Assembly: GCF_044704955.1 (NCBI RefSeq)
Contig: NC_091995.1
Location: 40,238,001 to 40,302,000, forward strand
Reading direction: 5' to 3'
Length of the DNA: 64,000 nt
Source of the DNA: Pristiophorus japonicus
Taxonomy: Eukaryota
Shown here: piece by piece, positions 1-64,000 of the stretch
How the letters are laid out: each line of letters starts with the position of its first letter
Numbering within the stretch: position 1 is the stretch's first letter
The notes under the pieces: generated by a model
The model's input: the letters and a program-made list of their open reading frames with translations, nothing else
What the model was told of the DNA's origin: nothing
The model's database searches: none
Position numbers and translations under genes: made by a program

Positions 1-110
1 TCCTTTAATTCCCCTGGTCTGGGCCCTGGTCCTTTAATCCCCACCAGTCTGGGCCCCGGGCACTGGTCCTTTAATCTCCACCAGTCTGGGCCGGTGTCCA
101 GACCGGTGTC
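1..110. repeat. End of a degenerate ~30-37-bp minisatellite (tcctttaatcccaccagtctgggccc-like unit)
   Basis: Unit core tcctttaat...gtctgggcc seen three times at the window edge. Confidence 0.7.
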
Positions 111-404
111 ATATTTCTGTTACATTTGTGTTAACATTTCCTTTATAATTTCCTGTATCAACCTTTATGTTTGAAGCAGCCACTGTAAGCTGATCATGCT
201 GTAATTATACTCTCCAACCACTGTCGAACTGCCTTGCTTTTCCCAGAGAAACTGCTGTATCTACTTCCCAAATTGAATAAATGTTGCTATTTAACTATTA
301 ATCTACTTATATTGTATTAGAAATGTTACGTACTGCCTGTCCACACAATCTTACTTCTTTTGTCACATTGGTTATCAATTTTGCCCCATTATCAATTCCT
401 ATGA

Positions 405-755
405 ATTAAGGACTTGGATAGAGTGAATACGGAGAAACTGTTTCCCGTGGCAAAGTTTGATAACCAGAGGACGCAGATTTAAGATAATTGGAAAAAGAAC
501 CAGAGGCGACATGAGGAGATTTTTTTATGCAACAAATTGTTGTGATCTGGAATGCAATGCTTGAAAGTGCGCTGGAAGCAGATTTAATAGCGACTTTCAA
601 AAAGGAATTGGATAAATACTTCAAGGGGAATATTTTGCAGTGCTATGGGTAAAGGGCAGAGGAGTGAGTCTAATTGGATAGCTCTTTAAAAGACTCGGAT
701 CAGGCATGATGGGTCAAATGGCCTCTTTCTGTGCTATATCATTCTATGATTCTAG
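405..755 (+). mobile_element. CR1-clade LINE 3' fragment
   Basis: Degenerate RT C-terminal coding sequence followed by the typical 3' UTR and ttctatgattcta tail. Confidence 0.8.
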
Positions 756-834
756 CCAACGTTAACAGGCTGTAATTGCACCCTTCCTCCAGTAGTGGCG
801 CTGTAATGCCTCAGTTTTATATTGCCCAACTCTT

Positions 835-3800
835 CATAGAATCATAGAATGGTTACTTTTAAAACCTGTGATTGAGGCTGCCTTCACAACCGTTTCAGGC
901 AGTGCATTCCAGATCCTAACAACTCACTGCGCAAATAAGATTTTTTTTCTTATGCTGCCTTTGGTTCTTTTATCTGTGTCCTCTGGTTATCGACATTACT
1001 GCCAATGGTAACAGTTTCTCTCTATCTACTTTGTCCAAACCCTCATGATTTTGAACACCTCTATCAAATTTCCTCTCAATCTTCTCTGCTCTAAGGAGAA
1101 CAACCCCAGCTTTTCCAGTCTATCCACGTAACTGAAGTCCCTCATTCCTGGAATAATTCTCATCAATCTTTTCTACACCCTCTCTAAGGCCTTCACATCC
1201 CTCCTAAAGTGCGGTGCCCAGAATTGGACACAATATTCCAACTGAGCCCGAACCAGTGCATTATTCAGGTTCATCATAATTTCCAAGCTTTTGTACTCTA
1301 TTACCTCTATTCATAAAGCCCAGGATTCCGTAAGCATTTTAAATGCTTTCTCAACCTGTCCTGCCACCTTCAATGATTTGTGCACATATACCCCTAAGTC
1401 TCTCTGTTCATGCACCCCCTTTAGGATTGTACCCTTTAGTTTATATATCCTCTCCTCATTCTTTCTACCAAAATGTATCAATTCACACTTTTCTGCATTA
1501 AATTTCAACTGCCACATTTCCGCCCATTCCACCTGCCTGTCTATGTCTTGAAATTTATCACTATCCTTCTCATTTTTAACTATACTTCCAAGTTTTGTGT
1601 CATCTGTAAATTTGTAAATTGTGCTCTGTACACCCACATCAAAGTAATTAATATATATCAAGAAAAGCAGTGGTCCTAGTACTGACCCCTGGGGAACACT
1701 ACTGTATACCTTCCTTCAGTCCGAAAAACAACCGTTCACTACTACTCTCTGTTTCCTGTCACTTAGCCAATTTCAAATCATATGCTACCACTGTCCCTTT
1801 ATTCCATGGTCTTCAACTTAGCTGGCAAGCCTATTATGTGTCACTTTGTCGAACACATTTTGGAAATCCATGTGCACCACGTCAAACACAATGCCTTCAT
1901 CAACCCTCTCTGTTACTTCATCAAAAAACTCGATCAATTTGGTTAGAAATGATTTGCCTTGAACAAATCCATACTGGCTTTCCTTAAGTAATCCACATTT
2001 CTCCAAATAACTATTAATTTTGGCCCTGGTTATTGTTTATAAAAGCTTCCCCACTACCGAGGTTAAACTGACTGGCCTATAGTTCCTGGATTTATCTTTA
2101 CACCCTTTTCTGAACAAGGGTGTAACATTTTCAATTCTCCAGTCCTCTGGCACCACCCCCGTTTCTAAGGAAGATTGGAAGATTATGACCAGTACCTCCG
2201 CAATTTCTTCCTTCACTTTCTTTAGCGTCCTGGTGACCTATCTACTTTAAGTACAGCCAGTCATTCTAGTACCTCGTCTTTATCAATTCTTATCCCATCC
2301 AGTATCTCCTTTACCTCCTCCTTTACTATGTCTATGGAAGCATCTTCGTCATTGTTGAAGATAGATGCTAAATACTCATTTAGTACCTCGGCCATACCCT
2401 CTGCCTCCATGCATAGCTCTCCTTTTTGGTCCATACTCAGCCCCACCCTCCTCTTATTTTCCCCTTTACTATTTATATGCCCGTAGAAGACTTTTCGATT
2501 ATGTGTTATCTTAGCTGCCATTCTATGCTCATACCCTCTCTTTGCTCCTCTATTTTTCACTTCTCCTCTGAACTTTCTATATTTAGCCTGATTCTCACAT
2601 GTATTCATGTATTCTCGACCTGACATCTGTCGTACGTGCACTTTTTTTGCTTTTCCTTACACTCTATAGATCTTACCATCATCCAGGGAGCTCTAAATTT
2701 AGTTGCCTTACCTTTCCCCCCTAGTGGCAATGTACCTCGACTGCACCCGAACTATTTTCTCTTCAAAGGCATCCCATTGCTCTACTACAGTTTTCCTTGC
2801 AATCTTTGATTTGAATCTACCGGGCCAGATCCGTTCTCATCCCACTGCAATTTGCCTTTTCCCAATTAAGTATTTTTACTGTAGGTTGCTCCCTGTCCTT
2901 TTCCATAACTAATCTAAACCTTATGATACTATGATCACTGTTCCCTAAATGTTCACCTACTGACACTTGACTTCCCTCAATCCCCAGACCCAGATCCAGC
3001 AATGCCTCCTTCGTTGGGCCAGAAACATACTGATCAAGAAAGTTCTCCTGAACACACCAGAAATTCTTCCCCCTCTCTACCCTTTACTCTATTATTATCC
3101 TAGTCTATATTAGGATAGTTGAATTATTACCCCAGTCTATATTAGGATAGTTGAATTATTATCCAGTCTATATTAGGATAGTTGAATTATTATCCTAGTC
3201 TATATTAGGATAGTTGAATTATTATCCCAGTCTATATTAGGATAGTTGATGTCCCCCATTATCACTGCTCTATAGTTCTTATGTCTCCCTGTAATTTCTC
3301 TGCAAATTTGCTCCTTCTTATTTTTCCCACTAGCTGGTGGCCTATTGAGTACACCTAGTAGTGCAATGGCACCTCTATTATTTCTTAACTCTAGCCATAT
3401 AGATTCTGTCCTTGACCCCTCCATAACATCCTCTCTCTCCAACACTAACATTTTCCTTAAACAATACAGCCACACTACCTTCTATATTTCCTTCTCTGGA
3501 TTATTCACGGCATAGTCTCAGAATAAGGGGCTACCCATTTAAAACTGAGATGCAAAGGAATTTCTTCTCTGAGGGTTGTAAATCTGTGGAATTCTCTGCC
3601 CCGGAGAGCTGTGGTGGCTGGGTCATTAAATATATTTAAGGCGGAGATAGGCAGATTTTTGAATGATAAGGGAATAAAGGGTTATGGAGAGCGGGCAGGG
3701 AAGTGGAACTGAGTCCATGATCAGATCAGCCATGATCTCATTAAATGGCAGAGCGGGTTCGAGGGGTCAAATGGCCTATTCCTGCTCCTACTTCTCGTGT

Positions 3801-4510
3801 TCTTGTGTTACCTTTTTGAACACCCTATATCCAGAAATATTTAATACCGAATCCTGTGCTTTTTTGAGCCTGGTCTCCATTATTGCCACGATATCATATT
3901 CCCAAGTGGCTATTTGCTCCTGCAGCCCACCAACTGTGTTTACTATGTATTATGCATTCACATACACACACTTTCAACCTATCTTAGACCATCCTGTATT
4001 CTCTCTTCGACTAACCCCACCTAATACCTTACTATTTCTTACATTAGTGCTATCCGTCTCTCCCAATCCTTTGTTTTTTCTTTCTAATGATACATCCTGG
4101 TGACCATCCCCCTGCCAAATTAATTTAAAGCCTCCCCCACAGCACTAGCAAATCTCCCCATGAGGATATTGGTAACGGCTCTGTTGAGGTGCAACCCATT
4201 TCAGCCTGTACAAGTCCCAGCTCCCTCACAACCGATCCCAATGCCCCAAGAATCTGAAGCCTTCCCTATGCACCATCTCTCCAGCCATGCATTAATCTGC
4301 TCTATCCACCTATTTCTATACTCACTCTCGCATGGCACCAGGAGTAATCCAGAGATTACTACCTTTTGAGGTCCTGCTTTTTAATCCCTTTCCTAGCTCC
4401 CTAACATCTGTCTGCAAGACCTCCTTCCTCTTCCTACCTATGCCGTTGGTACCGATAAGGACCATGATTTCTGGTTCTTCCCCCTCCCCCTCAGAATGTC
4501 CTGCAATGCT
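835..4510 (-). mobile_element. Decayed CR1-clade LINE (ORF1 esterase end, APE endonuclease, RT), with a small + strand CR1 3' fragment nested at ~3500-3805
   Basis: Minus ORFs: IGTNGIGRKRKEVL (ORF1 esterase-like), MGDINYPNIDW and LGNSDH (endonuclease), SQYGFVQGKSFLTKL and KFTDDTKL (RT); catagaatcatagaa tail at ~835. Confidence 0.9.
3091..3250. repeat. Tandem repeat, 5 x 31-32 bp, amplified from the LINE endonuclease sequence
   Basis: agtctatattaggatagttga recurs near 3102, 3134, 3165, 3197, 3229. Confidence 0.9.
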
Positions 4511-4702
4511 GTACACCTGTAAAAATATTATGTGCAAACCAACTCTACTTCTCACCCTTCATAATTTTCTGTGAACTTTGTTACTTAACTATATGTCATA
4601 TTAGAACATGCCAGAAATTATAAATTGGGGACTGAAATATGTTTTCACAGTATGGGCTAGTATTCCCTGTCCGCTAATCTTGTTACAATGAACTTGACTC
4701 CA

Positions 4703-5825
4703 TGGGGGTAATTTTGACTTTGGGTGAGAGTGTAAAATGGGCAATATTGGATTGGCTGTCCATTTTACACCCAGCCAGATTTCCATGTCCTTTTGAGATG
4801 AATGGAAGAAAATAAATCGGACAAGGATTATATTGGGCAGTCATTTTAATCTCACTCATTTTACACTATTGCCCAAAGAAAAAATGATTCCTAATGGATA
4901 GAATACTGTGTGCAGTGCATTCTGCTTTTTTGATAAACCATCTGCTGGATATAAGATGGCATTTGATCCTCAAACTTACATATCTACATTACAGATTATA
5001 TACATGCTTACCAATATCATTCAACAATTGCAATAACATGAATAATGATACTTACATTTAAAATTGACAATACAATTCAATAAACACAATATTGCCAATA
5101 TGATTCAATAATTGATATTTCCAATGTCATTCAGTAAATGTATTACTAATATCATTCATTAAGAGAAATATTACCATGAATCGTGGGGGGGGGGGGAGGG
5201 GGGGTTAATTTTTAATTGTGGCCATAGTGTAAGGCAGGCAATATCTGATCAGTGGCTTGTTATACACCTCACCCATTGGAAAGGGAATCCAAGCAAGGCG
5301 TGGAACGGGTGGCCGGTCCGATATTGACCGTTTTACATTTTTGCCGAAAGAGTTAAAAATTACCCCAATAAACATAATATGATTAGTTACATGTAAAATT
5401 GCCAGCAAAATCATTCAATAAATACAACAATGTAAATATCATTGATGAAATGTAATAATACCTATGTCATTTAATAATCATTGATTTTAAACTTTTAGCA
5501 CCAGGTGAAGTATATCCAATAGTTAATTGGCCATTCACTTGACACTATGTCCCATTTACAGAAAATCCAACGAGGTGGAAAACACACAGCTGATTCACAG
5601 GCGCCCAGATTTCACCTGCAGATAAAAATTGAGATTTCTCCCCAGAGTGGGATTCAACTTCAGCAGGGTTGCTAAATGGCAGTAGCGGAAAAGCCGCCTG
5701 TTATATACCCCAGCCTAGATTGCTGTGAAGTGAATGGAAAGGACAATCTGGCAGCATGTATGAAGGGCGGCCTCACTGCTACTGCCCATTTTACACCCAT
5801 CCAACATTGAATTTCACCCCCAGTA
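4703..5825. mobile_element. Cluster of short palindromic MITE-like elements in AT-rich sequence
   Basis: Imperfect terminal inverted repeats, e.g. ggggttaattttta...ttaaaaattacccc (~5200-5368) and gggggtaattttgactttggg...cccaaagaaaaaatgattcc (~4703-4892). Confidence 0.55.
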
Positions 5826-5933
5826 TTAACAATATCATTCATTTAGGTTAATGTTATCCTCCAGAGCTGGTGTAAAATGGGCGACATTCAAGTAGTTTCC
5901 CTTTATACACCTCGCCTGATGTTCCTTCCTATT

Positions 5934-6868
5934 CATAGAATCATAGAAATTTACAGCATGGAAGGAGGCCATTTTGGCCCATCTTGTCAGTGCCGACCAT
6001 CTTGTCAGAGCCTAATCCCATTTTCCAGCTCTAGGTCTGTAACCCTGCAGGTTTATGGTACTTCATGTGCACATCCAAGTACTTTTTTAAATGTGGTGAG
6101 TGTTTCTGCCTCTATCACCCTTTCAGGCAGAGAGTTCCAGACCCCCACAACACTCTGCTTGAAGATATTTCCCTTCAAATCCCCTCTAAACCTTCTACCA
6201 ATTACTTTAAAATGTATGCCCCTAGTTAGGGGAAATAGGCCCTTTCTATCCACTATATCTTGGCCCCTCATAATTTTATACACCTCAATGAGGTCTCCCC
6301 CCAGCCCCCTCTGTTCCAAGGAAAACAAATCCAGCCTATCCAATCTGTTCTCATAGCTAAGATTATTCACTCCCAGCAACATCCTCGTAAATCTCCTCTG
6401 CACCCTCTCCAGTGCAATCACGTCTTTCCTGTAATGTGGTGACCAGAACTGCACACAGTACTCCAGTTGTGGCCTAACCAGTGTTTTATACAGTTGAAGC
6501 ATAACCTCCCTGCTCTTGTATTTTATGCCTTGGATAACAAAGGCAAACATTCCATATGCCTTCTTATCTACCTGTCCTGCTACCTTCAGGGATCAGTGGA
6601 CATGCACTCCAAGGTCCCTTTGTTCCTCTACACTTCTCAGTGTCCTACCATTTAATGTGTATTCCTTTTACTTGTTAGCCCTCCCCAAATGGATTATCTC
6701 ACACTTCTCCAGATTAAATTCCATTTGCCACTGTTCTGACCAGTTGATTGATATTTTCTGGAAGTCCGCAGCTTTCTTCTTCATTATCAACCACATAGCC
6801 GATTTTAGTATCATCTGCAAACTTTTTAATCATATCCCCTATATTCAAATCTAGATCATTGATGTATA
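5934..6868 (-). mobile_element. 5'-truncated CR1 LINE with 7-bp target-site duplication, inserted into a MITE-like element
   Basis: RT motifs KFADDTK and LYKTLVRPQLEYCVQFWSP; TCCTATT flanks both ends (5927-5933 and 6869-6875). Confidence 0.9.
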
Positions 6869-6998
6869 TCCTATTGAAGGCAATGGAAGGGAAAATCCGC
6901 CAGGGTTTATAATGGGGTTCGATATGGTTGATGGTTGTTATCACCCAAGTTAAAATGACCCCATCGTTCGCTGCAGTCATTCCAATGAATCCACTCAC

Positions 6999-7259
6999 TT
7001 GATGTTTGGTTGTTCTGTTGCAGCCATCTATCAAGCTGTCCTTTGATGAGACCATGGAAACCAGCATAAGTGATTGTGTATTCATCCCAATAACTCTTGT
7101 CAAATGCTTCCGCTATCCATTGCTCTCTTGGAACTGTTATTTTCATATTGTTGTCGTAATAGACTATTTCACAGCCATCCAAACGTCCCAGAAAACTATA
7201 CCCTGGCAGATCAGTACTCCCATGGTTCAGGGTGTAGTAATATAGCAGAGAGTGAGACT
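6999..7259 (-). CDS. MHC class I heavy chain (non-classical), alpha1-domain exon (exon 2)
   Basis: Translation (E)SHSLLYYYTLNHGSTDLPGYSFLGRLDGCEIVYYDNNMKITVPREQWIAEAFDKSYWDEYTITYAGFHGLIKGQLDRWLQQNNQTS has class I alpha1 hallmarks (SHSL-Y7, D29, P47/W51, Y59-W60, N86-Q-T glycosylation site). 261 nt, phase 1/1, acceptor tgtttcag|AG, donor A|gtgagt. Confidence 0.93.
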
Positions 7260-8102
7260 CTGAAACATAATGAAACATATCCCCGTCATTGGCATATCAA
7301 ATATCAGAAATGTCAGTTTGCTCAACAGCTTGGGAAAGAATAATTGATTCAGAAAAATGAGAGATCACTGGATATTTTGTCACCACCCCTGTGTTAAAGC
7401 TTTGCAGAGAAGACAAAATGAGTCTTGATCGCAAATCTTATCCATTTACAAGAATATTCCCATTTTCGAAAAGAGAAAAAAATGTGGTGATTTGAATAAA
7501 TTACATAAGCTCCTCTCATTTGTAAATTTAAGTTATTAGTCCCATGACTGAACTGAGGTTTCTATGGTGATTTAGTGAGGAAGTGCGCCCAGCATTACGG
7601 TGCTAAGCCATGCAGAATCCATGCTTTGCATATGCCGAGTAATATACACCCAGCCCACTGGTTTTAGCAACATTAAAATTGGCCTCAGATTTCCTGAGCC
7701 ATGCTTCCTACTTCTTGGCTGCTCCACAGTCTCCCCTTCGGATAATTGTTCATGTGTGTGGTGAAGACAAACAGGGGAAAAGTTCCAACAGAAGAATACT
7801 CTAAGCCCCCACAAAAGGTAAAACTCTATCCCGGTGTTAATGGACACCATTAGGAAGGTAGGGTAAAAGTGAGAAAGATATGCTGCCCATTTTCTACTTG
7901 ACGCAATTGGTCAATGAGCATGTGAAGATGTTTACATTCCAACTCGAATATAACCTCAATAACTGAATATATTGCAACAGTGGCCATGCAGGAGTCAGGG
8001 TAGTTATGGGTTGCAGACTATTGAACTTTGGGGAAAAGAGTCCAGATACCACACGTACAATTGAGAAGTTACATAGATATTTGGTTTCTCTTGAAACAAT
8101 GA

Positions 8103-8398
8103 TGGGGCCGATTTTCAACTTGTGTCCCGGGAGTTAAACTGGCGTTGTGTATCAGCTACCAATTCCAGAAACCATTCGACTTCAAAAGAAACAAAATTGG
8201 GCAATTTCTACAATGTGCGGCCAATCTGAAAATCTACCTTGTCATAGGGTAATTTTCACTCTCGCCGCTGAGTGGAAATCTGTTGGTACAGGACCGGCCG
8301 CCAATTTGACACCCCACCTAATCTTGCTTTCCGTTAAATTGGGTGATGGACCCTCTATCCCAGCTTTCTACCCACCGGTGACAGTGTAAATCGGCCCC
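8103..8398. mobile_element. MITE-like element
   Basis: Terminal inverted repeat ggggccgattt ... aaatcggcccc. Confidence 0.6.
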
Positions 8399-8857
8399 TT
8401 TTGTCTGCCCAGTTGGGCAGATGTGGGGTGGAATTCACCTGAAGCCGGAGTGTGAAATGGGCGGTAAATGCTCCATGCAACTTTCCACTGAAGCCAATGA
8501 AGAGGAAAATCAGACGGGTTGTTTAATGAGGAACCAATCCACTTGCATGCGTTTCACAGCCCACCAAAGTTCATTTCTCTCCATAGATGCTATTTTACTG
8601 TGAAGGATTGATAGGGTATTCCATGCTCTATCAGACACGGGGTGGAAGGAGAACAGAAAATAGGTTTAAAAAGGGAGGCGGTTAGATGTTTTGGAAAAAG
8701 GCAGTGAGAGTCAGGAAACACATCCTGTCACACTACCATGTTGTTTTTCCTGATTTACTCTATCAAAACGGTTCATGGTATTGAACACCTCGATCAAATC
8801 TACTCTTTACCTTCATTGTTCTAAGGAGTACAATCCCAGATTCTCCAGTCTGCCACA

Positions 8858-9595
8858 TAGAACAGAGAACATAGAAAATAGGTGTAGGAGTAGGCCATTC
8901 GGCCTTCGAGCCTGCACCACTATTCAATAAGATCATGGCTGATCATTCACCTCAGTACCCCTTTCCTGCTTTCTCTCCATACCCCTTGATCCGTTTAGCC
9001 TTAAGGGCCATATCTAACTCCTTCTTGAATATATCCAATTAACTGGCATCAACAACTCTCTGCAGTAGAGAATTCCACAGGTTAACAACTCTCTGAGTGA
9101 AGAAGTTTCTCCTCATCTCAGTCTTAAATGGCTTAACCCTGCTTCTGGACTTCCCCAAAATCGGAAACATTCTTCCTGCATCTAACCTGTCCAGTCCCAT
9201 CAGAATTTTATATGTTTCTATGAGATCCCCTCTCATCCTTCTAAACTCCAGTGAATATAGGCCCAGTCGATCCAGTCTCTCCTTATATGTCAGTTCTGCC
9301 ATCCCGGGAATTAGTTTGGTGAACCTTCGCTGCACTCCCTCAATAACAAGAACGTCTTTCCTCAGGTTAGGAGACCAAAACTGAACACAATATTCCAGGT
9401 GAGGCCTCACCAAGGCCCTCTACAACTGCAGTAAGACCTCCCTGCTCCTATACTCAAATCCCCTAGCTATGAAGGCCAACATGCCATTTGCCTTCTTCAC
9501 CGCCTGCTGTACCTGCATGCCAACTTTCAATGACTGATGTACCATGACACCCAGGTCTCGTTGCACCTCCCCTTTTCCTAATCTGCTGCCATTCT
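8858..9595 (-). mobile_element. CR1 LINE 3' fragment
   Basis: ORF 9039-9413 VRPHLEYCVQFWSP...RRNFFTQRVVNLWN; acatagaa tail. Confidence 0.9.
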
Positions 9596-9752
9596 GTCCC
9601 CATCAAACACTCCTGAAGTCCATCATCCTTGGTATAATTCTAGTAAATCTCTCGCAATCTCTCGAAGGCCTTCCTAAAGTTTGCTGCCCAGAATTGAACA
9701 CAATATGGTAGATCAGGCCTAATCAGTGTTTTATGAAGGCTGAACATAATGT

Positions 9753-12700
9753 AGAATCATAGAATCATATACATTTACAGCACAGAAGGGGTCTATCTCG
9801 ACCCATTGTGTCCGCATCAGCTGACAAACAGCACTACAGCCTAATCCCACTTTCCAGCTTTTGGTCTGTAGCCTTTTAGGTTACGGCACTTCAAGTCCAT
9901 GTCCAAATACTTTTTTTAAGTGGTGAGGGTTTCTGCCTCTACCACCCTTTCAGGCGTTGAGTTCCATACCCCCACTGACCTCTGGGTGAAAGTATTTCCC
10001 CTCAAATCCCCTCTAAACCTCCTACCAATTACATTAAATCTATGCCTCCTCATTATTGACCACTCTGCTAAGGAAAATAGGTCCTTCCTATCCACTCTAT
10101 CTAGGTCCCTCATAAGTTTATACAACTCAATGAGGTCTCCCCTCAGCCTCCCCTGATCCAAGGAATACAAATCAAGCCTATCCAATCTTTCCCCATAGCT
10201 AAAATTCTCCACTCGCGGAAACATCCTCGTAAATATTCCCAGTGCAATCACGTCCTTCCTGTAATGCGGTGACATAGTACTCCAGCTGTGGCGTAACAAG
10301 TGTTTTGTACAGTTCAAGTATAACCCCGTTGCTCTTGTATTCCAAACCTTGGCTAATAAAGGCAAGCATTCCGTATGCCTTCTTAACCGCCCTATCAACC
10401 TGGCCTGCTACCTTCAGGGATATGTGGACATGCACTCCAAGATCCTTTTGTTCCTCTACACTTCTCTGTGTCCTACCATTAATGTGTATTCCCTTACCTT
10501 GTTAGACCTCCCCAAATGCATGACCTCACACTCCTCTGGATTGAATTCCATTTGCCACTGTTCTGTCCACCTGACCAGTTGATTGATATCTTCCTGCAGT
10601 CGGCAGCTTTCTTCTTCATTATCAACCACACAGCCAATTTTTGTATAATCTGCAAACTTCTTAATCATAGACCCTACATTCAAGTCAAATCATTGATGTA
10701 TACCACAAAAAGGTGGGACGTAGTACTGAGCCCTGCAGAACACCACTGGCAACAGCCTTCCAATCACAAACACACCCATCAACCATATCCCTTTGCTTCC
10801 TGCCTCTGAGCCACATTTGGATCCAACTTGCCACTTTCCCTTGGATCCCATGGGTGTTTACTTTCATGACCAGTCTGCCATGTGGGACCTTATCAAAAAC
10901 TTTGCTAAAATCTGTATACACTACATCAAATGCACGACCCTCATCGACCCTCCTTGTTATCTCCTCAAAAAATTCAATCAAGTTAGTCAGCCATTACCTG
11001 CTCTTAAAAAATTCATGCTGACTGGCCCCGATTAATCAGTGTCTTTCTAAAGGAAGATTTATCCTGTCCCTCTGAATTTTTTCCAGTAATTTTCCTACCA
11101 CCGAGGTTAGGCTGACTGGCCTATAATTACTTGGTCTAGCCCTGAGGAGAGACTGGATCGACTGGGCCTGTATTCACTAGAGTTTAGAAGAATGAGAGGG
11201 GATCTCATAGAAACATATAAAATTCTGACGGGACTGGATGCAGGAAGAATGAACTCGATGTTAAGGAAGTCCAGAACCAGGGGTCACAGTCTAAGGATAA
11301 GGGGTAAGCCATTTAGTTTCGAGATGAGGAGCTCTATAGATATGTGAAGAGAAAAAAATTAGTGAAGACAAATGTACGACCCTTGCAGTCGGATTCAGGT
11401 GAATTTATAATGGGGAACAAAGAAAAGGCAGACTAATTGAACAAATACTTTGGTTCTGTCTTCACAAAGAAAGACACAAATAACCTTCCGAAAGTACTAG
11501 GGGACCAAGGGTCTACTGAGAAGGAGAAACTGAAGGATAGCATTATTAGGCGGGAAATTGTGTTAGGGAAATTGATGGGATTGAAGGCCAATAAATCCCC
11601 ACGGCCTGATAGTCTGCATCCCAGAGAACTTAAGAAAGGGGCCCTAGAAATAGTGGATGCATTGGTGATCATTTTCCAACAGTCCATCGACTCGGGATCA
11701 GCTCCTATGGAGGGTAGCTAATGTAACACCACTTTTTAAAAAGGGAGGGCGAGAGACAGCGGGTAATTATAGACCGGTTAGCCTGACATCAGTGGTGGGG
11801 AAAATGTTGGAATCACTTATTAAGGATGAAATAGCAGCGTATTTGGAAAGCAGTGACAGGATCGGTCCAAGTCAGCATGAATTTATGAAGGGGAAATCAT
11901 GCTTGACAAATCTTCTAGAATTTTTTGAGGATGTAACTCGTAGAGTGGGAAGGGAGAACCACTGGATGTGGTGTATTTGGACTTTCAAAAGGCTTTTGAC
12001 AAGGTCCCACACAAGAGATTGGTGTGCAAAATCAAAGCACATGGTATTGGGGGTAATATACTGATGTGGATAGAGAACTGGTTGGCAGACAGGAATTAGA
12101 GAGTCGGGATAAACGGGTCCTTTTCAGAATGGCAGGCAGTAACTAGTGGAGTGCCACAGGGCTCAGTGCTGGGACCCCAACTCTTTACAATATATATCAA
12201 TGATTTGGATGAAGGAATTGAGTGTAATATCTCCAAGTTTGCAGATGACACTAAACTGGGTGGCGGTGTGAGCTGTGAGGTGGACGCTAAGAGACAGGTT
12301 AATTGAGTGGGCAACTTAATGGCAGATGCAGTATAACGTGGATAAATGTGAGGTTATCCACTTTGGGGGCAAAAACGCGAAGACAGAATATTATCTGAAT
12401 GGTGGCAGATTAGAAAAGGGAAATTGCAACAAGACCTGGGTGTCATGGTTCATCAGTCATTGAAAGTTGGCATACAGGTGCAGCAGGCGGTGAATAAGGC
12501 AAATGATATGTTGGCCTTCATAGCTAGGGGATTTGAGTATAGGAGCAGGGAGGTCTTACTGCAGTTGTACAGAGCCTTGGTGAGACCTCACCTGGAATAT
12601 TGTATTCAATTTTGGTCTCCTAATCTGAGGAAGGATGTTCTTGCTATTGAGGGAGTGCAGCGAAGGTTCACCAGACTGATTCCCGGGATGGCCGGACTGA

Positions 12701-15040
12701 CATATGAGGAGAGACTGGATCAACTGGGCTTTTATACATTGGAGTTTAGAAGGATGAGAGGGGATCTCATAGAAACATACAAGATTCTGACGGGACGGGA
12801 CAGGTTTGATGCGGGTAGATTGTTCCCGATGTTGGGGAAGTCCAGAACCAGGGGACACAGTCTTAGGATAATGGGTAGGTCATTTAGGACTGAGATGAGG
12901 AGAAACTTCTTCACTGAGAGAGTTGTTAACCTGTGGAATTCCCTGCTGCAGAGAGTTGTTGATGCCAGTTCATTGGATATATTCAAGAGGGAGTTAGATA
13001 TGGCCCTTACGGCTAAAGGGATCAAGGGGTATGGAAAGAAAGCAGGAAAGGGGTACTGAGGGAATGACCAGCCATGATCTTATCGAATGGTGGTGCAGGC
13101 TCGAAGGGCCGAAAGACCGACTCCTGCACCTATTTTCTATGTTTCTCCCCTTTATACAAAGGTTCAATGTTAGCAGTCCTCCAGTCCTCTGGCACCACAC
13201 CTGTAGCCAGAGAGGATTGGCAAATAATGGTCAGAGCCTCTGTTATTTCCTCTTTTGTTTTTCTTAACAACCTGGGATACATTTTATCCGGGCCTGGGGA
13301 TTCATCCACTTTAAAAGCTGCTATACCTCTTAATACATTCTCTCTCAATGTTTATTTCATCTAATATTTCACGCTTCTCCTCCCTGATTGCAATGTCTGC
13401 ATCGCCCCTCTCCTTTGTGAAAACAGACACAAAGTATTCATTAAAAACCATACCCAAATCTACCGCCTCCACACACAGATTAAAGTCTCAAATAGGCCCT
13501 ACTTTTTCTTGAGTTATCCTCTTGCTCATAATGTAGTTATAAAACATCTTTTGGTTTTCCTTGATTTTACTTACCAAACATTTTTCATGCTCTCTCTTTG
13601 TTTTCCTAATTTCCTTTTTAATTTCACCCCTACATTTTCTATATGCTAGGGTTTTTGCAATGCTTAGCCCTTGCTTTCTGTCATAAGCCTTCCTTTTTTC
13701 TTTATCCTACCCTGTATGCCCATTGACATCCAGGGAATTTCAGATTTGTTCGTCCTACTCTTTTTCTTTAAGGGAACATACTTGATCTGAACCCTTCGGA
13801 TCTCCTCCTTGAATGCCTCCCATTGCTCTGTCACTGATTTACCTGCCAGTAGCTGTTTCCAGCCCACCTTGGCTAAATCACCTCTCAGCTTAGCAAAATT
13901 GAGAACCTTTATTCTTGGTCTATCCGTTTCCATAACTACCCTAAATCTAACTAAATTATCACGAGCATCAAAATGCTCGCACTGAAAACGCTTCCAGCTG
14001 CCCAGCTTAATTCTCTAAAACTAAATCCAGAACTTTGCCCTCCCTTGTTGGGCTTGCTACATATTGGCTAAAAAATGTTCTCTTGAATGCATTTTAGGAA
14101 TTCTGCACCCTCTATACCTTCAATATTACTTCTGTCCCAGCTAATATTAGGGCAGTTCAAATCCCCTACTTTACTACGCTATAGTTTTTGCATTTCTCAG
14201 ATATTTGCCTACATATTTGCTCTTCTATCTCCCTCTGACTGTTTGGGGATCAATAGTACACTCCCAGCAGTGTGATCGCCTCTTTTTGTTCTTCAGTTCA
14301 ACCCACATGCCTCATTTGATGGTCCTTTTAACAGTTCATCCCTCCTCACAGCTGTAATTGATTCTTTAATAAGTACTTTTTTATCCCCTCTCTATCCCGT
14401 CTGAAAACCCTGCAATCGGGAATGTTGAGTTGCCATACCTGCCCTTCTTTCAGCCATGTCTCAGTAATAGCTATAATATCATACTCAAAAGTGTCTATTT
14501 GAGCTCTCAGCTCATCTGCCTTACTCCCTAGTTGTCCATTGTATCTTTGATTCCTCTGCCTTCCAAGTTTATTTTCTAATTTTCTGCTTTCAAATTCCAG
14601 CTTTGCTTCTCTCCCTTCTGAACCTACTCTCAGGTTCCCATCTCCATGCCAAGCTAGTTTAAACCCTCCGCAGCAACACTAGCAACCCCGCCCCCCCACC
14701 CCTGCGAGGATACTGGCCCCGGCTCTGTTGAGGTGCAACCCGTCTGGCTTGTATCCTCTTATGTCTGTACTCACTAGCACATGGCACCGGGAGCAATCCA
14801 GAGATTACTATCTTTGAGGTCCTGCTTTTTAATCTCTCTCCTAGCTCCCTAAAGTCTGCATGTAGGACCTCATCCCTCTTTTGATCTATGTCATTGGTCT
14901 CGATATGGACCACGCTCTCTGACTGTTCACCATCTCCCCCCAGAATGCCCTGCAGCTGCTTGGTGACATCCTTGACCCTGGCACCAGGGAGGCAACATAC
15001 CATCCTGGAGTCACTTCTGTGGCCCCAGAAATGCCTGTCT
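9753..15040 (-). mobile_element. Decayed CR1 LINE (ORF1 esterase to RT to tail), split by the + strand insertion at ~11143-13143
   Basis: Minus ORFs 14659-15003 (CLPGARVKDV, esterase), 13130-13348, 10685-10981, 9916-10398 are collinear pieces of one element. Confidence 0.85.
11143..13143 (+). mobile_element. Younger CR1 LINE nested in the element above, with a displaced copy of a 3' RT segment at its 5' end (~11143-11330)
   Basis: ORFs 11437-11721, 11792-12064, 12424-13059 (RT); ttttctatgtt tail. Confidence 0.9.
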
Positions 15041-15749
15041 GTTCCTTGCTTTTTTACTCTATTCCAATATTAATAAAGTCAAGGATTACATCTGTTCGTT
15101 TAACGCCATTCTCAACTTGTTCTGCCACCTTCAAAGATGTGTGTACATACAACCCCAGGTCTCTATGTTCCAACAGCCCCTTTAAAATAAATATTATGAA
15201 AAGCTGAAGCCCCACTAGTTGCATCCTGCCAAATTGAGACTCTGTCTCCTACCTCTTAACCAATTCCCTATCCAACCCCTGTGCTAACGTGGGATTGTGT
15301 CTCTTGGAGGATGAGGACAGTTTTGTCCCTGAGCAGGGCAGGAATAGGAAGCACAATTTCACCAGCTTTTATTCAGAAATGTGCAGTGTGCAGAATGTGT
15401 GTTTAACAAAGTCTTAACAGGGGAACACAATTTACTCTCAAATTGGGACTCCTGCAGGCAACAGCAAAGAGACTTTCATCCTATTGGACTTGGACTGGCT
15501 ATCAACTGAGCAACATATGATGAATAAACAATTGTAACAGTCATTATTTCTGCATAGATTTGTATTTCATAACTGCAGGTTATGGCCATTTTCTGCATAA
15601 GATTCTACAGGGAGGCATCTGGAAAACTACAAAACAACACAATAAAAAATGTAAGTGGAAACAGTACATATAACAGTCAAAAATATGTGAAACTTTTTTA
15701 TGGTATAGTGCTACCATATGTAGTGGTCTTGTTTGTCAGGACCCACATA

Positions 15750-18700
15750 ATGTAGTAATCTCAGGATTGCTAGCAGTGCCATGTGCTAGTCAGAGTAGGG
15801 ATCACAGGATAGCTCAGATGAATACATGGCTTGAGGAGTGGTGCAGCAGGGAGGGATTCAAATTCCTAGGACATTGGAACCGGTTCTGGGGGAGGTGGGA
15901 CCAGTACATACCGGACGGTCTGCACCTGGGCAGGACTGGAACCAAAGGGGGGAGTGTTTGCTAATGCTGTTGGGGAGGAGTTAAACTAATATGGCAGAGA
16001 GATGGGAACGAATGCAGGGAGACAGAGGGAAGTAGAATGGGGGCAGAAGCAAAAGATAGAAAGAAGAAAATGGAGGGCAGAGAAACCCAAGGCAAAAAGA
16101 AAAAAGGGCCACATTACAGCAAAATTTTAAAGGGGCAAAGTGTGTTGGAAAGACAAGCCTGAAGGCTCTGTGCCTCAATGCGAGGAGTATTCGGAATAAG
16201 GTGGACGAATTAACTGCGCAGATAGCAGTTAACGGATATGATGTAATTGGCATCACGGAGACATGGCTCCAGGGTGACCAAGACTGGGAACTCAACATCC
16301 AGGGGTATTCAATATTTAGGAAGGATAGACAGAAAGAAAAAGGAGGCAGGGTGGCATTGCTGGTTAAAGAGGAAATTAATGCAATAGTAACGAAGACCAT
16401 TAGCTTGGATGATGTGGAATCGGTATGGGTGGAGCTATGAATTTCCAAAGGGCAGAAAACGCTAGTGGGAGTTATGTACAGACCACCAAACAGTAATAGT
16501 AAGGTTGGGGACAGCATCAAACAGGAAATTAGGGATGTGTGCAATAAAGGTACAGCAGTTATCATGGGTGACTTTAATCTACATATTGATTGGGCTAACC
16601 AAACTGGTAGCAATGCGGTGGAGGAGGATTTCCTGGAGTGTATTAGGGATGGTTTTCTCGACCAATATGTCGAGGAGCCAACTAGAGGGCTGGCCATCCT
16701 AGACTGGGTGATGTGCAATGAGAAGAGAATAATTAGCAATCTTGTTGTGCAAGGCCCTTTGGGGAAGAGTGACCATAATATGGTAGAATTCTTTATTAAG
16801 ATGGAGAGTGACACAGTTAATTCAGAGACTAGGGTCCTGAACTTAAGGAAAGAAAACTTCGATGGTATGAGATGTGAATTGGCTAGAATAGACTGGTGAG
16901 TGGTACTTAAAGGGTTGATGGTGGATAGGCAATGGCAAACATTTAAAGATCACATGGATGAACTTCAACAATTGTACATCCCTGTCTGGAGTAAAAATAA
17001 AACAGGGAAGGTGGTTCAACCGTGGCTAACAAGGGAAATTAAGGATAGTGTGAAATCCAAGGAAGAGGCATATAAATTGGCCAGAAAAAGCAGCAAACCT
17101 AAGGACTGGGAGAATTTTATAATACAGCAGAGGAGGACAAAAGGTTTAATTAGGAGGGGAAAAATAGAGTATGAGAGGAAGCTTACTGGGAACATAAAAA
17201 CTGACTGCAAAAGCTTCTATAGATATGTGAAGAGAAAAAGATTAGTGAAGATTAATGTAGGTCCCTTGCAGTCAGATTCAGATGAATTTATAATGGGGAA
17301 CAAAGAAATGGCGGACCAGTTAAATAAATACTTTGGTTCTGTCTTCACGAAGGAAGACACAAATAACCTTCCGGAAATACTAAGGGACCGAAGGTCTAGT
17401 GAGAAGGAGGAACTGAAGGAAATCCTTATTAGCCAGGAAATAGTGTTAGGGAAATTGATGGGATTGAAGTCCGATAAATCGCCGGAGCCTGATAGTCTGC
17501 ATCCCAGAGTATTTAAGGAAGAAGCCCTAGAAATAGTGGATGCACTGGTGATCATTTTCCAACAGTCGATCGACTCTGGATCGGTTCCTATGGACTGGAG
17601 GGTAGCTAATGTAACACCACTTTTTAAGAAGGGAGGGAGAGAGAAGGTGGGTAATTATAGACCGGTTAGCCTGACACCAGTAATGGGGAAAATGTTGGAA
17701 TCAATTATTAAAGATGAAATAGAAGCACATGTGGAAAGCAGTGACGGGATCGGTTCAAGTCAGCATGGATTTATGAAAGGGAAATCCTGCTTGACAAATC
17801 TTCTGGAATTTTTTGAGGATGTAACTGGTAGAGTGGACAAGGGAGAACCAGTGGATGTGGTGTATTTGGATTTCAAAAGGCTTTTGACAAGGTCCCGCAC
17901 AAGAGATTGGTGTGCAAAATTAAAGCGCATCGTAATTGGGGTAATATACTGACGTAGATAGAGAACTCGTTGGCAGACAGGAAGCAGAGAGTCGAGATAA
18001 ATGGGTCCTTTTCAGAACGGCAGGCAGTGACTAGTGGAGTGCTGCAGGGCTCAGTGCTGGGACCCCAGCTCTTTACAATATACATTAATGATTTGGATGA
18101 GGGAATTGAGTGTAATATCTCCAAGTTTGCAGGTGACACTAAGCTGGGTGGCAGTGTGAGCTGTGAGGAGGATGTTAAAAGGCTGCAAGGTGACTTGGAC
18201 AGGTTAGGTGAGTGGGCAAATGAGTGGCAGATGCAATATAATGTGGATAAATGTGAGGTTATCCACTTTGGTGGCAAAAAGACGAAGGCAGAATATTATC
18301 TGAATGGCGGCAGATTAGGAAAAAGGGAGGTGCAACGAGACCTGGGTGTCATTGTACATCAGGCAAATGGTATGTTGGCCTTCATAGCTAGGGGATTTGA
18401 GTATAAGAGTAGGGAGGTCTTACTGCAGTTGTACAGGGCATTGGCGAGGCCTCACCTGGAATATTGTGTTCAGTTTTGGTCTCCTAATCTGAGGAAGGAC
18501 ATTCTTGCTATTGAGGGAGTGCAGCGAAGGTTCACCAGACTGATTCCCGGGATGGCAGGACTGACATATGATGAGAGACTGGATCGACTGGGCCTGTATT
18601 CACTGGAGTTTAGAAGGATGAGAGGGGATCTCAGAAACATATAAAATTCTGACGGGACTGGACAGGTTAGATGCAGGAAGAATGTTCCCGATGTTGGAGA

Positions 18701-19020
18701 AGTCCAGAAGCATGGGTCATAGTCTAAGGATAAGGGGTAAGCCATTTATGACTGAGATGAGGAGAAACTTCTTCACTCAGAAAGTTGTTAACCTGTGGAA
18801 TTCCCTACCGCAAAGAGTTGTTGATGCCAGTTCATTGGATATATTCAAGAGGGAGTTAGATATGGCCCTTATGGCTAAAGGGATCAAGGGGTATGGAGAG
18901 AAAGCAGGAAAGGGGTAGTGAGGTGAATGATCAGCCATGATCTTATTGAATGGTGGTGCAGGCTCGAAGGGCCAAATGGCCTACTCCTGCACCTATTTTC
19001 TATGTCTCTATGTTTCTATA
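15750..19020 (+). mobile_element. Long CR1 LINE copy: end of ORF1, endonuclease, RT, 3' UTR; interrupted by stops and frameshifts
   Basis: YDVIGITETW, GDFN, SDHN (APE endonuclease); 350-aa and 224-aa RT pieces (QGSVLGP, KFAGDTKL); ttctatgtctctatgtttcta tail. Confidence 0.95.
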
Positions 19021-19021
19021 A

Positions 19022-19680
19022 TGTCATTGTCTACAGGGCTGTAGTAATACCCGCCCTTCTGTATGGCTCAGACATGGACCATGTACAGTAGACACCTCAA
19101 GTCGCTGGAGAAATACCACCAACGAAGCCTCCACAAGATCCTACAAATCCCCTGGGAGGATAGACGCGCCAACATTAGTACCCTCAACCAGGCCAAGATC
19201 CCAGCATTGAAGCACTGACCATACTTGGTCAGCTTCGCTGGGCAGGCCACATCATTCGCATGCCAGACACGAGATTCCCAAAGCAAGTGCTCTATTCGGA
19301 ACTCCTTCATGGCAAATGAGCCAAAGCGGGGCAGCGGAAACATTACAGGGACACCCTCAAAGCCTCCCTGAAAGAGAGCGACATCCCCACTGACACCTGG
19401 GAGTCCCTGGCCAAAGACTGCCCTAAGTGGAGGAAGTGCATCTGGGAGGGCGCCGAGCACCTCGAGTCTCATCGCCGAGTGCATGCAGAAGTCAAGCACA
19501 GGCAGCGGAAAGAGCGTGCGGCAAACCAGTTCCACCCACTCTTTCCCTCAACGACTATCTGTCCCACCTGTGACAGGGACTGTGATTCTCGTATTGGACT
19601 GTTCAGCTACCTAAGGACTCATTTTTAAGAGTGGAAGCAAGTCTTCTCGATTCCGAGGGACTGCCTATGATGATGATGAA
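19022..19680 (+). mobile_element. RTE-clade LINE 3' fragment
   Basis: LYGSxTW...LRWAGH...MPDTRxPK-type RTE C-terminus; (GAT)n tail; same family as 58660-60838. Confidence 0.85.
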
Positions 19681-19844
19681 TGTCACTGATTAACCAGTGG
19701 CTGTTGGGTGTTGTACCTAGAAATCTTTACCCAACAGGAACGTGGACTTGTTTTCATTCCCTTATCCAAATAAACTAATTTCTAAAATTAAATTTACATG
19801 CTGATTCTTATAAGATTAGAATTTGGATAAAACCAGTTCCATTT

Positions 19845-20560
19845 GAATCCAGGAACAACTTTTTCACACAAAGTATTGTGAAAATGTGGAACACTGCCCA
19901 GAAATTCACAGACACGGAATAAAATGAGATGCTTAGAACAAAAAAGATAGTTACTTCATCGATATCCTTTTTGTAATATTGAAACCAGAAGTGTACGCAG
20001 TACTCTGCATGTGGTCTAACCAAGGTCATGTACAAGTTTAACATAAGTTCCCTGTATTAGATTCTATTCTCTAGAATTTAACCCCAGTGCTTTGTTTTCA
20101 TTTTATGCCCTTATAAGCTTACATTGATACTTTTAATGATATGTGAATGTTTACAGCTCTATCGCTTAGTCCTTTATCCATTTTTTCCCAAGGAATATGT
20201 GGTCTCCTTATTTCTCCTACCAAAATGAACCATCTCCCAATTATCTATATAGAAATTCAGTTGCCATTTACACACCTATTCTGCAAGTTTATTAACATCT
20301 TCTTGCATTATGTCGCAGTCTTGCTCAGTAATAAATCTACCCCTCAATTTGCTGTAATCTGCAAATTTAGAAATAGTACAAATCGTTTAGCTAAATGGTG
20401 AACAGCGGTGGTCCCAGCACCATTACCCAGTGTAACATCACTTCTCACCTTCCGCCAGTCTGATTAACTAACTTTAACTGCTCTTCACTGTGTGTTGTTT
20501 TGTCGCCAGCTTGTTAGCCATTCTGCTACTTGCCCCTTGACTCCTTCACCTCTGAACTTT
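19845..20560 (-). mobile_element. Old CR1 LINE fragment
   Basis: ORF 19808-20044 begins LNLYMTLVRPHAEYCVHFW. Confidence 0.75.
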
Positions 20561-20985
20561 CATTCACCTTTTGTCACGTTCCTTTCTCTCAGTTCCTTTC
20601 TCTCGCTTTCTATTCCTTCTCTCTCTGTCTCTCTCTCTCTCTTTACCCTTCTGTCTCTGTCTTTGTCTTTTCTGTTTCCTTTTGTGACTGTCCCTTTTCT
20701 GTGTGTGTGTGTCTATCCCTAATCTTTTCCCTTTCTCTCTCTGCTTCCTCTCTCCTCTCTCCTTCTCTGTTCCTATCGCTCTCTCTTTGTCAATGTCTCG
20801 CTTTTCGTCCTGTCGCTTTCAATCCCTGCTCTCCCTCACTCTCTCTCTCTCTCTCTCTTTCTTTCCTTCTCCCTGTCTTTTTCTTTCCCACTGTCTCGGT
20901 TTTTGCTCTCTCTCTCTCTCTCTCTGCCTCCCTTGCTGTTTCTCATACTCTTTGTGCCCAAGTCCCTTTCTCTCTCTGCTGTCTC
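20560..20985. repeat. (CT)n-rich low-complexity tract
   Basis: Direct reading. Confidence 0.9.
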
Positions 20986-21369
20986 AATGGGCCCAAGTTT
21001 CGAGCCGCGCCTAGAACGGCGCAATCCTGACCTGGACTCCCGTTTTTCACGCCACAAAGTGCGCCTAAAAAAACCCTCCGTATTCTCCACCTCCCTGCAG
21101 GTCCTCTGGCCCTCGGCGCAGCGAGCAGGAGCTGAAGTGGGCGGAGCCAGGTCCCTGCGCTGAAAACAGTGCCGGGACCTCTGCACATGCGCGCTACAGT
21201 GGGCACGCAAGTGCAGTAGCTCCAGGCGCCCAAAACTGTGTGGGAGGGGCCCGAAGCACGCAGCCCCTAGCCCTGGTCGAATGGCCTCACTGGGGCTGCG
21301 TGAATAAGGCTCCTCCCATGGCCAGCTCCTGCTTCCTCCTGACCCGACTCGACTCCCGCTTCCTGCTTC

Positions 21370-22010
21370 CCGCCCCCTGCCCCCGGACTGGACCCGACAC
21401 CCGCTCGCCCCCACCTCCCGCCCTCGGACCGGACCCGACACCCGCTCCCCCCACCCCCCGCCTCCGGACCGGACACAACACCCGCTTCCCCCCCCCCCCC
21501 GCCTGCCCCCGGACCGGACCCGACACCCGCTCCCCCCCCTGCCCCCGGACCGGACCCGACACCCGCTCCCCCCACCCCCCGCCTCCGGACCGGACACAAC
21601 ACCCGCTCCCCCCACCCCCCGCCTCCGGACCGGACACAACACCCGCTCCCCCCCCCCCCCCCGCCTGCCCCCGGACCGGACCCGACACCCGCTCCCCCCA
21701 CCCCCCGCCTCCGGACCGGACACAACACCCGCTCCCCCCACCCCCCGCCTCCGGACCGGACACAACACCCGCTCCCCGCCCCCCCCACCCGCCCCCGGAC
21801 CGGACCCGACACCCGCTCCCCCCCCCGCCCCCGGACCGGACCCGACACCCGCTCCCCCCCCTTCCCCCGGACCGGACCCGACACCCGCTCCCCGCCCCCC
21901 CCACCCGCCCCCGGACCGGACCCGACACCCGCTCCCCCCCCTTCCTCCGGACCGGACCCGACACCCGCTCCCCACCCCGCCTCCGGACTGGATCCGACCT
22001 GACCTCCCTC
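21370..22010. repeat. GC-rich minisatellite, ~28-35-bp unit ccggaccggac(c/a)c(g/a)acacccgctcccccc
   Basis: About 20 tandem units; explains the long Pro- and Gly-rich pseudo-ORFs. Confidence 0.92.
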
Positions 22011-22159
22011 CCCCCGACCTGTCCTCCCTCTCCCTCCCTCCCTCCCTCCGACCCGAACCGACCTTCCTCCCACCACCCCCCCGACCCGACCCAACGCCAC
22101 CTACCTGTAAATCTGGTGCTGGGGACGGGCTCTGCCCGAAGTCTCAGGCCCGGCCCGTT

Positions 22160-22610
22160 CAGCCTCCCTCCCCCTTCTCCTTCCCCCCCCCCAATCTCCT
22201 TCTCCCCCCCCCAATCTCCTTCTCCCCCCCAATCTCCTTTCCCCCCCCGCAATCTCCTTCTCCCCCCCGAATCTCCTTCTCCCCCCCATCTCCTTTCCCT
22301 CCCCATCTCCTTTCCCCTCCCCATCTTCTTCCCCCCCATCTCCTTTCCCCTCCTCATCTCCTTCCCCCCCATCTCCTTTCCCCTCCCCATCTCCTTTCTC
22401 CCCCTTCTCCCCTTTATCCCCTTCTCCCCCCTTCTCCCTCTCCCCCTCCCCCCTTCTCCCCCATCCCTCCCCTTCTCCCCCATCCCTCCCCCTTCTCCCC
22501 CATCCCTCCCCCTTCTTCCCATCTCTCCCCATCTCTCCCCATTCTCCCCCATCCCTCCCCCTACTCCCCCTTCCCTCCCCCTTCCCTCCCTCTGCTCCCC
22601 GCCTCCCCTC
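22160..22610. repeat. Polypyrimidine (C/T) tract
   Basis: Direct reading. Confidence 0.9.
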
Positions 22611-23299
22611 GCTGTCAGAAACACAGACACTGACAGACAGAGAATGAGAGACACACAGACAGACAGAGAGATAGAGACACTGACAGAGACACACTGAGGG
22701 GGGCATCCCAGCACGCTGTTGGAGGGCTCCCGGTGCTGCAGTCGGTAAGTAGAAAATGTTTTATTTATTGATTTTTTAAAAAAATTATTTCTTATTAATT
22801 TTTTTTGATTGATTTATTGGTTGATTTATTGATGTATTTATCATTTATTATTGATGATGGCTCTTTATTTGTAAAACTGAAGTGTTTAATGTTTGTAAAC
22901 TTCCCTTTAAACACCCCGCCCCCCCACCATTCCCTACGCCTGATTTGTAACCTACGCCTGATTTTCTAAAGTGTAGACAAGGTTTTTTCGAGCGTACAAA
23001 AATCTTCACTTACTCCAGTCTAAGTTAGTTTGGAGTAAGTTTTCACTCACGAAACTTTGAAATCAGGCGTAAGTGGCCAGACATGCCCCCTTTTGAAAAA
23101 AAAATTATGTTCCAAAGTGAAACTGTTCTAACTGACTAGAACTGGAGCAAACTAAATGACGAGAATTCCGATTTCTAAGATACTCCGTTCTACACCAGTT
23201 GCTCCTAAAAATCAGGAGCAAATTATATGGAAACTTGGGGCCTATGATTTAGTATTCATTAAAAAGTAGCCCGGAATATTTCAGACTCACAGAAGAAGC

Positions 23300-23905
23300 T
23301 GGGGTGGGGGAGAGTGGAGGGAAAGGGACAAAGCAGAGGGTAGGAAGAGGGAGAGAGTAGAGGGAGAGAACGGAGGGGAGGAGAAGAGATAGAGTGGATA
23401 GAGGATGTAAGGGAGATGGAGGGGAGGGCAGAGAGTTTAGAGAAGAGGATGCAGGGGTGGAAGAGAGTGGAGAGGGGGATGTGAAATTGGAGAGGGGGAG
23501 GTGGAGAGTGGAGTGGGGGCAGGGCAGATGTGTGGAAGGGGAGGGAGAGGGAGGAGAGGGGAGAGTGGGAAAGTGGGAAAGTGGAGGTGAGGGTGAGATT
23601 GGAGGGGAGGGGGAGGAGAGAGTGCAGGGGAGGGGATAGAAAGAGGAGAGGATAGAGGAAGAGAGTTGAGATCGAGGGAGACAGTGGGGGAGGGAGAGAG
23701 TAGAGGGGAGGGGAGCATGGTAAGGGAACAGAGTTGAGGACACGGGACAAGGGTGTGCAGGGGAGATGTAGAGAGTGCAGGTGAGGGAGAGTGCGGATGG
23801 AGGGAGGAGTGGATGGAGTGGGGACGGGAAGGGAGACAGTAGAGGGGAGGGAGTGGAAGGTGAGAGAGTTGAAGGGGAAGAAAAGACTGGAGGGGAGGGA
23901 GGGGA
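23300..23905. repeat. Polypurine (G/A) low-complexity tract
   Basis: Direct reading. Confidence 0.9.
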
Positions 23906-23909
23906 AACA

Positions 23910-24115
23910 GAACATAAGAAAATAAGAACTAGGAGCAGGAGTGGGCCATTTGGCCCCTGGAGCCTGCTCTGTCATTTAATATGGCTGATCTGATCATGGA
24001 GTCAACTCCACTTCCCTGCCCGCTCCACATAACCCTTTATTCCCTTATCGCTCAAAAAACTGTCTATCTCTGCCTTAAATATATTCAATGACCCAGCCTC
24101 CACAGCTCTCTGGGG
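23910..24115 (-). mobile_element. CR1 LINE 3' end
   Basis: acataagaaataag tail and conserved 3' UTR; RAVEAGSLNIFKAEIDSFL. Confidence 0.85.
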
Positions 24116-24229
24116 AAGGGAAGGGGAAAGAGGGGTGCTGGAGGATGTGGAGTGTAGGTGAGGAAGAGAATGGAGTGGAGAGAAAGGGAGGGGGACAGGG
24201 GGAGAATGGATGGGAGGAAAAATTCCTTC

Positions 24230-25930
24230 GGGTGAGAACCTCCACTTTTTTTGCATGCTTAACGCCCACCGCTGAAATGACGTATAACGCCCATATATCG
24301 CCCATTTTGGCACAAAATGGAAACTGACGGGCTTTTTTTAGGAGACATCGGCGAGCGTTATTTTCCCAATAGGCTTAACGGCGGGAAAAAATATAACCGC
24401 CCGCCCACTTTTTTTGGGCGGAATCAGCAGAATGGGCAAAATCAACACCCATATCGCCCAGCATTACTTTCCGCACGGAATTAACGCCGAGATTCAATAT
24501 GAACGCCCGCCCACTGTTTTTTGTCGTAAAGAGCATATTTACCCAAACTAGCGGCCATGGAGATCGCCCATCGTCAATTTCACCACCTCGCACACACATC
24601 GCCCACAATATCGCTCGCTCAACAAAACGCCCACAAAAAGTGGAACTAACCGGAATGAACACCAGTGGTGTGGCTGGCATTTTTTAAATCCCGCTCTTAA
24701 GTGAGGAGCTGACATCGGAAAGATTTGCCTGAAAGAGCGCTGATGTGAGCGACAACACTGACACACTGCTGTGTGAGTGCAGCTCAGACATCAATGGTGC
24801 CCATCATCTTGGTGCCAGTTAAAGTTTACATTGATTGATGTTAAGTTGTATTTAACCCTTTCATAGTAAGGAATCACCAGTGTGTAACCGTCCAGCTATC
24901 TGAGACAATGCGCAACAAGGTTAAGTTCAATATCAAAAGTTTAATACCAATATTGGTCTGAAATCATAAATATCACAGCCAATAACACCCAACCCCCACC
25001 CACATCCCACTTTTTTCACCATTGACATCAATCACATGTTCAACATGTCCACCAACACAGAATGCAAAGGCAATGCAGGAGCGTGGTCCCCAGCCCCCAT
25101 ACATTGCAACAAATTGCATACACCTAGATGGAAATATAACACAGCCATCACCTGTGCACATGCACCTCACTTTCCTTCCCCCCTCTCCTTCTGCCCACCT
25201 CTACCCCTTCCCCTCCTCACTTCATGATCAAGGAGCTCCTCAGGTGGTGCCTCATTGTGGAAGGATGAAGGCAGATGCGGTGGGTGCACGGGTACGGGAG
25301 TGGGGTTGCCGAGAGGGCGACATTCTCTGATGCAGAAGCAGTATTTTGGTCCTTGCTCTCATCTGTCATTCGCAGTGGTGGTGCGGAACCTTGGGGTGGA
25401 GTGCCGTGCTCAGGGACCACTGGGAGCCCTCTGCCACCACTGTTCCTGGCTACCAGCTCCAGGGCCTCCTCCATCCCTTCCATGTTATACCTTATTTGTT
25501 GGACAGAAACTCTGTGCCAACTATGTTCTTGGTGCTTAGTAGGCTTTTTGCTGCTGCCAAATCTCCGTTGTTCCTCCCACAACAGCTAAACAAGCACACA
25601 CCACAGCCACATATGCTTTCAGTGCCTCTGAGCTCCCTCTCTCTTTATCTCCTCTTCTGCGCATATCATGATGACCCTTGACCTCCTGAATCGCGGGAAT
25701 CAAGCGATGCCGTGCCATTGCTAGGGACAGCCACACTTTACGGCGGAAGGTCAAAAACATTTAATGCTACCGCCCATTTGATATCGCTCGCGGCAAGGCC
25801 CATTTTCAAAAATGTATACTAGGTGTTTTGAGAATGGGCGAAAAGCCGGCGATCAGAAAAACCCTTTTTACCACTCACACTAGAAATAACGGCCATTTTT
25901 GGACGATAAACACAAAAGTGGAGGTTCACA
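24230..25930. mobile_element. Deleted TIR DNA transposon (PIF/Harbinger-like)
   Basis: gaacctccactttt at 24236 and aaaagtggaggttc ending at 25927 are inverted repeats; CpG-rich arms with repeated cgccca motifs. Superfamily is inferred. Confidence 0.65.
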
Positions 25931-26280
25931 GGGGGAAATGACCCGGTTTTTGTAAAATGTTTCACGACTCCAATAAATATTAAGGTGCATCAGTCTCCAC
26001 ACTGGTATCCAGAATTGGAATCCACAAAAACATTAAAACAGCAGAGAATATAATTTCACTGAAGCTTATATCAAGGTGGTTTGATTAGACCCTATTTATC
26101 TCTGCACTCATGCTGCAGGACCTGCTGAGTATCTCTAGAATGTTCTGTTTCTGCTCATATTTCCAGTTTCTGCATTATTTTGCCATGGAACATATTCGAG
26201 ATTTACTGAGTCCTGTAACTGTTACACACTCTCTCAGACCAGGGCCTGGCTGTATCTCGGGTTTACTGAGTCCTGTAACT

Positions 26281-26845
26281 TGGGAGTGCGATATTATATC
26301 TATTACTGAGACATGGCTGAAAGAAGGGCAAGTAGAGCAGCTCAACATTCCTGGTTACAGGATTTTCAGATGGGGATAGAAAGGAGATAAAAATTGAGGG
26401 GATTTTGCAGTATTGATTAAAGAATCAATTACAGCTGTGAGGAGGGATATTATGTTAGAAGAATCATTAATTGAGGGTATATGGTATGAATTAAAGAACA
26501 AAAAAGTGGTGATCACACTTCTGGGAGTGTATTATAAACCCCCAAGCAGTCAGAGGGAGATAGAAGAGCAAATATGTAGACACATTTCTGAGAAGTGCAA
26601 AAACTATGAAATGTTAATTGTAGCAAATTTCAACTACCCTAATAATAACTGGGATAGAATTCGTGTGAAAAGTATAGATGGTACAGGATTCCTAAAAGGG
26701 GTAACAATGGGAAAGCATTTTGGTGCTACTGATCATAATTCATTTAGATTTAGGGTAGTTACAGAAAAAGACAAAGATAGACCAGGAGTAAACATTCTCA
26801 ATTGGCGGAAAGACAATTTTACTAAGCTGAGATGTAATTTAGCCA
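26281..26845 (+). mobile_element. CR1 endonuclease fragment inserted into a short degenerate tandem repeat (tttactgagtcctgtaactgttaca)
   Basis: DIISITETW, LGVYYKPP, ANFNYP, TDHN motifs; repeat units at ~26200-26280 and ~26855-26950. Confidence 0.8.
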
Positions 26846-27021
26846 ATGGGCTGCGTTTAGTGAGTCCTGTAACTGTTACAGACTCCCTCAGTCTCGGGTC
26901 TGGAACTTAATCCTGTTTTACTGAGTGCAGCGTCTATAACTGTTACAGGGAGTCATTCTCAACTCTCTCTTTCTCTCTTTCTCTCTGTTCCTTCATCTTG
27001 CTGTCTTTCATCCGTATTTCA

Positions 27022-27330
27022 GTTGAGACATTCAACCGAGGCTCCATCTGCCCTCTCAGATGGACGGAAATGATCCTATGGCACTATTTCGAAGACGAAC
27101 AGGAGAGTTACCCCCAGTGTTCTGGCCAATAGTGATACCTCAATCAACATAACAAAAACAGATTATCTGGTCATTATCACACTGCTGTTTGTGGGAGTTT
27201 GCTGTGCGCAAGTTGGCTGCCCCGTTTCCCACATTACAACAGTGACAACACTCCAAAAATAGTCGATTGGCTATAAAGCGCTTTGAGACGTGTGGTGTTC
27301 GTGAAAGGCGCTATATAAATGCTAATCTTT
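27022..27330 (+). mobile_element. Deu-domain SINE (SacSINE1/AmnSINE1-like), 5'-truncated
   Basis: ctgccctctcagatggacg...cagattatctggtcattatcacactgctgtttgtgggag...gtgaaaggcgctatataaatgc resembles the DeuSINE central domain and tail as I recall it. Confidence 0.75.
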
Positions 27331-27483
27331 CATTCATTTTGTCTTTCTCATTCTCCTTGTCTCTCTGGATCTCTGTCCTACGTTTTGTCTGTCTCTCTTT
27401 CCCCCTCTTTCTCTGTCTCTCTTTCCCTCTCTCTCTACCTCGTTTCTGTGTACTTGTATCTCTTTATCCCTATCTCTCGCATG

Positions 27484-27518
<35 letters not shown>

Positions 27519-27925
27519 TCATCTGTCTCTCTTTCCATCTCTCTCTATCTTTCTCTATCTCTTTCTATTTCTCTCTCACTCTTTCCAGCTCTATTTCATT
27601 TTCCCCCTCTGTCCCTGTCTTTATCTATGTCCCTGTTTCACTTTCTCTTACTCTCACTTTCCCTCGCCCTCTCTCTCGTTGCCCTCTCTCACACATTACT
27701 ACCCCTGTCTCTTTCTCTCTCTCCGTCCATGTCTCTCTTTTTTCTGTGACACGCTATCATTTTCTCTTTCCTTGTCTCTGTCCCTTGGACTTTCATTGTG
27801 TCTCTCTCTGTCTCTGTCTATTTATTTCCCTCTCTGAGTTGCTCCTTTTTATCTCTTTCTTTGTCTGTATCTATGTGTCTCTCCCTCTTTCTCATGCTCT
27901 CTCTCTCTCTTCCTCTGTGCTTCTC
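27330..27925. repeat. (CT)n-rich low-complexity tract
   Basis: Direct reading. Confidence 0.9.
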
Positions 27926-29578
27926 CCGGATTTATTTTTGAATGAAAAGTACTCTGAAGTGTTTTGAAAATTACAAATATTAAACCATAATTTCCGTAGC
28001 ATTGTTACATGTTAACATAGAAACATAGAAATTTACAGCACAGAAGGAGGCTATTACGGCCCATCGTGTCCGCACCAGCCAAAAAAGAGCCACACGGTCC
28101 TTGGTCAGCAGCCCTAAAGATTACATATAAACCTATGAACAATTACGGAAAGGCAAAGAGCACCCAACCCAACCAAGCTGCCTCACCACAACTGCGACAC
28201 CCCTTATACTAAAACATTCTACACTCCATCCCAAACGGAGCGATGTGATCTCCTGGGAGAGGCAAAAACCAGATAAAAACCCATGCCAATTTAGGGAGTA
28301 AAAAATCTGGGAAAATTCCTTTCCGACCCATCCAGGCGATCAAAACTAGTCCAGGAGATCACCCTGGCTGTATTCTATTCCCTGCCGTACTTACCATTCT
28401 ATCTGCTCCATCCAACCAAAGGTCATCCAGTCTAATCCCAATTACCAGCTCTAGGTCCGTAACCCTGCAGGTTACTGCACTTTAAGTGCCCATCCAACCC
28501 TCTCTTAAAAATGGTGACGGTTTCTGCATCCACCACTATTCCAGGCAGCGAGTTCCAGATCCCCACAACCCTCTGCATAAAGAAGCCCCCCCCACCTCAA
28601 ATTCCCTCTAAACCTTCCACCAACCACTTTAAAACTATGTCCCTCATAATAGACTCCTCCACCAATGGAAATAGACCCTTACTATCCACCATGTCCAGGC
28701 CACTCAATATTTTATACACCTCAATGAGGCCTTCTCTTAACCTCCTCTGTTCCAATGAGAACAAACCTAGCCTATCCAATCTGTCCTCATAACTAAGATT
28801 CTCCATTCCAGGCAGCATCCTAGTAAATTTCCTCTGCACCCTCTCTAGTGCAATCCCGCCCTTCCTATAATACGGCGACCAGAACTGCACGCAATACTCC
28901 AGCTGTAGGCAACCCAAGTATTATACAATTTAAGCATAACCTCCCTGTCTTAGATTCTATGCCTTGGCCAATAAAGGCAATCATTCCGTATGCCTTCTTA
29001 ACCATCTTATCCACCTGGCCTGCTACTTTCAGGGATCTGTGGACAAGCACTCCAAGGTCCCTTTGTTCATCTACACTATTAAATGGCCTACCGCTTAATG
29101 TCTATACCCTTTCCTTATTAGCCCTCCCAAAGTACATCACCTCACACTTCTCTGAATTAAATTCCACGTGTAACTGCTCTGTCCACCTGACCAGTAGATT
29201 GATAGCCTCCTGCAGCCCATGACTTTCCTCTTCATTATCAACCACACAGCCAATTTTAGTGTCATCTGCAAACTTCTTAATCATACTCCCTATATTCAAA
29301 TCTAAATCGTTGATATATACCACAAAAAGCAAGGGTCTCAGTACTGAGCCCTGCAGAATCCAACTGGAAGCATCCTTCCAGTCACAAAAACATCCATCAA
29401 TCATTACCCTTTGCTTCCTACCTCCAAGCCAATTTTGGATCCAACATGACACTTTGCCCTGTATCCTATGGGCTTTAACCTTCATGACCAGTCTATCATG
29501 TGGGACCTTATCAAAAGGTTTGCTAAAGTCCATATATACTACATCGTACACACTACCCTAATTAAACCTCTTAGTTAC

Positions 29579-29791
29579 TGTTATGTCTTAAATAAAGCAA
29601 TGTGACTGAGTACTGTAGACGTGAGTAAGTGTGACCTTAGTCTCTTTATTCTGACTCCAGAGTGCTGGCACAGCATGGGAGGCCTGCTTATATGCAGCGC
29701 CCCCAAGAGATATTGGGATCCTTTGGGACTCCAACAGATGCGCCCTCTGGTGGCGGTAGAATTCTGGTTACGAGGTATTGCATACATAACA
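29579..29791. mobile_element. Solo LTR (213 bp), Gypsy-type
   Basis: TGTTATGT...ACATAACA inverted termini and 5-bp TSD GTTAC (29574-29578, 29792-29796); interrupts LINE RT sequence. Confidence 0.88.
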
Positions 29792-31423
29792 GTTACCTCC
29801 TCAAAAAATTCAAACAGTTTAGTCAGACACGATCTTCCCTTAACAAATCCGTGCTGACTGTCCCTAATTAATCCTTACCTTTCCAAATGCAGATTTATCC
29901 TGTCTTTTCCAATAATTTTCCCGCCATTGGGGTTAGACTGACAGGACTGTAATTACTTGGCCTATCCCTTTCTCCCTTCTTAAACAAGGGTACTACATTA
30001 GTAGTCCTCCAATCCTCCGGCATCATGCCCAGATCCAAAGAGGACTGGAAAATGATGGTCAAGGCCTCTGCTATTTCCTCTTTTACTTCGCTCAACAGCC
30101 TGCGATGCATTTCATCCGGGCCTGGGGACTTATCTACTTTCAAAGCTGCTAAACCCCTTCCTCTCTCGCTATATTTATTTCATCCAGAATATCACGCTCC
30201 TCCTCGACAGCAGTATCTGCATTGCCCCTTTCCTTTGTGTAAAGAGTTGCAAAGTATTTGTTAAGAACCCTCCCAACATCTTCTGCCTCTGCACAAAGAT
30301 TACCCTCATAGTCTCTAATAAGCCCTACCCTTTCTTTAGTTACCCGCTTACTCTTAATATATTTAGAGAACATTTTAGGGTTTTCCTTAATTTTACTGGC
30401 CAAGAATTTCTCATGCTCTTTCTTAGCATTCCTAATATCCTTTTTAATTTTGCCTCTTAACTTTCTATATTCCTCTAAAGATTCTATAGTATTTAGCCGT
30501 TGATATATGATATAAGCATCCCTTTTTTTCTTAATCCTCCACTGTAAGTCTTGAGACATCTAGGGGGCTCTAGAATTATTTTTCCCAGTCTTTTTCTTTA
30601 CGGGCACATGTTTGGCCTGAGCCTTCCGGATCTCCTCCTTAAATGCCTCCCACTTTTCCAACACTGATTTACCCACAAGTAGCTGTATCCAGTCCAAATC
30701 ACTCCTTAACTTAGCAAAATTAGCTTTTCCCCAATTCTGAACTTTTATTCCAGGTCTATTCTTGTCCTTATCCATAACCAACTTGAATCTAACTGAATTA
30801 CGGTCACTGGCACCCATGTGCTCGCCCACTAATACCCCTTCAACTTGCCCAGCTTCATTCCCCAAAACTAAATCCAAAACTGCCCCCTTTCATGTTGGGC
30901 TTGCTACATACTGACTAAAAAAGTTCTTTTGAATGCATTTCAAGAATTCCGCACCCTCTATACCCTTCACACTAAATTTCTCCCAATCAATGTTAGGACA
31001 GTTAAAATCCCCGACTATTATGACCCTGTGGTTTTTGGATTTCACAGCAATTTGCCTTCATATTTGCGCCTCTATCTCCCTCCCACTGTTTGGGGGTCGA
31101 CATTACACGGCCAGCAATTTGATCGCCTTTTTTTTGTTTTTCAATTCGACCCATATTGCCTCATTTGATGATCCCTCTAACATATCATCCCTCCTCACCG
31201 CTGTAATATTTTCTTTAATCAGTACCGCAACCACACCCACCCCCCCCTCCCCCCGCCTTTTTACCCCCCTCTCTATCTTGTGTAAAAATCCTGTAGCCAG
31301 GAATATTGATCTGCCAAACCTGCCCCTCTTTCAGCCATGTTTCTGTAATGGCTATAATCTCATACTCCCAAGTGTCTACTTGTGCTCTTAGCTCCTCCGC
31401 CTTATTCGCTATACTCCTTGCAT

Positions 31424-33600
31424 TAGAAACTTAGAAACATAGAAAATAGGTGCAGGAGTAGGCCATTCCACAGGTTCACCACTCTCTGGGTGAAGAAGTT
31501 TCTCTTCATCTCGGTCCTAAATGGCTTACCCCTTATCCTTGGACTGTGACCCCTGGTTCTGGACTTCCTCAACATTGGGAACATTCTTCCTGCATCTAAC
31601 CTGTCTAAGTCCATCAGAATTTTAAACATTTCTATGAGATCCCCTCTCACTCTTCTGAATTCCAGTGAATACAAGCCCAGTTGATCCAGGCTTTCTTGAT
31701 AGGTCAGTCCCGCCATCCCGGGAATCAGTCTGGTGAACCTTTGCTGCACTCCCTCAATCGCAAGAATGTCCTTCAAGTTAGGAGACCAAAACTGTACACA
31801 ATACTCCAGGTGTGGCCTCACCATGGCCCTGTACAACTGTAGTAACACCTCCCTGCCCCTGTACTCAAATCCCCTTGCTATGAAGGCCAACATGCCATTT
31901 ACTTTCTTCACCGCCTGCTGTACCTGCATGCCAACCTTCAATGACTGATGTACCATGACACCCAGGTCTCGTTGCACCTCCCCTTTTCCTAATCTGTCAC
32001 CATTCAGATAATAGTCTGTCTCTCTGTTTTTACCACCAAAGTGGATAACCTCACATTTATCCACATTATACTTCATCTGCCATGCATTTGCCCACTCACC
32101 TAACCTATCCAAGTCACTCTGTAGTCTCATAGCATCCTCCTCGCAGCTCACACTGCCACCTAACTTAGTGTCATCCGCAAATTTGGAGATACTATATTTA
32201 ATCCCCTCGTCTAAATCATTAATGTACAATGTAAACAGCCGGGGCCCCAGCACAGAACCTTGTGGTACCCCACTAGTCACTGCCTGCCATTCTGAAAAGT
32301 ATCCATTTACTCCTACTCTTTGCTTCCTGTCTGCCAACCAGTTCTCAATCCACGTCAGCACACTACCCCCAATCCCATGTGCTTTAACTTTGCACATTAA
32401 TCTCTTGTGTGGGACCTTGTCGAAAGCCTTCTGAAAGTCCAAATACACCACATCAACTGGTTCTCCCTTGTCCACTCTACTGGAAATATCCTCAAAAAAT
32501 TCCAGAAGATTTGTCAAGCATGATTTTCCTTTCACAAATCCATGCTGACTTGGACCTATCATGTCACCATTTTCCAAATGCACTGCTATGACATCCTTAA
32601 TAATTGATTCCATCATTTTACCCACTACCGATGTCAGGCTGACCGGTCTATAATTCCCTGTTTTCTCTCTCCCTCCTTTTTTAAAAAGTGGGGTTACATT
32701 GGCTACCCTCCACTCCATAGGAACTGATCCAGAGTCTATGGAATGTTGGAAAATGACTGTCAATGCATCCGCTATTTCCAAGGCCACCTCCTTAAGTACT
32801 CTGGGATACAGTCCATCAGGCCCTGGGGATTTATTGGCCTTCAATCCCATCAATTTCCCCAACACAATTTCCCGACTAATAAGGATTTCCCTCAGTTCCT
32901 CCTTCTTACTAGACCCTCTGACCCCTTTTATATCCGGAAGGTTGTTTGTGTCCTCCTTAGTGAATACCGAACCAAAGTACTTGTTCAATTGGTCTGCCAT
33001 TTCTTTGTTTCCCATTATGACTTCCCCTGATTCTGAGTGCAGAAGACCTACGTTTGTTTTTACTAACCTTTTTCTCTTTACATATCTATAGAAACTTTTG
33101 CAGTCCGTCTTAATGTTCCCTGCAAGCTTCCTATTTTCCCTGCCCTAATCAAACCCTTTGTCCTCCTCTGCTGAGTTTTAAATTTCTCCCAGTCTCCGGG
33201 TTCGCTGCTATTTCTGGCCAATTTGTATGCCGCTTCCTTGGCTTTAATACTATCCCTGATTTCCCTTGATAGCCACGGTTGAGTCACCTTCCCTTTTTTA
33301 TTTTTATGCCAGACATGGATGTACAATTGTTGTAGTTCATCCATGCAGTCTCTAAATGTCTGCCATTGCCCATCCACAGTCAACCCCTTAAGTATTATTT
33401 GCCAATCTATCCTAGCCAATTCACACCTCATATCTTCAAAGTTACCCTTCTTTAAGTTCTGGACCATGGTCTCTGAATTAACTGTTTCATTCTCCATCCT
33501 AATGTAGAATTCCACCATATTATGGTCACTCTTTCCCAAGGGGCCTCACACAACGAGATTGCTAATTAATCCTCTCTCATTACGCAACACCCAGTCTAAG
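31424..33600 (-). mobile_element. Young 5'-truncated CR1 LINE with an uninterrupted 530-aa RT ORF
   Basis: ORF 31423-33015 with [33 protein letters not shown]; internal deletion joins the ORF to the tail. Confidence 0.95.
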
Positions 33601-34344
33601 ATTAAAGTATGTACCATTCAGCACAGGAAGACCTCCTTGCTTACTACATACTAAACCCTGTTTCCTCTGTCTTACAGATTCACTTTCTAGATTCTTGCTA
33701 TCCAATTTCAGCTTTACTTCCTTCCCTTTTGAATTCATTCTCAGATTCCCATCCCCCTGCCAAGCTAGTTTAAACTCTCCCCAACAGCATAGCAAAACAT
33801 TAAATTAGAGGCTGGAAATCTGTCAGGTAAATCTAGTTTCTCAACCTGAAAGACTTTCACTTTTAAAGTTGTGCTGGGACCTGAGATCAAATGTTGTATC
33901 CATTCAGACAATGCTGCATTTTGCAACTCGCTGTTAACTGTGCAGACACAGGAGATGGGATTGTTCATTGTAGCCTCTGGCCTCACCATTCAGGCATGGG
34001 TCGTGGCAGCTACACCACTTCACCCTGCCGCCTCCCCCATCACCCCCACAGGCCTAAAAGTGACCATGTCCCGATTTCCAGGCGTTTTAGACCAAACGGC
34101 TAAGATGAGGACCACTGCTGACTTCAGCGCCCCTGGTGCAGACCTGCAGGTCGCATCATGAAGTTCTACAACATCAGCCCATGATTCTTTGATCATGTAT
34201 TTCAATGGTGGAAAATTCCTCCAGACTGAGGGTGCAGAATTTCCTAATCTGCAGATTGGGCATGATTCAGCAGTGGGAAATTCCTGTCATATTTGACTGA
34301 GGTAGTGAGCAATAGGGCTGAGGAAAGCAAATAAACCCAGCTTT

Positions 34345-34880
34345 CAACTCACTCCTGGCCGGCCTTCCACATTCCTCACTACGTAAACTTGAAGTCATGC
34401 AAAACTCAGCAGCCCATGTACTAACCCGCACCGTCAAGATCACACCCCTGTGCTTTCTGACCTACATTGGCTCCCAGTTAAACAATGCCTCGATTTCAAA
34501 ATTCTCATCCTTGTTTACAAATCACTCCATGGACTTGCCCCTCCCTATCTCTGTAATCTTTTTCAGCCTCACAATCCCACAAGATGTCTGCGCTCCTCAT
34601 ATTCTGACCTCTTGAACATCCCTCATACTGCTCAACCATCGGCGGACATGCCTTCAGCTGCCTGGGCCCTAAGCTCTGGAACCCCTTCCCTAAAACTCTC
34701 TGCCTCTCTACCTCTCTCTCCTCCTGAAGACTCTCGTTAAAACTTACCACTTTAAACAAGCTTTTGAACTTCTGCCTTAATTTATTCTGTAGCTCGGTGT
34801 CAAATGTATCTGTTTGTCTGTAGCACTGTTGTGAAGTGCCTTGGGACGTTTTACTATGTTAAAGGTGCTATGTAAATAAA
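34345..34880 (+). mobile_element. L2-clade LINE 3' fragment
   Basis: QNSAAHVLT and LSDLHWLPVKQCLDFKILILVYKSLHGLAPPYL. Confidence 0.85.
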
Positions 34881-35274
34881 AGTTAATATTATTATTAATA
34901 ATCACCAGCCCATGATTCAGAGGGTGGCAGTGTGAGTATCGGCTGAGTATAGCATCAGTCTGTCCTGTGGTGGCCCCAGGGTTGATTTGCCCAATGGATA
35001 CAGTGCTGGATAGTTGACCAGAGTAGCACAAGGGATTGTGAATAATTTGATATTGTCTGTAATTCGAATCCAATTGTTGAAAAGGAGAAGGAAAGGGTGA
35101 AACGTTGTGGGAAGTGGAATTTAATCCATCATCATCACAGGATGTGCCTTTGGTGATAACAGAGCCATTGGACTCCCCCCAAAGTGTGGGGGAAATTACC
35201 GGTTTTCTCCTGGACTTTCTGCAGAAACGGTCGCCTTTTTAGTCACTGAAGGGATTGAGTGTTGAGGAAATGTC

Positions 35275-35650
35275 ATAAGAACATAAGAAATAGGAGCAGG
35301 AGTAGGCCATTTGGCCCCTTGAGCCTGCTTCGCCATTTAATAAGATCATGGCTGATCCAAACATGGACTCAGCTCCATTACCCCACCCACTCACCATAAC
35401 TCTTTATTCCCTTATCGCTCAAAAATCTGTCTATCTCCGCCTTAAATATATTCAATGACCCAGCCTCCACAGCTCTCTGGGGCAGAGAATTCAACAGATT
35501 TACAACTCTCAGAGAAGAAATTCCTCCTCATCTCAGTTTTAAATGGGCCGCCCCTTATTCTAAGACTATGTCCCCGAGTTTCAGTTTCCCCTATGAATGG
35601 AAATATCCTCTCTGCATCCACCTTGTTGAGCCCCCTCATTATCTTATAAT
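35275..35650 (-). mobile_element. CR1 LINE 3' end
   Basis: TRGHSLRIRGGPFKTEMRRNFF; cataagaa tail. Confidence 0.88.
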
Positions 35651-35950
35651 GTCCTGAAAGGAATTCCCCCTGTTGGTATAAACTCTTCAGCAACCACCCT
35701 GACCCTGTCCCAGGTTTCAAGGTAATGACACCGCGTGGCAGACTATTTCCTTCTGTGGGTGTCGCTAGGAAGGCTGGTAGTTATTGTCCAATAGCAGGGT
35801 GTTTGGACATCGCAGAGGGCAGCTAAGAGCCCTCAGGTCGGTGTGGGATTGTAGTCACATGTCAGCCAGACCCGACAGGGACAGGAGCTTTGAGAGGTCC
35901 TGAGGTGGTGAAGAGCACTGTAGAAATGCAAGTTTCTCTTTCTCTCTCAC

Positions 35951-38900
35951 TAATATGTATTTACTATACAGTATAAATGCACACGAGGCCCATACTTGAG
36001 CGAAGATCACTCTGTGACCAGTTACCTTTATTAACAAGACCTCAAGAGACAGACGGTGGGTGGAGCTTCCCCTTTTATACCTGAAAGTCCAGGTTAGGAG
36101 TGTCTCCCACAAGTTCGCCCCCTGTGGTCAGTGTTCTCAAGGTGTACAACTTAGGTCAGCTTATACATGGGTTACAATGACAGTTGAATACATGACATCA
36201 TCTCCCCCCCAAAGTCTTATTGGGATCACAGGTTAAGTCACCCTGGTGGTTTATGCTCCCTTATAGAGCGCCTGAGTTGGGGCTCCAGTTGTTGGGCGCT
36301 GGCCTGAGTGTCTTTTGTTTGCGGTGCCTCAGGCCTGTCCAGACTGCCTACAGTGACTGGGCTCTCCTCCACTTGGTTCCGGTGTTCGGTCACCTGTGGT
36401 GGAGTAAACTCTACGTCGTGTTCTTCCTCTGCTTCTTCTATGGGGTTGCTGAACCTCCTTTTAGTTTGATCCACGTGTTTGCGGCAGATTTGTCCATTTG
36501 TAAGTTTAACTACCAAAACCCTATTCCCCTGTTTGGCAATCACAGTGCCTGCAAGCCATTTGGGCCCTGCAGCGTAATTAAGGACAAGAACAGGGTCATT
36601 GACATCAATGCATCTTGCCCTCGCATTCCTGTCACGGTAGTCACATTGTGACTGACGCCTGCTCTCAACAATTTCTTTCATATTAGGGTGTATAAAGGAT
36701 AACCTGGTTTTGAGCGTCCTTTTCATTAGCAGCTAATCAGGTGAAACCCCTGTGAGTGAGTGTGGTCGGGATCTATTGGCCAACAGGAGGCGTGATAAGT
36801 AGCTTTGTAGGGAACCCCCTTGGTTTCTGAGCATCCCCTGTTTAATTATCTGCACTGCTCATTCCGCCTGGCCGTTTGAGGCCGGCTTGAATGGTGCCGT
36901 TCTGACATGGTTGATTCCATTGCCTGCCATGAAGTCCTAGAAGTCAGTGCTTGTGAAGCATGGGCCACTGTCGCTGACCAAGATGTCCAGTAGACCATAG
37001 GTGGCGAACATTGCCCGAAGACTTTCTACCGTGGCAGAGGATGTGCTTGAATTTAAAATGGCACATTCAATCCATTTGGAGTAGGCGTCTACTACAACAA
37101 AAAACATTTTTTCCATGAAAGGTCCTGCGTAGTCCACATGAATGCATGACCATTGCTTGGCGGGCCAGTACCAGAGGCTAAGGGGATCTTCCCTGGGTGC
37201 GTTGCCCAGCTGAGCACGCGTGTTGCACCTGTGAACACAAAGTTCCAGGTCTGCATCTATTCCTGGCCACCAAATGTGTGACCTGGCAATTGCCTTCATC
37301 ATGACAATGCCCGGGTGCTCATTGTGAAGTTCTCTGATAAACACCTCTCTGCCCATCTGGGGCATGACTACTCAGTTTCCCCACATTAGGCAATCGGCCT
37401 GAATCGAGAGTTCATCCTTGCGCCTATTAAACGGTTTAAACTCCTCAGGGCATGCCCCGTACGTGGCTGCCCAGTCCCCATTCAGGACACATTTCTTAAC
37501 TAAAGACAGTAGCGGGTCTTTATTTGTCCAGGCGTTAATCTAACGGCCTGTCACAGGTGAGCCTTCGCTTTTGAAAGCTTCAACCACCATGACCATCTCA
37601 GCATCATGCTCAGCTACCCCCTCAATGGTGGCTATTGGTAGCCTGCTGAGTGCATCGGCACAGTTTTCAGTGCCCGGTCTGTGTAGCAGCTCTAACAGCG
37701 TGCTCAATTTGGGAAGAAAGTTGCCAAAATAGTTCAGGAGCCCTAGGAACGAACGCAGCTCCGTCATGTTACGGGATCTGGGTGTTCTCTGGATCGCTTC
37801 AGTTTTGGATGCAGTAGGTCTGATGCCGTTTGCTGCTACCCTCCTCCCCAGGAATTCTACCTTTGGAGTTAAGAAGACGCACTTCACCTTTTTCAGTCGC
37901 AGCGCTACCCGGTCCAGTCTAGCACCTCCTCCAGGTTATGGAGGTGTTCTTCAGTATCGCGACCCGTGATGAGGATGTCGCCTTGAAAAACCACCATCCT
38001 TGGAATCGACTTGAGGAGGCTTTCCATATTTTGCTGAAAGATCGCGGCGGCCGAATGAATACCGAACAGACATCTGTTATACTCAAATAACTCCTTGTGT
38101 TTCATGATGGTGGTCAACTTCTTCGACTCACTCGCCAGCTCCTGGGTCATGTAAGCTGAGGTCAGGTCCAATTTTGAAAAAAGTTTGCCACCGGATAACG
38201 TCGCAAAGAGGTCCTCTGCTCTCAGTAGTGGGTACTGGTCTTGGAGTGACACCCGATTGATGGTGGCCTTGTAATCGCTACATATCCTGACCGACCCATC
38301 CGCCTTGAGCACCGGCATGATCAGGCTCGCCCAGTCACAGAATTCGACTGGCGAGATAATGCCTTCCCTCAGCAGGCGGTCCAATTCGCATTCTAACTTT
38401 TCCCGCATCACGTACGGCACCGCTCTGGCCTTGTGGTGTACAGGCCTGGCGTCCGGATTGATGTGAATCACTACCTTGGTCCCCATGAAAGTGCTGATGC
38501 CGGGTTGAAATAATGAGTCAAATTTGTCCAGGACCTGCGAGCATGATACTCGCTCCACAGAAGAAATTGCATTGACATCGCCCCATTTCCAGTTCATGAC
38601 AGCAAGCCAACTCCTTCCCAGTAGTGCGGGACCGTCCCACGGGACAATCCAGAGTGGCAACCTGTTCTCCGAATCTTTGTGGGTCATGACTACCATGGCG
38701 CTGCCTAGCACCGGAATGATCTCCTTTGTATATGTCCGTAGCAGTGCGTCAATCGGCAATAATTTTGGCCTCCTGGCCTTGGACACCCACAACGTTTCAA
38801 AATGTTTGATACTCATCAGGGACTGGCTGGCCCCCATTGTCCAGCTCCATTAATACTGGGATGCCATTGAGGAGCACTTTCCTCATTGTCGGTGGCGTCC

Positions 38901-40162
38901 TGGTATATGAACTGTATAGGTACTCCACGTGAACTCGCTGAACTTCAGCTTCCAGCGATTTCCCCAGTATTCATTTGGCCTCGTAGGGCTTACATTGGGC
39001 CCGTCCTCCTTGTACATCAACCTGGCTGCAGGCTTCCTGCACATACGCGCCAAGTGACCGCTGACGTTGCAGTTTCTGCAAGTATATTGCTGATACCTGC
39101 AAGCTCTGGCTGGGTGTTTGCCTCCACACCTCCAGCATGAGATGGAGGCCCCATTGTTGGAAACAAAAGGTCCATTACCAGTTGATCATCTCTGACTGTC
39201 TCTGTAACTCTCCTTAAGCGCACCATTAACATGTGTTGATGGTCCCATTACTGGCCGCATTGTCCATTGCGATGGCATGAATCACCGTTCAACTAGCCAT
39301 TGTCTCTGTTGAATTCCCCCTTTGGGTGACTGCATGCTGGGGTATATCTGATTGCCCTTGTATGCCTAGAGAACTGTGTGCCGCGTTAACAATGTTGACT
39401 CCCTGGTCGTTTGCCGCATTTGAGCCAAGATTTTTGCCATAAATCATTTGGTCTCTTCCTCCCCTGAGATAATTGTCTGGGCTATCAGAGCTGCCGCTTC
39501 CAAGGTCAAGTCTTTGGTCTCAATTAGTTTCCTGAAAACCCCAGCGTGTCCGATGCCCTCAATAAAAATAATCTCGCAGCATCTCTGCTCTGCATGCATC
39601 TGGGAGCTTACATAGGCTCACCAGTCGCCGGAGATCTGCCATGAAGTCTGGAACGCTTTGCCCTTCTCGCCGCTGGTGTGTAAAACCGATGTCTCGCCAT
39701 GTGCATGCTGCTCGCCTGTTTAAGGTGTTCCCTGATCAACTTACTGAGCTCTTCGAATGTCTTGTCCGCCGGCTTCTCTGGCTAGAAGATCCTTCATCAG
39801 GGAGTACGTCCTGGATCCACAAACCGTCAGGAGATGAGCCCTGCGTTTGTCGGCCGAATCCTGTCCCAACCATTCGTTAGTGACAAAACTTTGCTGTAGT
39901 CTCTCAATAAAGTCGTCCCAATCATCACCAACACAGTACCTCTCTTCTGTGCTGCTAGTGGCCATGCTCGCGTGGTTTAAATCCCAGTTTCCCGTCGCCA
40001 ATAATATGTCCTTACTATACAGTACAAATGCACACGAGGCCCATACTTGAGAGAAGATCACTCTGTGACCAGTTACCTTTATATACAAGTGGTCAGTGTT
40101 CTCAAGGTGTACAACTTAGGTCAGCTTATACATGGGTTACAATGACAGTTGAATACATGACA
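35951..40162 (-). mobile_element. Ty3/Gypsy LTR retrotransposon, defective (gag, protease, RT, integrase; RNase H region deleted)
   Basis: 3' LTR 35951-36197, 5' LTR 40002-40162 (internally deleted), TSD CTCAC, PBS TGGCGAC at ~39994-40000, polypurine tract next to 36198; RT FSKLDLTSAY; integrase HPGIVMMK..WWPGID..HVDYAGP..VVDAYSKW. Confidence 0.95.
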
Positions 40163-40169
40163 CTCACAC

Positions 40170-41430
40170 ACACAGCGAGTACAGGAGGTGCGGAAAGTTG
40201 CCTCTGGTGCTCACCCCGTACTGCTCCAGGCTGTGAGCAGCAGGCGCCGGTCAATTCTCAGTCAGTGGGGCGGATCTTGCCTTTGTGCGACAGTGTAAAA
40301 CGGGGGAGAACCAGTCGGCAGCACCTTGTACATCGCTCCAGGGTGTTACTGCCATCGAACTCAACAGAAGGGGGAAACGGGGAGAAAGATGGGAAACGGG
40401 CGGGACTCGCTGTCGCCCACTTTACCCCATCGCACGGAGTCAACATTCCCCGAGTGGAACTGCACATGCTGGGAATCTGATCAAAGCAGCAAATGTTGCA
40501 AATATGCAGCGGGTCAGTCTGAGAGAAACAGATGGGTAAACTCTGGGAGATCAAACTTCACCAGAACCTGTACGGGTCGCCTCAAAGCTTCATCCTGACG
40601 CGAATCGGAAGGTGTAAAAGAGGTTCCCGGGTCGCTGGCACCCGTCCCCCCTGCGATTAAAGTCAATCCCTCCCCTTGTATGTTGAATGATTTGTCCGAT
40701 TGATCGGGAGGTTTAAAAGGTTTTTCAAGTTCTCAGGCGGTGCAATGAAGCATTTAAAGTGCAGCTTCCCGCCGGCTGGAGTTACACTGAAACAAACAGG
40801 TGTGAACTCGAAGCGACCGAGCCGCGTTCCTGCAGGAGTCTCGCCGCTGGACTCCTGGTCACTCGGGTGGTCAGGCCGGGACTGGGATCGTAGGTATACT
40901 GAAACTTCCCTCCCCGCAAGCCCGCTGTGCGGGAAGACACTGTCAGTCCCCCTCCGGCTGACCAGGGTCAACAAAGAAGCTGCCCCAATAACTGGACGGC
41001 AATGTCAGGCTATCTGGAGAGTGATGGACTTCATCTAATCCAACCAAAGGGAGAAGCGAGGCTGAGAAGCAGGATGGAGATTGCAATCCGGCTCCATCGC
41101 TACACTGCCTCACACACTGGCCCGTCTCCCTCTGTGAAACACCTGATGTAACCCACAGACCTGCCCGTCCCAGTCTAAGATCAGAGGGTGAGCCTGTCGA
41201 CATTGAATGGTGCAGCGGGAACCGGCTACTCACCAGATAGGGCCGCTTGGAGGCAGTGGAAGCTCAGTACAAGTGACAGAAACATGCCGTCCCGTCCGTT
41301 CGCCGCCTCTCCCAGTGACAAGCCGAGACTGAGCGCTTTGAATGGACCCGAGCCCAGCTTCACTCACAAGTGGTCGGTGCGGGAGCTCAGCGTCCAATCG
41401 CAATAAAACATGTGGATCCGTCACTGGTTA
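40170..41430. promoter_or_regulatory. CpG-rich island over the promoter, leader exon and start of intron 1 of the class I gene
   Basis: Visibly high CpG density in non-repeat sequence compared with the CpG-depleted flanks; not formally computed. Confidence 0.7.
41234..41285 (-). CDS. Signal-peptide (leader) exon 1 of the MHC class I gene: MFLSLVLSFHCLQAALS
   Basis: ggcATG start (G at -3), 17 codons + 1 nt, hydrophobic core ending A-L-S, consensus phase-1 donor G|GTGAGT; joins in frame to the exon at 7259 (G+AG = Glu). Confidence 0.85.
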
Positions 41431-41451
41431 TCAAGGACTGTCCCTGAACTG
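41394..41451 (-). promoter_or_regulatory. MHC SXY-type promoter module: X1 (CCTTGATAACCAG, 41424-41436), X2 (TGACG, 41419-41423), Y box (ATTGG, 41394-41398), possible S box (CAGTTCA, 41445-41451)
   Basis: Order, orientation and 20-nt X2-to-Y spacing fit MHC enhanceosome promoters; Y box lies 108 nt upstream of the leader ATG. Confidence 0.78.
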
Positions 41452-41456
41452 TAAGC

Positions 41457-41810
41457 ACAGAATCACAGAATGGTCACAGCACGGAAGGTGGCCATTTGGC
41501 CCGTCGAGCCCGTGCCGGCTCTCTCCAAGAACAATTCAGCTCGCCCCACTATCTGCCATTTTCCCGTACCACTGCATTTTTTTCCTTCGGGTACTTACCC
41601 AATTACCTTTTGAAAGTCACTATTGAATCTGCCTCCACCACCCTTTAAGCAGTGTATTTCAGATCCGAACCACTCGCTGGGTAAAAAAGTTTTTCCTCAT
41701 GTTGTCTTTGGTTCTTCCAATCACCTTAAATCTGTCTCCTCTGTTTCTCGACCCTTTTGCCAATGGGAACAGTTTCTCTCTATCTGCTCTGTCCAGACCC
41801 CTCATGAATA
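41457..41810 (-). mobile_element. CR1 LINE 3' end abutting the promoter module
   Basis: cacagaatcacagaa tail, ggccatttggccc 3' UTR, degenerate RT C-terminus. Confidence 0.82.
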
Positions 41811-42405
41811 TTCATCAAATATGCAAAGAAACTGATATTAAATCAGTAAAACAGTAATATATAGAATTGCAAGCTTATTATAAGATGTTACGTTCTTCCT
41901 ATGTGAGCGACACTGGTAAGCCAGCATTTTTCCCATCCCTTCTTGCCTTGACTGCATTAAGAGCCAGCTATATTGGGTGGGATAGAATCGTTTGCAGGCC
42001 AGACCATATAGGGTGTGTGAGGTTTAATTCTCTGTGAGCCATTAGTGAAACAAATTGTTTTTTATGATAATCCGCCAGCTTCCGTGGTCATTTTTCTTGC
42101 TGATAGCCCACAAATAAGATTTATTGATTTCAATTTTCAGCTTCCTATGTTGGAATTTAGACTCAACACCTCTGGGCTTCTCGCCCAGTACTATCCTCAC
42201 TAGGCTACTGTATTATCCCCTTCACTCGTCCAGAAACATTTATTGATGTATTTACAGAACACTGCTTTCATAGTTCTCTGGTCCATCTGAATCAATAGGC
42301 AACAGTAAGTAATAGAATTCAACTAGGATTGTGGGCTGTACGTTTTGCCAGGTGGATTCAAGGAACTTTACATGATTGCATTTCAATTTTTACAAACCAA
42401 CTTAC

Positions 42406-42665
42406 TTGAACTTGGGTTGATCTGCTGTAACGCTCTGGAAACTTGCCCTTTCTGATTCTGTGGAAACTAGCTACAGCAATTATGAGTCCATCCCAGTAAC
42501 TGGCGTCATAGGATTTCATCATCCACTGCTTCTTTGGAACCGTTATGTACATAATGCTGTAATAATAGTCTATCTCACAGTTATCAACAACTTCCATTAT
42601 ACTACAGTCCAGAAGATGAGAAATCCCATTTTTGAGTGTGTAGTGATACATCAAAGAGTCAGAAC
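42406..42665 (-). pseudogene. Orphan, frameshifted MHC class I alpha1 exon (paralogue of 6999-7259)
   Basis: (G)SDSLMYHYTLKNG...VDNCEIDYY...ITVPKKQW...SYWD...ASFH..KG; splice sites ttctag|GT and A|gtaagt at homologous positions, but length is 260 nt; the homologous end LQQINPSS is in a shifted frame. Confidence 0.88.
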
Positions 42666-42827
42666 CTAGAACACTAACATATTGGAATAACATCAAATGT
42701 TAGAAATACCAGATCACTATGAAATTTATACAAGGGTGTAAACTTATATTCTGATATGAAATAGTTAATTAGTGGAACTTAATACAAGTTTTCTGAGAAG
42801 ATAAAATGGCACATAAAAGATGGCCGT

Positions 42828-42903
42828 TTATCTATCTATCTGCCTAGCTATCTCTATCTACTTCAATATCTATCTATCCATCCATCCATCCATCTATCCA
42901 TCC
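42828..42903. repeat. (TATC)n/(TCCA)n microsatellite
   Basis: Direct reading. Confidence 0.85.
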
Positions 42904-43651
42904 TTGTAAACTAGTCACACTGAAATTATGCAATCTGACCACGGTGTTTCCACAAATCACTCAAACATCTTTCTGTGTTTTTTCCATCACGGTTGTCTCA
43001 GTAACTGAACATTCTAATATCCACAATAAGAGATTACATTTTAAAACCTCAAAAATTACATTGTGCAATCATTAATTGTATCCACTAAATTGTCTTTTGC
43101 ATATTTTAACGCCTTCCTCACACTACACTTTCAGAAGCTCGGTCTTTGAGATGAATTGTGACGGTTCAATCTGGGTTTGTGCACTAGGCCTAATTTCCGA
43201 GCATACACCTGTACCGTTCAGTCAGTGGGGAATGGTTTTCTTTACATTTTGCCAGGTTTTCTCAATAATGTTTCCTGAACTAATGTTGAAGAAACCTGGA
43301 GGACCAGTGCCAAATCTTTACTGTGGTAAAACTAAAGTTGACATTTTGTATCAGCGAATAAGGCCATTGGGTCCATTGCAACCCATCCCTCTGGGGCCAG
43401 GACTATCCCAGTAGATTCCGAGCTGCATTTGGAACATTGCCAATGATAACCATTTCTGCTTTGACACTGAGGAATTTATCGCAGCTTTCAGCATCCTTGA
43501 GGAAAGTTGCTCCTATTATTTGTTTCCGACTCCCAAACCTCTAACTTAGATCTATGTCTTCTGACTTATTTTAAACTGTTATTCAGCACTCATGAAAATG
43601 GCTTCAACAGACTAAAATGAAATCTCCCTATGGGATAGTGGGACCCCCAAC

Positions 43652-44582
43652 TCACTGATATGGAAAAAGCTTGAGTGATTGTGTGAAACCATAACACACT
43701 GATATGAAATCACTCTGTGGGACTGTGTGAACATTAACACACTGATATGAAATCACCCTGTGGGACTGTGTGAACATTAACACACTGATATGAAATCACC
43801 CGGTGGGACTGTGTGAACCTTTAATACACTGATATGAAATTACTCTGTGGGACTGTGTGAACCTTTAATACACTGATATGAAATCACCCTGTGGGACTGT
43901 GTGAACATTAACACACTGATATGAAATCACCCGGTGGGACTGTGTGAACCTTTAATACACTGATAGGAAATCACTCTGTTGGACTGTGTGAACCTTTAAT
44001 ACACTGATATGAAATTACTCTGTGGGACTGTGTGAACCTTTAATACACTGATAGGAAATCACTCTGTGGGACTGTGTGAACATTAACACACTGATATGAA
44101 ATCACCCGGTGGGACTGTGTGAACCTTTAATACACTGATATGAAATCACCCTGTGGGACTGTGTGAACATTTAACACACTGATATGAAATTACTCTATGG
44201 GACTGTTTGAACATTAACACACTGATATGAAATCGCCCTGTGGGACTGTGTGAACATTTAACACACTGATATGAAATCTTCCTGTGAGGCAGTGTGAACA
44301 TGAACACACTGATATGAAATCACCCGGTGGGACTGTGTGAACCTTTAATACACTGATATGAAATCACCCTGTGGGACTGTGTGAACATTCACACACTGAT
44401 ATGAAATCATCCTGTGGGACTGTGTGAACATTAACACACTGATATGAAATCACCCTGTGAAACTGTGTGAACATTAATACACTGATATGAAATCGCTCTG
44501 TGGGGACTGTGTGAACATTTAACACACTGATATTAAATCACTCTGTGAGACAGTGTGAACATTTAACACACTGATATGAAAT
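43652..44582. repeat. Minisatellite, 43-44-bp unit, ~21 copies (acactgatatgaaatcaccctgtgggactgtgtgaacatta..)
   Basis: Period measured at 43741, 43784, 43828. Confidence 0.95.
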
Positions 44583-45449
44583 TTCCCATTGTTCGAGTTT
44601 TGTTTTGCACCTGGGTCGCCCCGTGAGGGTTTCCAATCTTTCCCTTTCACACCACCCCACTCCTCACCCAAAATACTCTAAATATCTTATGGCTTCCGGC
44701 CAAGCAAGACCAAGGAAGGGTCCCGCTGGGCCCCAACTACGAATCAGCCCTCTCTCCCTTAACTGAAGATTTAGTGCTGCTCCTTATTGAAGGCAGTTTG
44801 GGGACGCTCGGGGAAGCACGGACACAGAATCTCCGCTGAGTGGGGACTTCAATGTCCACCGCCAAAAGTAGCTCTGTAGTCTCTGCACTGGTAAAGGTGG
44901 GGCATGTGTACTGGCCCAAGAGCTTCTGTACCCGGTAATGTTTTGCTGCTGATTACTGAATACAGTTACAGGAATAATACTGGTACATAGAACTGTGCAC
45001 TGTAACATGTGGAGCAGAGGTGCTGCCGTTGCAGTTAACTGCACTGGCAGATCTGGTCATGGCGTGGATCCCCGGAAAGAAGGCATACGGAAAATATGCC
45101 TTGTTAACAAGTCAAGTCCTGTGACACGAAATATTAGACATTGCATAGTAAATACGGTTTGTTCATGGCTTGTTTTGCTGTTATGGAGCAAATTGCAAAT
45201 GTGTCATGAAGTTCCAGCTGTCCTCTCGTGCGTGGATCACTGAATGTGCATCATGTAAAGGAAACAGCTTTGTTGAAGGAAGGTGGGCATCGGTCCAGTT
45301 CAGCAGATGTTAAAGCTGCGAAGTTTAATGTTCTGTCACTCAGTGTTCGCAGAAAGTCCCTGCAGATAAAGCGCAAGCGACAGCAAATGGTGCACAGAGC
45401 ACATTGATTAAAGCTTCCTCTACATGGTACACAGTCGGATCAAGCCCTC

Positions 45450-46774
45450 GACCATCCCGGGCCCACCCTCGGTACATTCATTGTGTACACACAGTGACTG
45501 ATGTACAGGGACCACCCCGGGCCCAGCTCTCAGTACATTCATTGTGTACACACAGTGACTGATGTACAGGGACCATCCCGGGCCCAGCTCTCAGTATATC
45601 CATTGTGTACACACAGTGACTGATGTACAGGGACCATCCCGGGCCCAGCTCTCAGTACATCCATTGTGTACACACAGTGACTGATGTACAGGGACCATCC
45701 TGGGCCCAGCTCTCAGTATATCCATTGTGTACACACAGTGACTGATGATTAGGGACCATCCCAGGCCTAGCCCTCAGTACACCCATTGTGTACACACAGT
45801 GAGTGATGTACAGCGAGCATCCGGGGCCAGCTCTCAGTACACCCATTGTGTACAGACAGTGACTGATGTACAGGGACCATCCCTGGCCCAGCCCTCGGTA
45901 TATCCATTGTGTACACACAGTGAGTGATGTACAGCGACCAACCTGGGAGCAGCCCTCAGTACATCCATTGTGTACACACAGTGACTGATGTGCAGGAACT
46001 ATTCCAGGCCCAGCTCTCAGTAGATCCATTGTGTACACACAGTGAGTGATGCACATGGACTATCCCAGATCCAGCCCTCAGTACATCCATTGTGTACACA
46101 CAGTGACTGATGTACAGGGACGATCCCGAGCCCAGTTCTCAGTACACCCATTGTGTACATACCGTGAGTGCTATACATGTATCATCCCCAGCCCAGGCTC
46201 AGTACACCCATTGTGTACCTACAGTGACTGATGTACAGGGACCATCCCGGGCTCAGCCCTCAGTACGCCCGTTGTGTACACACAGTGACTGATGTACAGG
46301 GACCATCCCGGACCCAGCACTCAGTACATCCATTGTGTACACACAGTGACTGATGTACAGGGACCAACCCGGGCCCAGCCCTCAGTACACCCATTGTGTA
46401 CACATAGTGACTGATGTACAGGGACCATCCCGGGCTCAGCCCTCAGTACACCCATTGTGTACACACAGTGAGTGATGTACAGGGACCATCCCAGGCCAAG
46501 CCCTCGGTACATCCTTTGTGTACACACAGTGACTGATGTACAGGGACCATCCTGGGCTCAGCCCTCAATACACCCATTGTGTACACACAGTGAGTGATGT
46601 ACATGTACCATCCCCTGGCCCAGGTCTCAGTACATCCATTGTGTACACACAGTGACTGATGTACAGGGACCATCCCGGGCCCAGCTCTCAGTACACCCAT
46701 TGTGTACACACAGTGACTGATGTACAGGGACCATCCCGGGCCCAGTCCTCGGTACATCCTATGTGTACACACAG
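45450..46774. repeat. Minisatellite, 61-bp unit (left part, ~22 copies)
   Basis: ttgtgtacacacagtgactgatgtacagggaccatcccgggcccagctctcagtacatcca-type unit; period 61 at 45481, 45542, 45603. Confidence 0.95.
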
Positions 46775-49700
46775 TGATATGACCTTACCATATTGATACG
46801 TCCTTACTAGACAGTATAAATGCACACGAGACCCATGCTTGAGAGAAGGTCAATCTGTGACCTGTCCTTTATTCCTTAGCACTCAAGTGATGAAGGTGGG
46901 CGGAGCTTCCCCTTTTCTACCCGAAGGTCCAGGTTAGGAGTGTCTCCCACAAGTTCACCACCTAGTGGTCATTGTTCTCACAGTGTACAACTTAGGTCAG
47001 ATTATACATGGGTTACAATGCTGGTTGAAAACATGACATCACCTCCCCCCCCAAAGTCTTATTGGGATCACAGGTTGAGTCTCTCTGGTTGTTTACGCTC
47101 TCTTGTAGAGCGCCTGAGTTGGGCTCTGGTTGTTGGGCACTGGCCTGAGTGTCTGCTGTTTGCAGTGCCTCAGGCCTATCCGGACTGCCCACAGTGACTG
47201 GGCTCTCCTCCCTTTGATTACGGTGTTTGGTCACCTGTGGTGGAGTGAACTCTATGTCGTGTTCTTCCTCTGCTTCTTCTACGGGTTTGCTGCACCTCCT
47301 TTTAGTTTGATCCACGTGTTTGCGGCAGATTTGTCCATTGGTAAGTTTAACTACCAGAATCCTATTTCCCTCTTTGGCAATCACAGTGCCTGCGAGCCAT
47401 TTGGGCCCTGCAGCGTAGTTGAGGACAAAAACAGGGTCATTTACATCAATACATCGCGCCCTCGCATTCCCATCGTGGAAGTCACATTGTGACTGGCGCC
47501 TGCTCTCAACAATTTCTTTCATGGTGGGGTGTATACGGGATAACCGGGTTTTGAGCGTCTTTTTCAATCACAGCTATGCGGGTGGAACCCCTGTGAGTGA
47601 ATGTGGTCGGGATCTGTAGGCCAACAAGAGGCATGATAAGCGCCTTTGTAGGGAACCCCATTGGATTCTGAGCATCCTCTGTTTGATTATCTGCACTGCT
47701 CATTCTGCCTGGCCGTTTAAGGCCGGCTTGAACGGTGCCTTCTGACATGGTTAATTCCATTGCCTGCCATGAAGTCCTGGAATTCAATGCTTGTAAAGCA
47801 CGGGCCATTGTCACTGACCAAGACGTCCAGTAGACGGTGGGCGGTGAACATTGCCCGTAAACTTTCTACCGTGGCAGAGGATGTGCTTGAATTTAAAATT
47901 TCACACTCGATCCATTTGGAGTAGGCGTCTACTACAACCAAAAACATTTTTCCCATGAAAGGACCAGCGTAGTCTACATGGATGCGTGACCAAGGCTTGG
48001 CGGGCCAGGACCAGGGGCTAAGGGGGGCTTCCCTGGATGCGTTGCCCAGCTGGGCTCACGTGTTGCACCTGCGAACACAAAGTTCCAGATCTGCGTCTAT
48101 CCCTGGCCACCAAACGTGTGACCTGGCAATTGCCTTCATCATGACAATGCCCAGGTGCTCATTGTGGAGTTCTCTGATGAACACCTCTCTGCCCATCTGG
48201 GGCATGACTACGTGGTTACCCCACAGTAGGCAATCGGCCTGAATCGAGAGTTCATCCCTGCGCCTGTGAAATGGTTTAAATTCCTCAGAGCATGCCCTGT
48301 GCATGGCTGACCAGTCCCCATTCAGAACACATTTCTTGACTAGAGACAATAGCGGGTCTCTATTAGTCCAGACTTTAATCTGACGGGCTGTTACGGGTGA
48401 GCCTTCGTTTTCGAAAGCTTCAACAGCCATGACCATCTCAGCAGCATGCTCGGTAGCCCTCTCAGTGGTGGCTAGTGGAAGCCTGCTGAGTGCATTGGCG
48501 CAGTTTTCGGTGCCCGGTCTGTGCCGAATTGTAAAATCATAGGCGGCTAATGTGAGTGCCCACCTCTGTATGCCTTGAGCACCGGCACAGTCGGGCTCGT
48601 CCAGTCATTGAATTCGACTGGCGAAATGATGCCTTCCCTCAGCAGGCAGTCCAATTCGCCTTCTATCTTTTCCCGCATCACATACAGCACCGCCCTGACC
48701 TTGTGGTGTACTGGCCTGGCGTCCAGGTTTATGTGAATCACTACCTTGGCCCACATGAAAGTGCCAATGCCGGGTTGAAATAATGAGTCAAATTTGTCCA
48801 GGACCTGTGAGCATGATACTCGCTCCACAGAGGAAATTGCATTGACATCGCCCCATTTCCAGTTCATGACAACAAGCCAACTCCTCCCCAGTAGTGTGGG
48901 ACCGTCCCCCGGGACAACCCAGAGTGGCAAGCTGTTCTCTGAATCTTTGTGGGTCACGACTACCATGGCGCTGTCCGTAGCTGGGCGTCAATCAGCGATA
49001 ATTTTGGCCTCCTGGCCTTGGGCGCCCACAACTTTTTGAACTGTTTGATACCCATCAGGGACTGGCTGGCCCCCGTGTCTAGCTCCATTGAAACTGGGAT
49101 GCCATTGAGGAGCACTTTCATCATCATCGGTGGCGTCCTGGTGTATTAACTGTATACGTGCTCCACATGAACTCGCTGAACTTCAGCTTCCAGTGATTTC
49201 CCCCAGCATTCATTTCTGCAGGTATTTTGCTCATCCCTGCAAACTCCGGCTGAATGTGTGCCTCCACGCCTCCAACATGAGTTGCTGTTGGAAACAAAAG
49301 ATCCCTTGCCAGTCGATCGTCCCTGACTACCCCTGTTATTGTCCTTGTGTGCGCCATTAATAGGTGATGATGACCCCATTACTGGCCGCATTGTCCCTTG
49401 CAATGGTGTGAATCGCTGTTCAGCTTGCCATTGTCTCTGTCAAACTCCCCCTCTGGGTTCGACTACATGTTGGGGCATGCCCGATTGCCCTTGTCTGCCT
49501 GGAGAACTGTGTGCTGCTTTAACAATGTTGAATCTCTGTCCCAACCATTTTTTAACAGAGTACCTCTCGTCTGTTCTGCTAGTGGCCATGCTCGCGTGGT
49601 TTAAATCCCAGTTTCTTGTCGCCATTGATATGTCCTTACTATACAGTATAAATGCACATGAGGCCCATGCTTGAGAGAAGGTCAATCTGTGACCTGTCCT

Positions 49701-49870
49701 TTATTCCTTAGCACTCAAGTGATGAAGGTGGGCAGAGCTTCCCCTTTTCGACCCGAAGGTCCAGGTTAGGAGTGTCTCCCACAAGTTCACCACCTAGTGG
49801 TCATTCATCTCACAGTGTACAACTTAGATCAGATTATACATGGGTTACAATGCTGGTTGAATACATGACA
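46775..49870 (-). mobile_element. Ty3/Gypsy LTR retrotransposon, internally deleted, same family as 35951-40162
   Basis: 3' LTR 46775-47038, 5' LTR 49626-49870, TG...CA ends, TSD CACAG, PBS TGGCGAC, integrase ORFs 47013-48436; most of gag and RT/RNase H missing. Confidence 0.95.
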
Positions 49871-50310
49871 CACAGTGACTGATCTACAGGGACTATCCCG
49901 GGCCCAGCTCTCAGTACACTCATTCTGTACACACAGTGACTGATGTACAGGGACCATCCCGGGCCCAGCCCTTGGTACATCCATTGTGTACACACAGTGA
50001 CTGATGTACAGGGACCATCCTGGGCCCAGCTCTCAGTATACCCATTGTGTACACACAGTGAGTGATGTACGTGGACCATCCCGGGCACAGCTCTTCTTAC
50101 ACCCACTGTGAACACACAATGAGTGATGTACAGGGACCATCCCGGGCTCAGCCCTCAGCACACCCATTGTGTGCACACAGTGGCTGATGTACAGGGACCA
50201 TCCCAGGCCCAGACCTCGGTACAGCCATTGTGTACACACAGTGACTGATGTACATTCACCATCCTGGCCCCACTCCTCGATATATCCATTGTGTACACAT
50301 ACTGACGTTA
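49871..50310. repeat. Minisatellite, 61-bp unit (right part, ~7 copies)
   Basis: Continues in register with the array left of the Gypsy insertion. Confidence 0.93.
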
Positions 50311-50614
50311 AGTACAAGTCAAAAATGACAATGTTATTCTAAATAATGAATTAATTTTCCTCCGGTTGCTTTCGGTAATTTCATTCTTTGTCTTCCGGGG
50401 GGTCGGGGGGCGTGCAAGAAGCCAGAACTCGGGGGGGTGGGGGGGCAGTTACTTACGTAAAATATAGGCAGTGTTTTTAAAAGTTTCTGTGACCCGATAA
50501 CGGTGTTCAACAGATGCAATATTGTATTCGGTTTAAAGGACCCCCGGCTGATATCAATGTCTGAGCTCCGATTTTAAGAGGAATTTGTTGTTATTAAAGT
50601 TTGTTGTTAACCTA

Positions 50615-51010
50615 GGGATGGATGAGTCAAGGATCCCTCATCAGCTTCTTCATGGCGAGCTCTGTGAAGGTCAAAGACACCAGGGGCGCCCCCGCAAGCG
50701 TTACAAAGATTGCATCAAGGCTAACCTCCAGTACTCTGGTATCCGACCAAAGGACCTTGCGAATACAGCAGCTAATAATACGAGGACTGCCTGCCAGACC
50801 TTCGAAGAAAGCCGATGTCAACGCCTGCGGGACACTAGAGATAGACGACATCAAGTGGCAGTACTGTCAGCATCAGGCACATCGAACTTCCCTTGTCCGA
50901 CGTGCAAGAGACGATGTGCATCCAGAATTGGCCTATACATCCACTTGAAGACACGTGCCTTTGATGATTAGCACATCAACGTCTTTGTTGGATACGACAG
51001 ACTACCAAGA
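50615..51010 (+). mobile_element. RTE-clade LINE 3' fragment with C-terminal C2H2-like finger
   Basis: RIPHQLLHGEL..GRPRKRYKD and FPCPTCKRRCASRIGLYIH. Confidence 0.82.
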
Positions 51011-51611
51011 ATTGTACTAATAAACGAAGGGGGATTTAAATGGGTACTTCACTCATGCGAAAATCCAAAGATCCACAGGTATATCTAACCTCCCCACCTT
51101 CCCCCATGGGTTTTAAGCTTGAGACCTGCCGGTCTGGGCATTGTGCGCGACCAGGAAGTCCAGACGGAATTCCTTGTTCAATACAAGTATGAAGAGTCAC
51201 ATCATCAATGGCCAGTGCTGGAGAGGAACCTTAACAGCAAATCCAGACTCACTGTCTGAGCTCCCCCATGAAACCCACACTGAAAGTTGTGCTATGCGAT
51301 GTCTGCTGGTTCCTGTGCACTCCGTCGTCAGTCACTACCTCCGGTATAGAAGGAGAGAACAAATAGTTCATCCCCACCCCGAACAATAGAAACCTTCTCT
51401 AAACCGGGCATTTCAATTCGGTGATAGTGAGAAACAGACCTGGGGATATAAAGTTCTTGTTTATTTGAAAACATTCAGGTTAGTAATAAGAAAATACATT
51501 CAGGAAAAATGAAACATTCGCTGAGAAGAGTTAGGTTTTTTGAATTATATGAAGAACGCTTTTGGTCCGTCACTGACTACAATATGGAACAGATTTCTTC
51601 ACCTGGTGCAC

Positions 51612-54600
51612 TACATAGAAATTACAGCACAGAAACAGGCCATTCGGCCCAACTGGGCCCTACCAGCGTTTATGATCCTCACCAGCCTGCTCCCACTCTA
51701 TTTGCTTCATCTCTCTCTATCAACATATCCTTCTATTCCTTTCTCACGCATAGACTTATCTAGCTTCCCCTTTAATACGTCTCTGCTATTGGCCCCAACC
51801 ACTCCACGGGGCAGCGAGTTCCACACTGAGTAAAACCTTTCTCCTGAATTCCTTATTAGATTCATTGGCAATTATTTTATATTTGTGGCACCTAGTTTTG
51901 GAATCCTCACTAGTGGAAACACCTTCTCTGGGTCTACAATATTGAACCCCTTCATAATCTTAAACACCTCAATCAGATCACCCCTCACACTGCTCTTTTC
52001 TCGAGAAAAGTGTGGCAGTCTACTCAGTTTTCCCTGATAGTTAAAAGCTCTCAGTCTGATGACATCTTTGTAAAAATAAAATTTCTCCAATGCATCAATA
52101 TCCTTTTTTATAATATGCAGACCAGAACTGTGCACAGTACTCCAAGTCAGCATGGATTTATGAAAGGGAAATCATGCTTGACAAATCTTCTCGAATTCTT
52201 TGAGGATGTAACAGTAGAGTGGACAAGGGAGAACCAGTGGATGTGGTGTATTTGGACTTTCAAAAGGCTTTTGACATGGTCCCACACAAGAGATTCCTGT
52301 GCAAAATTAAAGCACGTGGTATTGGGGGTAATTTATTGAGATGGATAAAGAACTGGTTGGCAGTCAGGAAGCAAAGAGTAGGGATAAACGGGTCCTTTTC
52401 AGAATGGCAGGCAGTGACTAGTGGAGTATCGCAAGGTTCAGTGCTGGGACCCCAGCTATTTACAATATACATTAATGATTTAGATGAAAGATATCTCCAA
52501 GTTTGCAGATGACACTGCTGGGTGGCAGTGTGAGCTGTGAGGAGGATGCTAAGAGGCTACAGGGTGACTTGGCCAGGTTAGGTGAGTGGGCAAATGCATG
52601 GCAGATGCAGTATAATGTGGATAAATGTGAGGTTATCCACTTTGGTGGCAAAAACACGAAGACAGAATATTATCTGAATGGCGGCAGGTAAGGAAAAGGG
52701 GAGGTGCAACGAGACCTGGGTGTCATGTACATCAGTCATTGAAAGTTGGCATGCAGGTACAGCAGGCGGTGAAGAAGGCAAATGGCATGTTGGCCTTCAT
52801 AGCAAGAGGAATTGAGTATAGGAGCAGGGAAGTCTTACTGCAGTTGTACAGGGCCTTGGTGAGGCCACACATTGAATACTGTGTACAGTTTTGATCTCCT
52901 AATTTGAGGAATTCTTGCTATTGAGGGAGTGCAGCGAAGGTTCACCAGACTGATTCCCAGGATGACAGGACTGACATATGAAGAAAGATTGGATCGACTA
53001 GGCTTATATTCACTGGAATTTAGACGAATGAGAGGGGATCTCATAGAAACATAAAATTCTGATGGGATTGGACATGTTAGATGCAGGAAAAATGTTCCCG
53101 ATGTTAGGAAAGTCCCGAACCAGGGGTCACAGTCTAAGGATAAGGGGTAAGCCATTTAGGACCGAGATGAGGAAAAACTTCTTCACTCAGAGAATTGTCA
53201 ACCTGTGGAATTCTCTACCACAGAATGTTGTTGAGGCCAATTCTTTAGATATATTCAAAAAGGAGTTAAATGTGGCCCTTATGGCTAAAGGGATCAAGGG
53301 GTATGGAGAGAAAGAAGGAATGGGGTACTGAAGTTGCATGATCAGCCATGATCTTATTGAATGGCGGTGCAGGCTCGAAGGGCCGAATGTCCTACTCCTG
53401 CAACAAATTTCTATGTTTCTATGATTCCCGGGAATCAGTCTGGTGAACCTTCGCTGCACTCCCTCAATAACAAATTCCTCAGGTTAGGAGACCAAAACTG
53501 TACACAATACTCCAGGTGTGGCCTCACCAAGGGCCTGTACAACTGTAGCAACACCTCCCTGCCCCTGTACTCAAATCCCCTCGCTATGAAGGCCAACATG
53601 CCATTTGCTTTCTTAACCGCCTGCTGTACCTGCATGCCAACCTTCAATGACTGATGTACCATGACACCCAGGTCTCGTTGCACCTCCCCTTTTCCTAATC
53701 TGTCACCATTCAGATAATAGTCTGTCTCTCTGTTTTTACCACCAAAGTGGACAACCTCACATTTATCCACATTATACTTCATCTGCCATGCATTTGCCCA
53801 CTCACCTAACCTATCCAAGTTGCTCTGCAGCCTCATAGCATCCTCCTCGCAGCTCACACTGCCACCTAACTTAGTGTCATCTGCAAATTTGGAGATACTA
53901 CATTTAATCCCCTCGTCTAAATCACTAATATACAGTGTAAACAGCTGGGGCCCCAGCACAGAACCTTGCGGTACCCCACTAGTCACCGCCTGCCATTCTG
54001 AAAAGTACCCGTTTACTCCTACTCTTTGCTTCCTGTCTGACAACCATTTCTCAGTCCATGTCAGCACACTACCCCCAATCCCATGTGCTTTAACTTTGCA
54101 CATTAATCTCTTGTGTGGAACCTTGTCGAAAGCCTTCTGAAAGTCCAGATATACCACATCAAATGGTTCTCCCTTGTCCACTCTACTGGAAACATCCTCA
54201 AAAAATTTCAGAAGATTTGTCAAGCATGATTTCCCTTTCACAAATCCATGCTGACTTGGACCTATCATGTCACCTTTTTCCAAATGCGCAGCTATGACAT
54301 CCTTAATAATTGATTCCATCATCTTACCCACTACCGATGTCAGGCTGACCGGTCTATAATTCCCTGTTTTCTCTCTCCCTCCTTTTTTAAAAAGTGGGGT
54401 TACATTGGCTACCCTCCACTCGATAGGAACTGATCCACAGTCAATGGAATGTTGGAAAATGACTGTCAATGCATCCGCTATTTCCAAGGCCACCTCCTTA
54501 AGTACTCTGGGATGCAGTCCATCAGGCCCTGGAGATTTATCGGCCTTCAATCCCATCAATTTCCCCAACACAATTTCCCGACTAATAAGAATTTCCCTCA

Positions 54601-55035
54601 GTTCCTCTCCTTACTAGACCCTCTGACCCTTCTTATATCCGAAATGTTGTTTGTGTCCTCCTTAGTGAATACCGAACCAAAATACTTGTTCAATTGGTCC
54701 GCCATTTCTTTGTACCATATTGAATGGTGGTGCAAGCTCGAAGGACCGAATGGCCTAGTCCTGCACTTATTTTCTATGTTTCTATGTAGTTTAAGCAAGG
54801 CTCTATACAAGTTTAACATAACTTCTCTGCTTTCTAATTGTATTCGTCTAGAAATGAACCCCAGTGCTTTGTTTGCATTTTATGGCCTTATTAATCAGTA
54901 TTGCTGCATTTAATGATGTGTGTGCGTGTACCCCAGATCCCTTTACACCTCTAACCCATTTAAACTGGTATTTCCAAGGAGTGTGTGGCCTCCTTATTCC
55001 TCCTACCAAAATGTAATACCTCACAATGATCTTCA
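51612..55035. mobile_element. Nested CR1 LINE cluster: old minus copy hosting a + copy (~52140-53420), a minus segment (~53422-54715) and a + tail (~54715-54787)
   Basis: RT ORFs 52219-52512, 53062-53331 (+) and 53435-54571 (-, 378 aa). Confidence 0.9.
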
Positions 55036-55544
55036 TTCAAATAGATCATTGAACAACTGAGAGAAAAATGCGCTCCAATGAAATGGTAAAGCCGCAATTT
55101 GAGCGGGCTTGGGATATCCTCATGCACAGAGGAAATCACCCCCTGGGATATAATTAGGTTTATACAGAATGCTGAGGAACGGTTTCTCTAGGATTTAAAA
55201 TAATGCAACGTATTTTAATATTGCAGAACATTCTCGGCACTGTTTAAACGCGGGTTACTGATATTACTGCTGTCCTGGCGCACACCTGGAACTTTTCTTT
55301 GTTCCTCAATGTGGGAGAGCAAAGAGCAAACAGGGTCCCAGCGACAGTTCGCGGTGGGGTCACTGTGGGTCCTGCGGCGGAAGTGCTTTTGTACAGTCAG
55401 TTTAACTCTCAACATACACTGTTTCGTTTCATGTCAGCGCGATATTTATCGCACTTATGAACTTTCTATAAACCCACAACGAACAACTGTTACCCACATC
55501 CGGCAGCCTTCTCCCAAAATCTGTCGGATTTGCAAAGCTTCTTA

Positions 55545-55915
55545 GGAACATAAGAATTACTAGCAGCAGTAGGCCATGCGGCCCTTCGAGCCTGCTCCAT
55601 TATTCAACAAGATCATGACTGATCATAGACCTCAACTGCACTTTCCAGCCCTATCCCCATATCCCTTGCTTGCCTTCGAGTCAAACAAATCTATCGATCT
55701 CAACCTTGAATATACTCAACCACTCGGCATCCACAGCCATCTGGGGGAGAGAATTCCAAAGATTCACTACCCTCTGAGTGAAGAAATTCCTCCTCATCGC
55801 AGTCTTAAATGGCCGAGCCCTTCTCCTGAGACTGTGCCCCCTGGTCCTAGACACTCCAGCCAGGGGGAAACAACCCCTCAACATCTACCTTGTCAAACCC
55901 TCTCAGAATCACTCT
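55545..55915 (-). mobile_element. CR1 LINE 3' end
   Basis: SRTRGHSLRRRARPFKTAMRRNFFTQRVVNLWNSLP. Confidence 0.88.
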
Positions 55916-56767
55916 TCCTCTGATACCCAGTGTTAGTAACAAGCACCGGTGAGTCAGGTATTTGCCGCTGGATGCAGAGTAAAGCTCCCTCTACCACCTC
56001 AACAAAGATCCTCAGCTCCAACCTCCATCCTGCATTACTTTGCAATGTTCTACTCCCTTTGGTCCAAACTATATCCATTCATTCCAATAAGTATATGTTG
56101 AAATTATAGTAACATTAGTTGGCGTCCTTTTATTCTGAATGTTAAACTAAACAAATAAGTTATTTCCATGCTTATCTGTAATGCATCACACGTGCCGTTC
56201 ACCAAAATTGTGCTTATAAGGCATTGGCATTTAGTCCATGAACCAAGCTTTAATCACCTATCCTAATATCTCCTTTCGTGGCTTGGTGTTGAAGTTTGGT
56301 TGATAACGTTCCTGTGAAGCGCCTAGGGATGTTTTACTACATTGAAGGCGCTATATAAACACAAGTTGTTGATGATTTTGTTGAAAGCCAAGCAGAGTGG
56401 CAACTGCCTGTTCCAATGTCTGATCAGGCCTGACCATAGATTCTAGCTGTTTCTTCACTCACAGCCTTATAGATTTTGTGTGAAAACACATGAGAGTGTG
56501 GCTTTGCCAGTCTGGAACGTAATTCACTTATGTTACGCCCTCACCAACACCAACTGCAGAGCAGGTGAGTGTACGACAGACTTGTGGTTTTGAGTTATTA
56601 AAAGAAACGCTCAAACTACCGGCTCTGGAACATATTCCATGTACTGTTCTTTTCTATTTTCTCTCAATTCTCCCCCAGTCTATTATGAAATGCATTGTGC
56701 CATGTTGGAGCAGGTTTGCTCTTATTCTCATAGTGCTCAGGGGTTTCATCCTTGTGACCACTCTTTA

Positions 56768-57590
56768 ACCGTGGGCTTTAAACAGTGGACATTCTGGGGC
56801 TATTCCACCGCGGCGGGCATGATTGCAGGGGACCATTTCCCTAACCGTGGGCTTTAGTTAGTGGGCATTCTGAGGCTATTCCACTGCAGGGAGCATTATT
56901 GCAGGGAACCTTTGTCCTAACTGTAGGCTTTAGATAGTGGGGGGCATTCTGGGGCTATTCCACCGCGGGGGGCATTATTACAGGGTGCCTTTGTCCTAAC
57001 CATGGGCTTTAGATAGTGGGCATTCTGAGGCTATTCCAGTGCAGGGGGCATTATTGCAGGGGACCTTTTCCCTAAGTGTGGGCTTTAGATAGTGGGTATT
57101 CTGAGGCTATTCCACTGCAGGGGGCATTATTACAGGGCACCTTTGTCCGAACCTTGGGCTTTAGATAGTGGGCATTCTGAGGCTATTCCACCATGGGGAG
57201 CATTATACAAGGCGCATTTATCCTAACCGTGGGCTTTAGATAGTGGGCATTCTGAAGCTATTCCACCGCGGGGGGCATTATTGCAGGGGACCTTTGTCCT
57301 AACCATGGGCTTTAGATGGTAGGCATTCTGAGGCTATTCTACCGCAGGGGGTGGGACATTATTACAGAGCACTTTTATCCTAATCGTGGGCTTTCGATAG
57401 TAGGCATTCTGAGGCTATTCCACCACGGGGGGCATTATATAAGGTGCCTTTGTCCTAACTGTAGGTTTTAGATAGTGGGCATTCTGAGGCTATTCCACCA
57501 CGGGGGGCATTATACAAGGCGCCTTTGTCCTAACCGTGGGCTTTAGATAGTGGGCATTCTGAGGCTATTCCATTGCAGGGGCCATGATTA
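56768..57590. repeat. Minisatellite, ~75-76-bp unit, ~11 copies
   Basis: ggctttagatagtgggcattctgaggctattcca.. recurs with period ~76 (57005, 57081). Confidence 0.93.
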
Positions 57591-58014
57591 CACGGAGCCT
57601 TTGTCCTCACCTGACTTACACACACAGGCACTTTGCAGCGAGAGGCATTGGCTTGGCAATCAGGTGAGGAAAGCCTGGCTGCTTTCCTTTCTCTTGTCCA
57701 GAGAGGCTGAGGCCAATTCTAATCACATCTCATTCAACCATGACGGCAAACTGGGCGTCCGTAATATGCAGTGTTGGGCGAGGGGCTGTATTGACTCACT
57801 AAGGGCGTCATTGTGATGGTGATTCACTGCTTATACCAGATCACACCCGGTATGTCACATCTTCCAATCCCTTTAACCATTATCGCAGGCCTGTCTTTTC
57901 AGTGATTCCAAACAACCTCCATGCTGGCCTTGATGTGAAATTCCTGTAACAGATCTACCAAAGGCCCATTGTATCTCCCATTAGCTTTAAGGCTTCACTC
58001 GATGGACTTCAATC

Positions 58015-58462
58015 GACCCATCACCTCTGTGCTCACTGACCTACACTGGACCTCAATCAGCAATGTCTCGATTTTAAAATTTGCATCCTCGTGTTCAAAT
58101 CCATCGATAGCCTCACCCTCTCCATATCTATGTAACCTTCGCTAGCCTTATAACCCTCCGAGATCTCTGCCCTCCTCCAATTCTGGCATCTTGCACATCC
58201 CGATTTGAATCGCTCCACCATTGGCAGTCGTGCCTTCAGCTGCAGAGCTTTGGAATTCCCTCTCTAAATCTATCCAGCTCTCCACCTCTCTCTCCTCCTT
58301 GATGATAATACTTAAAATCTAACTTTAACCAATCTTTTGGTCACCTGTCCTAATATCGGCTTATGTGTCTCGGTGTCAAATGATGTTTTATAATCACTCC
58401 TGTGAATCCCCTCAGACGTTTTACAATGTTAAAGGTGCTATTTAAATGCAAGTTGTTGTTGT
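58015..58462 (+). mobile_element. L2-clade LINE 3' fragment
   Basis: Similar to 34345-34880; (gtt)n tail. Confidence 0.8.
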
Positions 58463-58659
58463 TCTTCCCCATTCTTATTTCTCTCGGGGCCATTAACTGA
58501 GCCGAATGTGCCTGCCTTTGTTTCTGTGACCACGCAGAAATATCAGGCTTCAATACAGATTTATACAATCGTCTCTGGCCTCCTCCGCAGCCTGCATTGA
58601 AATATTCTGCGCAGTCACCCATACATCCCTTGAGCTAGGAAACACTAAGACTGGTTTTA

Positions 58660-60838
58660 CGAGAATGACCAGGAGTTCCAGAAGCTAATAAGCCCAAGTA
58701 CAAGACATTTCTAAATCTAAAGCAGCAACCCAATTTGGGAGCAGCAAAGCAGTTCTTTTGACGGCTGAAGGCCGAGGTCCAACAAAAAACCCGCGATCTA
58801 AAGAATAGTTGGTGGGTGGAGAAATCACAGGGGATCTAGAACTTGGCCGACAACCATGACGTGTGAGTTTTCTTCAGCGCAGTCAAGTCCACCTATGGCC
58901 CAAGCACCCAAGGCCCCACCCCACTGCTGGCCAAGAATGGAGAGGCACTCATTAAGGACACTGAGGCAGTCAGGACCCACTGGAAGGAGCACTTCGAAGA
59001 TCTCCTTAACCGAGACTCTACCTTCAACGCAAGTGTCCTCAACTCCATCCCGTAAGCATGCTACCCACCACTATCTCAGCAAAATCTCAACCTTGCATGA
59101 GGTAGAAAAGGCCATCCATCAGCTCAAGAACAACAAGGCATCAGGAGCAAATGGAATCCCCGCTGAGGCACTAAAGTATGGTGGAGAGGCACTATTGGCA
59201 CATATGCATGACCTCATCTCTCTCATCTGGAAGGAGGAGTGCATGCCTGGAGATCTCAGAGATGCCGTAATCATGACCATCTTCAAAAAAGTGGACAAGT
59301 GTGTGCGGTAACTACAGAGGAATCTCCCTGCTGTTGGCCACTGGGAAACTCATTGTAAAAATCCTCCTCAATCGTCTTCTCCCCATGGCTGAAGAGCCCC
59401 TCCCAGAGCCACAATGTGGATTCCATCCACTAAGGGGTACAATGGACGTGATCTTCACTGTGCATCAATTACAAAAGAAATACAGGGAACAGCATCAAGC
59501 CTTGTACATGGCCTTCTTTGACCTCACAAAGGCCTTTGACACTGAAAACCGCGAGGGACTATGGAGCGTCCTCCTCCGTTTTGGCTGCCCCAAAAGTTTG
59601 TCACCATCCTCTGCCTGCTCCACCATGACATGCAAGCCGTGATCCTCACCAACAGATCCACCATAGATCCAATCCACGTCCGGACCGGGGTCAAGCAAGG
59701 CTGCGTTTAGTTCCACTCCAACGCTTTTCTCATTCTTCCTTGCTGCAATGCTCCATCTCACTCTCAACAAACTCCCCGTTGGAGTGGAACTAAACTATAG
59801 AACCAATGGGAACCTGTTCAACCTTCGTCACCTAGACCCAAAGTCGTCCCATCCTCTGTCATTGAACTACAGTACATGGACGACGCTTGCGTCTGTGCAC
59901 ACACACAGGCCGAACTCCAAGCCATTGTCAACACCTTCACCGAGGCGTACGAAAGCATAGGCCTTATGCTAAACATCCATAATACAATGGTCCTCCATCA
60001 ACCTGACCCCGCCACACAGCATTGCCCCCCAGTCATTGAAATCCATGGCGCGGTCTTGGACAATGTGGACCATACCTCGGGAGCCTACTATCAGCAAGGG
60101 CAGACATCGATGACGATGTCCAACTCCGTCTCCAGTGTGCCAGCGCAGCCTTCGGTCACCTGACGAAGAGAGTGTTTGAAGACAGACCTCAAACCTGGCA
60201 TCAAGCTTATGGTCTACAGGGCAGTACTGATACCCACCCTCCTATATGGCTCAGAGACGTGGGCCATATACAGCAGAAATCTCAAAGAGCTGGAGATCCC
60301 GCGAATCCACTGGGAGGATAGACACACCAACGTCAGTGTGCTCGCTCAGGCCAACATCCCCAGCATCGAAGCACTGACCACGCTCGACCAGCTTCGGTGG
60401 GTGGGCCACATCGTCCGTATGCCCAACACGAGACTCCCTAAGGAAACGCTCTACTCAGAACTCCTACACAGCAAGCAAGCCCCAGGTGGGTAGAAGAAAC
60501 ATTTCAAGGACACCCTCAAAGCCTCCTTGATAAAGTGCAATATCCCCACCAGCACCTGTGAATCCCTGGCCCAAGACACCCCTAAGTGAAGGAAGAGCAT
60601 TCGGGAGGGCGCTAAGCGCCTCGAGTCTCGTCGCCGAGAGCATGCAGAATGCAAGCATAGACAGTGGAAGGAGCGTGCAGCAAACCAGGATCCCCACCCA
60701 CCCTTTTCTTCAACCACTGTCTGCCCCACCTGTGACAGAGACTGTAATTCCCATATTGGACTGTACAGCCACCCGAGAACTCACTTTTAGAGTGGAAGCA
60801 AGTCTTCCTCGATTCCGAGGGACTGCCTATGATGATGA
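58660..60838 (+). mobile_element. RTE-clade LINE, 5'-truncated, multiply frameshifted
   Basis: KASGANGIPAE, NYRGISLL, QCGF, FFDLTKAFD, LLYGSETW, QLRWVGHIVRM; gatgatga tail. Confidence 0.93.
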
Positions 60839-60869
60839 GATATCTGTCATCATCCACACCTTCTGCATC

Positions 60870-61650
60870 TTTCAATGCATATAAATGTGAGGTATTACAT
60901 TTTGGCAGGAAGAATAGGCAGGTCACTTTTCCCTTGGAGATAGAGGAACAAAGGGATCTCGGAGTACAGATACATCAATCACTAAAAGTTGCGACACAGG
61001 TTAGCAAGGTCGTAAGAAAAGCAAACCAAGCATTAGGGTTTATGTGTGGCGGTATAGAATTCAAAAGTAGGGAAGTTATGCTAAACCTGTATCGAGCGTT
61101 GGTTCGACCGCACTTAGAGTACTGTGTACAGTTCTGATCGCCATATTGCAAAAAGGATATAGAGGCACTGGAGAGGGTGCAGAGAAGATTTACAAGGGTG
61201 ATATCAAAAATGCGAGGGTATACATATCAGGAACGGATGAACAGGCCGGGTCTCTTTTTTCTTGAAAAAATAAGGCTGAGGGTGACCTAATGGAGGTCTT
61301 TTAAAATTATGAAAGCTTTTGATAGAGTGGATACAGAGAAAATATTTCCACTTGTGGGGAAGAGCATAACTAGAGGCCATCAATATAAGATAGTCACCAA
61401 GAAATTCAATCGGGAATTCAGAAGAAACTTTATCCAAAAAATGGTGAGAATGTGGAACTCTCTACCACAGGGAGTGGTTGAAGTGAATAATACAGATGCA
61501 TTAAAGGGAAGGCTAGACACGCATATGGGGGAGAATGGAATAGAGGGTTATGCTGATTGATTTAGATGAGAAAAGACAGGAGGAGGCTCAATTGGAGCAT
61601 AAACGCTGGCATGGACAGGTTGGGCCGAATGGCCTGTTTCTGTGTATATC
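60870..61650 (+). mobile_element. CR1 LINE 3' fragment
   Basis: KCEVLHFGRKN, LYRALVRPHLEYCVQF, TRGHQYKI. Confidence 0.88.
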
Positions 61651-62764
61651 TCCTATGGTATTTTTCTATAGAGTGAATGTTTCCATCACGTCCGCATTCT
61701 CCCACAATACATTATCTCTTGTTGTGTGCAGCATTCCAAGTACATGAGACCACAAGTTCACACACTGGATTCATTCTTCTGAGCAGAGGCGAAGATTGGG
61801 GTCTAGAATATCCAGGTTATCACAGGACCTGATTTGGAGATCACTGCCAACCTAGATACACACAAGTGTGTGTTTTCTAAGTTTCAAGTGAATTTCTTAA
61901 GGCAGATCAGTTGTGCCTGTATCAGATGGTCATTACCGACGATTCCAAACAGCTACGATTCCTATCACTGCGGTGAGAGGTGGGAGAGAGTTTCTTGGAT
62001 TGCCGCTGCAGGAATAATTTGTCTGATTGCTACTTCCAGCAAAAATATAAATGCTCAGTCTATGGAATTAGCAACCAGTGGGAATCTCCTGCAGCCCGTG
62101 TAGATTTATTATTGTCAGGAATCTCCTTGCCTGCATATGATGTTAGTGCAAAGCCCAATTTGCTCTTAATAACAATCTACTATTATTGTGGTTTTGTGAG
62201 TACACGCCAGAGGGGCTTTGTACACTTGGGTCAGTTGCAGCGGAGGGAAAAACGCGTGCACTTTAAACTGTGCACAGTTGAAATGTGATGCATGGGCATT
62301 TTGTGTATTGATGTGGGAAAATGCGCACTTTCGGCAATATTGTGTTTTTTAATGTTGTGGGCATTTCTCTGTGTGTGGGTTTGTGTGTGACCCGTATTTA
62401 TGTCTGACTGTGTGCACACCCGGATACTTGAAACAAGTGTGTTTGTCTGTGAGCGCTTGTCAAGACTTATCAAGTCAAGGTCCTTGGGGATTTGGAAGTA
62501 TTTGGGAGTTTCTGTCAACATCCCTAGTTGCTCTTCGAACATAAAAGAGTCAAGTGTATAGCCTGTGACTGGAGTTCAATGTGGCACAGACCCTCCAGCA
62601 GTGGCAGGTTCACTTTCCTCGAGGACATTTATGAAGCAGTTGGGTTTTTGTACTTTAACCTTTTATTAGTGAATTTCTGGCATTGGCCACACATTGACAG
62701 ATATTATTAAATTCTGTTTCAGCATTTGCCCTGGTGGGATTCAAACCCACAGACTCTGGGTTGC

Positions 62765-63150
62765 TCATCATCATCATCATCATAGGCAGTCTCTTGGAAT
62801 TGAGGAAGACTTGCTTCCACTCCTGAAGTGAGTTCTTTGGTGACTGAAGTCCAATATGAGAGCCACAGACTGTCACAGATGGGACAGATAGTCGTTGAGG
62901 GAAGGGGTGGGTGCGACTGGTTTGCCGCACTCTCGTTCCACTGTCTGCGCTTGATTTCTGCTCTCGGCGTTGAGACTCGAGGTGCTCTGCGCCCACTTGG
63001 ATGCACTTCCTCCACTTAGGGCGGTCTTGGGCCAGGGACTCCTAGGTGTCAGTAGGGATGTTGCACTTTATCAGTGAGGCTTTGAGGGTGTCCTTGTAGC
63101 GTTTTCACTGCCCACTTTTGGCTCGTTTGCCACGAAGGAGCTCCGAGTAT
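62765..63150 (-). mobile_element. RTE-clade LINE 3' end
   Basis: (cat)n tail at ~62766 and reverse complement of the 3' end seen at 19300-19680. Confidence 0.88.
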
Positions 63151-64000
63151 TTTGTGTGTGTGTGCGCAGTTAGTTCACTAATTTAATTTTAGTTCTTCAA
63201 AAACTAGAATGAATCGCTTGATAGTTCTCGCTAAGTGCACTTCCAGATGTGCTACTGAGCCACACCGGTCATGAGGATCTCAGCAACTTTCCCCCTCCCC
63301 TCCACAATCTTCCCCCGTTCCGCTGTCTAAAACTCCCCGAACCAAATAGACTCTAATAGGGGGTCTAAGCACGTAAACCCAAACCGTTACCCTTTACCCT
63401 AATCTCAACCCTACAAGTCCCACGAGTTCAGGCCATTCGGGCCTACCTCAGGCTTCCTACCACATCGCCCATCGATAAACACCGGCGACCTCCGGCATCC
63501 CCCGGCGAGACCCACGAGTTCGGGCCATCCGGGCCTTCCGCAGGCTTCCCACCACCTCACCCATCGACGACCTCCGAAATTCCCCGGCGACCTCCGGAGG
63601 CGGTGCCCTCGACCTGGACCTGGCTATCGGGCCTCCACCCAACCCCCTCCAGCGATGATCAGAACACCTCCAGCAGCGGCGGATGGGCCTCTCCTCCACA
63701 AGAGTCTGGGCCTCCTCGACAACGACTAGACCTCCCGTGGCGACAGACGCCCTCCTCCTCAACGACGACTGGGTCCCCCTCTCCCACGTCGGCGACTGGC
63801 CTCCCCTCCTCCTTTAGCGACGACCGGGGCTCTCCTTCCCCACCGGCGACCTGGCCTCTTCTCATCCTCCAATACGTGGTGAGTTCCATGGCTGTGACCC
63901 CCCCTGCCCTCCCAATGCCTTTCCCCAACCAGGCCTCTAGGTTGCTAGCATGGTACTATAACCACTAATCTCCTGCACCCTTCTGTTGAGGGAACTCAGA

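Follow-up and report, generated by a model that had tools for sequence, protein, structure and literature searches.

The closest described relatives of the gene analysed here belong to the shark class Ib lineage UGA, which has been described as CD1-like, lipid-binding and MHC-linked (PMC12562908, PMC10751288). Together with UFA, UGA is reported to resemble CD1 in its groove and bound lipids (PMC12562908, PMC10751288), the lipid binding of UGA resting on a personal communication that a review cites (PMC12562908) and on the title of a PDB entry. The class Ib cluster is flanked by marker genes, with brd2 and b2m on one side and hsd17b8, rxrb, slc39a7 and col11a2 on the other (PMC10751288). A solved structure is available as PDB 9CH4 ("Crystal structure of shark nonclassical MHC class I, UGA", released 2026-03-18), for which a literature text search with "9CH4" returned nothing relevant. 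In the 21-member family compared here, 14 proteins carry a cytoplasmic YxxPhi motif, e.g. YQNI or YNAV. Such a tail resembles the endosomal sorting signal of CD1b/c/d.

The 64,000-nucleotide stretch of Pristiophorus japonicus DNA that was analysed (the window, free of any N) carries two exons on its minus strand. With a probability of roughly 85%, they are exons 1 and 2 of a sawshark member of the UGA lineage of nonclassical (class Ib) heavy chains, separated by a 34-kb first intron filled with retroelements. Judged from the lineage, the gene would encode a type I membrane glycoprotein in which alpha1 and alpha2 form a groove above a C1-set alpha3 domain. Its expected partner is beta2-microglobulin, and the ligand it presents would be conserved and non-peptide (lipid according to reports, as for CD1d) in place of a diverse set of peptides.

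Leader exon, alpha1 exon and the intron between them

The features of the locus are as follows.

42406..42665, minus strand: relic of an orphan alpha1-like exon, outside the transcript model and upstream of the leader by about 1.1 kb
41394..41451, minus strand: putative proximal promoter: RFX-like site, TGACG half-site and, 18 nt further on, ATTGG (inverted CCAAT)
41234..41285, minus strand: exon 1, coding part, for the signal peptide (leader): MFLSLVLSFHCLQAALS and the first base of codon 18; donor G/GTGAGT
7260..41233, minus strand: intron 1 (33,974 nt), occupied by retroelements and low-complexity DNA
37908-38837, minus strand: RVT_1 ORF in intron 1 (Pfam)
36940-37365, minus strand: Integrase_H2C2 and rve in intron 1 (Pfam)
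31426-33015, minus strand: RVT_1 ORF in intron 1 (Pfam)
about 20.5-24 kb: GC-rich simple-sequence block in intron 1
16900-18641, plus strand: RVT_1 ORF in intron 1 (Pfam)
6999..7259, minus strand: alpha1 exon of 261 nt with phase 1 at either end, (E)SHSLLYYYTLNHG...LQQNNQTS

The 52-nt leader exon (41285-41234) translates into MFLSLVLSFHCLQAALS and ends with one extra G before GTGAGT. It joins in phase 1 to an alpha1 exon of 87 codons, whose acceptor side shows a polypyrimidine tract and AG (preceding sequence ...TTTCATTATGTTTCAG) and whose frame, read from 7257, runs from SHSLLYYYTLNHG to ...QQNNQTS at the exon end A/GTGAGT. Canonical splice sites were found on both exons. The preliminary description had placed the leader at 41285-41234, in phase with alpha1 at 7259-6999, and had recognised the exon layout of class I heavy chains (a phase-1 leader and an alpha1 of about 87-90 codons); boundaries, phases, donor and layout were all confirmed on the sequence. 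It had also called the leader unannotated, which holds for the ORF track, from which this exon is absent, but not for the public protein data, where a model already contains exactly the same leader-alpha1 join.

That model (P0001; UniParc UPI00398F1195, P. japonicus, 343 aa, "class I histocompatibility antigen, F10 alpha chain-like") may itself be a predicted gene model. It continues from the leader and alpha1 into alpha2, alpha3, a transmembrane segment and a tail, and it contains the Pfam domains PF00129 (MHC_I) and PF07654 (C1-set); its AF2 model (pLDDT 84) includes an Ig domain and a TM helix at 292-329. The joined form of the two exons was taken to be this protein, which the alpha1 search had returned, and the exons themselves were searched separately; the C1-set alpha3, TM and tail were assessed on the public protein because their exons lie outside the window. 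The leader translation is identical to residues 1-17 and the alpha1 exon is 100% identical to residues 19-104. Alone, the alpha1 exon matched PF00129 (MHC_I) with E 3.8e-8 and 33.6 bits (cut-off 28.3), and all 13 family-invariant residues, the N-glycosylation Asn among them, are kept in it. When the window was translated in six frames and searched with a leader profile from orthologues of species other than P. japonicus, the sole match was at 41285-41234 on the minus strand (E 6.9e-5, 20.5 bits; runner-up 7.0 bits). Sharks and rays share a conserved leader, which is seen also in skate proteins; the Logan-assembled contigs (1.4-3.5 kb) that bear these skate proteins are taken to be transcripts.

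When the full-length public protein was compared with the window by tblastn, the only matches were the leader, the alpha1 exon and one alpha1-like relic. Neither this search nor the leader profile revealed further class I exons or leader-like ORFs within intron 1, and no MHC framework genes were found in the window. The alpha2 and alpha3 exons had been expected to lie beyond the window; none was detected inside it by tblastn, nor were TM or tail exons, and the public protein supplies both domains. The earlier reading of the locus as a non-classical class I gene is supported.

Upstream sequence, gene copies and the question of decay

The segment 41394-41451, 109-166 nt upstream of the ATG, may serve as the proximal promoter. 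In a count across the window of TGACG and ATTGG separated by a 14-22 nt gap, this pair of CRE half-site and CCAAT box occurred twice, against 0.74 expected by chance, and at least two occurrences were obtained in 21 of 100 shuffles; the pair is no rarer than chance, and it is its position that speaks for a promoter. The region 41150-41460 has a GC content of 0.57 and a CpG o/e of 0.72, which corresponds to the 90th percentile of 310-nt windows (window mean 0.42). Of the earlier proposal of an MHC-type promoter in a CpG island, the motifs and the raised CpG content stand, as weak evidence in both cases, but the island is modest and the motif pair is at chance frequency. The tail of a LINE adjoins the putative promoter from about 41459 upstream, which leaves no more than about 175 nt of non-repeat sequence before the ATG.

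Further upstream, the relic exon consists of 260 nt between AG and GTAAGT, a length that puts it out of phase for alpha2. It shares 41% (BLASTP) or 38% (tblastn) protein identity and 68% DNA identity with the real alpha1. Seven of 13 family-invariant residues are changed, N101T among them; it has no Pfam match, and the leader profile detected no leader-like ORF upstream of it in the window. Its use as an alternative alpha1 cassette was considered and rejected, since it lies upstream of the promoter, is out of phase, has lost these invariants and is leaderless.

Three public P. japonicus proteins of the family exist (P0001, P0002 and P0164), compared with one to three in each other species; UGA in the sawshark is thus present in low copy number with a small sawshark-specific expansion. 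In the 21-member comparison, the YxxPhi motif was found neither in the tail of P0001 nor in that of either sawshark paralogue. The tail of P0001, unlike that of most orthologues, may reflect a mis-modelled 3' end or a functionally altered copy; because the tail exons are outside the window, a model error could account for the missing Tyr motif. It is conceivable, although doubtful, that sawshark UGA, normally single-copy and CD1-like, has become a set of three copies and an alpha1 relic, all copies having lost the conserved YxxPhi endosomal-sorting tail.

These observations bear on one alternative, namely that the gene is a decaying or non-expressed duplicate, one of three paralogues with intact exons that is silent or mis-spliced across the 34-kb intron. 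The truncation of the promoter to about 175 nt by the LINE insertion, the neighbouring relic, which attests duplication and decay at the locus, and the modelled tail without the family motif would all agree with it. So would the contig data: the contigs of two sequencing runs, compared with 40900-42900, cover only the LINE-tail repeat 41436-41837, with none on the leader or the orphan exon. Of the words of the alpha1 stretch (6900-7400), one of these runs contains a share of 0.43 and the other 0.37, which may fit exon-only (RNA) coverage. However, gaps in contig coverage prove nothing, the 343-aa model is complete and open with 65 of 65 family-invariant residues retained, and canonical splice sites are present in both introns at the exon edges. 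Decay or silence is regarded as improbable.

Placement among class I lineages

The public sawshark protein matched PDB 9ch4_A with 465.7 bits (E 1e-138) and 72% identity over 268 gapless residues, the whole ectodomain, whereas the other solved class I chains reached at most 189 bits and about 35% identity (best 60 of 479 PDB matches, E <= 1e-20). Its AF2 model superimposes on 9ch4 with a Z score of 27.0 and an rmsd of 2.7 over 267 residues. The two proteins share fold and clade, but they come from different shark orders: 9CH4 is closest to the protein of the orectolobiform Stegostoma (568 bits, about nine of ten residues identical as read off the printed alignment), which also belongs to the UGA clade. 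The sawshark further differs in having three public copies rather than one and a modelled tail without YxxPhi.

In the ML tree, which was built without named UBA, UCA, UDA, UEA and UFA references, 19 UGA-like shark and ray sequences fall on one side of a branch with support of 100/99, recovered in 100% of 200 bootstrap trees, and the Triakis classical UAA falls outside. The window gene lies inside this clade, in a trio consisting only of sawshark copies on short internal branches (0.03-0.06), lengths typical of species-level duplicates. On sequence, the gene is therefore assigned to the named lineage UGA and not to a new sublineage.

The preliminary description had suggested a possible new sublineage and had proposed a phylogeny as the check, with nesting well within a described lineage removing the novelty; such nesting is what the tree returned. 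A new divergent class Ib sublineage could be argued from the alpha1 domain, which shares only about 35% of its residues with classical class I and has no position-84 anchor, and from the small clade of the three sawshark copies, but the gapless identity to a named UGA structure and the nesting in the 19-member clade on such short branches refute it at the lineage level, and it is considered very unlikely.

The lineage of Leucoraja XP_055486430 (P0005), possibly UFA as a guess, is sister to the UGA clade (support 100/99). P0005 and a UGA-like gene on the same skate contig carry consecutive accession numbers. The two lineages have the LNHG and GFHGI-KG alpha1 motifs in common; on the other hand, their alpha1 domains are just 44% identical and long branches (0.53 and 0.81) separate them. 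Classical shark UAA (PDB 6LUP; Triakis scyllium alleles) has the same domain and exon layout, but it matches the public sawshark protein with only 180 bits and 35% identity and stands outside the UGA clade. In class Ia, eight conserved residues hold the peptide termini (7, 59, 84, 143, 146, 147, 159 and 171). In the alignment to 6lup the sawshark protein keeps five (Y7, Y59, K146, W147 and Y171) and replaces three (84 by Q, 143 by F and 159 by L), and on these residues it would not be classified as classical; the replacement of three residues is in line with a non-peptide ligand.

Some orthologues are named "MR1-like" by NCBI, and MR1 entries gave the second-best PDB scores (182-189 bits). These entries fuse MR1 to beta2-microglobulin, and a second matched stretch, in the beta2m part, accounts for about 37-42 bits; the MR1 part alone gives about 146-148 bits, below UAA 6lup. 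With about 33% identity and no sign of orthology, the likeness to MR1 is at the general class I level. CD1 chains were absent from the 61 PDB matches to alpha1 (E up to 10) and from the matches listed for the full protein (best 60 of 479, E <= 1e-20). The sawshark protein is by sequence nearer to MR1 and classical class I, and its public model lacks the Tyr-based tail motif of CD1.

That the leader belongs to another transcript, serving an orphan alpha1-like or intronic exon while the real alpha1 has an undetected 5' exon, is hardly credible: the 34-kb distance is unusually long and a second alpha1-like exon lies nearby, but on the coding strand that exon precedes the leader and thus cannot be its splice partner, the leader profile matches nowhere else in the window, the paralogue P0164 carries a near-identical leader on its own alpha1, and the public model uses the 41234-to-7259 join.

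Significance for the UGA lineage

A public model of the gene exists already, as do a name and a crystal structure for the UGA lineage; what is added here is annotation detail (the 34-kb first intron, the leader, the truncated promoter and the relic exon) and no new kind of molecule. As a squalomorph member, the sawshark gene widens the sampling of UGA, with conservation expressed as 72% identity to an orectolobiform protein of identical domain length. If it is true, the loss of YxxPhi in the three sawshark copies would mean that the place of ligand sampling by the molecule has changed specifically in this lineage. It has been proposed that UGA and its sister lineage correspond to CD1 in sharks; lipid presentation would then go back to the time when the adaptive immunity of jawed vertebrates arose.

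The leader and alpha1 exons and the public gene model

The part of the class I gene present in the window consists of two exons:

41285-41234, minus strand: leader exon, ATG TTT CTG ... CTA TCT G, followed by GTGAGT
7259-6999, minus strand: alpha1 exon, opening after TTTCATTATGTTTCAG and closing with A before GTGAGT at 6999

The leader exon contributes 17 codons (MFLSLVLSFHCLQAALS) and one base, and this spare G combines with the AG of the alpha1 exon to encode a Glu at the junction, after which the alpha1 exon reads SHSLLYYYTLNHGSTDLPGYSFLGRLDGCEIVYYDNNMKITVPREQWIAEAFDKSYWDEYTITYAGFHGLIKGQLDRWLQQNNQTS from 7257. The phase 1 join claimed in the preliminary description is thus borne out by the sequence reading and the splice edges, across an intron of 33,974 nt in a window that contains zero N. 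On its own, the alpha1 exon clears the Pfam MHC_I threshold, and its PDB matches include class I chains.

A search of the alpha1 exon against 1.84 billion representative proteins retrieved a 343-aa protein, which is 100% identical over the exon at residues 19-104, starts with MFLSLVLSFHCLQAALSESHSLLYYYT and continues beyond alpha1 with an alpha2 domain, an Ig-like alpha3 domain, a hydrophobic transmembrane stretch and a cytoplasmic tail. The entry, UniParc UPI00398F1195, carries the name “class I histocompatibility antigen, F10 alpha chain-like” and comes from Pristiophorus japonicus, the Japanese sawshark, a squalomorph. The exons were queried one by one, and their joined form corresponds to this database protein; the leader, described as unannotated, was so only in the ORF track then available, since the public protein model already has the same join. 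In a tblastn search with the full-length public protein, the window matched only at the leader, at alpha1 and at a second stretch resembling alpha1, with no alpha2, alpha3 or transmembrane exons. The position of these exons is therefore to the left of the window, at more than 7 kb on the downstream side of alpha1, which agrees with the earlier placement of alpha2 and alpha3.

Assignment to the UGA lineage

The gene in the window is the sawshark UGA, already publicly modelled and belonging to a lineage with a solved structure. Chain 9ch4_A of the PDB aligned with UPI00398F1195 over 268 residues without gaps (E 1e-138, 465.7 bits), and the next chains reached at most 189 bits. An AlphaFold2 model of the protein (input alignment of 30 sequences; pLDDT 84) likewise gave 9CH4 as its top structural match (Z 27.0, rmsd 2.7 Å, 72% identity), an entry released on 2026-03-18 under the title “Crystal structure of shark nonclassical MHC CLASS I, UGA”. 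In contrast, the classical shark UAA structure 6LUP is only 35-36% identical to the sawshark protein. According to a 2025 review, UDA, UFA and UGA are among the class Ib genes that sharks have in single copy; UFA and UGA are described as CD1-like and MHC-linked, and crystal structure and mass spectrometry suggest that both of them bind lipids like those of human CD1d (personal communication in PMC12562908). For UFA, an earlier mention already calls the binding region CD1-like (PMC10751288).

Close relatives of the full protein, one to three per species, were found by a word-indexed search in sharks (Heterodontus, Heptranchias, Chiloscyllium, Stegostoma, Cetorhinus, Scyliorhinus and Mustelus) and rays (Rhinoraja, Pristis, Leucoraja, Hemitrygon, Mobula and Amblyraja), together with two further sawshark proteins. 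The Stegostoma protein matches 9CH4 with 568 bits and about nine in ten residues identical, as read from the printed alignment; the crystallised UGA is therefore that of an orectolobiform shark and falls inside this set of relatives. In a careful maximum-likelihood tree of 44 sequences (LG+C20+F+G4, 200 bootstrap trees), 19 UGA-like proteins stood on one side of a branch (support 100/99; 200/200 bootstrap trees), the three sawshark proteins formed their own clade (99/96), and the sister was the little skate protein XP_055486430 (100/99). The classical alleles of Triakis fell outside the UGA-like group. The suggestion of a possible new sublineage is contradicted by this tree and the 9CH4 match: the gene nests within a described lineage, an outcome the preliminary description itself had equated with loss of novelty.

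The sister protein XP_055486430, which may be UFA, and the UGA-like XP_055486429 of Leucoraja erinacea have consecutive accessions on the same 127-kb contig, which suggests that the two CD1-like lineages are neighbours. In four further models of this skate (P0152, P0153, P0155 and P0178, isoforms of LOC129716032), a UGA-like class I segment is joined to a GPCR (PF00001, “probable G-protein coupled receptor 139”), apparently a mis-annotation caused by read-through between neighbouring genes.

The family leader, the upstream region and intron 1

The signal peptides of 21 family members, such as MFLSLVLSFYRVRTALSE in Heterodontus, MFLFALLSFYRFQRVESE in Heptranchias and MILFILLSFFHVQGALAG in skates, align column by column, with L3, L7, F9 and Q13 invariant or nearly so. 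Logan-assembled contigs of 1.4-3.5 kb are the source of three skate proteins, and a 334-aa open frame on contigs of this size suggests spliced transcripts. A leader profile built from other species only, with all sawshark sequences omitted, was searched in six frames of the window and matched at 41363-41229 on the minus strand (E 6.9e-5, 20.5 bits; next best 7.0 bits). The 64 kb therefore hold one family-type leader, which lies upstream of alpha1 on the matching strand, free of any competitor inside the intron.

Two elements lie upstream of the leader exon:

41451-41394, minus strand: putative promoter with an RFX-like site, TGACG and, 18 nt further on, ATTGG
42665-42406, minus strand: orphan alpha1-like exon, on the strand of the leader and about 1.1 kb further upstream

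The motifs of the MHC-type promoter proposed earlier are present, but the TGACG/ATTGG pair is no rarer in the window than by chance, and the promoter is only plausible from its sequence. The claimed CpG island is modest, with a GC content of 0.57 and a CpG o/e of 0.72 over 311 nt, the 90th percentile of the window. With a LINE tail from about 41459, the unique sequence in front of the ATG amounts to about 175 nt. This LINE 3'-tail repeat (41459-41837, minus strand) adjoins the proximal promoter, has copies at 511-944, 5934-6157 and elsewhere, and occurs as hundreds of short, deep contigs in two sequencing runs from 2024 whose kind is not recorded. In these runs, the sampled words of 6900-7400 were present at 0.43 and 0.37, about the exon's share of that stretch; over 40900-42900, contigs lay only on the repeat at 41436-41837, leaving the leader and the orphan exon uncovered, although such holes prove nothing.

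The orphan exon shares 41% protein and 68% DNA identity with the real alpha1 (dN/dS 0.52) and is probably the relic of a local duplication. Its frame is open, but with 260 nt from AG to GTAAGT the exon is out of phase. Substitutions affect 7 of the 13 alpha1 residues that are invariant in the family, the glycosylation Asn among them; Pfam gives no match, and the leader profile found no leader of its own in six frames of the window. These features speak against its use as an alternative exon.

Intron 1 contains reverse transcriptases of LINE type on either strand, together with an LTR-retroelement pol (RT and integrase) and a GC-rich low-complexity block. The LTR-type pol occurs as two related decayed copies, at 36238-38837 (minus strand) in the intron and at 47013-48966 (minus strand) upstream of the gene, comprising RT and the zinc-binding and core domains of integrase. 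The block at 20500-24000 (GC up to about 0.8) carries long Gly/Arg/Ser or Pro/Ser repeat frames on both strands and no Pfam domains, and the CpG o/e of the window peaks here.

The ligand-binding groove and the cytoplasmic tail

Aligned with the classical 6LUP, the sawshark protein keeps the equivalents of Y7, Y59, K146, W147 and Y171, whereas positions 84, 143 and 159 are occupied by Q, F and L, respectively, and these replacements hold across the family alignment. Judged from sequence, they would fit a nonclassical molecule whose hold on peptide termini is not the classical one, and by themselves are no proof of lipid binding. The earlier reading of a nonclassical class I gene is correct. No CD1 chain was found among the PDB matches to alpha1 (E up to 10) or among the best 60 of 479 (E up to 1e-20) for the full protein; the resemblance to CD1 is thus one of reported function and structure and does not extend to membership by sequence.

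A Y-x-x-V/I motif (YNAV, YNVI, YQNI or YENI) stands right after the basic stop-transfer residues in 14 of the 21 family members, with shark and ray proteins among them; we take this YxxPhi tail to resemble the endosomal sorting signal of CD1b/c/d. The tail tyrosine is missing in all three sawshark models (UPI00398F1195, P0002 and P0164). Its absence may be a modelling error, the tail exons lying outside the window; if real, it would be of more interest than anything else about the sawshark copies.

What the first reader, a model, noticed from the sequence alone, without database searches (positions are those of the whole stretch)
41394..41451. X1-X2-Y enhanceosome module with mammalian-like spacing in a shark class I promoter
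Seen (gene orientation): CAGTTCA gggacagt CCTTGATAACCAG TGACG + 20 nt + ATTGG, 108 nt upstream of the ATG. Known: MHC class I/II promoters carry S-X1-X2-Y boxes bound by RFX, CREB/ATF and NF-Y, which recruit NLRC5 or CIITA, and X-Y spacing is helically constrained. From memory, HLA-DRA has the same 20 nt between TGCGT and ATTGG. Inference: enhanceosome control is conserved in this cartilaginous-fish gene and retained on a non-classical locus. The S-box call is weak.
Basis: partly seen in the sequence, partly recalled or inferred. Interest (0 to 1): 0.75.

Follow-up and report, generated by a model that had tools for sequence, protein, structure and literature searches.

The report
S-less MHC switch on shark UGA
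A shark immune gene of the CD1-like UGA family carries the X1-X2-Y part of the standard MHC control switch at mammalian spacing, but a retrotransposon tail sits where the S box should be and there is no interferon site next to it, so it is likely switched on by RFX, CREB and NF-Y without the usual class I activator NLRC5.

Summary
The X1-X2-20nt-Y module is real and lies 108 nt upstream of the leader ATG. The gene is the sawshark copy of UGA, a CD1-like non-classical class I lineage; its leader is 34 kb from the alpha1 exon. A matrix trained on five other shark MHC promoters ranks this site 1 of 127,900 in the window.

The S-box call is wrong. Four of six other MHC modules in this genome have CAACC at -34, the mouse H2-K position, and three also have an ISRE near -57. 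All five UGA promoters have neither: a CR1 LINE 3' tail ends at the S position.

Paralogue conservation is uninformative, because the boxes are no better kept than the adjoining intron. No RNA data were available. SXY modules are known in mammals and teleosts. This is a new member of that kind, with one twist: the layout without S box or ISRE resembles the shark class II alpha promoter more than class I.

The parts
41424..41437 (-). X1 box (RFX site); half-site GATAAC, GACAAC in the four paralogues
   Evidence: aligns with X1 of five other shark MHC modules
41419..41423 (-). X2 box, CRE half-site TGACG (CREB/ATF)
   Evidence: invariant in 5 of 5 copies
41399..41418 (-). 20-nt X2-Y spacer
   Evidence: 20 nt in 5 of 5 UGA copies and in 5 other class I modules, 19 nt in class II alpha
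41394..41398 (-). Y box, inverted CCAAT (NF-Y)
   Evidence: invariant in 5 of 5 copies
41445..41451 (-). CAGTTCA: not an S box; the same 7-mer lies between S and X in two shark U-type promoters (at -24; here at -28)
   Evidence: table; changed to CGGTT(C/T)A in 4 of 4 paralogues
41452..41458 (-). canonical S-box position (-35..-29): reads GTGCTTA, no CAACC core, overlapped by the CR1 tail
41456..41807 (-). 3' end of a CR1 LINE (ORF2 C-terminus, 3' UTR, two ATTCTGTG tail units), same orientation as the gene
   Evidence: homology of other copies ends at 41456 in 25 of 46 non-UGA alignments, 41452-41461 in 42 of 46; 5' end and decayed ORF2 translation; the CR1 name rests on recalled ORF2 and tail features
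41326..41332 (-). only initiator-like match (TCAGTCT) between Y and the ATG; predicted start near 41330, 64 nt after Y; no TATA seen
   Evidence: kept in 5 of 5 copies; prediction only
41234..41285 (-). leader exon coding part, MFLSLVLSFHCLQAALS + phase-1 donor
   Evidence: the only leader-like exon on this strand of the window
7260..41233 (-). intron 1, about 34 kb, rich in CR1 and LTR elements; first kilobase CpG-rich (o/e 0.70, window median 0.38)
6999..7259 (-). alpha1 exon of UGA; alpha2, alpha3, TM and tail exons lie just beyond the window start (L031)
42388..42663 (-). decayed UGA-type alpha1 exon upstream of the CR1; part of the duplicated unit

Best explanation
This is an X1-X2-Y module 108 nt upstream of the leader exon of the shark UGA gene, with a CR1 tail at the S position and no adjacent ISRE; it likely docks RFX, CREB/ATF and NF-Y at the promoter, and would respond poorly to NLRC5, giving basal or CIITA-assisted expression rather than the interferon-inducible control of classical class I. 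Shown: the boxes, their spacing, the gene and its lineage, the CR1 junction, and the full ISRE-S-X-Y layout at other class I genes of the same MHC. Inferred from mammalian work: who binds, that the 20-nt spacer keeps RFX and NF-Y in phase, and that loss of S weakens NLRC5 but not CIITA activation. Inferred history: UGA inherited the module from the common MHC promoter ancestor, and one CR1 insertion older than the sawshark UGA duplications took the place of everything upstream of the S-X spacer.
For: Position and rank. Same module upstream of 6 of 7 other located leaders (three U-type, UDA, a UCA/UEA-type gene, class II alpha). CAACC(T/G) at -34 in 4 of 6 of these, 0 of 5 UGA copies; TTTCNNTTTC at -57/-56 in 3 of 5 non-UGA modules scanned, none within 300 nt in 5 of 5 UGA copies. 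CR1 end at 41456 with the same junction in all five copies. No displaced S or ISRE at the far end of the roughly 3 kb element in the one paralogue mapped. RFX5_N (2 loci), RFXAP and NLRC5-type CARD domains are encoded in the genome. S is decisive for NLRC5 (PMC4374748, passages); scrambling S hurts NLRC5 but not CIITA (PMC7753138, passages). CpG-rich first kilobase.
Against: No binding, reporter or expression data. Boxes are not better kept than their surroundings: 1 of 24 core columns varies against 24 of 192 in UTR plus intron (p=0.20); the whole 1.1 kb block differs by about 8%. Only against the CR1 tail is p=0.03, and that contrast can come from homogenisation of the block. Three of four promoter-sharing paralogues have a frameshift in alpha3, so they add no functional support. 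X1 misses one base of the recalled RGYAAC half-site. In a salmon cell line RFX5 and most NF-Y transcripts were absent and IRF1 was proposed as the driver (PMC7573153, passages), so the mammalian mechanism may not carry over to fish. CIITA, RFXANK, NF-Y and CREB genes were not searched. The shark class II alpha promoter and one U-type promoter also lack CAACC, so UGA may have lacked S before the CR1 arrived.
Confidence: 0.62

Rival explanations
1. It is a complete NLRC5-type SXY module in which CAGTTCA (or a shark-specific element at that place) does the work of the S box.
For: AGTT occurs at -23..-20 in 4 of 4 other class I modules tabulated, and the full CAGTTCA in two of them, so the word may matter in sharks. 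An NLRC5-type CARD is encoded in the genome.
Against: In those promoters the word lies beside a separate CAACC S box; here it is 4 nt out of register, has no S before it, and is mutated in 4 of 4 paralogues. S-X distance is fixed at about 16 nt in NLRC5 targets (PMC4374748 section 10).
Confidence: 0.13
2. The module is an inherited relic: after losing S and ISRE it no longer assembles an enhanceosome, and the gene runs from a CpG-rich initiator promoter or is weakly expressed.
For: No excess conservation of the boxes; most paralogues are broken; the window copy's tail exon is read out of frame in this assembly.
Against: X2, Y and the 20-nt spacer are exact in 5 of 5 copies; alpha1-alpha3 and TM are open, and orthologues are 67-74% identical in six other sharks; the UGA and U-type lineages are old, yet the site scores highest in the window.
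Confidence: 0.2
3. The CR1 3' end supplies a new upstream element that cooperates with X-Y and has rewired UGA expression in this lineage.
For: The tail abuts the module in the same place in all five copies.
Against: The retained CR1 segment differs by 18.5% between the window and the paralogues, like neutral upstream DNA (16-17%); no ISRE, kB or S-like word within 300 nt.
Confidence: 0.04
4. Chance arrangement of short words.
For: TGACG-N20-ATTGG occurs 4,071 times genome-wide.
Against: Rank 1 of 127,900, about 1e-4 by position, and the same layout at six other MHC promoters.
Confidence: 0.01

Closest known systems
NLRC5-type SXY module of mammalian MHC class I, B2m and Tap1/Psmb9 promoters (mouse H2-K; PMC4374748)
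   Same: X1, TGACG, exactly 20 nt, ATTGG, same orientation, upstream of a class I leader exon.
   Different: No CAACC/TAACC S box at -35..-29, no ISRE or kB site within 300 nt; a CR1 tail lies there; X1 half-site is GATAAC.
CIITA-type SXY module of MHC class II promoters (mouse H2-Eb; sawshark class II alpha at C19:55.70 Mb)
   Same: AAC-type X1 followed by 3 nt and X2; like the shark class II alpha module it has neither CAACC nor an adjacent ISRE.
   Different: Spacer 20 nt against 19 nt in H2-Eb and shark class II alpha; no GGACC-type S box; drives a class I-type gene.
S-X-Y-like motifs of teleost classical class I promoters (salmon and trout UBA; PMC7573153, PMC11695323, passages)
   Same: The module is already reported in fish class I promoters.
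   Different: Salmonid non-classical L-lineage genes lack S-X-Y and use ISRE/GAS; UGA shows the opposite, X-Y without ISRE.
Shark non-classical class I lineage UGA (nurse shark; PDB 9CH4; PMC10751288 supplement file 10)
   Same: E 1e-138 over residues 18-285; the 9CH4 alpha1 sequence is the one labelled Gcirratum_UGA; entry title names UGA.
   Different: Described as single or low copy (PMC12562908, passages); six copies on C19 here, most broken; no promoter description found.

Membership tests
MHC SXY enhanceosome module | X1 (RFX) box directly followed by X2 (CRE half-site) | tested here: met
   X score second of 127,962 window sites and far above 30 unselected hits; one mismatch to the recalled half-site
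MHC SXY enhanceosome module | Inverted CCAAT Y box at the fixed distance | tested here: met
   20 nt, as in H2-K
MHC SXY enhanceosome module | S/W box about 16 nt upstream of X | tested here: not met
   GTGCTTA at -35..-29, CR1 tail; no CAACC or GGACC word upstream of X1 within -60
MHC SXY enhanceosome module | Lies just upstream of the start site of an MHC gene | tested here: inconclusive
   108 nt before the annotated leader ATG; start site only predicted
MHC SXY enhanceosome module | Binding of RFX, CREB/ATF, NF-Y and activation by NLRC5 or CIITA | not testable with these tools
   only presence of RFX5_N, RFXAP and NLRC5-type CARD domains shown
NLRC5-type class I module | CAAC-type S box at fixed spacing, usually with an upstream ISRE | tested here: not met
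   0 of 5 UGA copies; S in 4 of 6 and ISRE in 3 of 5 other modules
CIITA-type class II module | GGACC-type S box and class II gene downstream | tested here: not met
   no such word; the gene is class I-type
UGA lineage (gene) | Closest to nurse shark UGA among named lineages | tested here: met
   465.7 bits to 9CH4 against 180.3 to the other shark class I structure 6LUP; by eye unlike the UAA, UBA, UCA, UDA, UFA queries; no tree built
UGA lineage (gene) | Lipid binding like CD1 | not testable with these tools
   reported as personal communication in PMC12562908 (passages)

The most novel reading that the evidence does not exclude
The CD1-like UGA gene is wired like a class II gene: an X-Y module without S box or ISRE that answers to CIITA in antigen-presenting cells, so that sharks split NLRC5-type and CIITA-type control by antigen route (peptide from the cytosol versus cargo from endosomes) rather than by MHC class, and the S box code is as old as jawed vertebrates.
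Probability: 0.22. Interest if true: 0.62.

Novelty: new member of a known kind. Interest (0 to 1): 0.33.

Why it matters
It extends the MHC X-Y module, with base-exact spacing, to a CD1-like lineage of the oldest group with an MHC. It also offers a natural comparison in one genome: ISRE-S-X-Y (U-type, UDA), X-Y only (UGA, class II alpha). That set makes the mammalian rule 'S box selects NLRC5' directly testable in sharks. On its own, an X-Y box before an MHC gene is what a specialist would expect: it is reported in mammals, marsupials and teleosts. I found no paper describing it in sharks in four full-text searches (open-access library only; the J. Immunol. papers on UDA and UEA were not held).

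Tried and rejected
1) Expression and start site: no RNA holder listed, so no reads were laid; this is no evidence either way. 2) Paralogue footprinting: uninformative. 3) Idea that CAGTTTC at the 5' end of the window's CR1 is a displaced ISRE: rejected; that flank is intron-side DNA of the decayed exon, lies more than 10 kb from the promoter in the paralogues and reads CAGTTTA there. 4) Displaced S/ISRE at the 5' end of the long CR1 in paralogue L128: none found (one of four paralogues mapped). 5) A second promoter-leader cassette in intron 1, as earlier notes report for another shark: none found. 6) Promoter of the sister lineage (C19:44.97 and 49.66 Mb) as an outgroup: no module in 70 kb and 30 kb scanned, and no leader located. 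7) U-type gene at 56.61 Mb and sixth UGA copy at 47.18 Mb: no module in 40 kb each. 8) Class II beta: family search found nothing, and no control rang. 9) Retrocopy 5' ends as start-site markers: obscured by a tandem repeat. 10) The AlphaFold model was poor (pLDDT 54) and served only to retrieve the title of 9CH4. 11) Paper searches for 9CH4 and for a UGA structure paper gave nothing beyond the review. B2M, TAP1 and PSMB9 promoters were not examined.

Full report
Observation. On the minus strand the window reads CAGTTCA (41451-41445), 8 nt, CCTTGATAACCAG (41436-41424), TGACG (41423-41419), 20 nt, ATTGG (41398-41394), 108 nt, ATG (41285).

The gene. The ATG opens a 17-codon signal peptide ending at a phase-1 GTGAGT donor. 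The alpha1 exon lies at 7259-6999, so intron 1 is about 34 kb; alpha2, alpha3 and TM exons follow just beyond the window. The alpha1 exon is 100% identical to a Pristiophorus japonicus protein, P0001, whose model contains this leader. No other leader-like exon was found on this strand. Six orthologues from other sharks are 67-74% identical and have a similar leader. The best solved structure is 9CH4 (E 1e-138), titled 'shark nonclassical MHC class I, UGA', and its alpha1 sequence is the one labelled nurse shark UGA in the supplement of PMC10751288 (part 97 of 98). A review reports UFA and UGA as CD1-like, lipid-binding lineages, citing a personal communication (PMC12562908, passages).

Chance. 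TGACG-N20-ATTGG occurs 4,071 times in the genome, less often than its reversed control (10,774), so the two words alone prove little. By position the chance is about 9e-5 per 250 nt upstream of one ATG. A matrix trained on five non-UGA shark modules ranks the site 1 of 127,900 in the window; 0 of 149,796 sites in 25 other loci reach it, and 30 unselected X2-20-Y hits score at most -4.1 on X against 11.6. Three training sites were found with a matrix that included this site, so the rank is somewhat inflated; the other two came from a looser word search.

Other MHC promoters of this genome. The family search gave 41 class I matches of 55 candidates, most on C19. I scanned upstream of 11 other genes (nine; three of these extended and two added). 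A leader was located for seven. Six of the seven have an X1-X2-Y module: three U-type genes (54.67, 49.78, 57.16 Mb), UDA (53.27), a UCA/UEA-type gene (53.92) and class II alpha (55.70). The C11 gene has only a degenerate second module. For the four others neither leader nor module was found. The spacer is 20 nt in the five class I modules and 19 nt in class II alpha. Lineage labels for these genes are by eye. Four of the six have (C/T)CAACC(T/G) at -35..-29 from X2, the place of CTAACCT in mouse H2-K (counted from primers in PMC4374748). Three of five scanned have TTTCNNTTTC at -57/-56. So the full ISRE-S-X-Y layout exists in this shark with mammalian geometry.

The S box of UGA. The window has GTGCTTA at -35..-29 and no S-like, ISRE or kB word upstream; the same holds for 4 of 4 paralogues. 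The DNA from 41807 to 41456 is the 3' end of a repeat with a decayed reverse-transcriptase C-terminus and two ATTCTGTG tail units, which I identify as a CR1 LINE from recalled features. Homology of other copies ends at 41456 in 25 of 46 non-UGA alignments and within 41452-41461 in 42; 35 of the 40 scored genome hits of the promoter query match only this tail. Here it lies 4 nt after the CR1 end and 4 nt further from X (by eye). On either register the S position falls in the CR1 tail. The junction is the same in all five copies, which points to one insertion older than the duplications. In paralogue L128 the element is about 3 kb, and no S or ISRE lies at its far end. Whether UGA had an S box before the insertion cannot be told: the spacer word suggests so, but class II alpha and one U-type gene also lack CAACC.

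Paralogues. Four further promoter-leader copies (88-91% identical) lie 22-31 kb upstream of a UGA alpha2 exon each. The duplicated unit also holds a decayed alpha1 exon upstream; in the window about 10 kb or more between it and the CR1 are missing. X2 and Y are invariant, and 1 of 24 core columns varies. This is lower than in the CR1 tail (21 of 93, p=0.03) but not lower than in UTR plus intron (24 of 192, p=0.20). Divergence is about 8% over the whole 1.1 kb into intron 1, against 16-17% upstream. The block was homogenised or is constrained as a whole, so this is no evidence for selection on the boxes. Three of the four paralogues have a frameshift in alpha3. The window copy has open alpha1-alpha3 and TM exons. 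Its TM exon ends one base short relative to two paralogues, so the tail exon that would read DYNVV is read in another frame in this assembly.

Mechanism. In mammals RFX binds X1, CREB/ATF X2 and NF-Y the Y box, and spacing is critical (PMC4374748, passages and section 10; PMC7281430, passages). The S box decides NLRC5 activation, and scrambling it impairs NLRC5 but not CIITA in reporters (PMC7753138, passages). The genome encodes RFX5_N domains at two loci, RFXAP and one NLRC5-type CARD. I infer that UGA keeps the RFX-CREB-NF-Y platform, starts near the single initiator match at 41330 in a CpG-rich kilobase, and lacks the NLRC5 and IRF inputs that its classical-type neighbours have. Confidence 0.62. 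The relic reading (0.2) and a shark-specific S substitute (0.13) stay open. A caution from fish: in a salmon cell line enhanceosome transcripts were largely missing and IRF1 was proposed as driver (PMC7573153, passages).

Comparison. It works like an MHC X-Y enhanceosome site. It fails the membership test for a complete SXY module and for the NLRC5 type. Such modules are in print for eutherians, opossum (PMC1351924, passages) and salmonids. Four searches found no shark description. Earlier notes of this scan report similar modules in other sharks and rays; they are unchecked and not used as support.

Verdict. Real feature, S call wrong, new member of a known kind. Interest 0.33; the class II-like wiring of a CD1-like gene is the reading worth testing (probability 0.22).

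Noticed in passing
L001-L009 (G000:C3:316.6-319.3 Mb): Nine near-identical intronless class I copies (leader, alpha1 and alpha2 in one open frame of 419-777 aa) outside the MHC contig; L001 shows homology to U-type promoter DNA more than 1 kb upstream of the ATG. Processed copies that look intact and amplified.
   Followed up: partly
L112 (C19:53.927 Mb) and L105 (C19:53.253 Mb): A UCA/UEA-type gene and UDA, with very different alpha domains, share a promoter plus leader exon that is 94% identical over 989 nt: promoter swapping between lineages.
   Followed up: partly
L101:9850-9950 (C19:49.766 Mb): Orphan X1-TGACG-20-ATTGG module with a second RFX-like half-site, 7.5 kb upstream of a U-type promoter and with no leader seen; possible distal enhancer.
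   Followed up: no
L096, L100, L114: U-type promoters carry a second, degenerate X-20-Y module 104 nt downstream of the first, then a tandem repeat of variable length before the ATG.
   Followed up: no
window 42388-42663 (-); L142-L146: Decayed UGA-type alpha1 exon, repeated upstream of each paralogous promoter and once more at C19:40.387 Mb, where no other UGA exon was found in 40 kb.
   Followed up: yes
L031:6555-6575 and 5216-5232 (-): End of the TM exon is one base shorter than in two paralogues, which shifts the tail micro-exon from DYNVV-stop (a tyrosine sorting-type motif also seen in orthologues) to a longer unrelated tail; real allele or assembly error.
   Followed up: partly
L129-L132, L158 (C19:47.17-47.22 Mb): Sixth UGA copy with alpha1-alpha3 and TM but no leader or promoter within 35 kb upstream of alpha1; its public model P0003 has a repetitive false N-terminus.
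   Followed up: partly
L109, L133, L023, L025, L027: A sister lineage of UGA (alpha1 about 45% identical), at least three copies on C19, matching none of the named queries by eye; no SXY module found in 70 kb and 30 kb upstream.
   Followed up: partly
window about 36200-40100 and 46900-49900: LTR retrotransposon-like elements (gag/pol-like frames), one inside intron 1 of UGA; many CR1 fragments throughout.
   Followed up: no
window 41286-41321 (-): Orthologues start seven codons further upstream (MAGG...); in the sawshark that ATG is lost but the reading frame still aligns.
   Followed up: no
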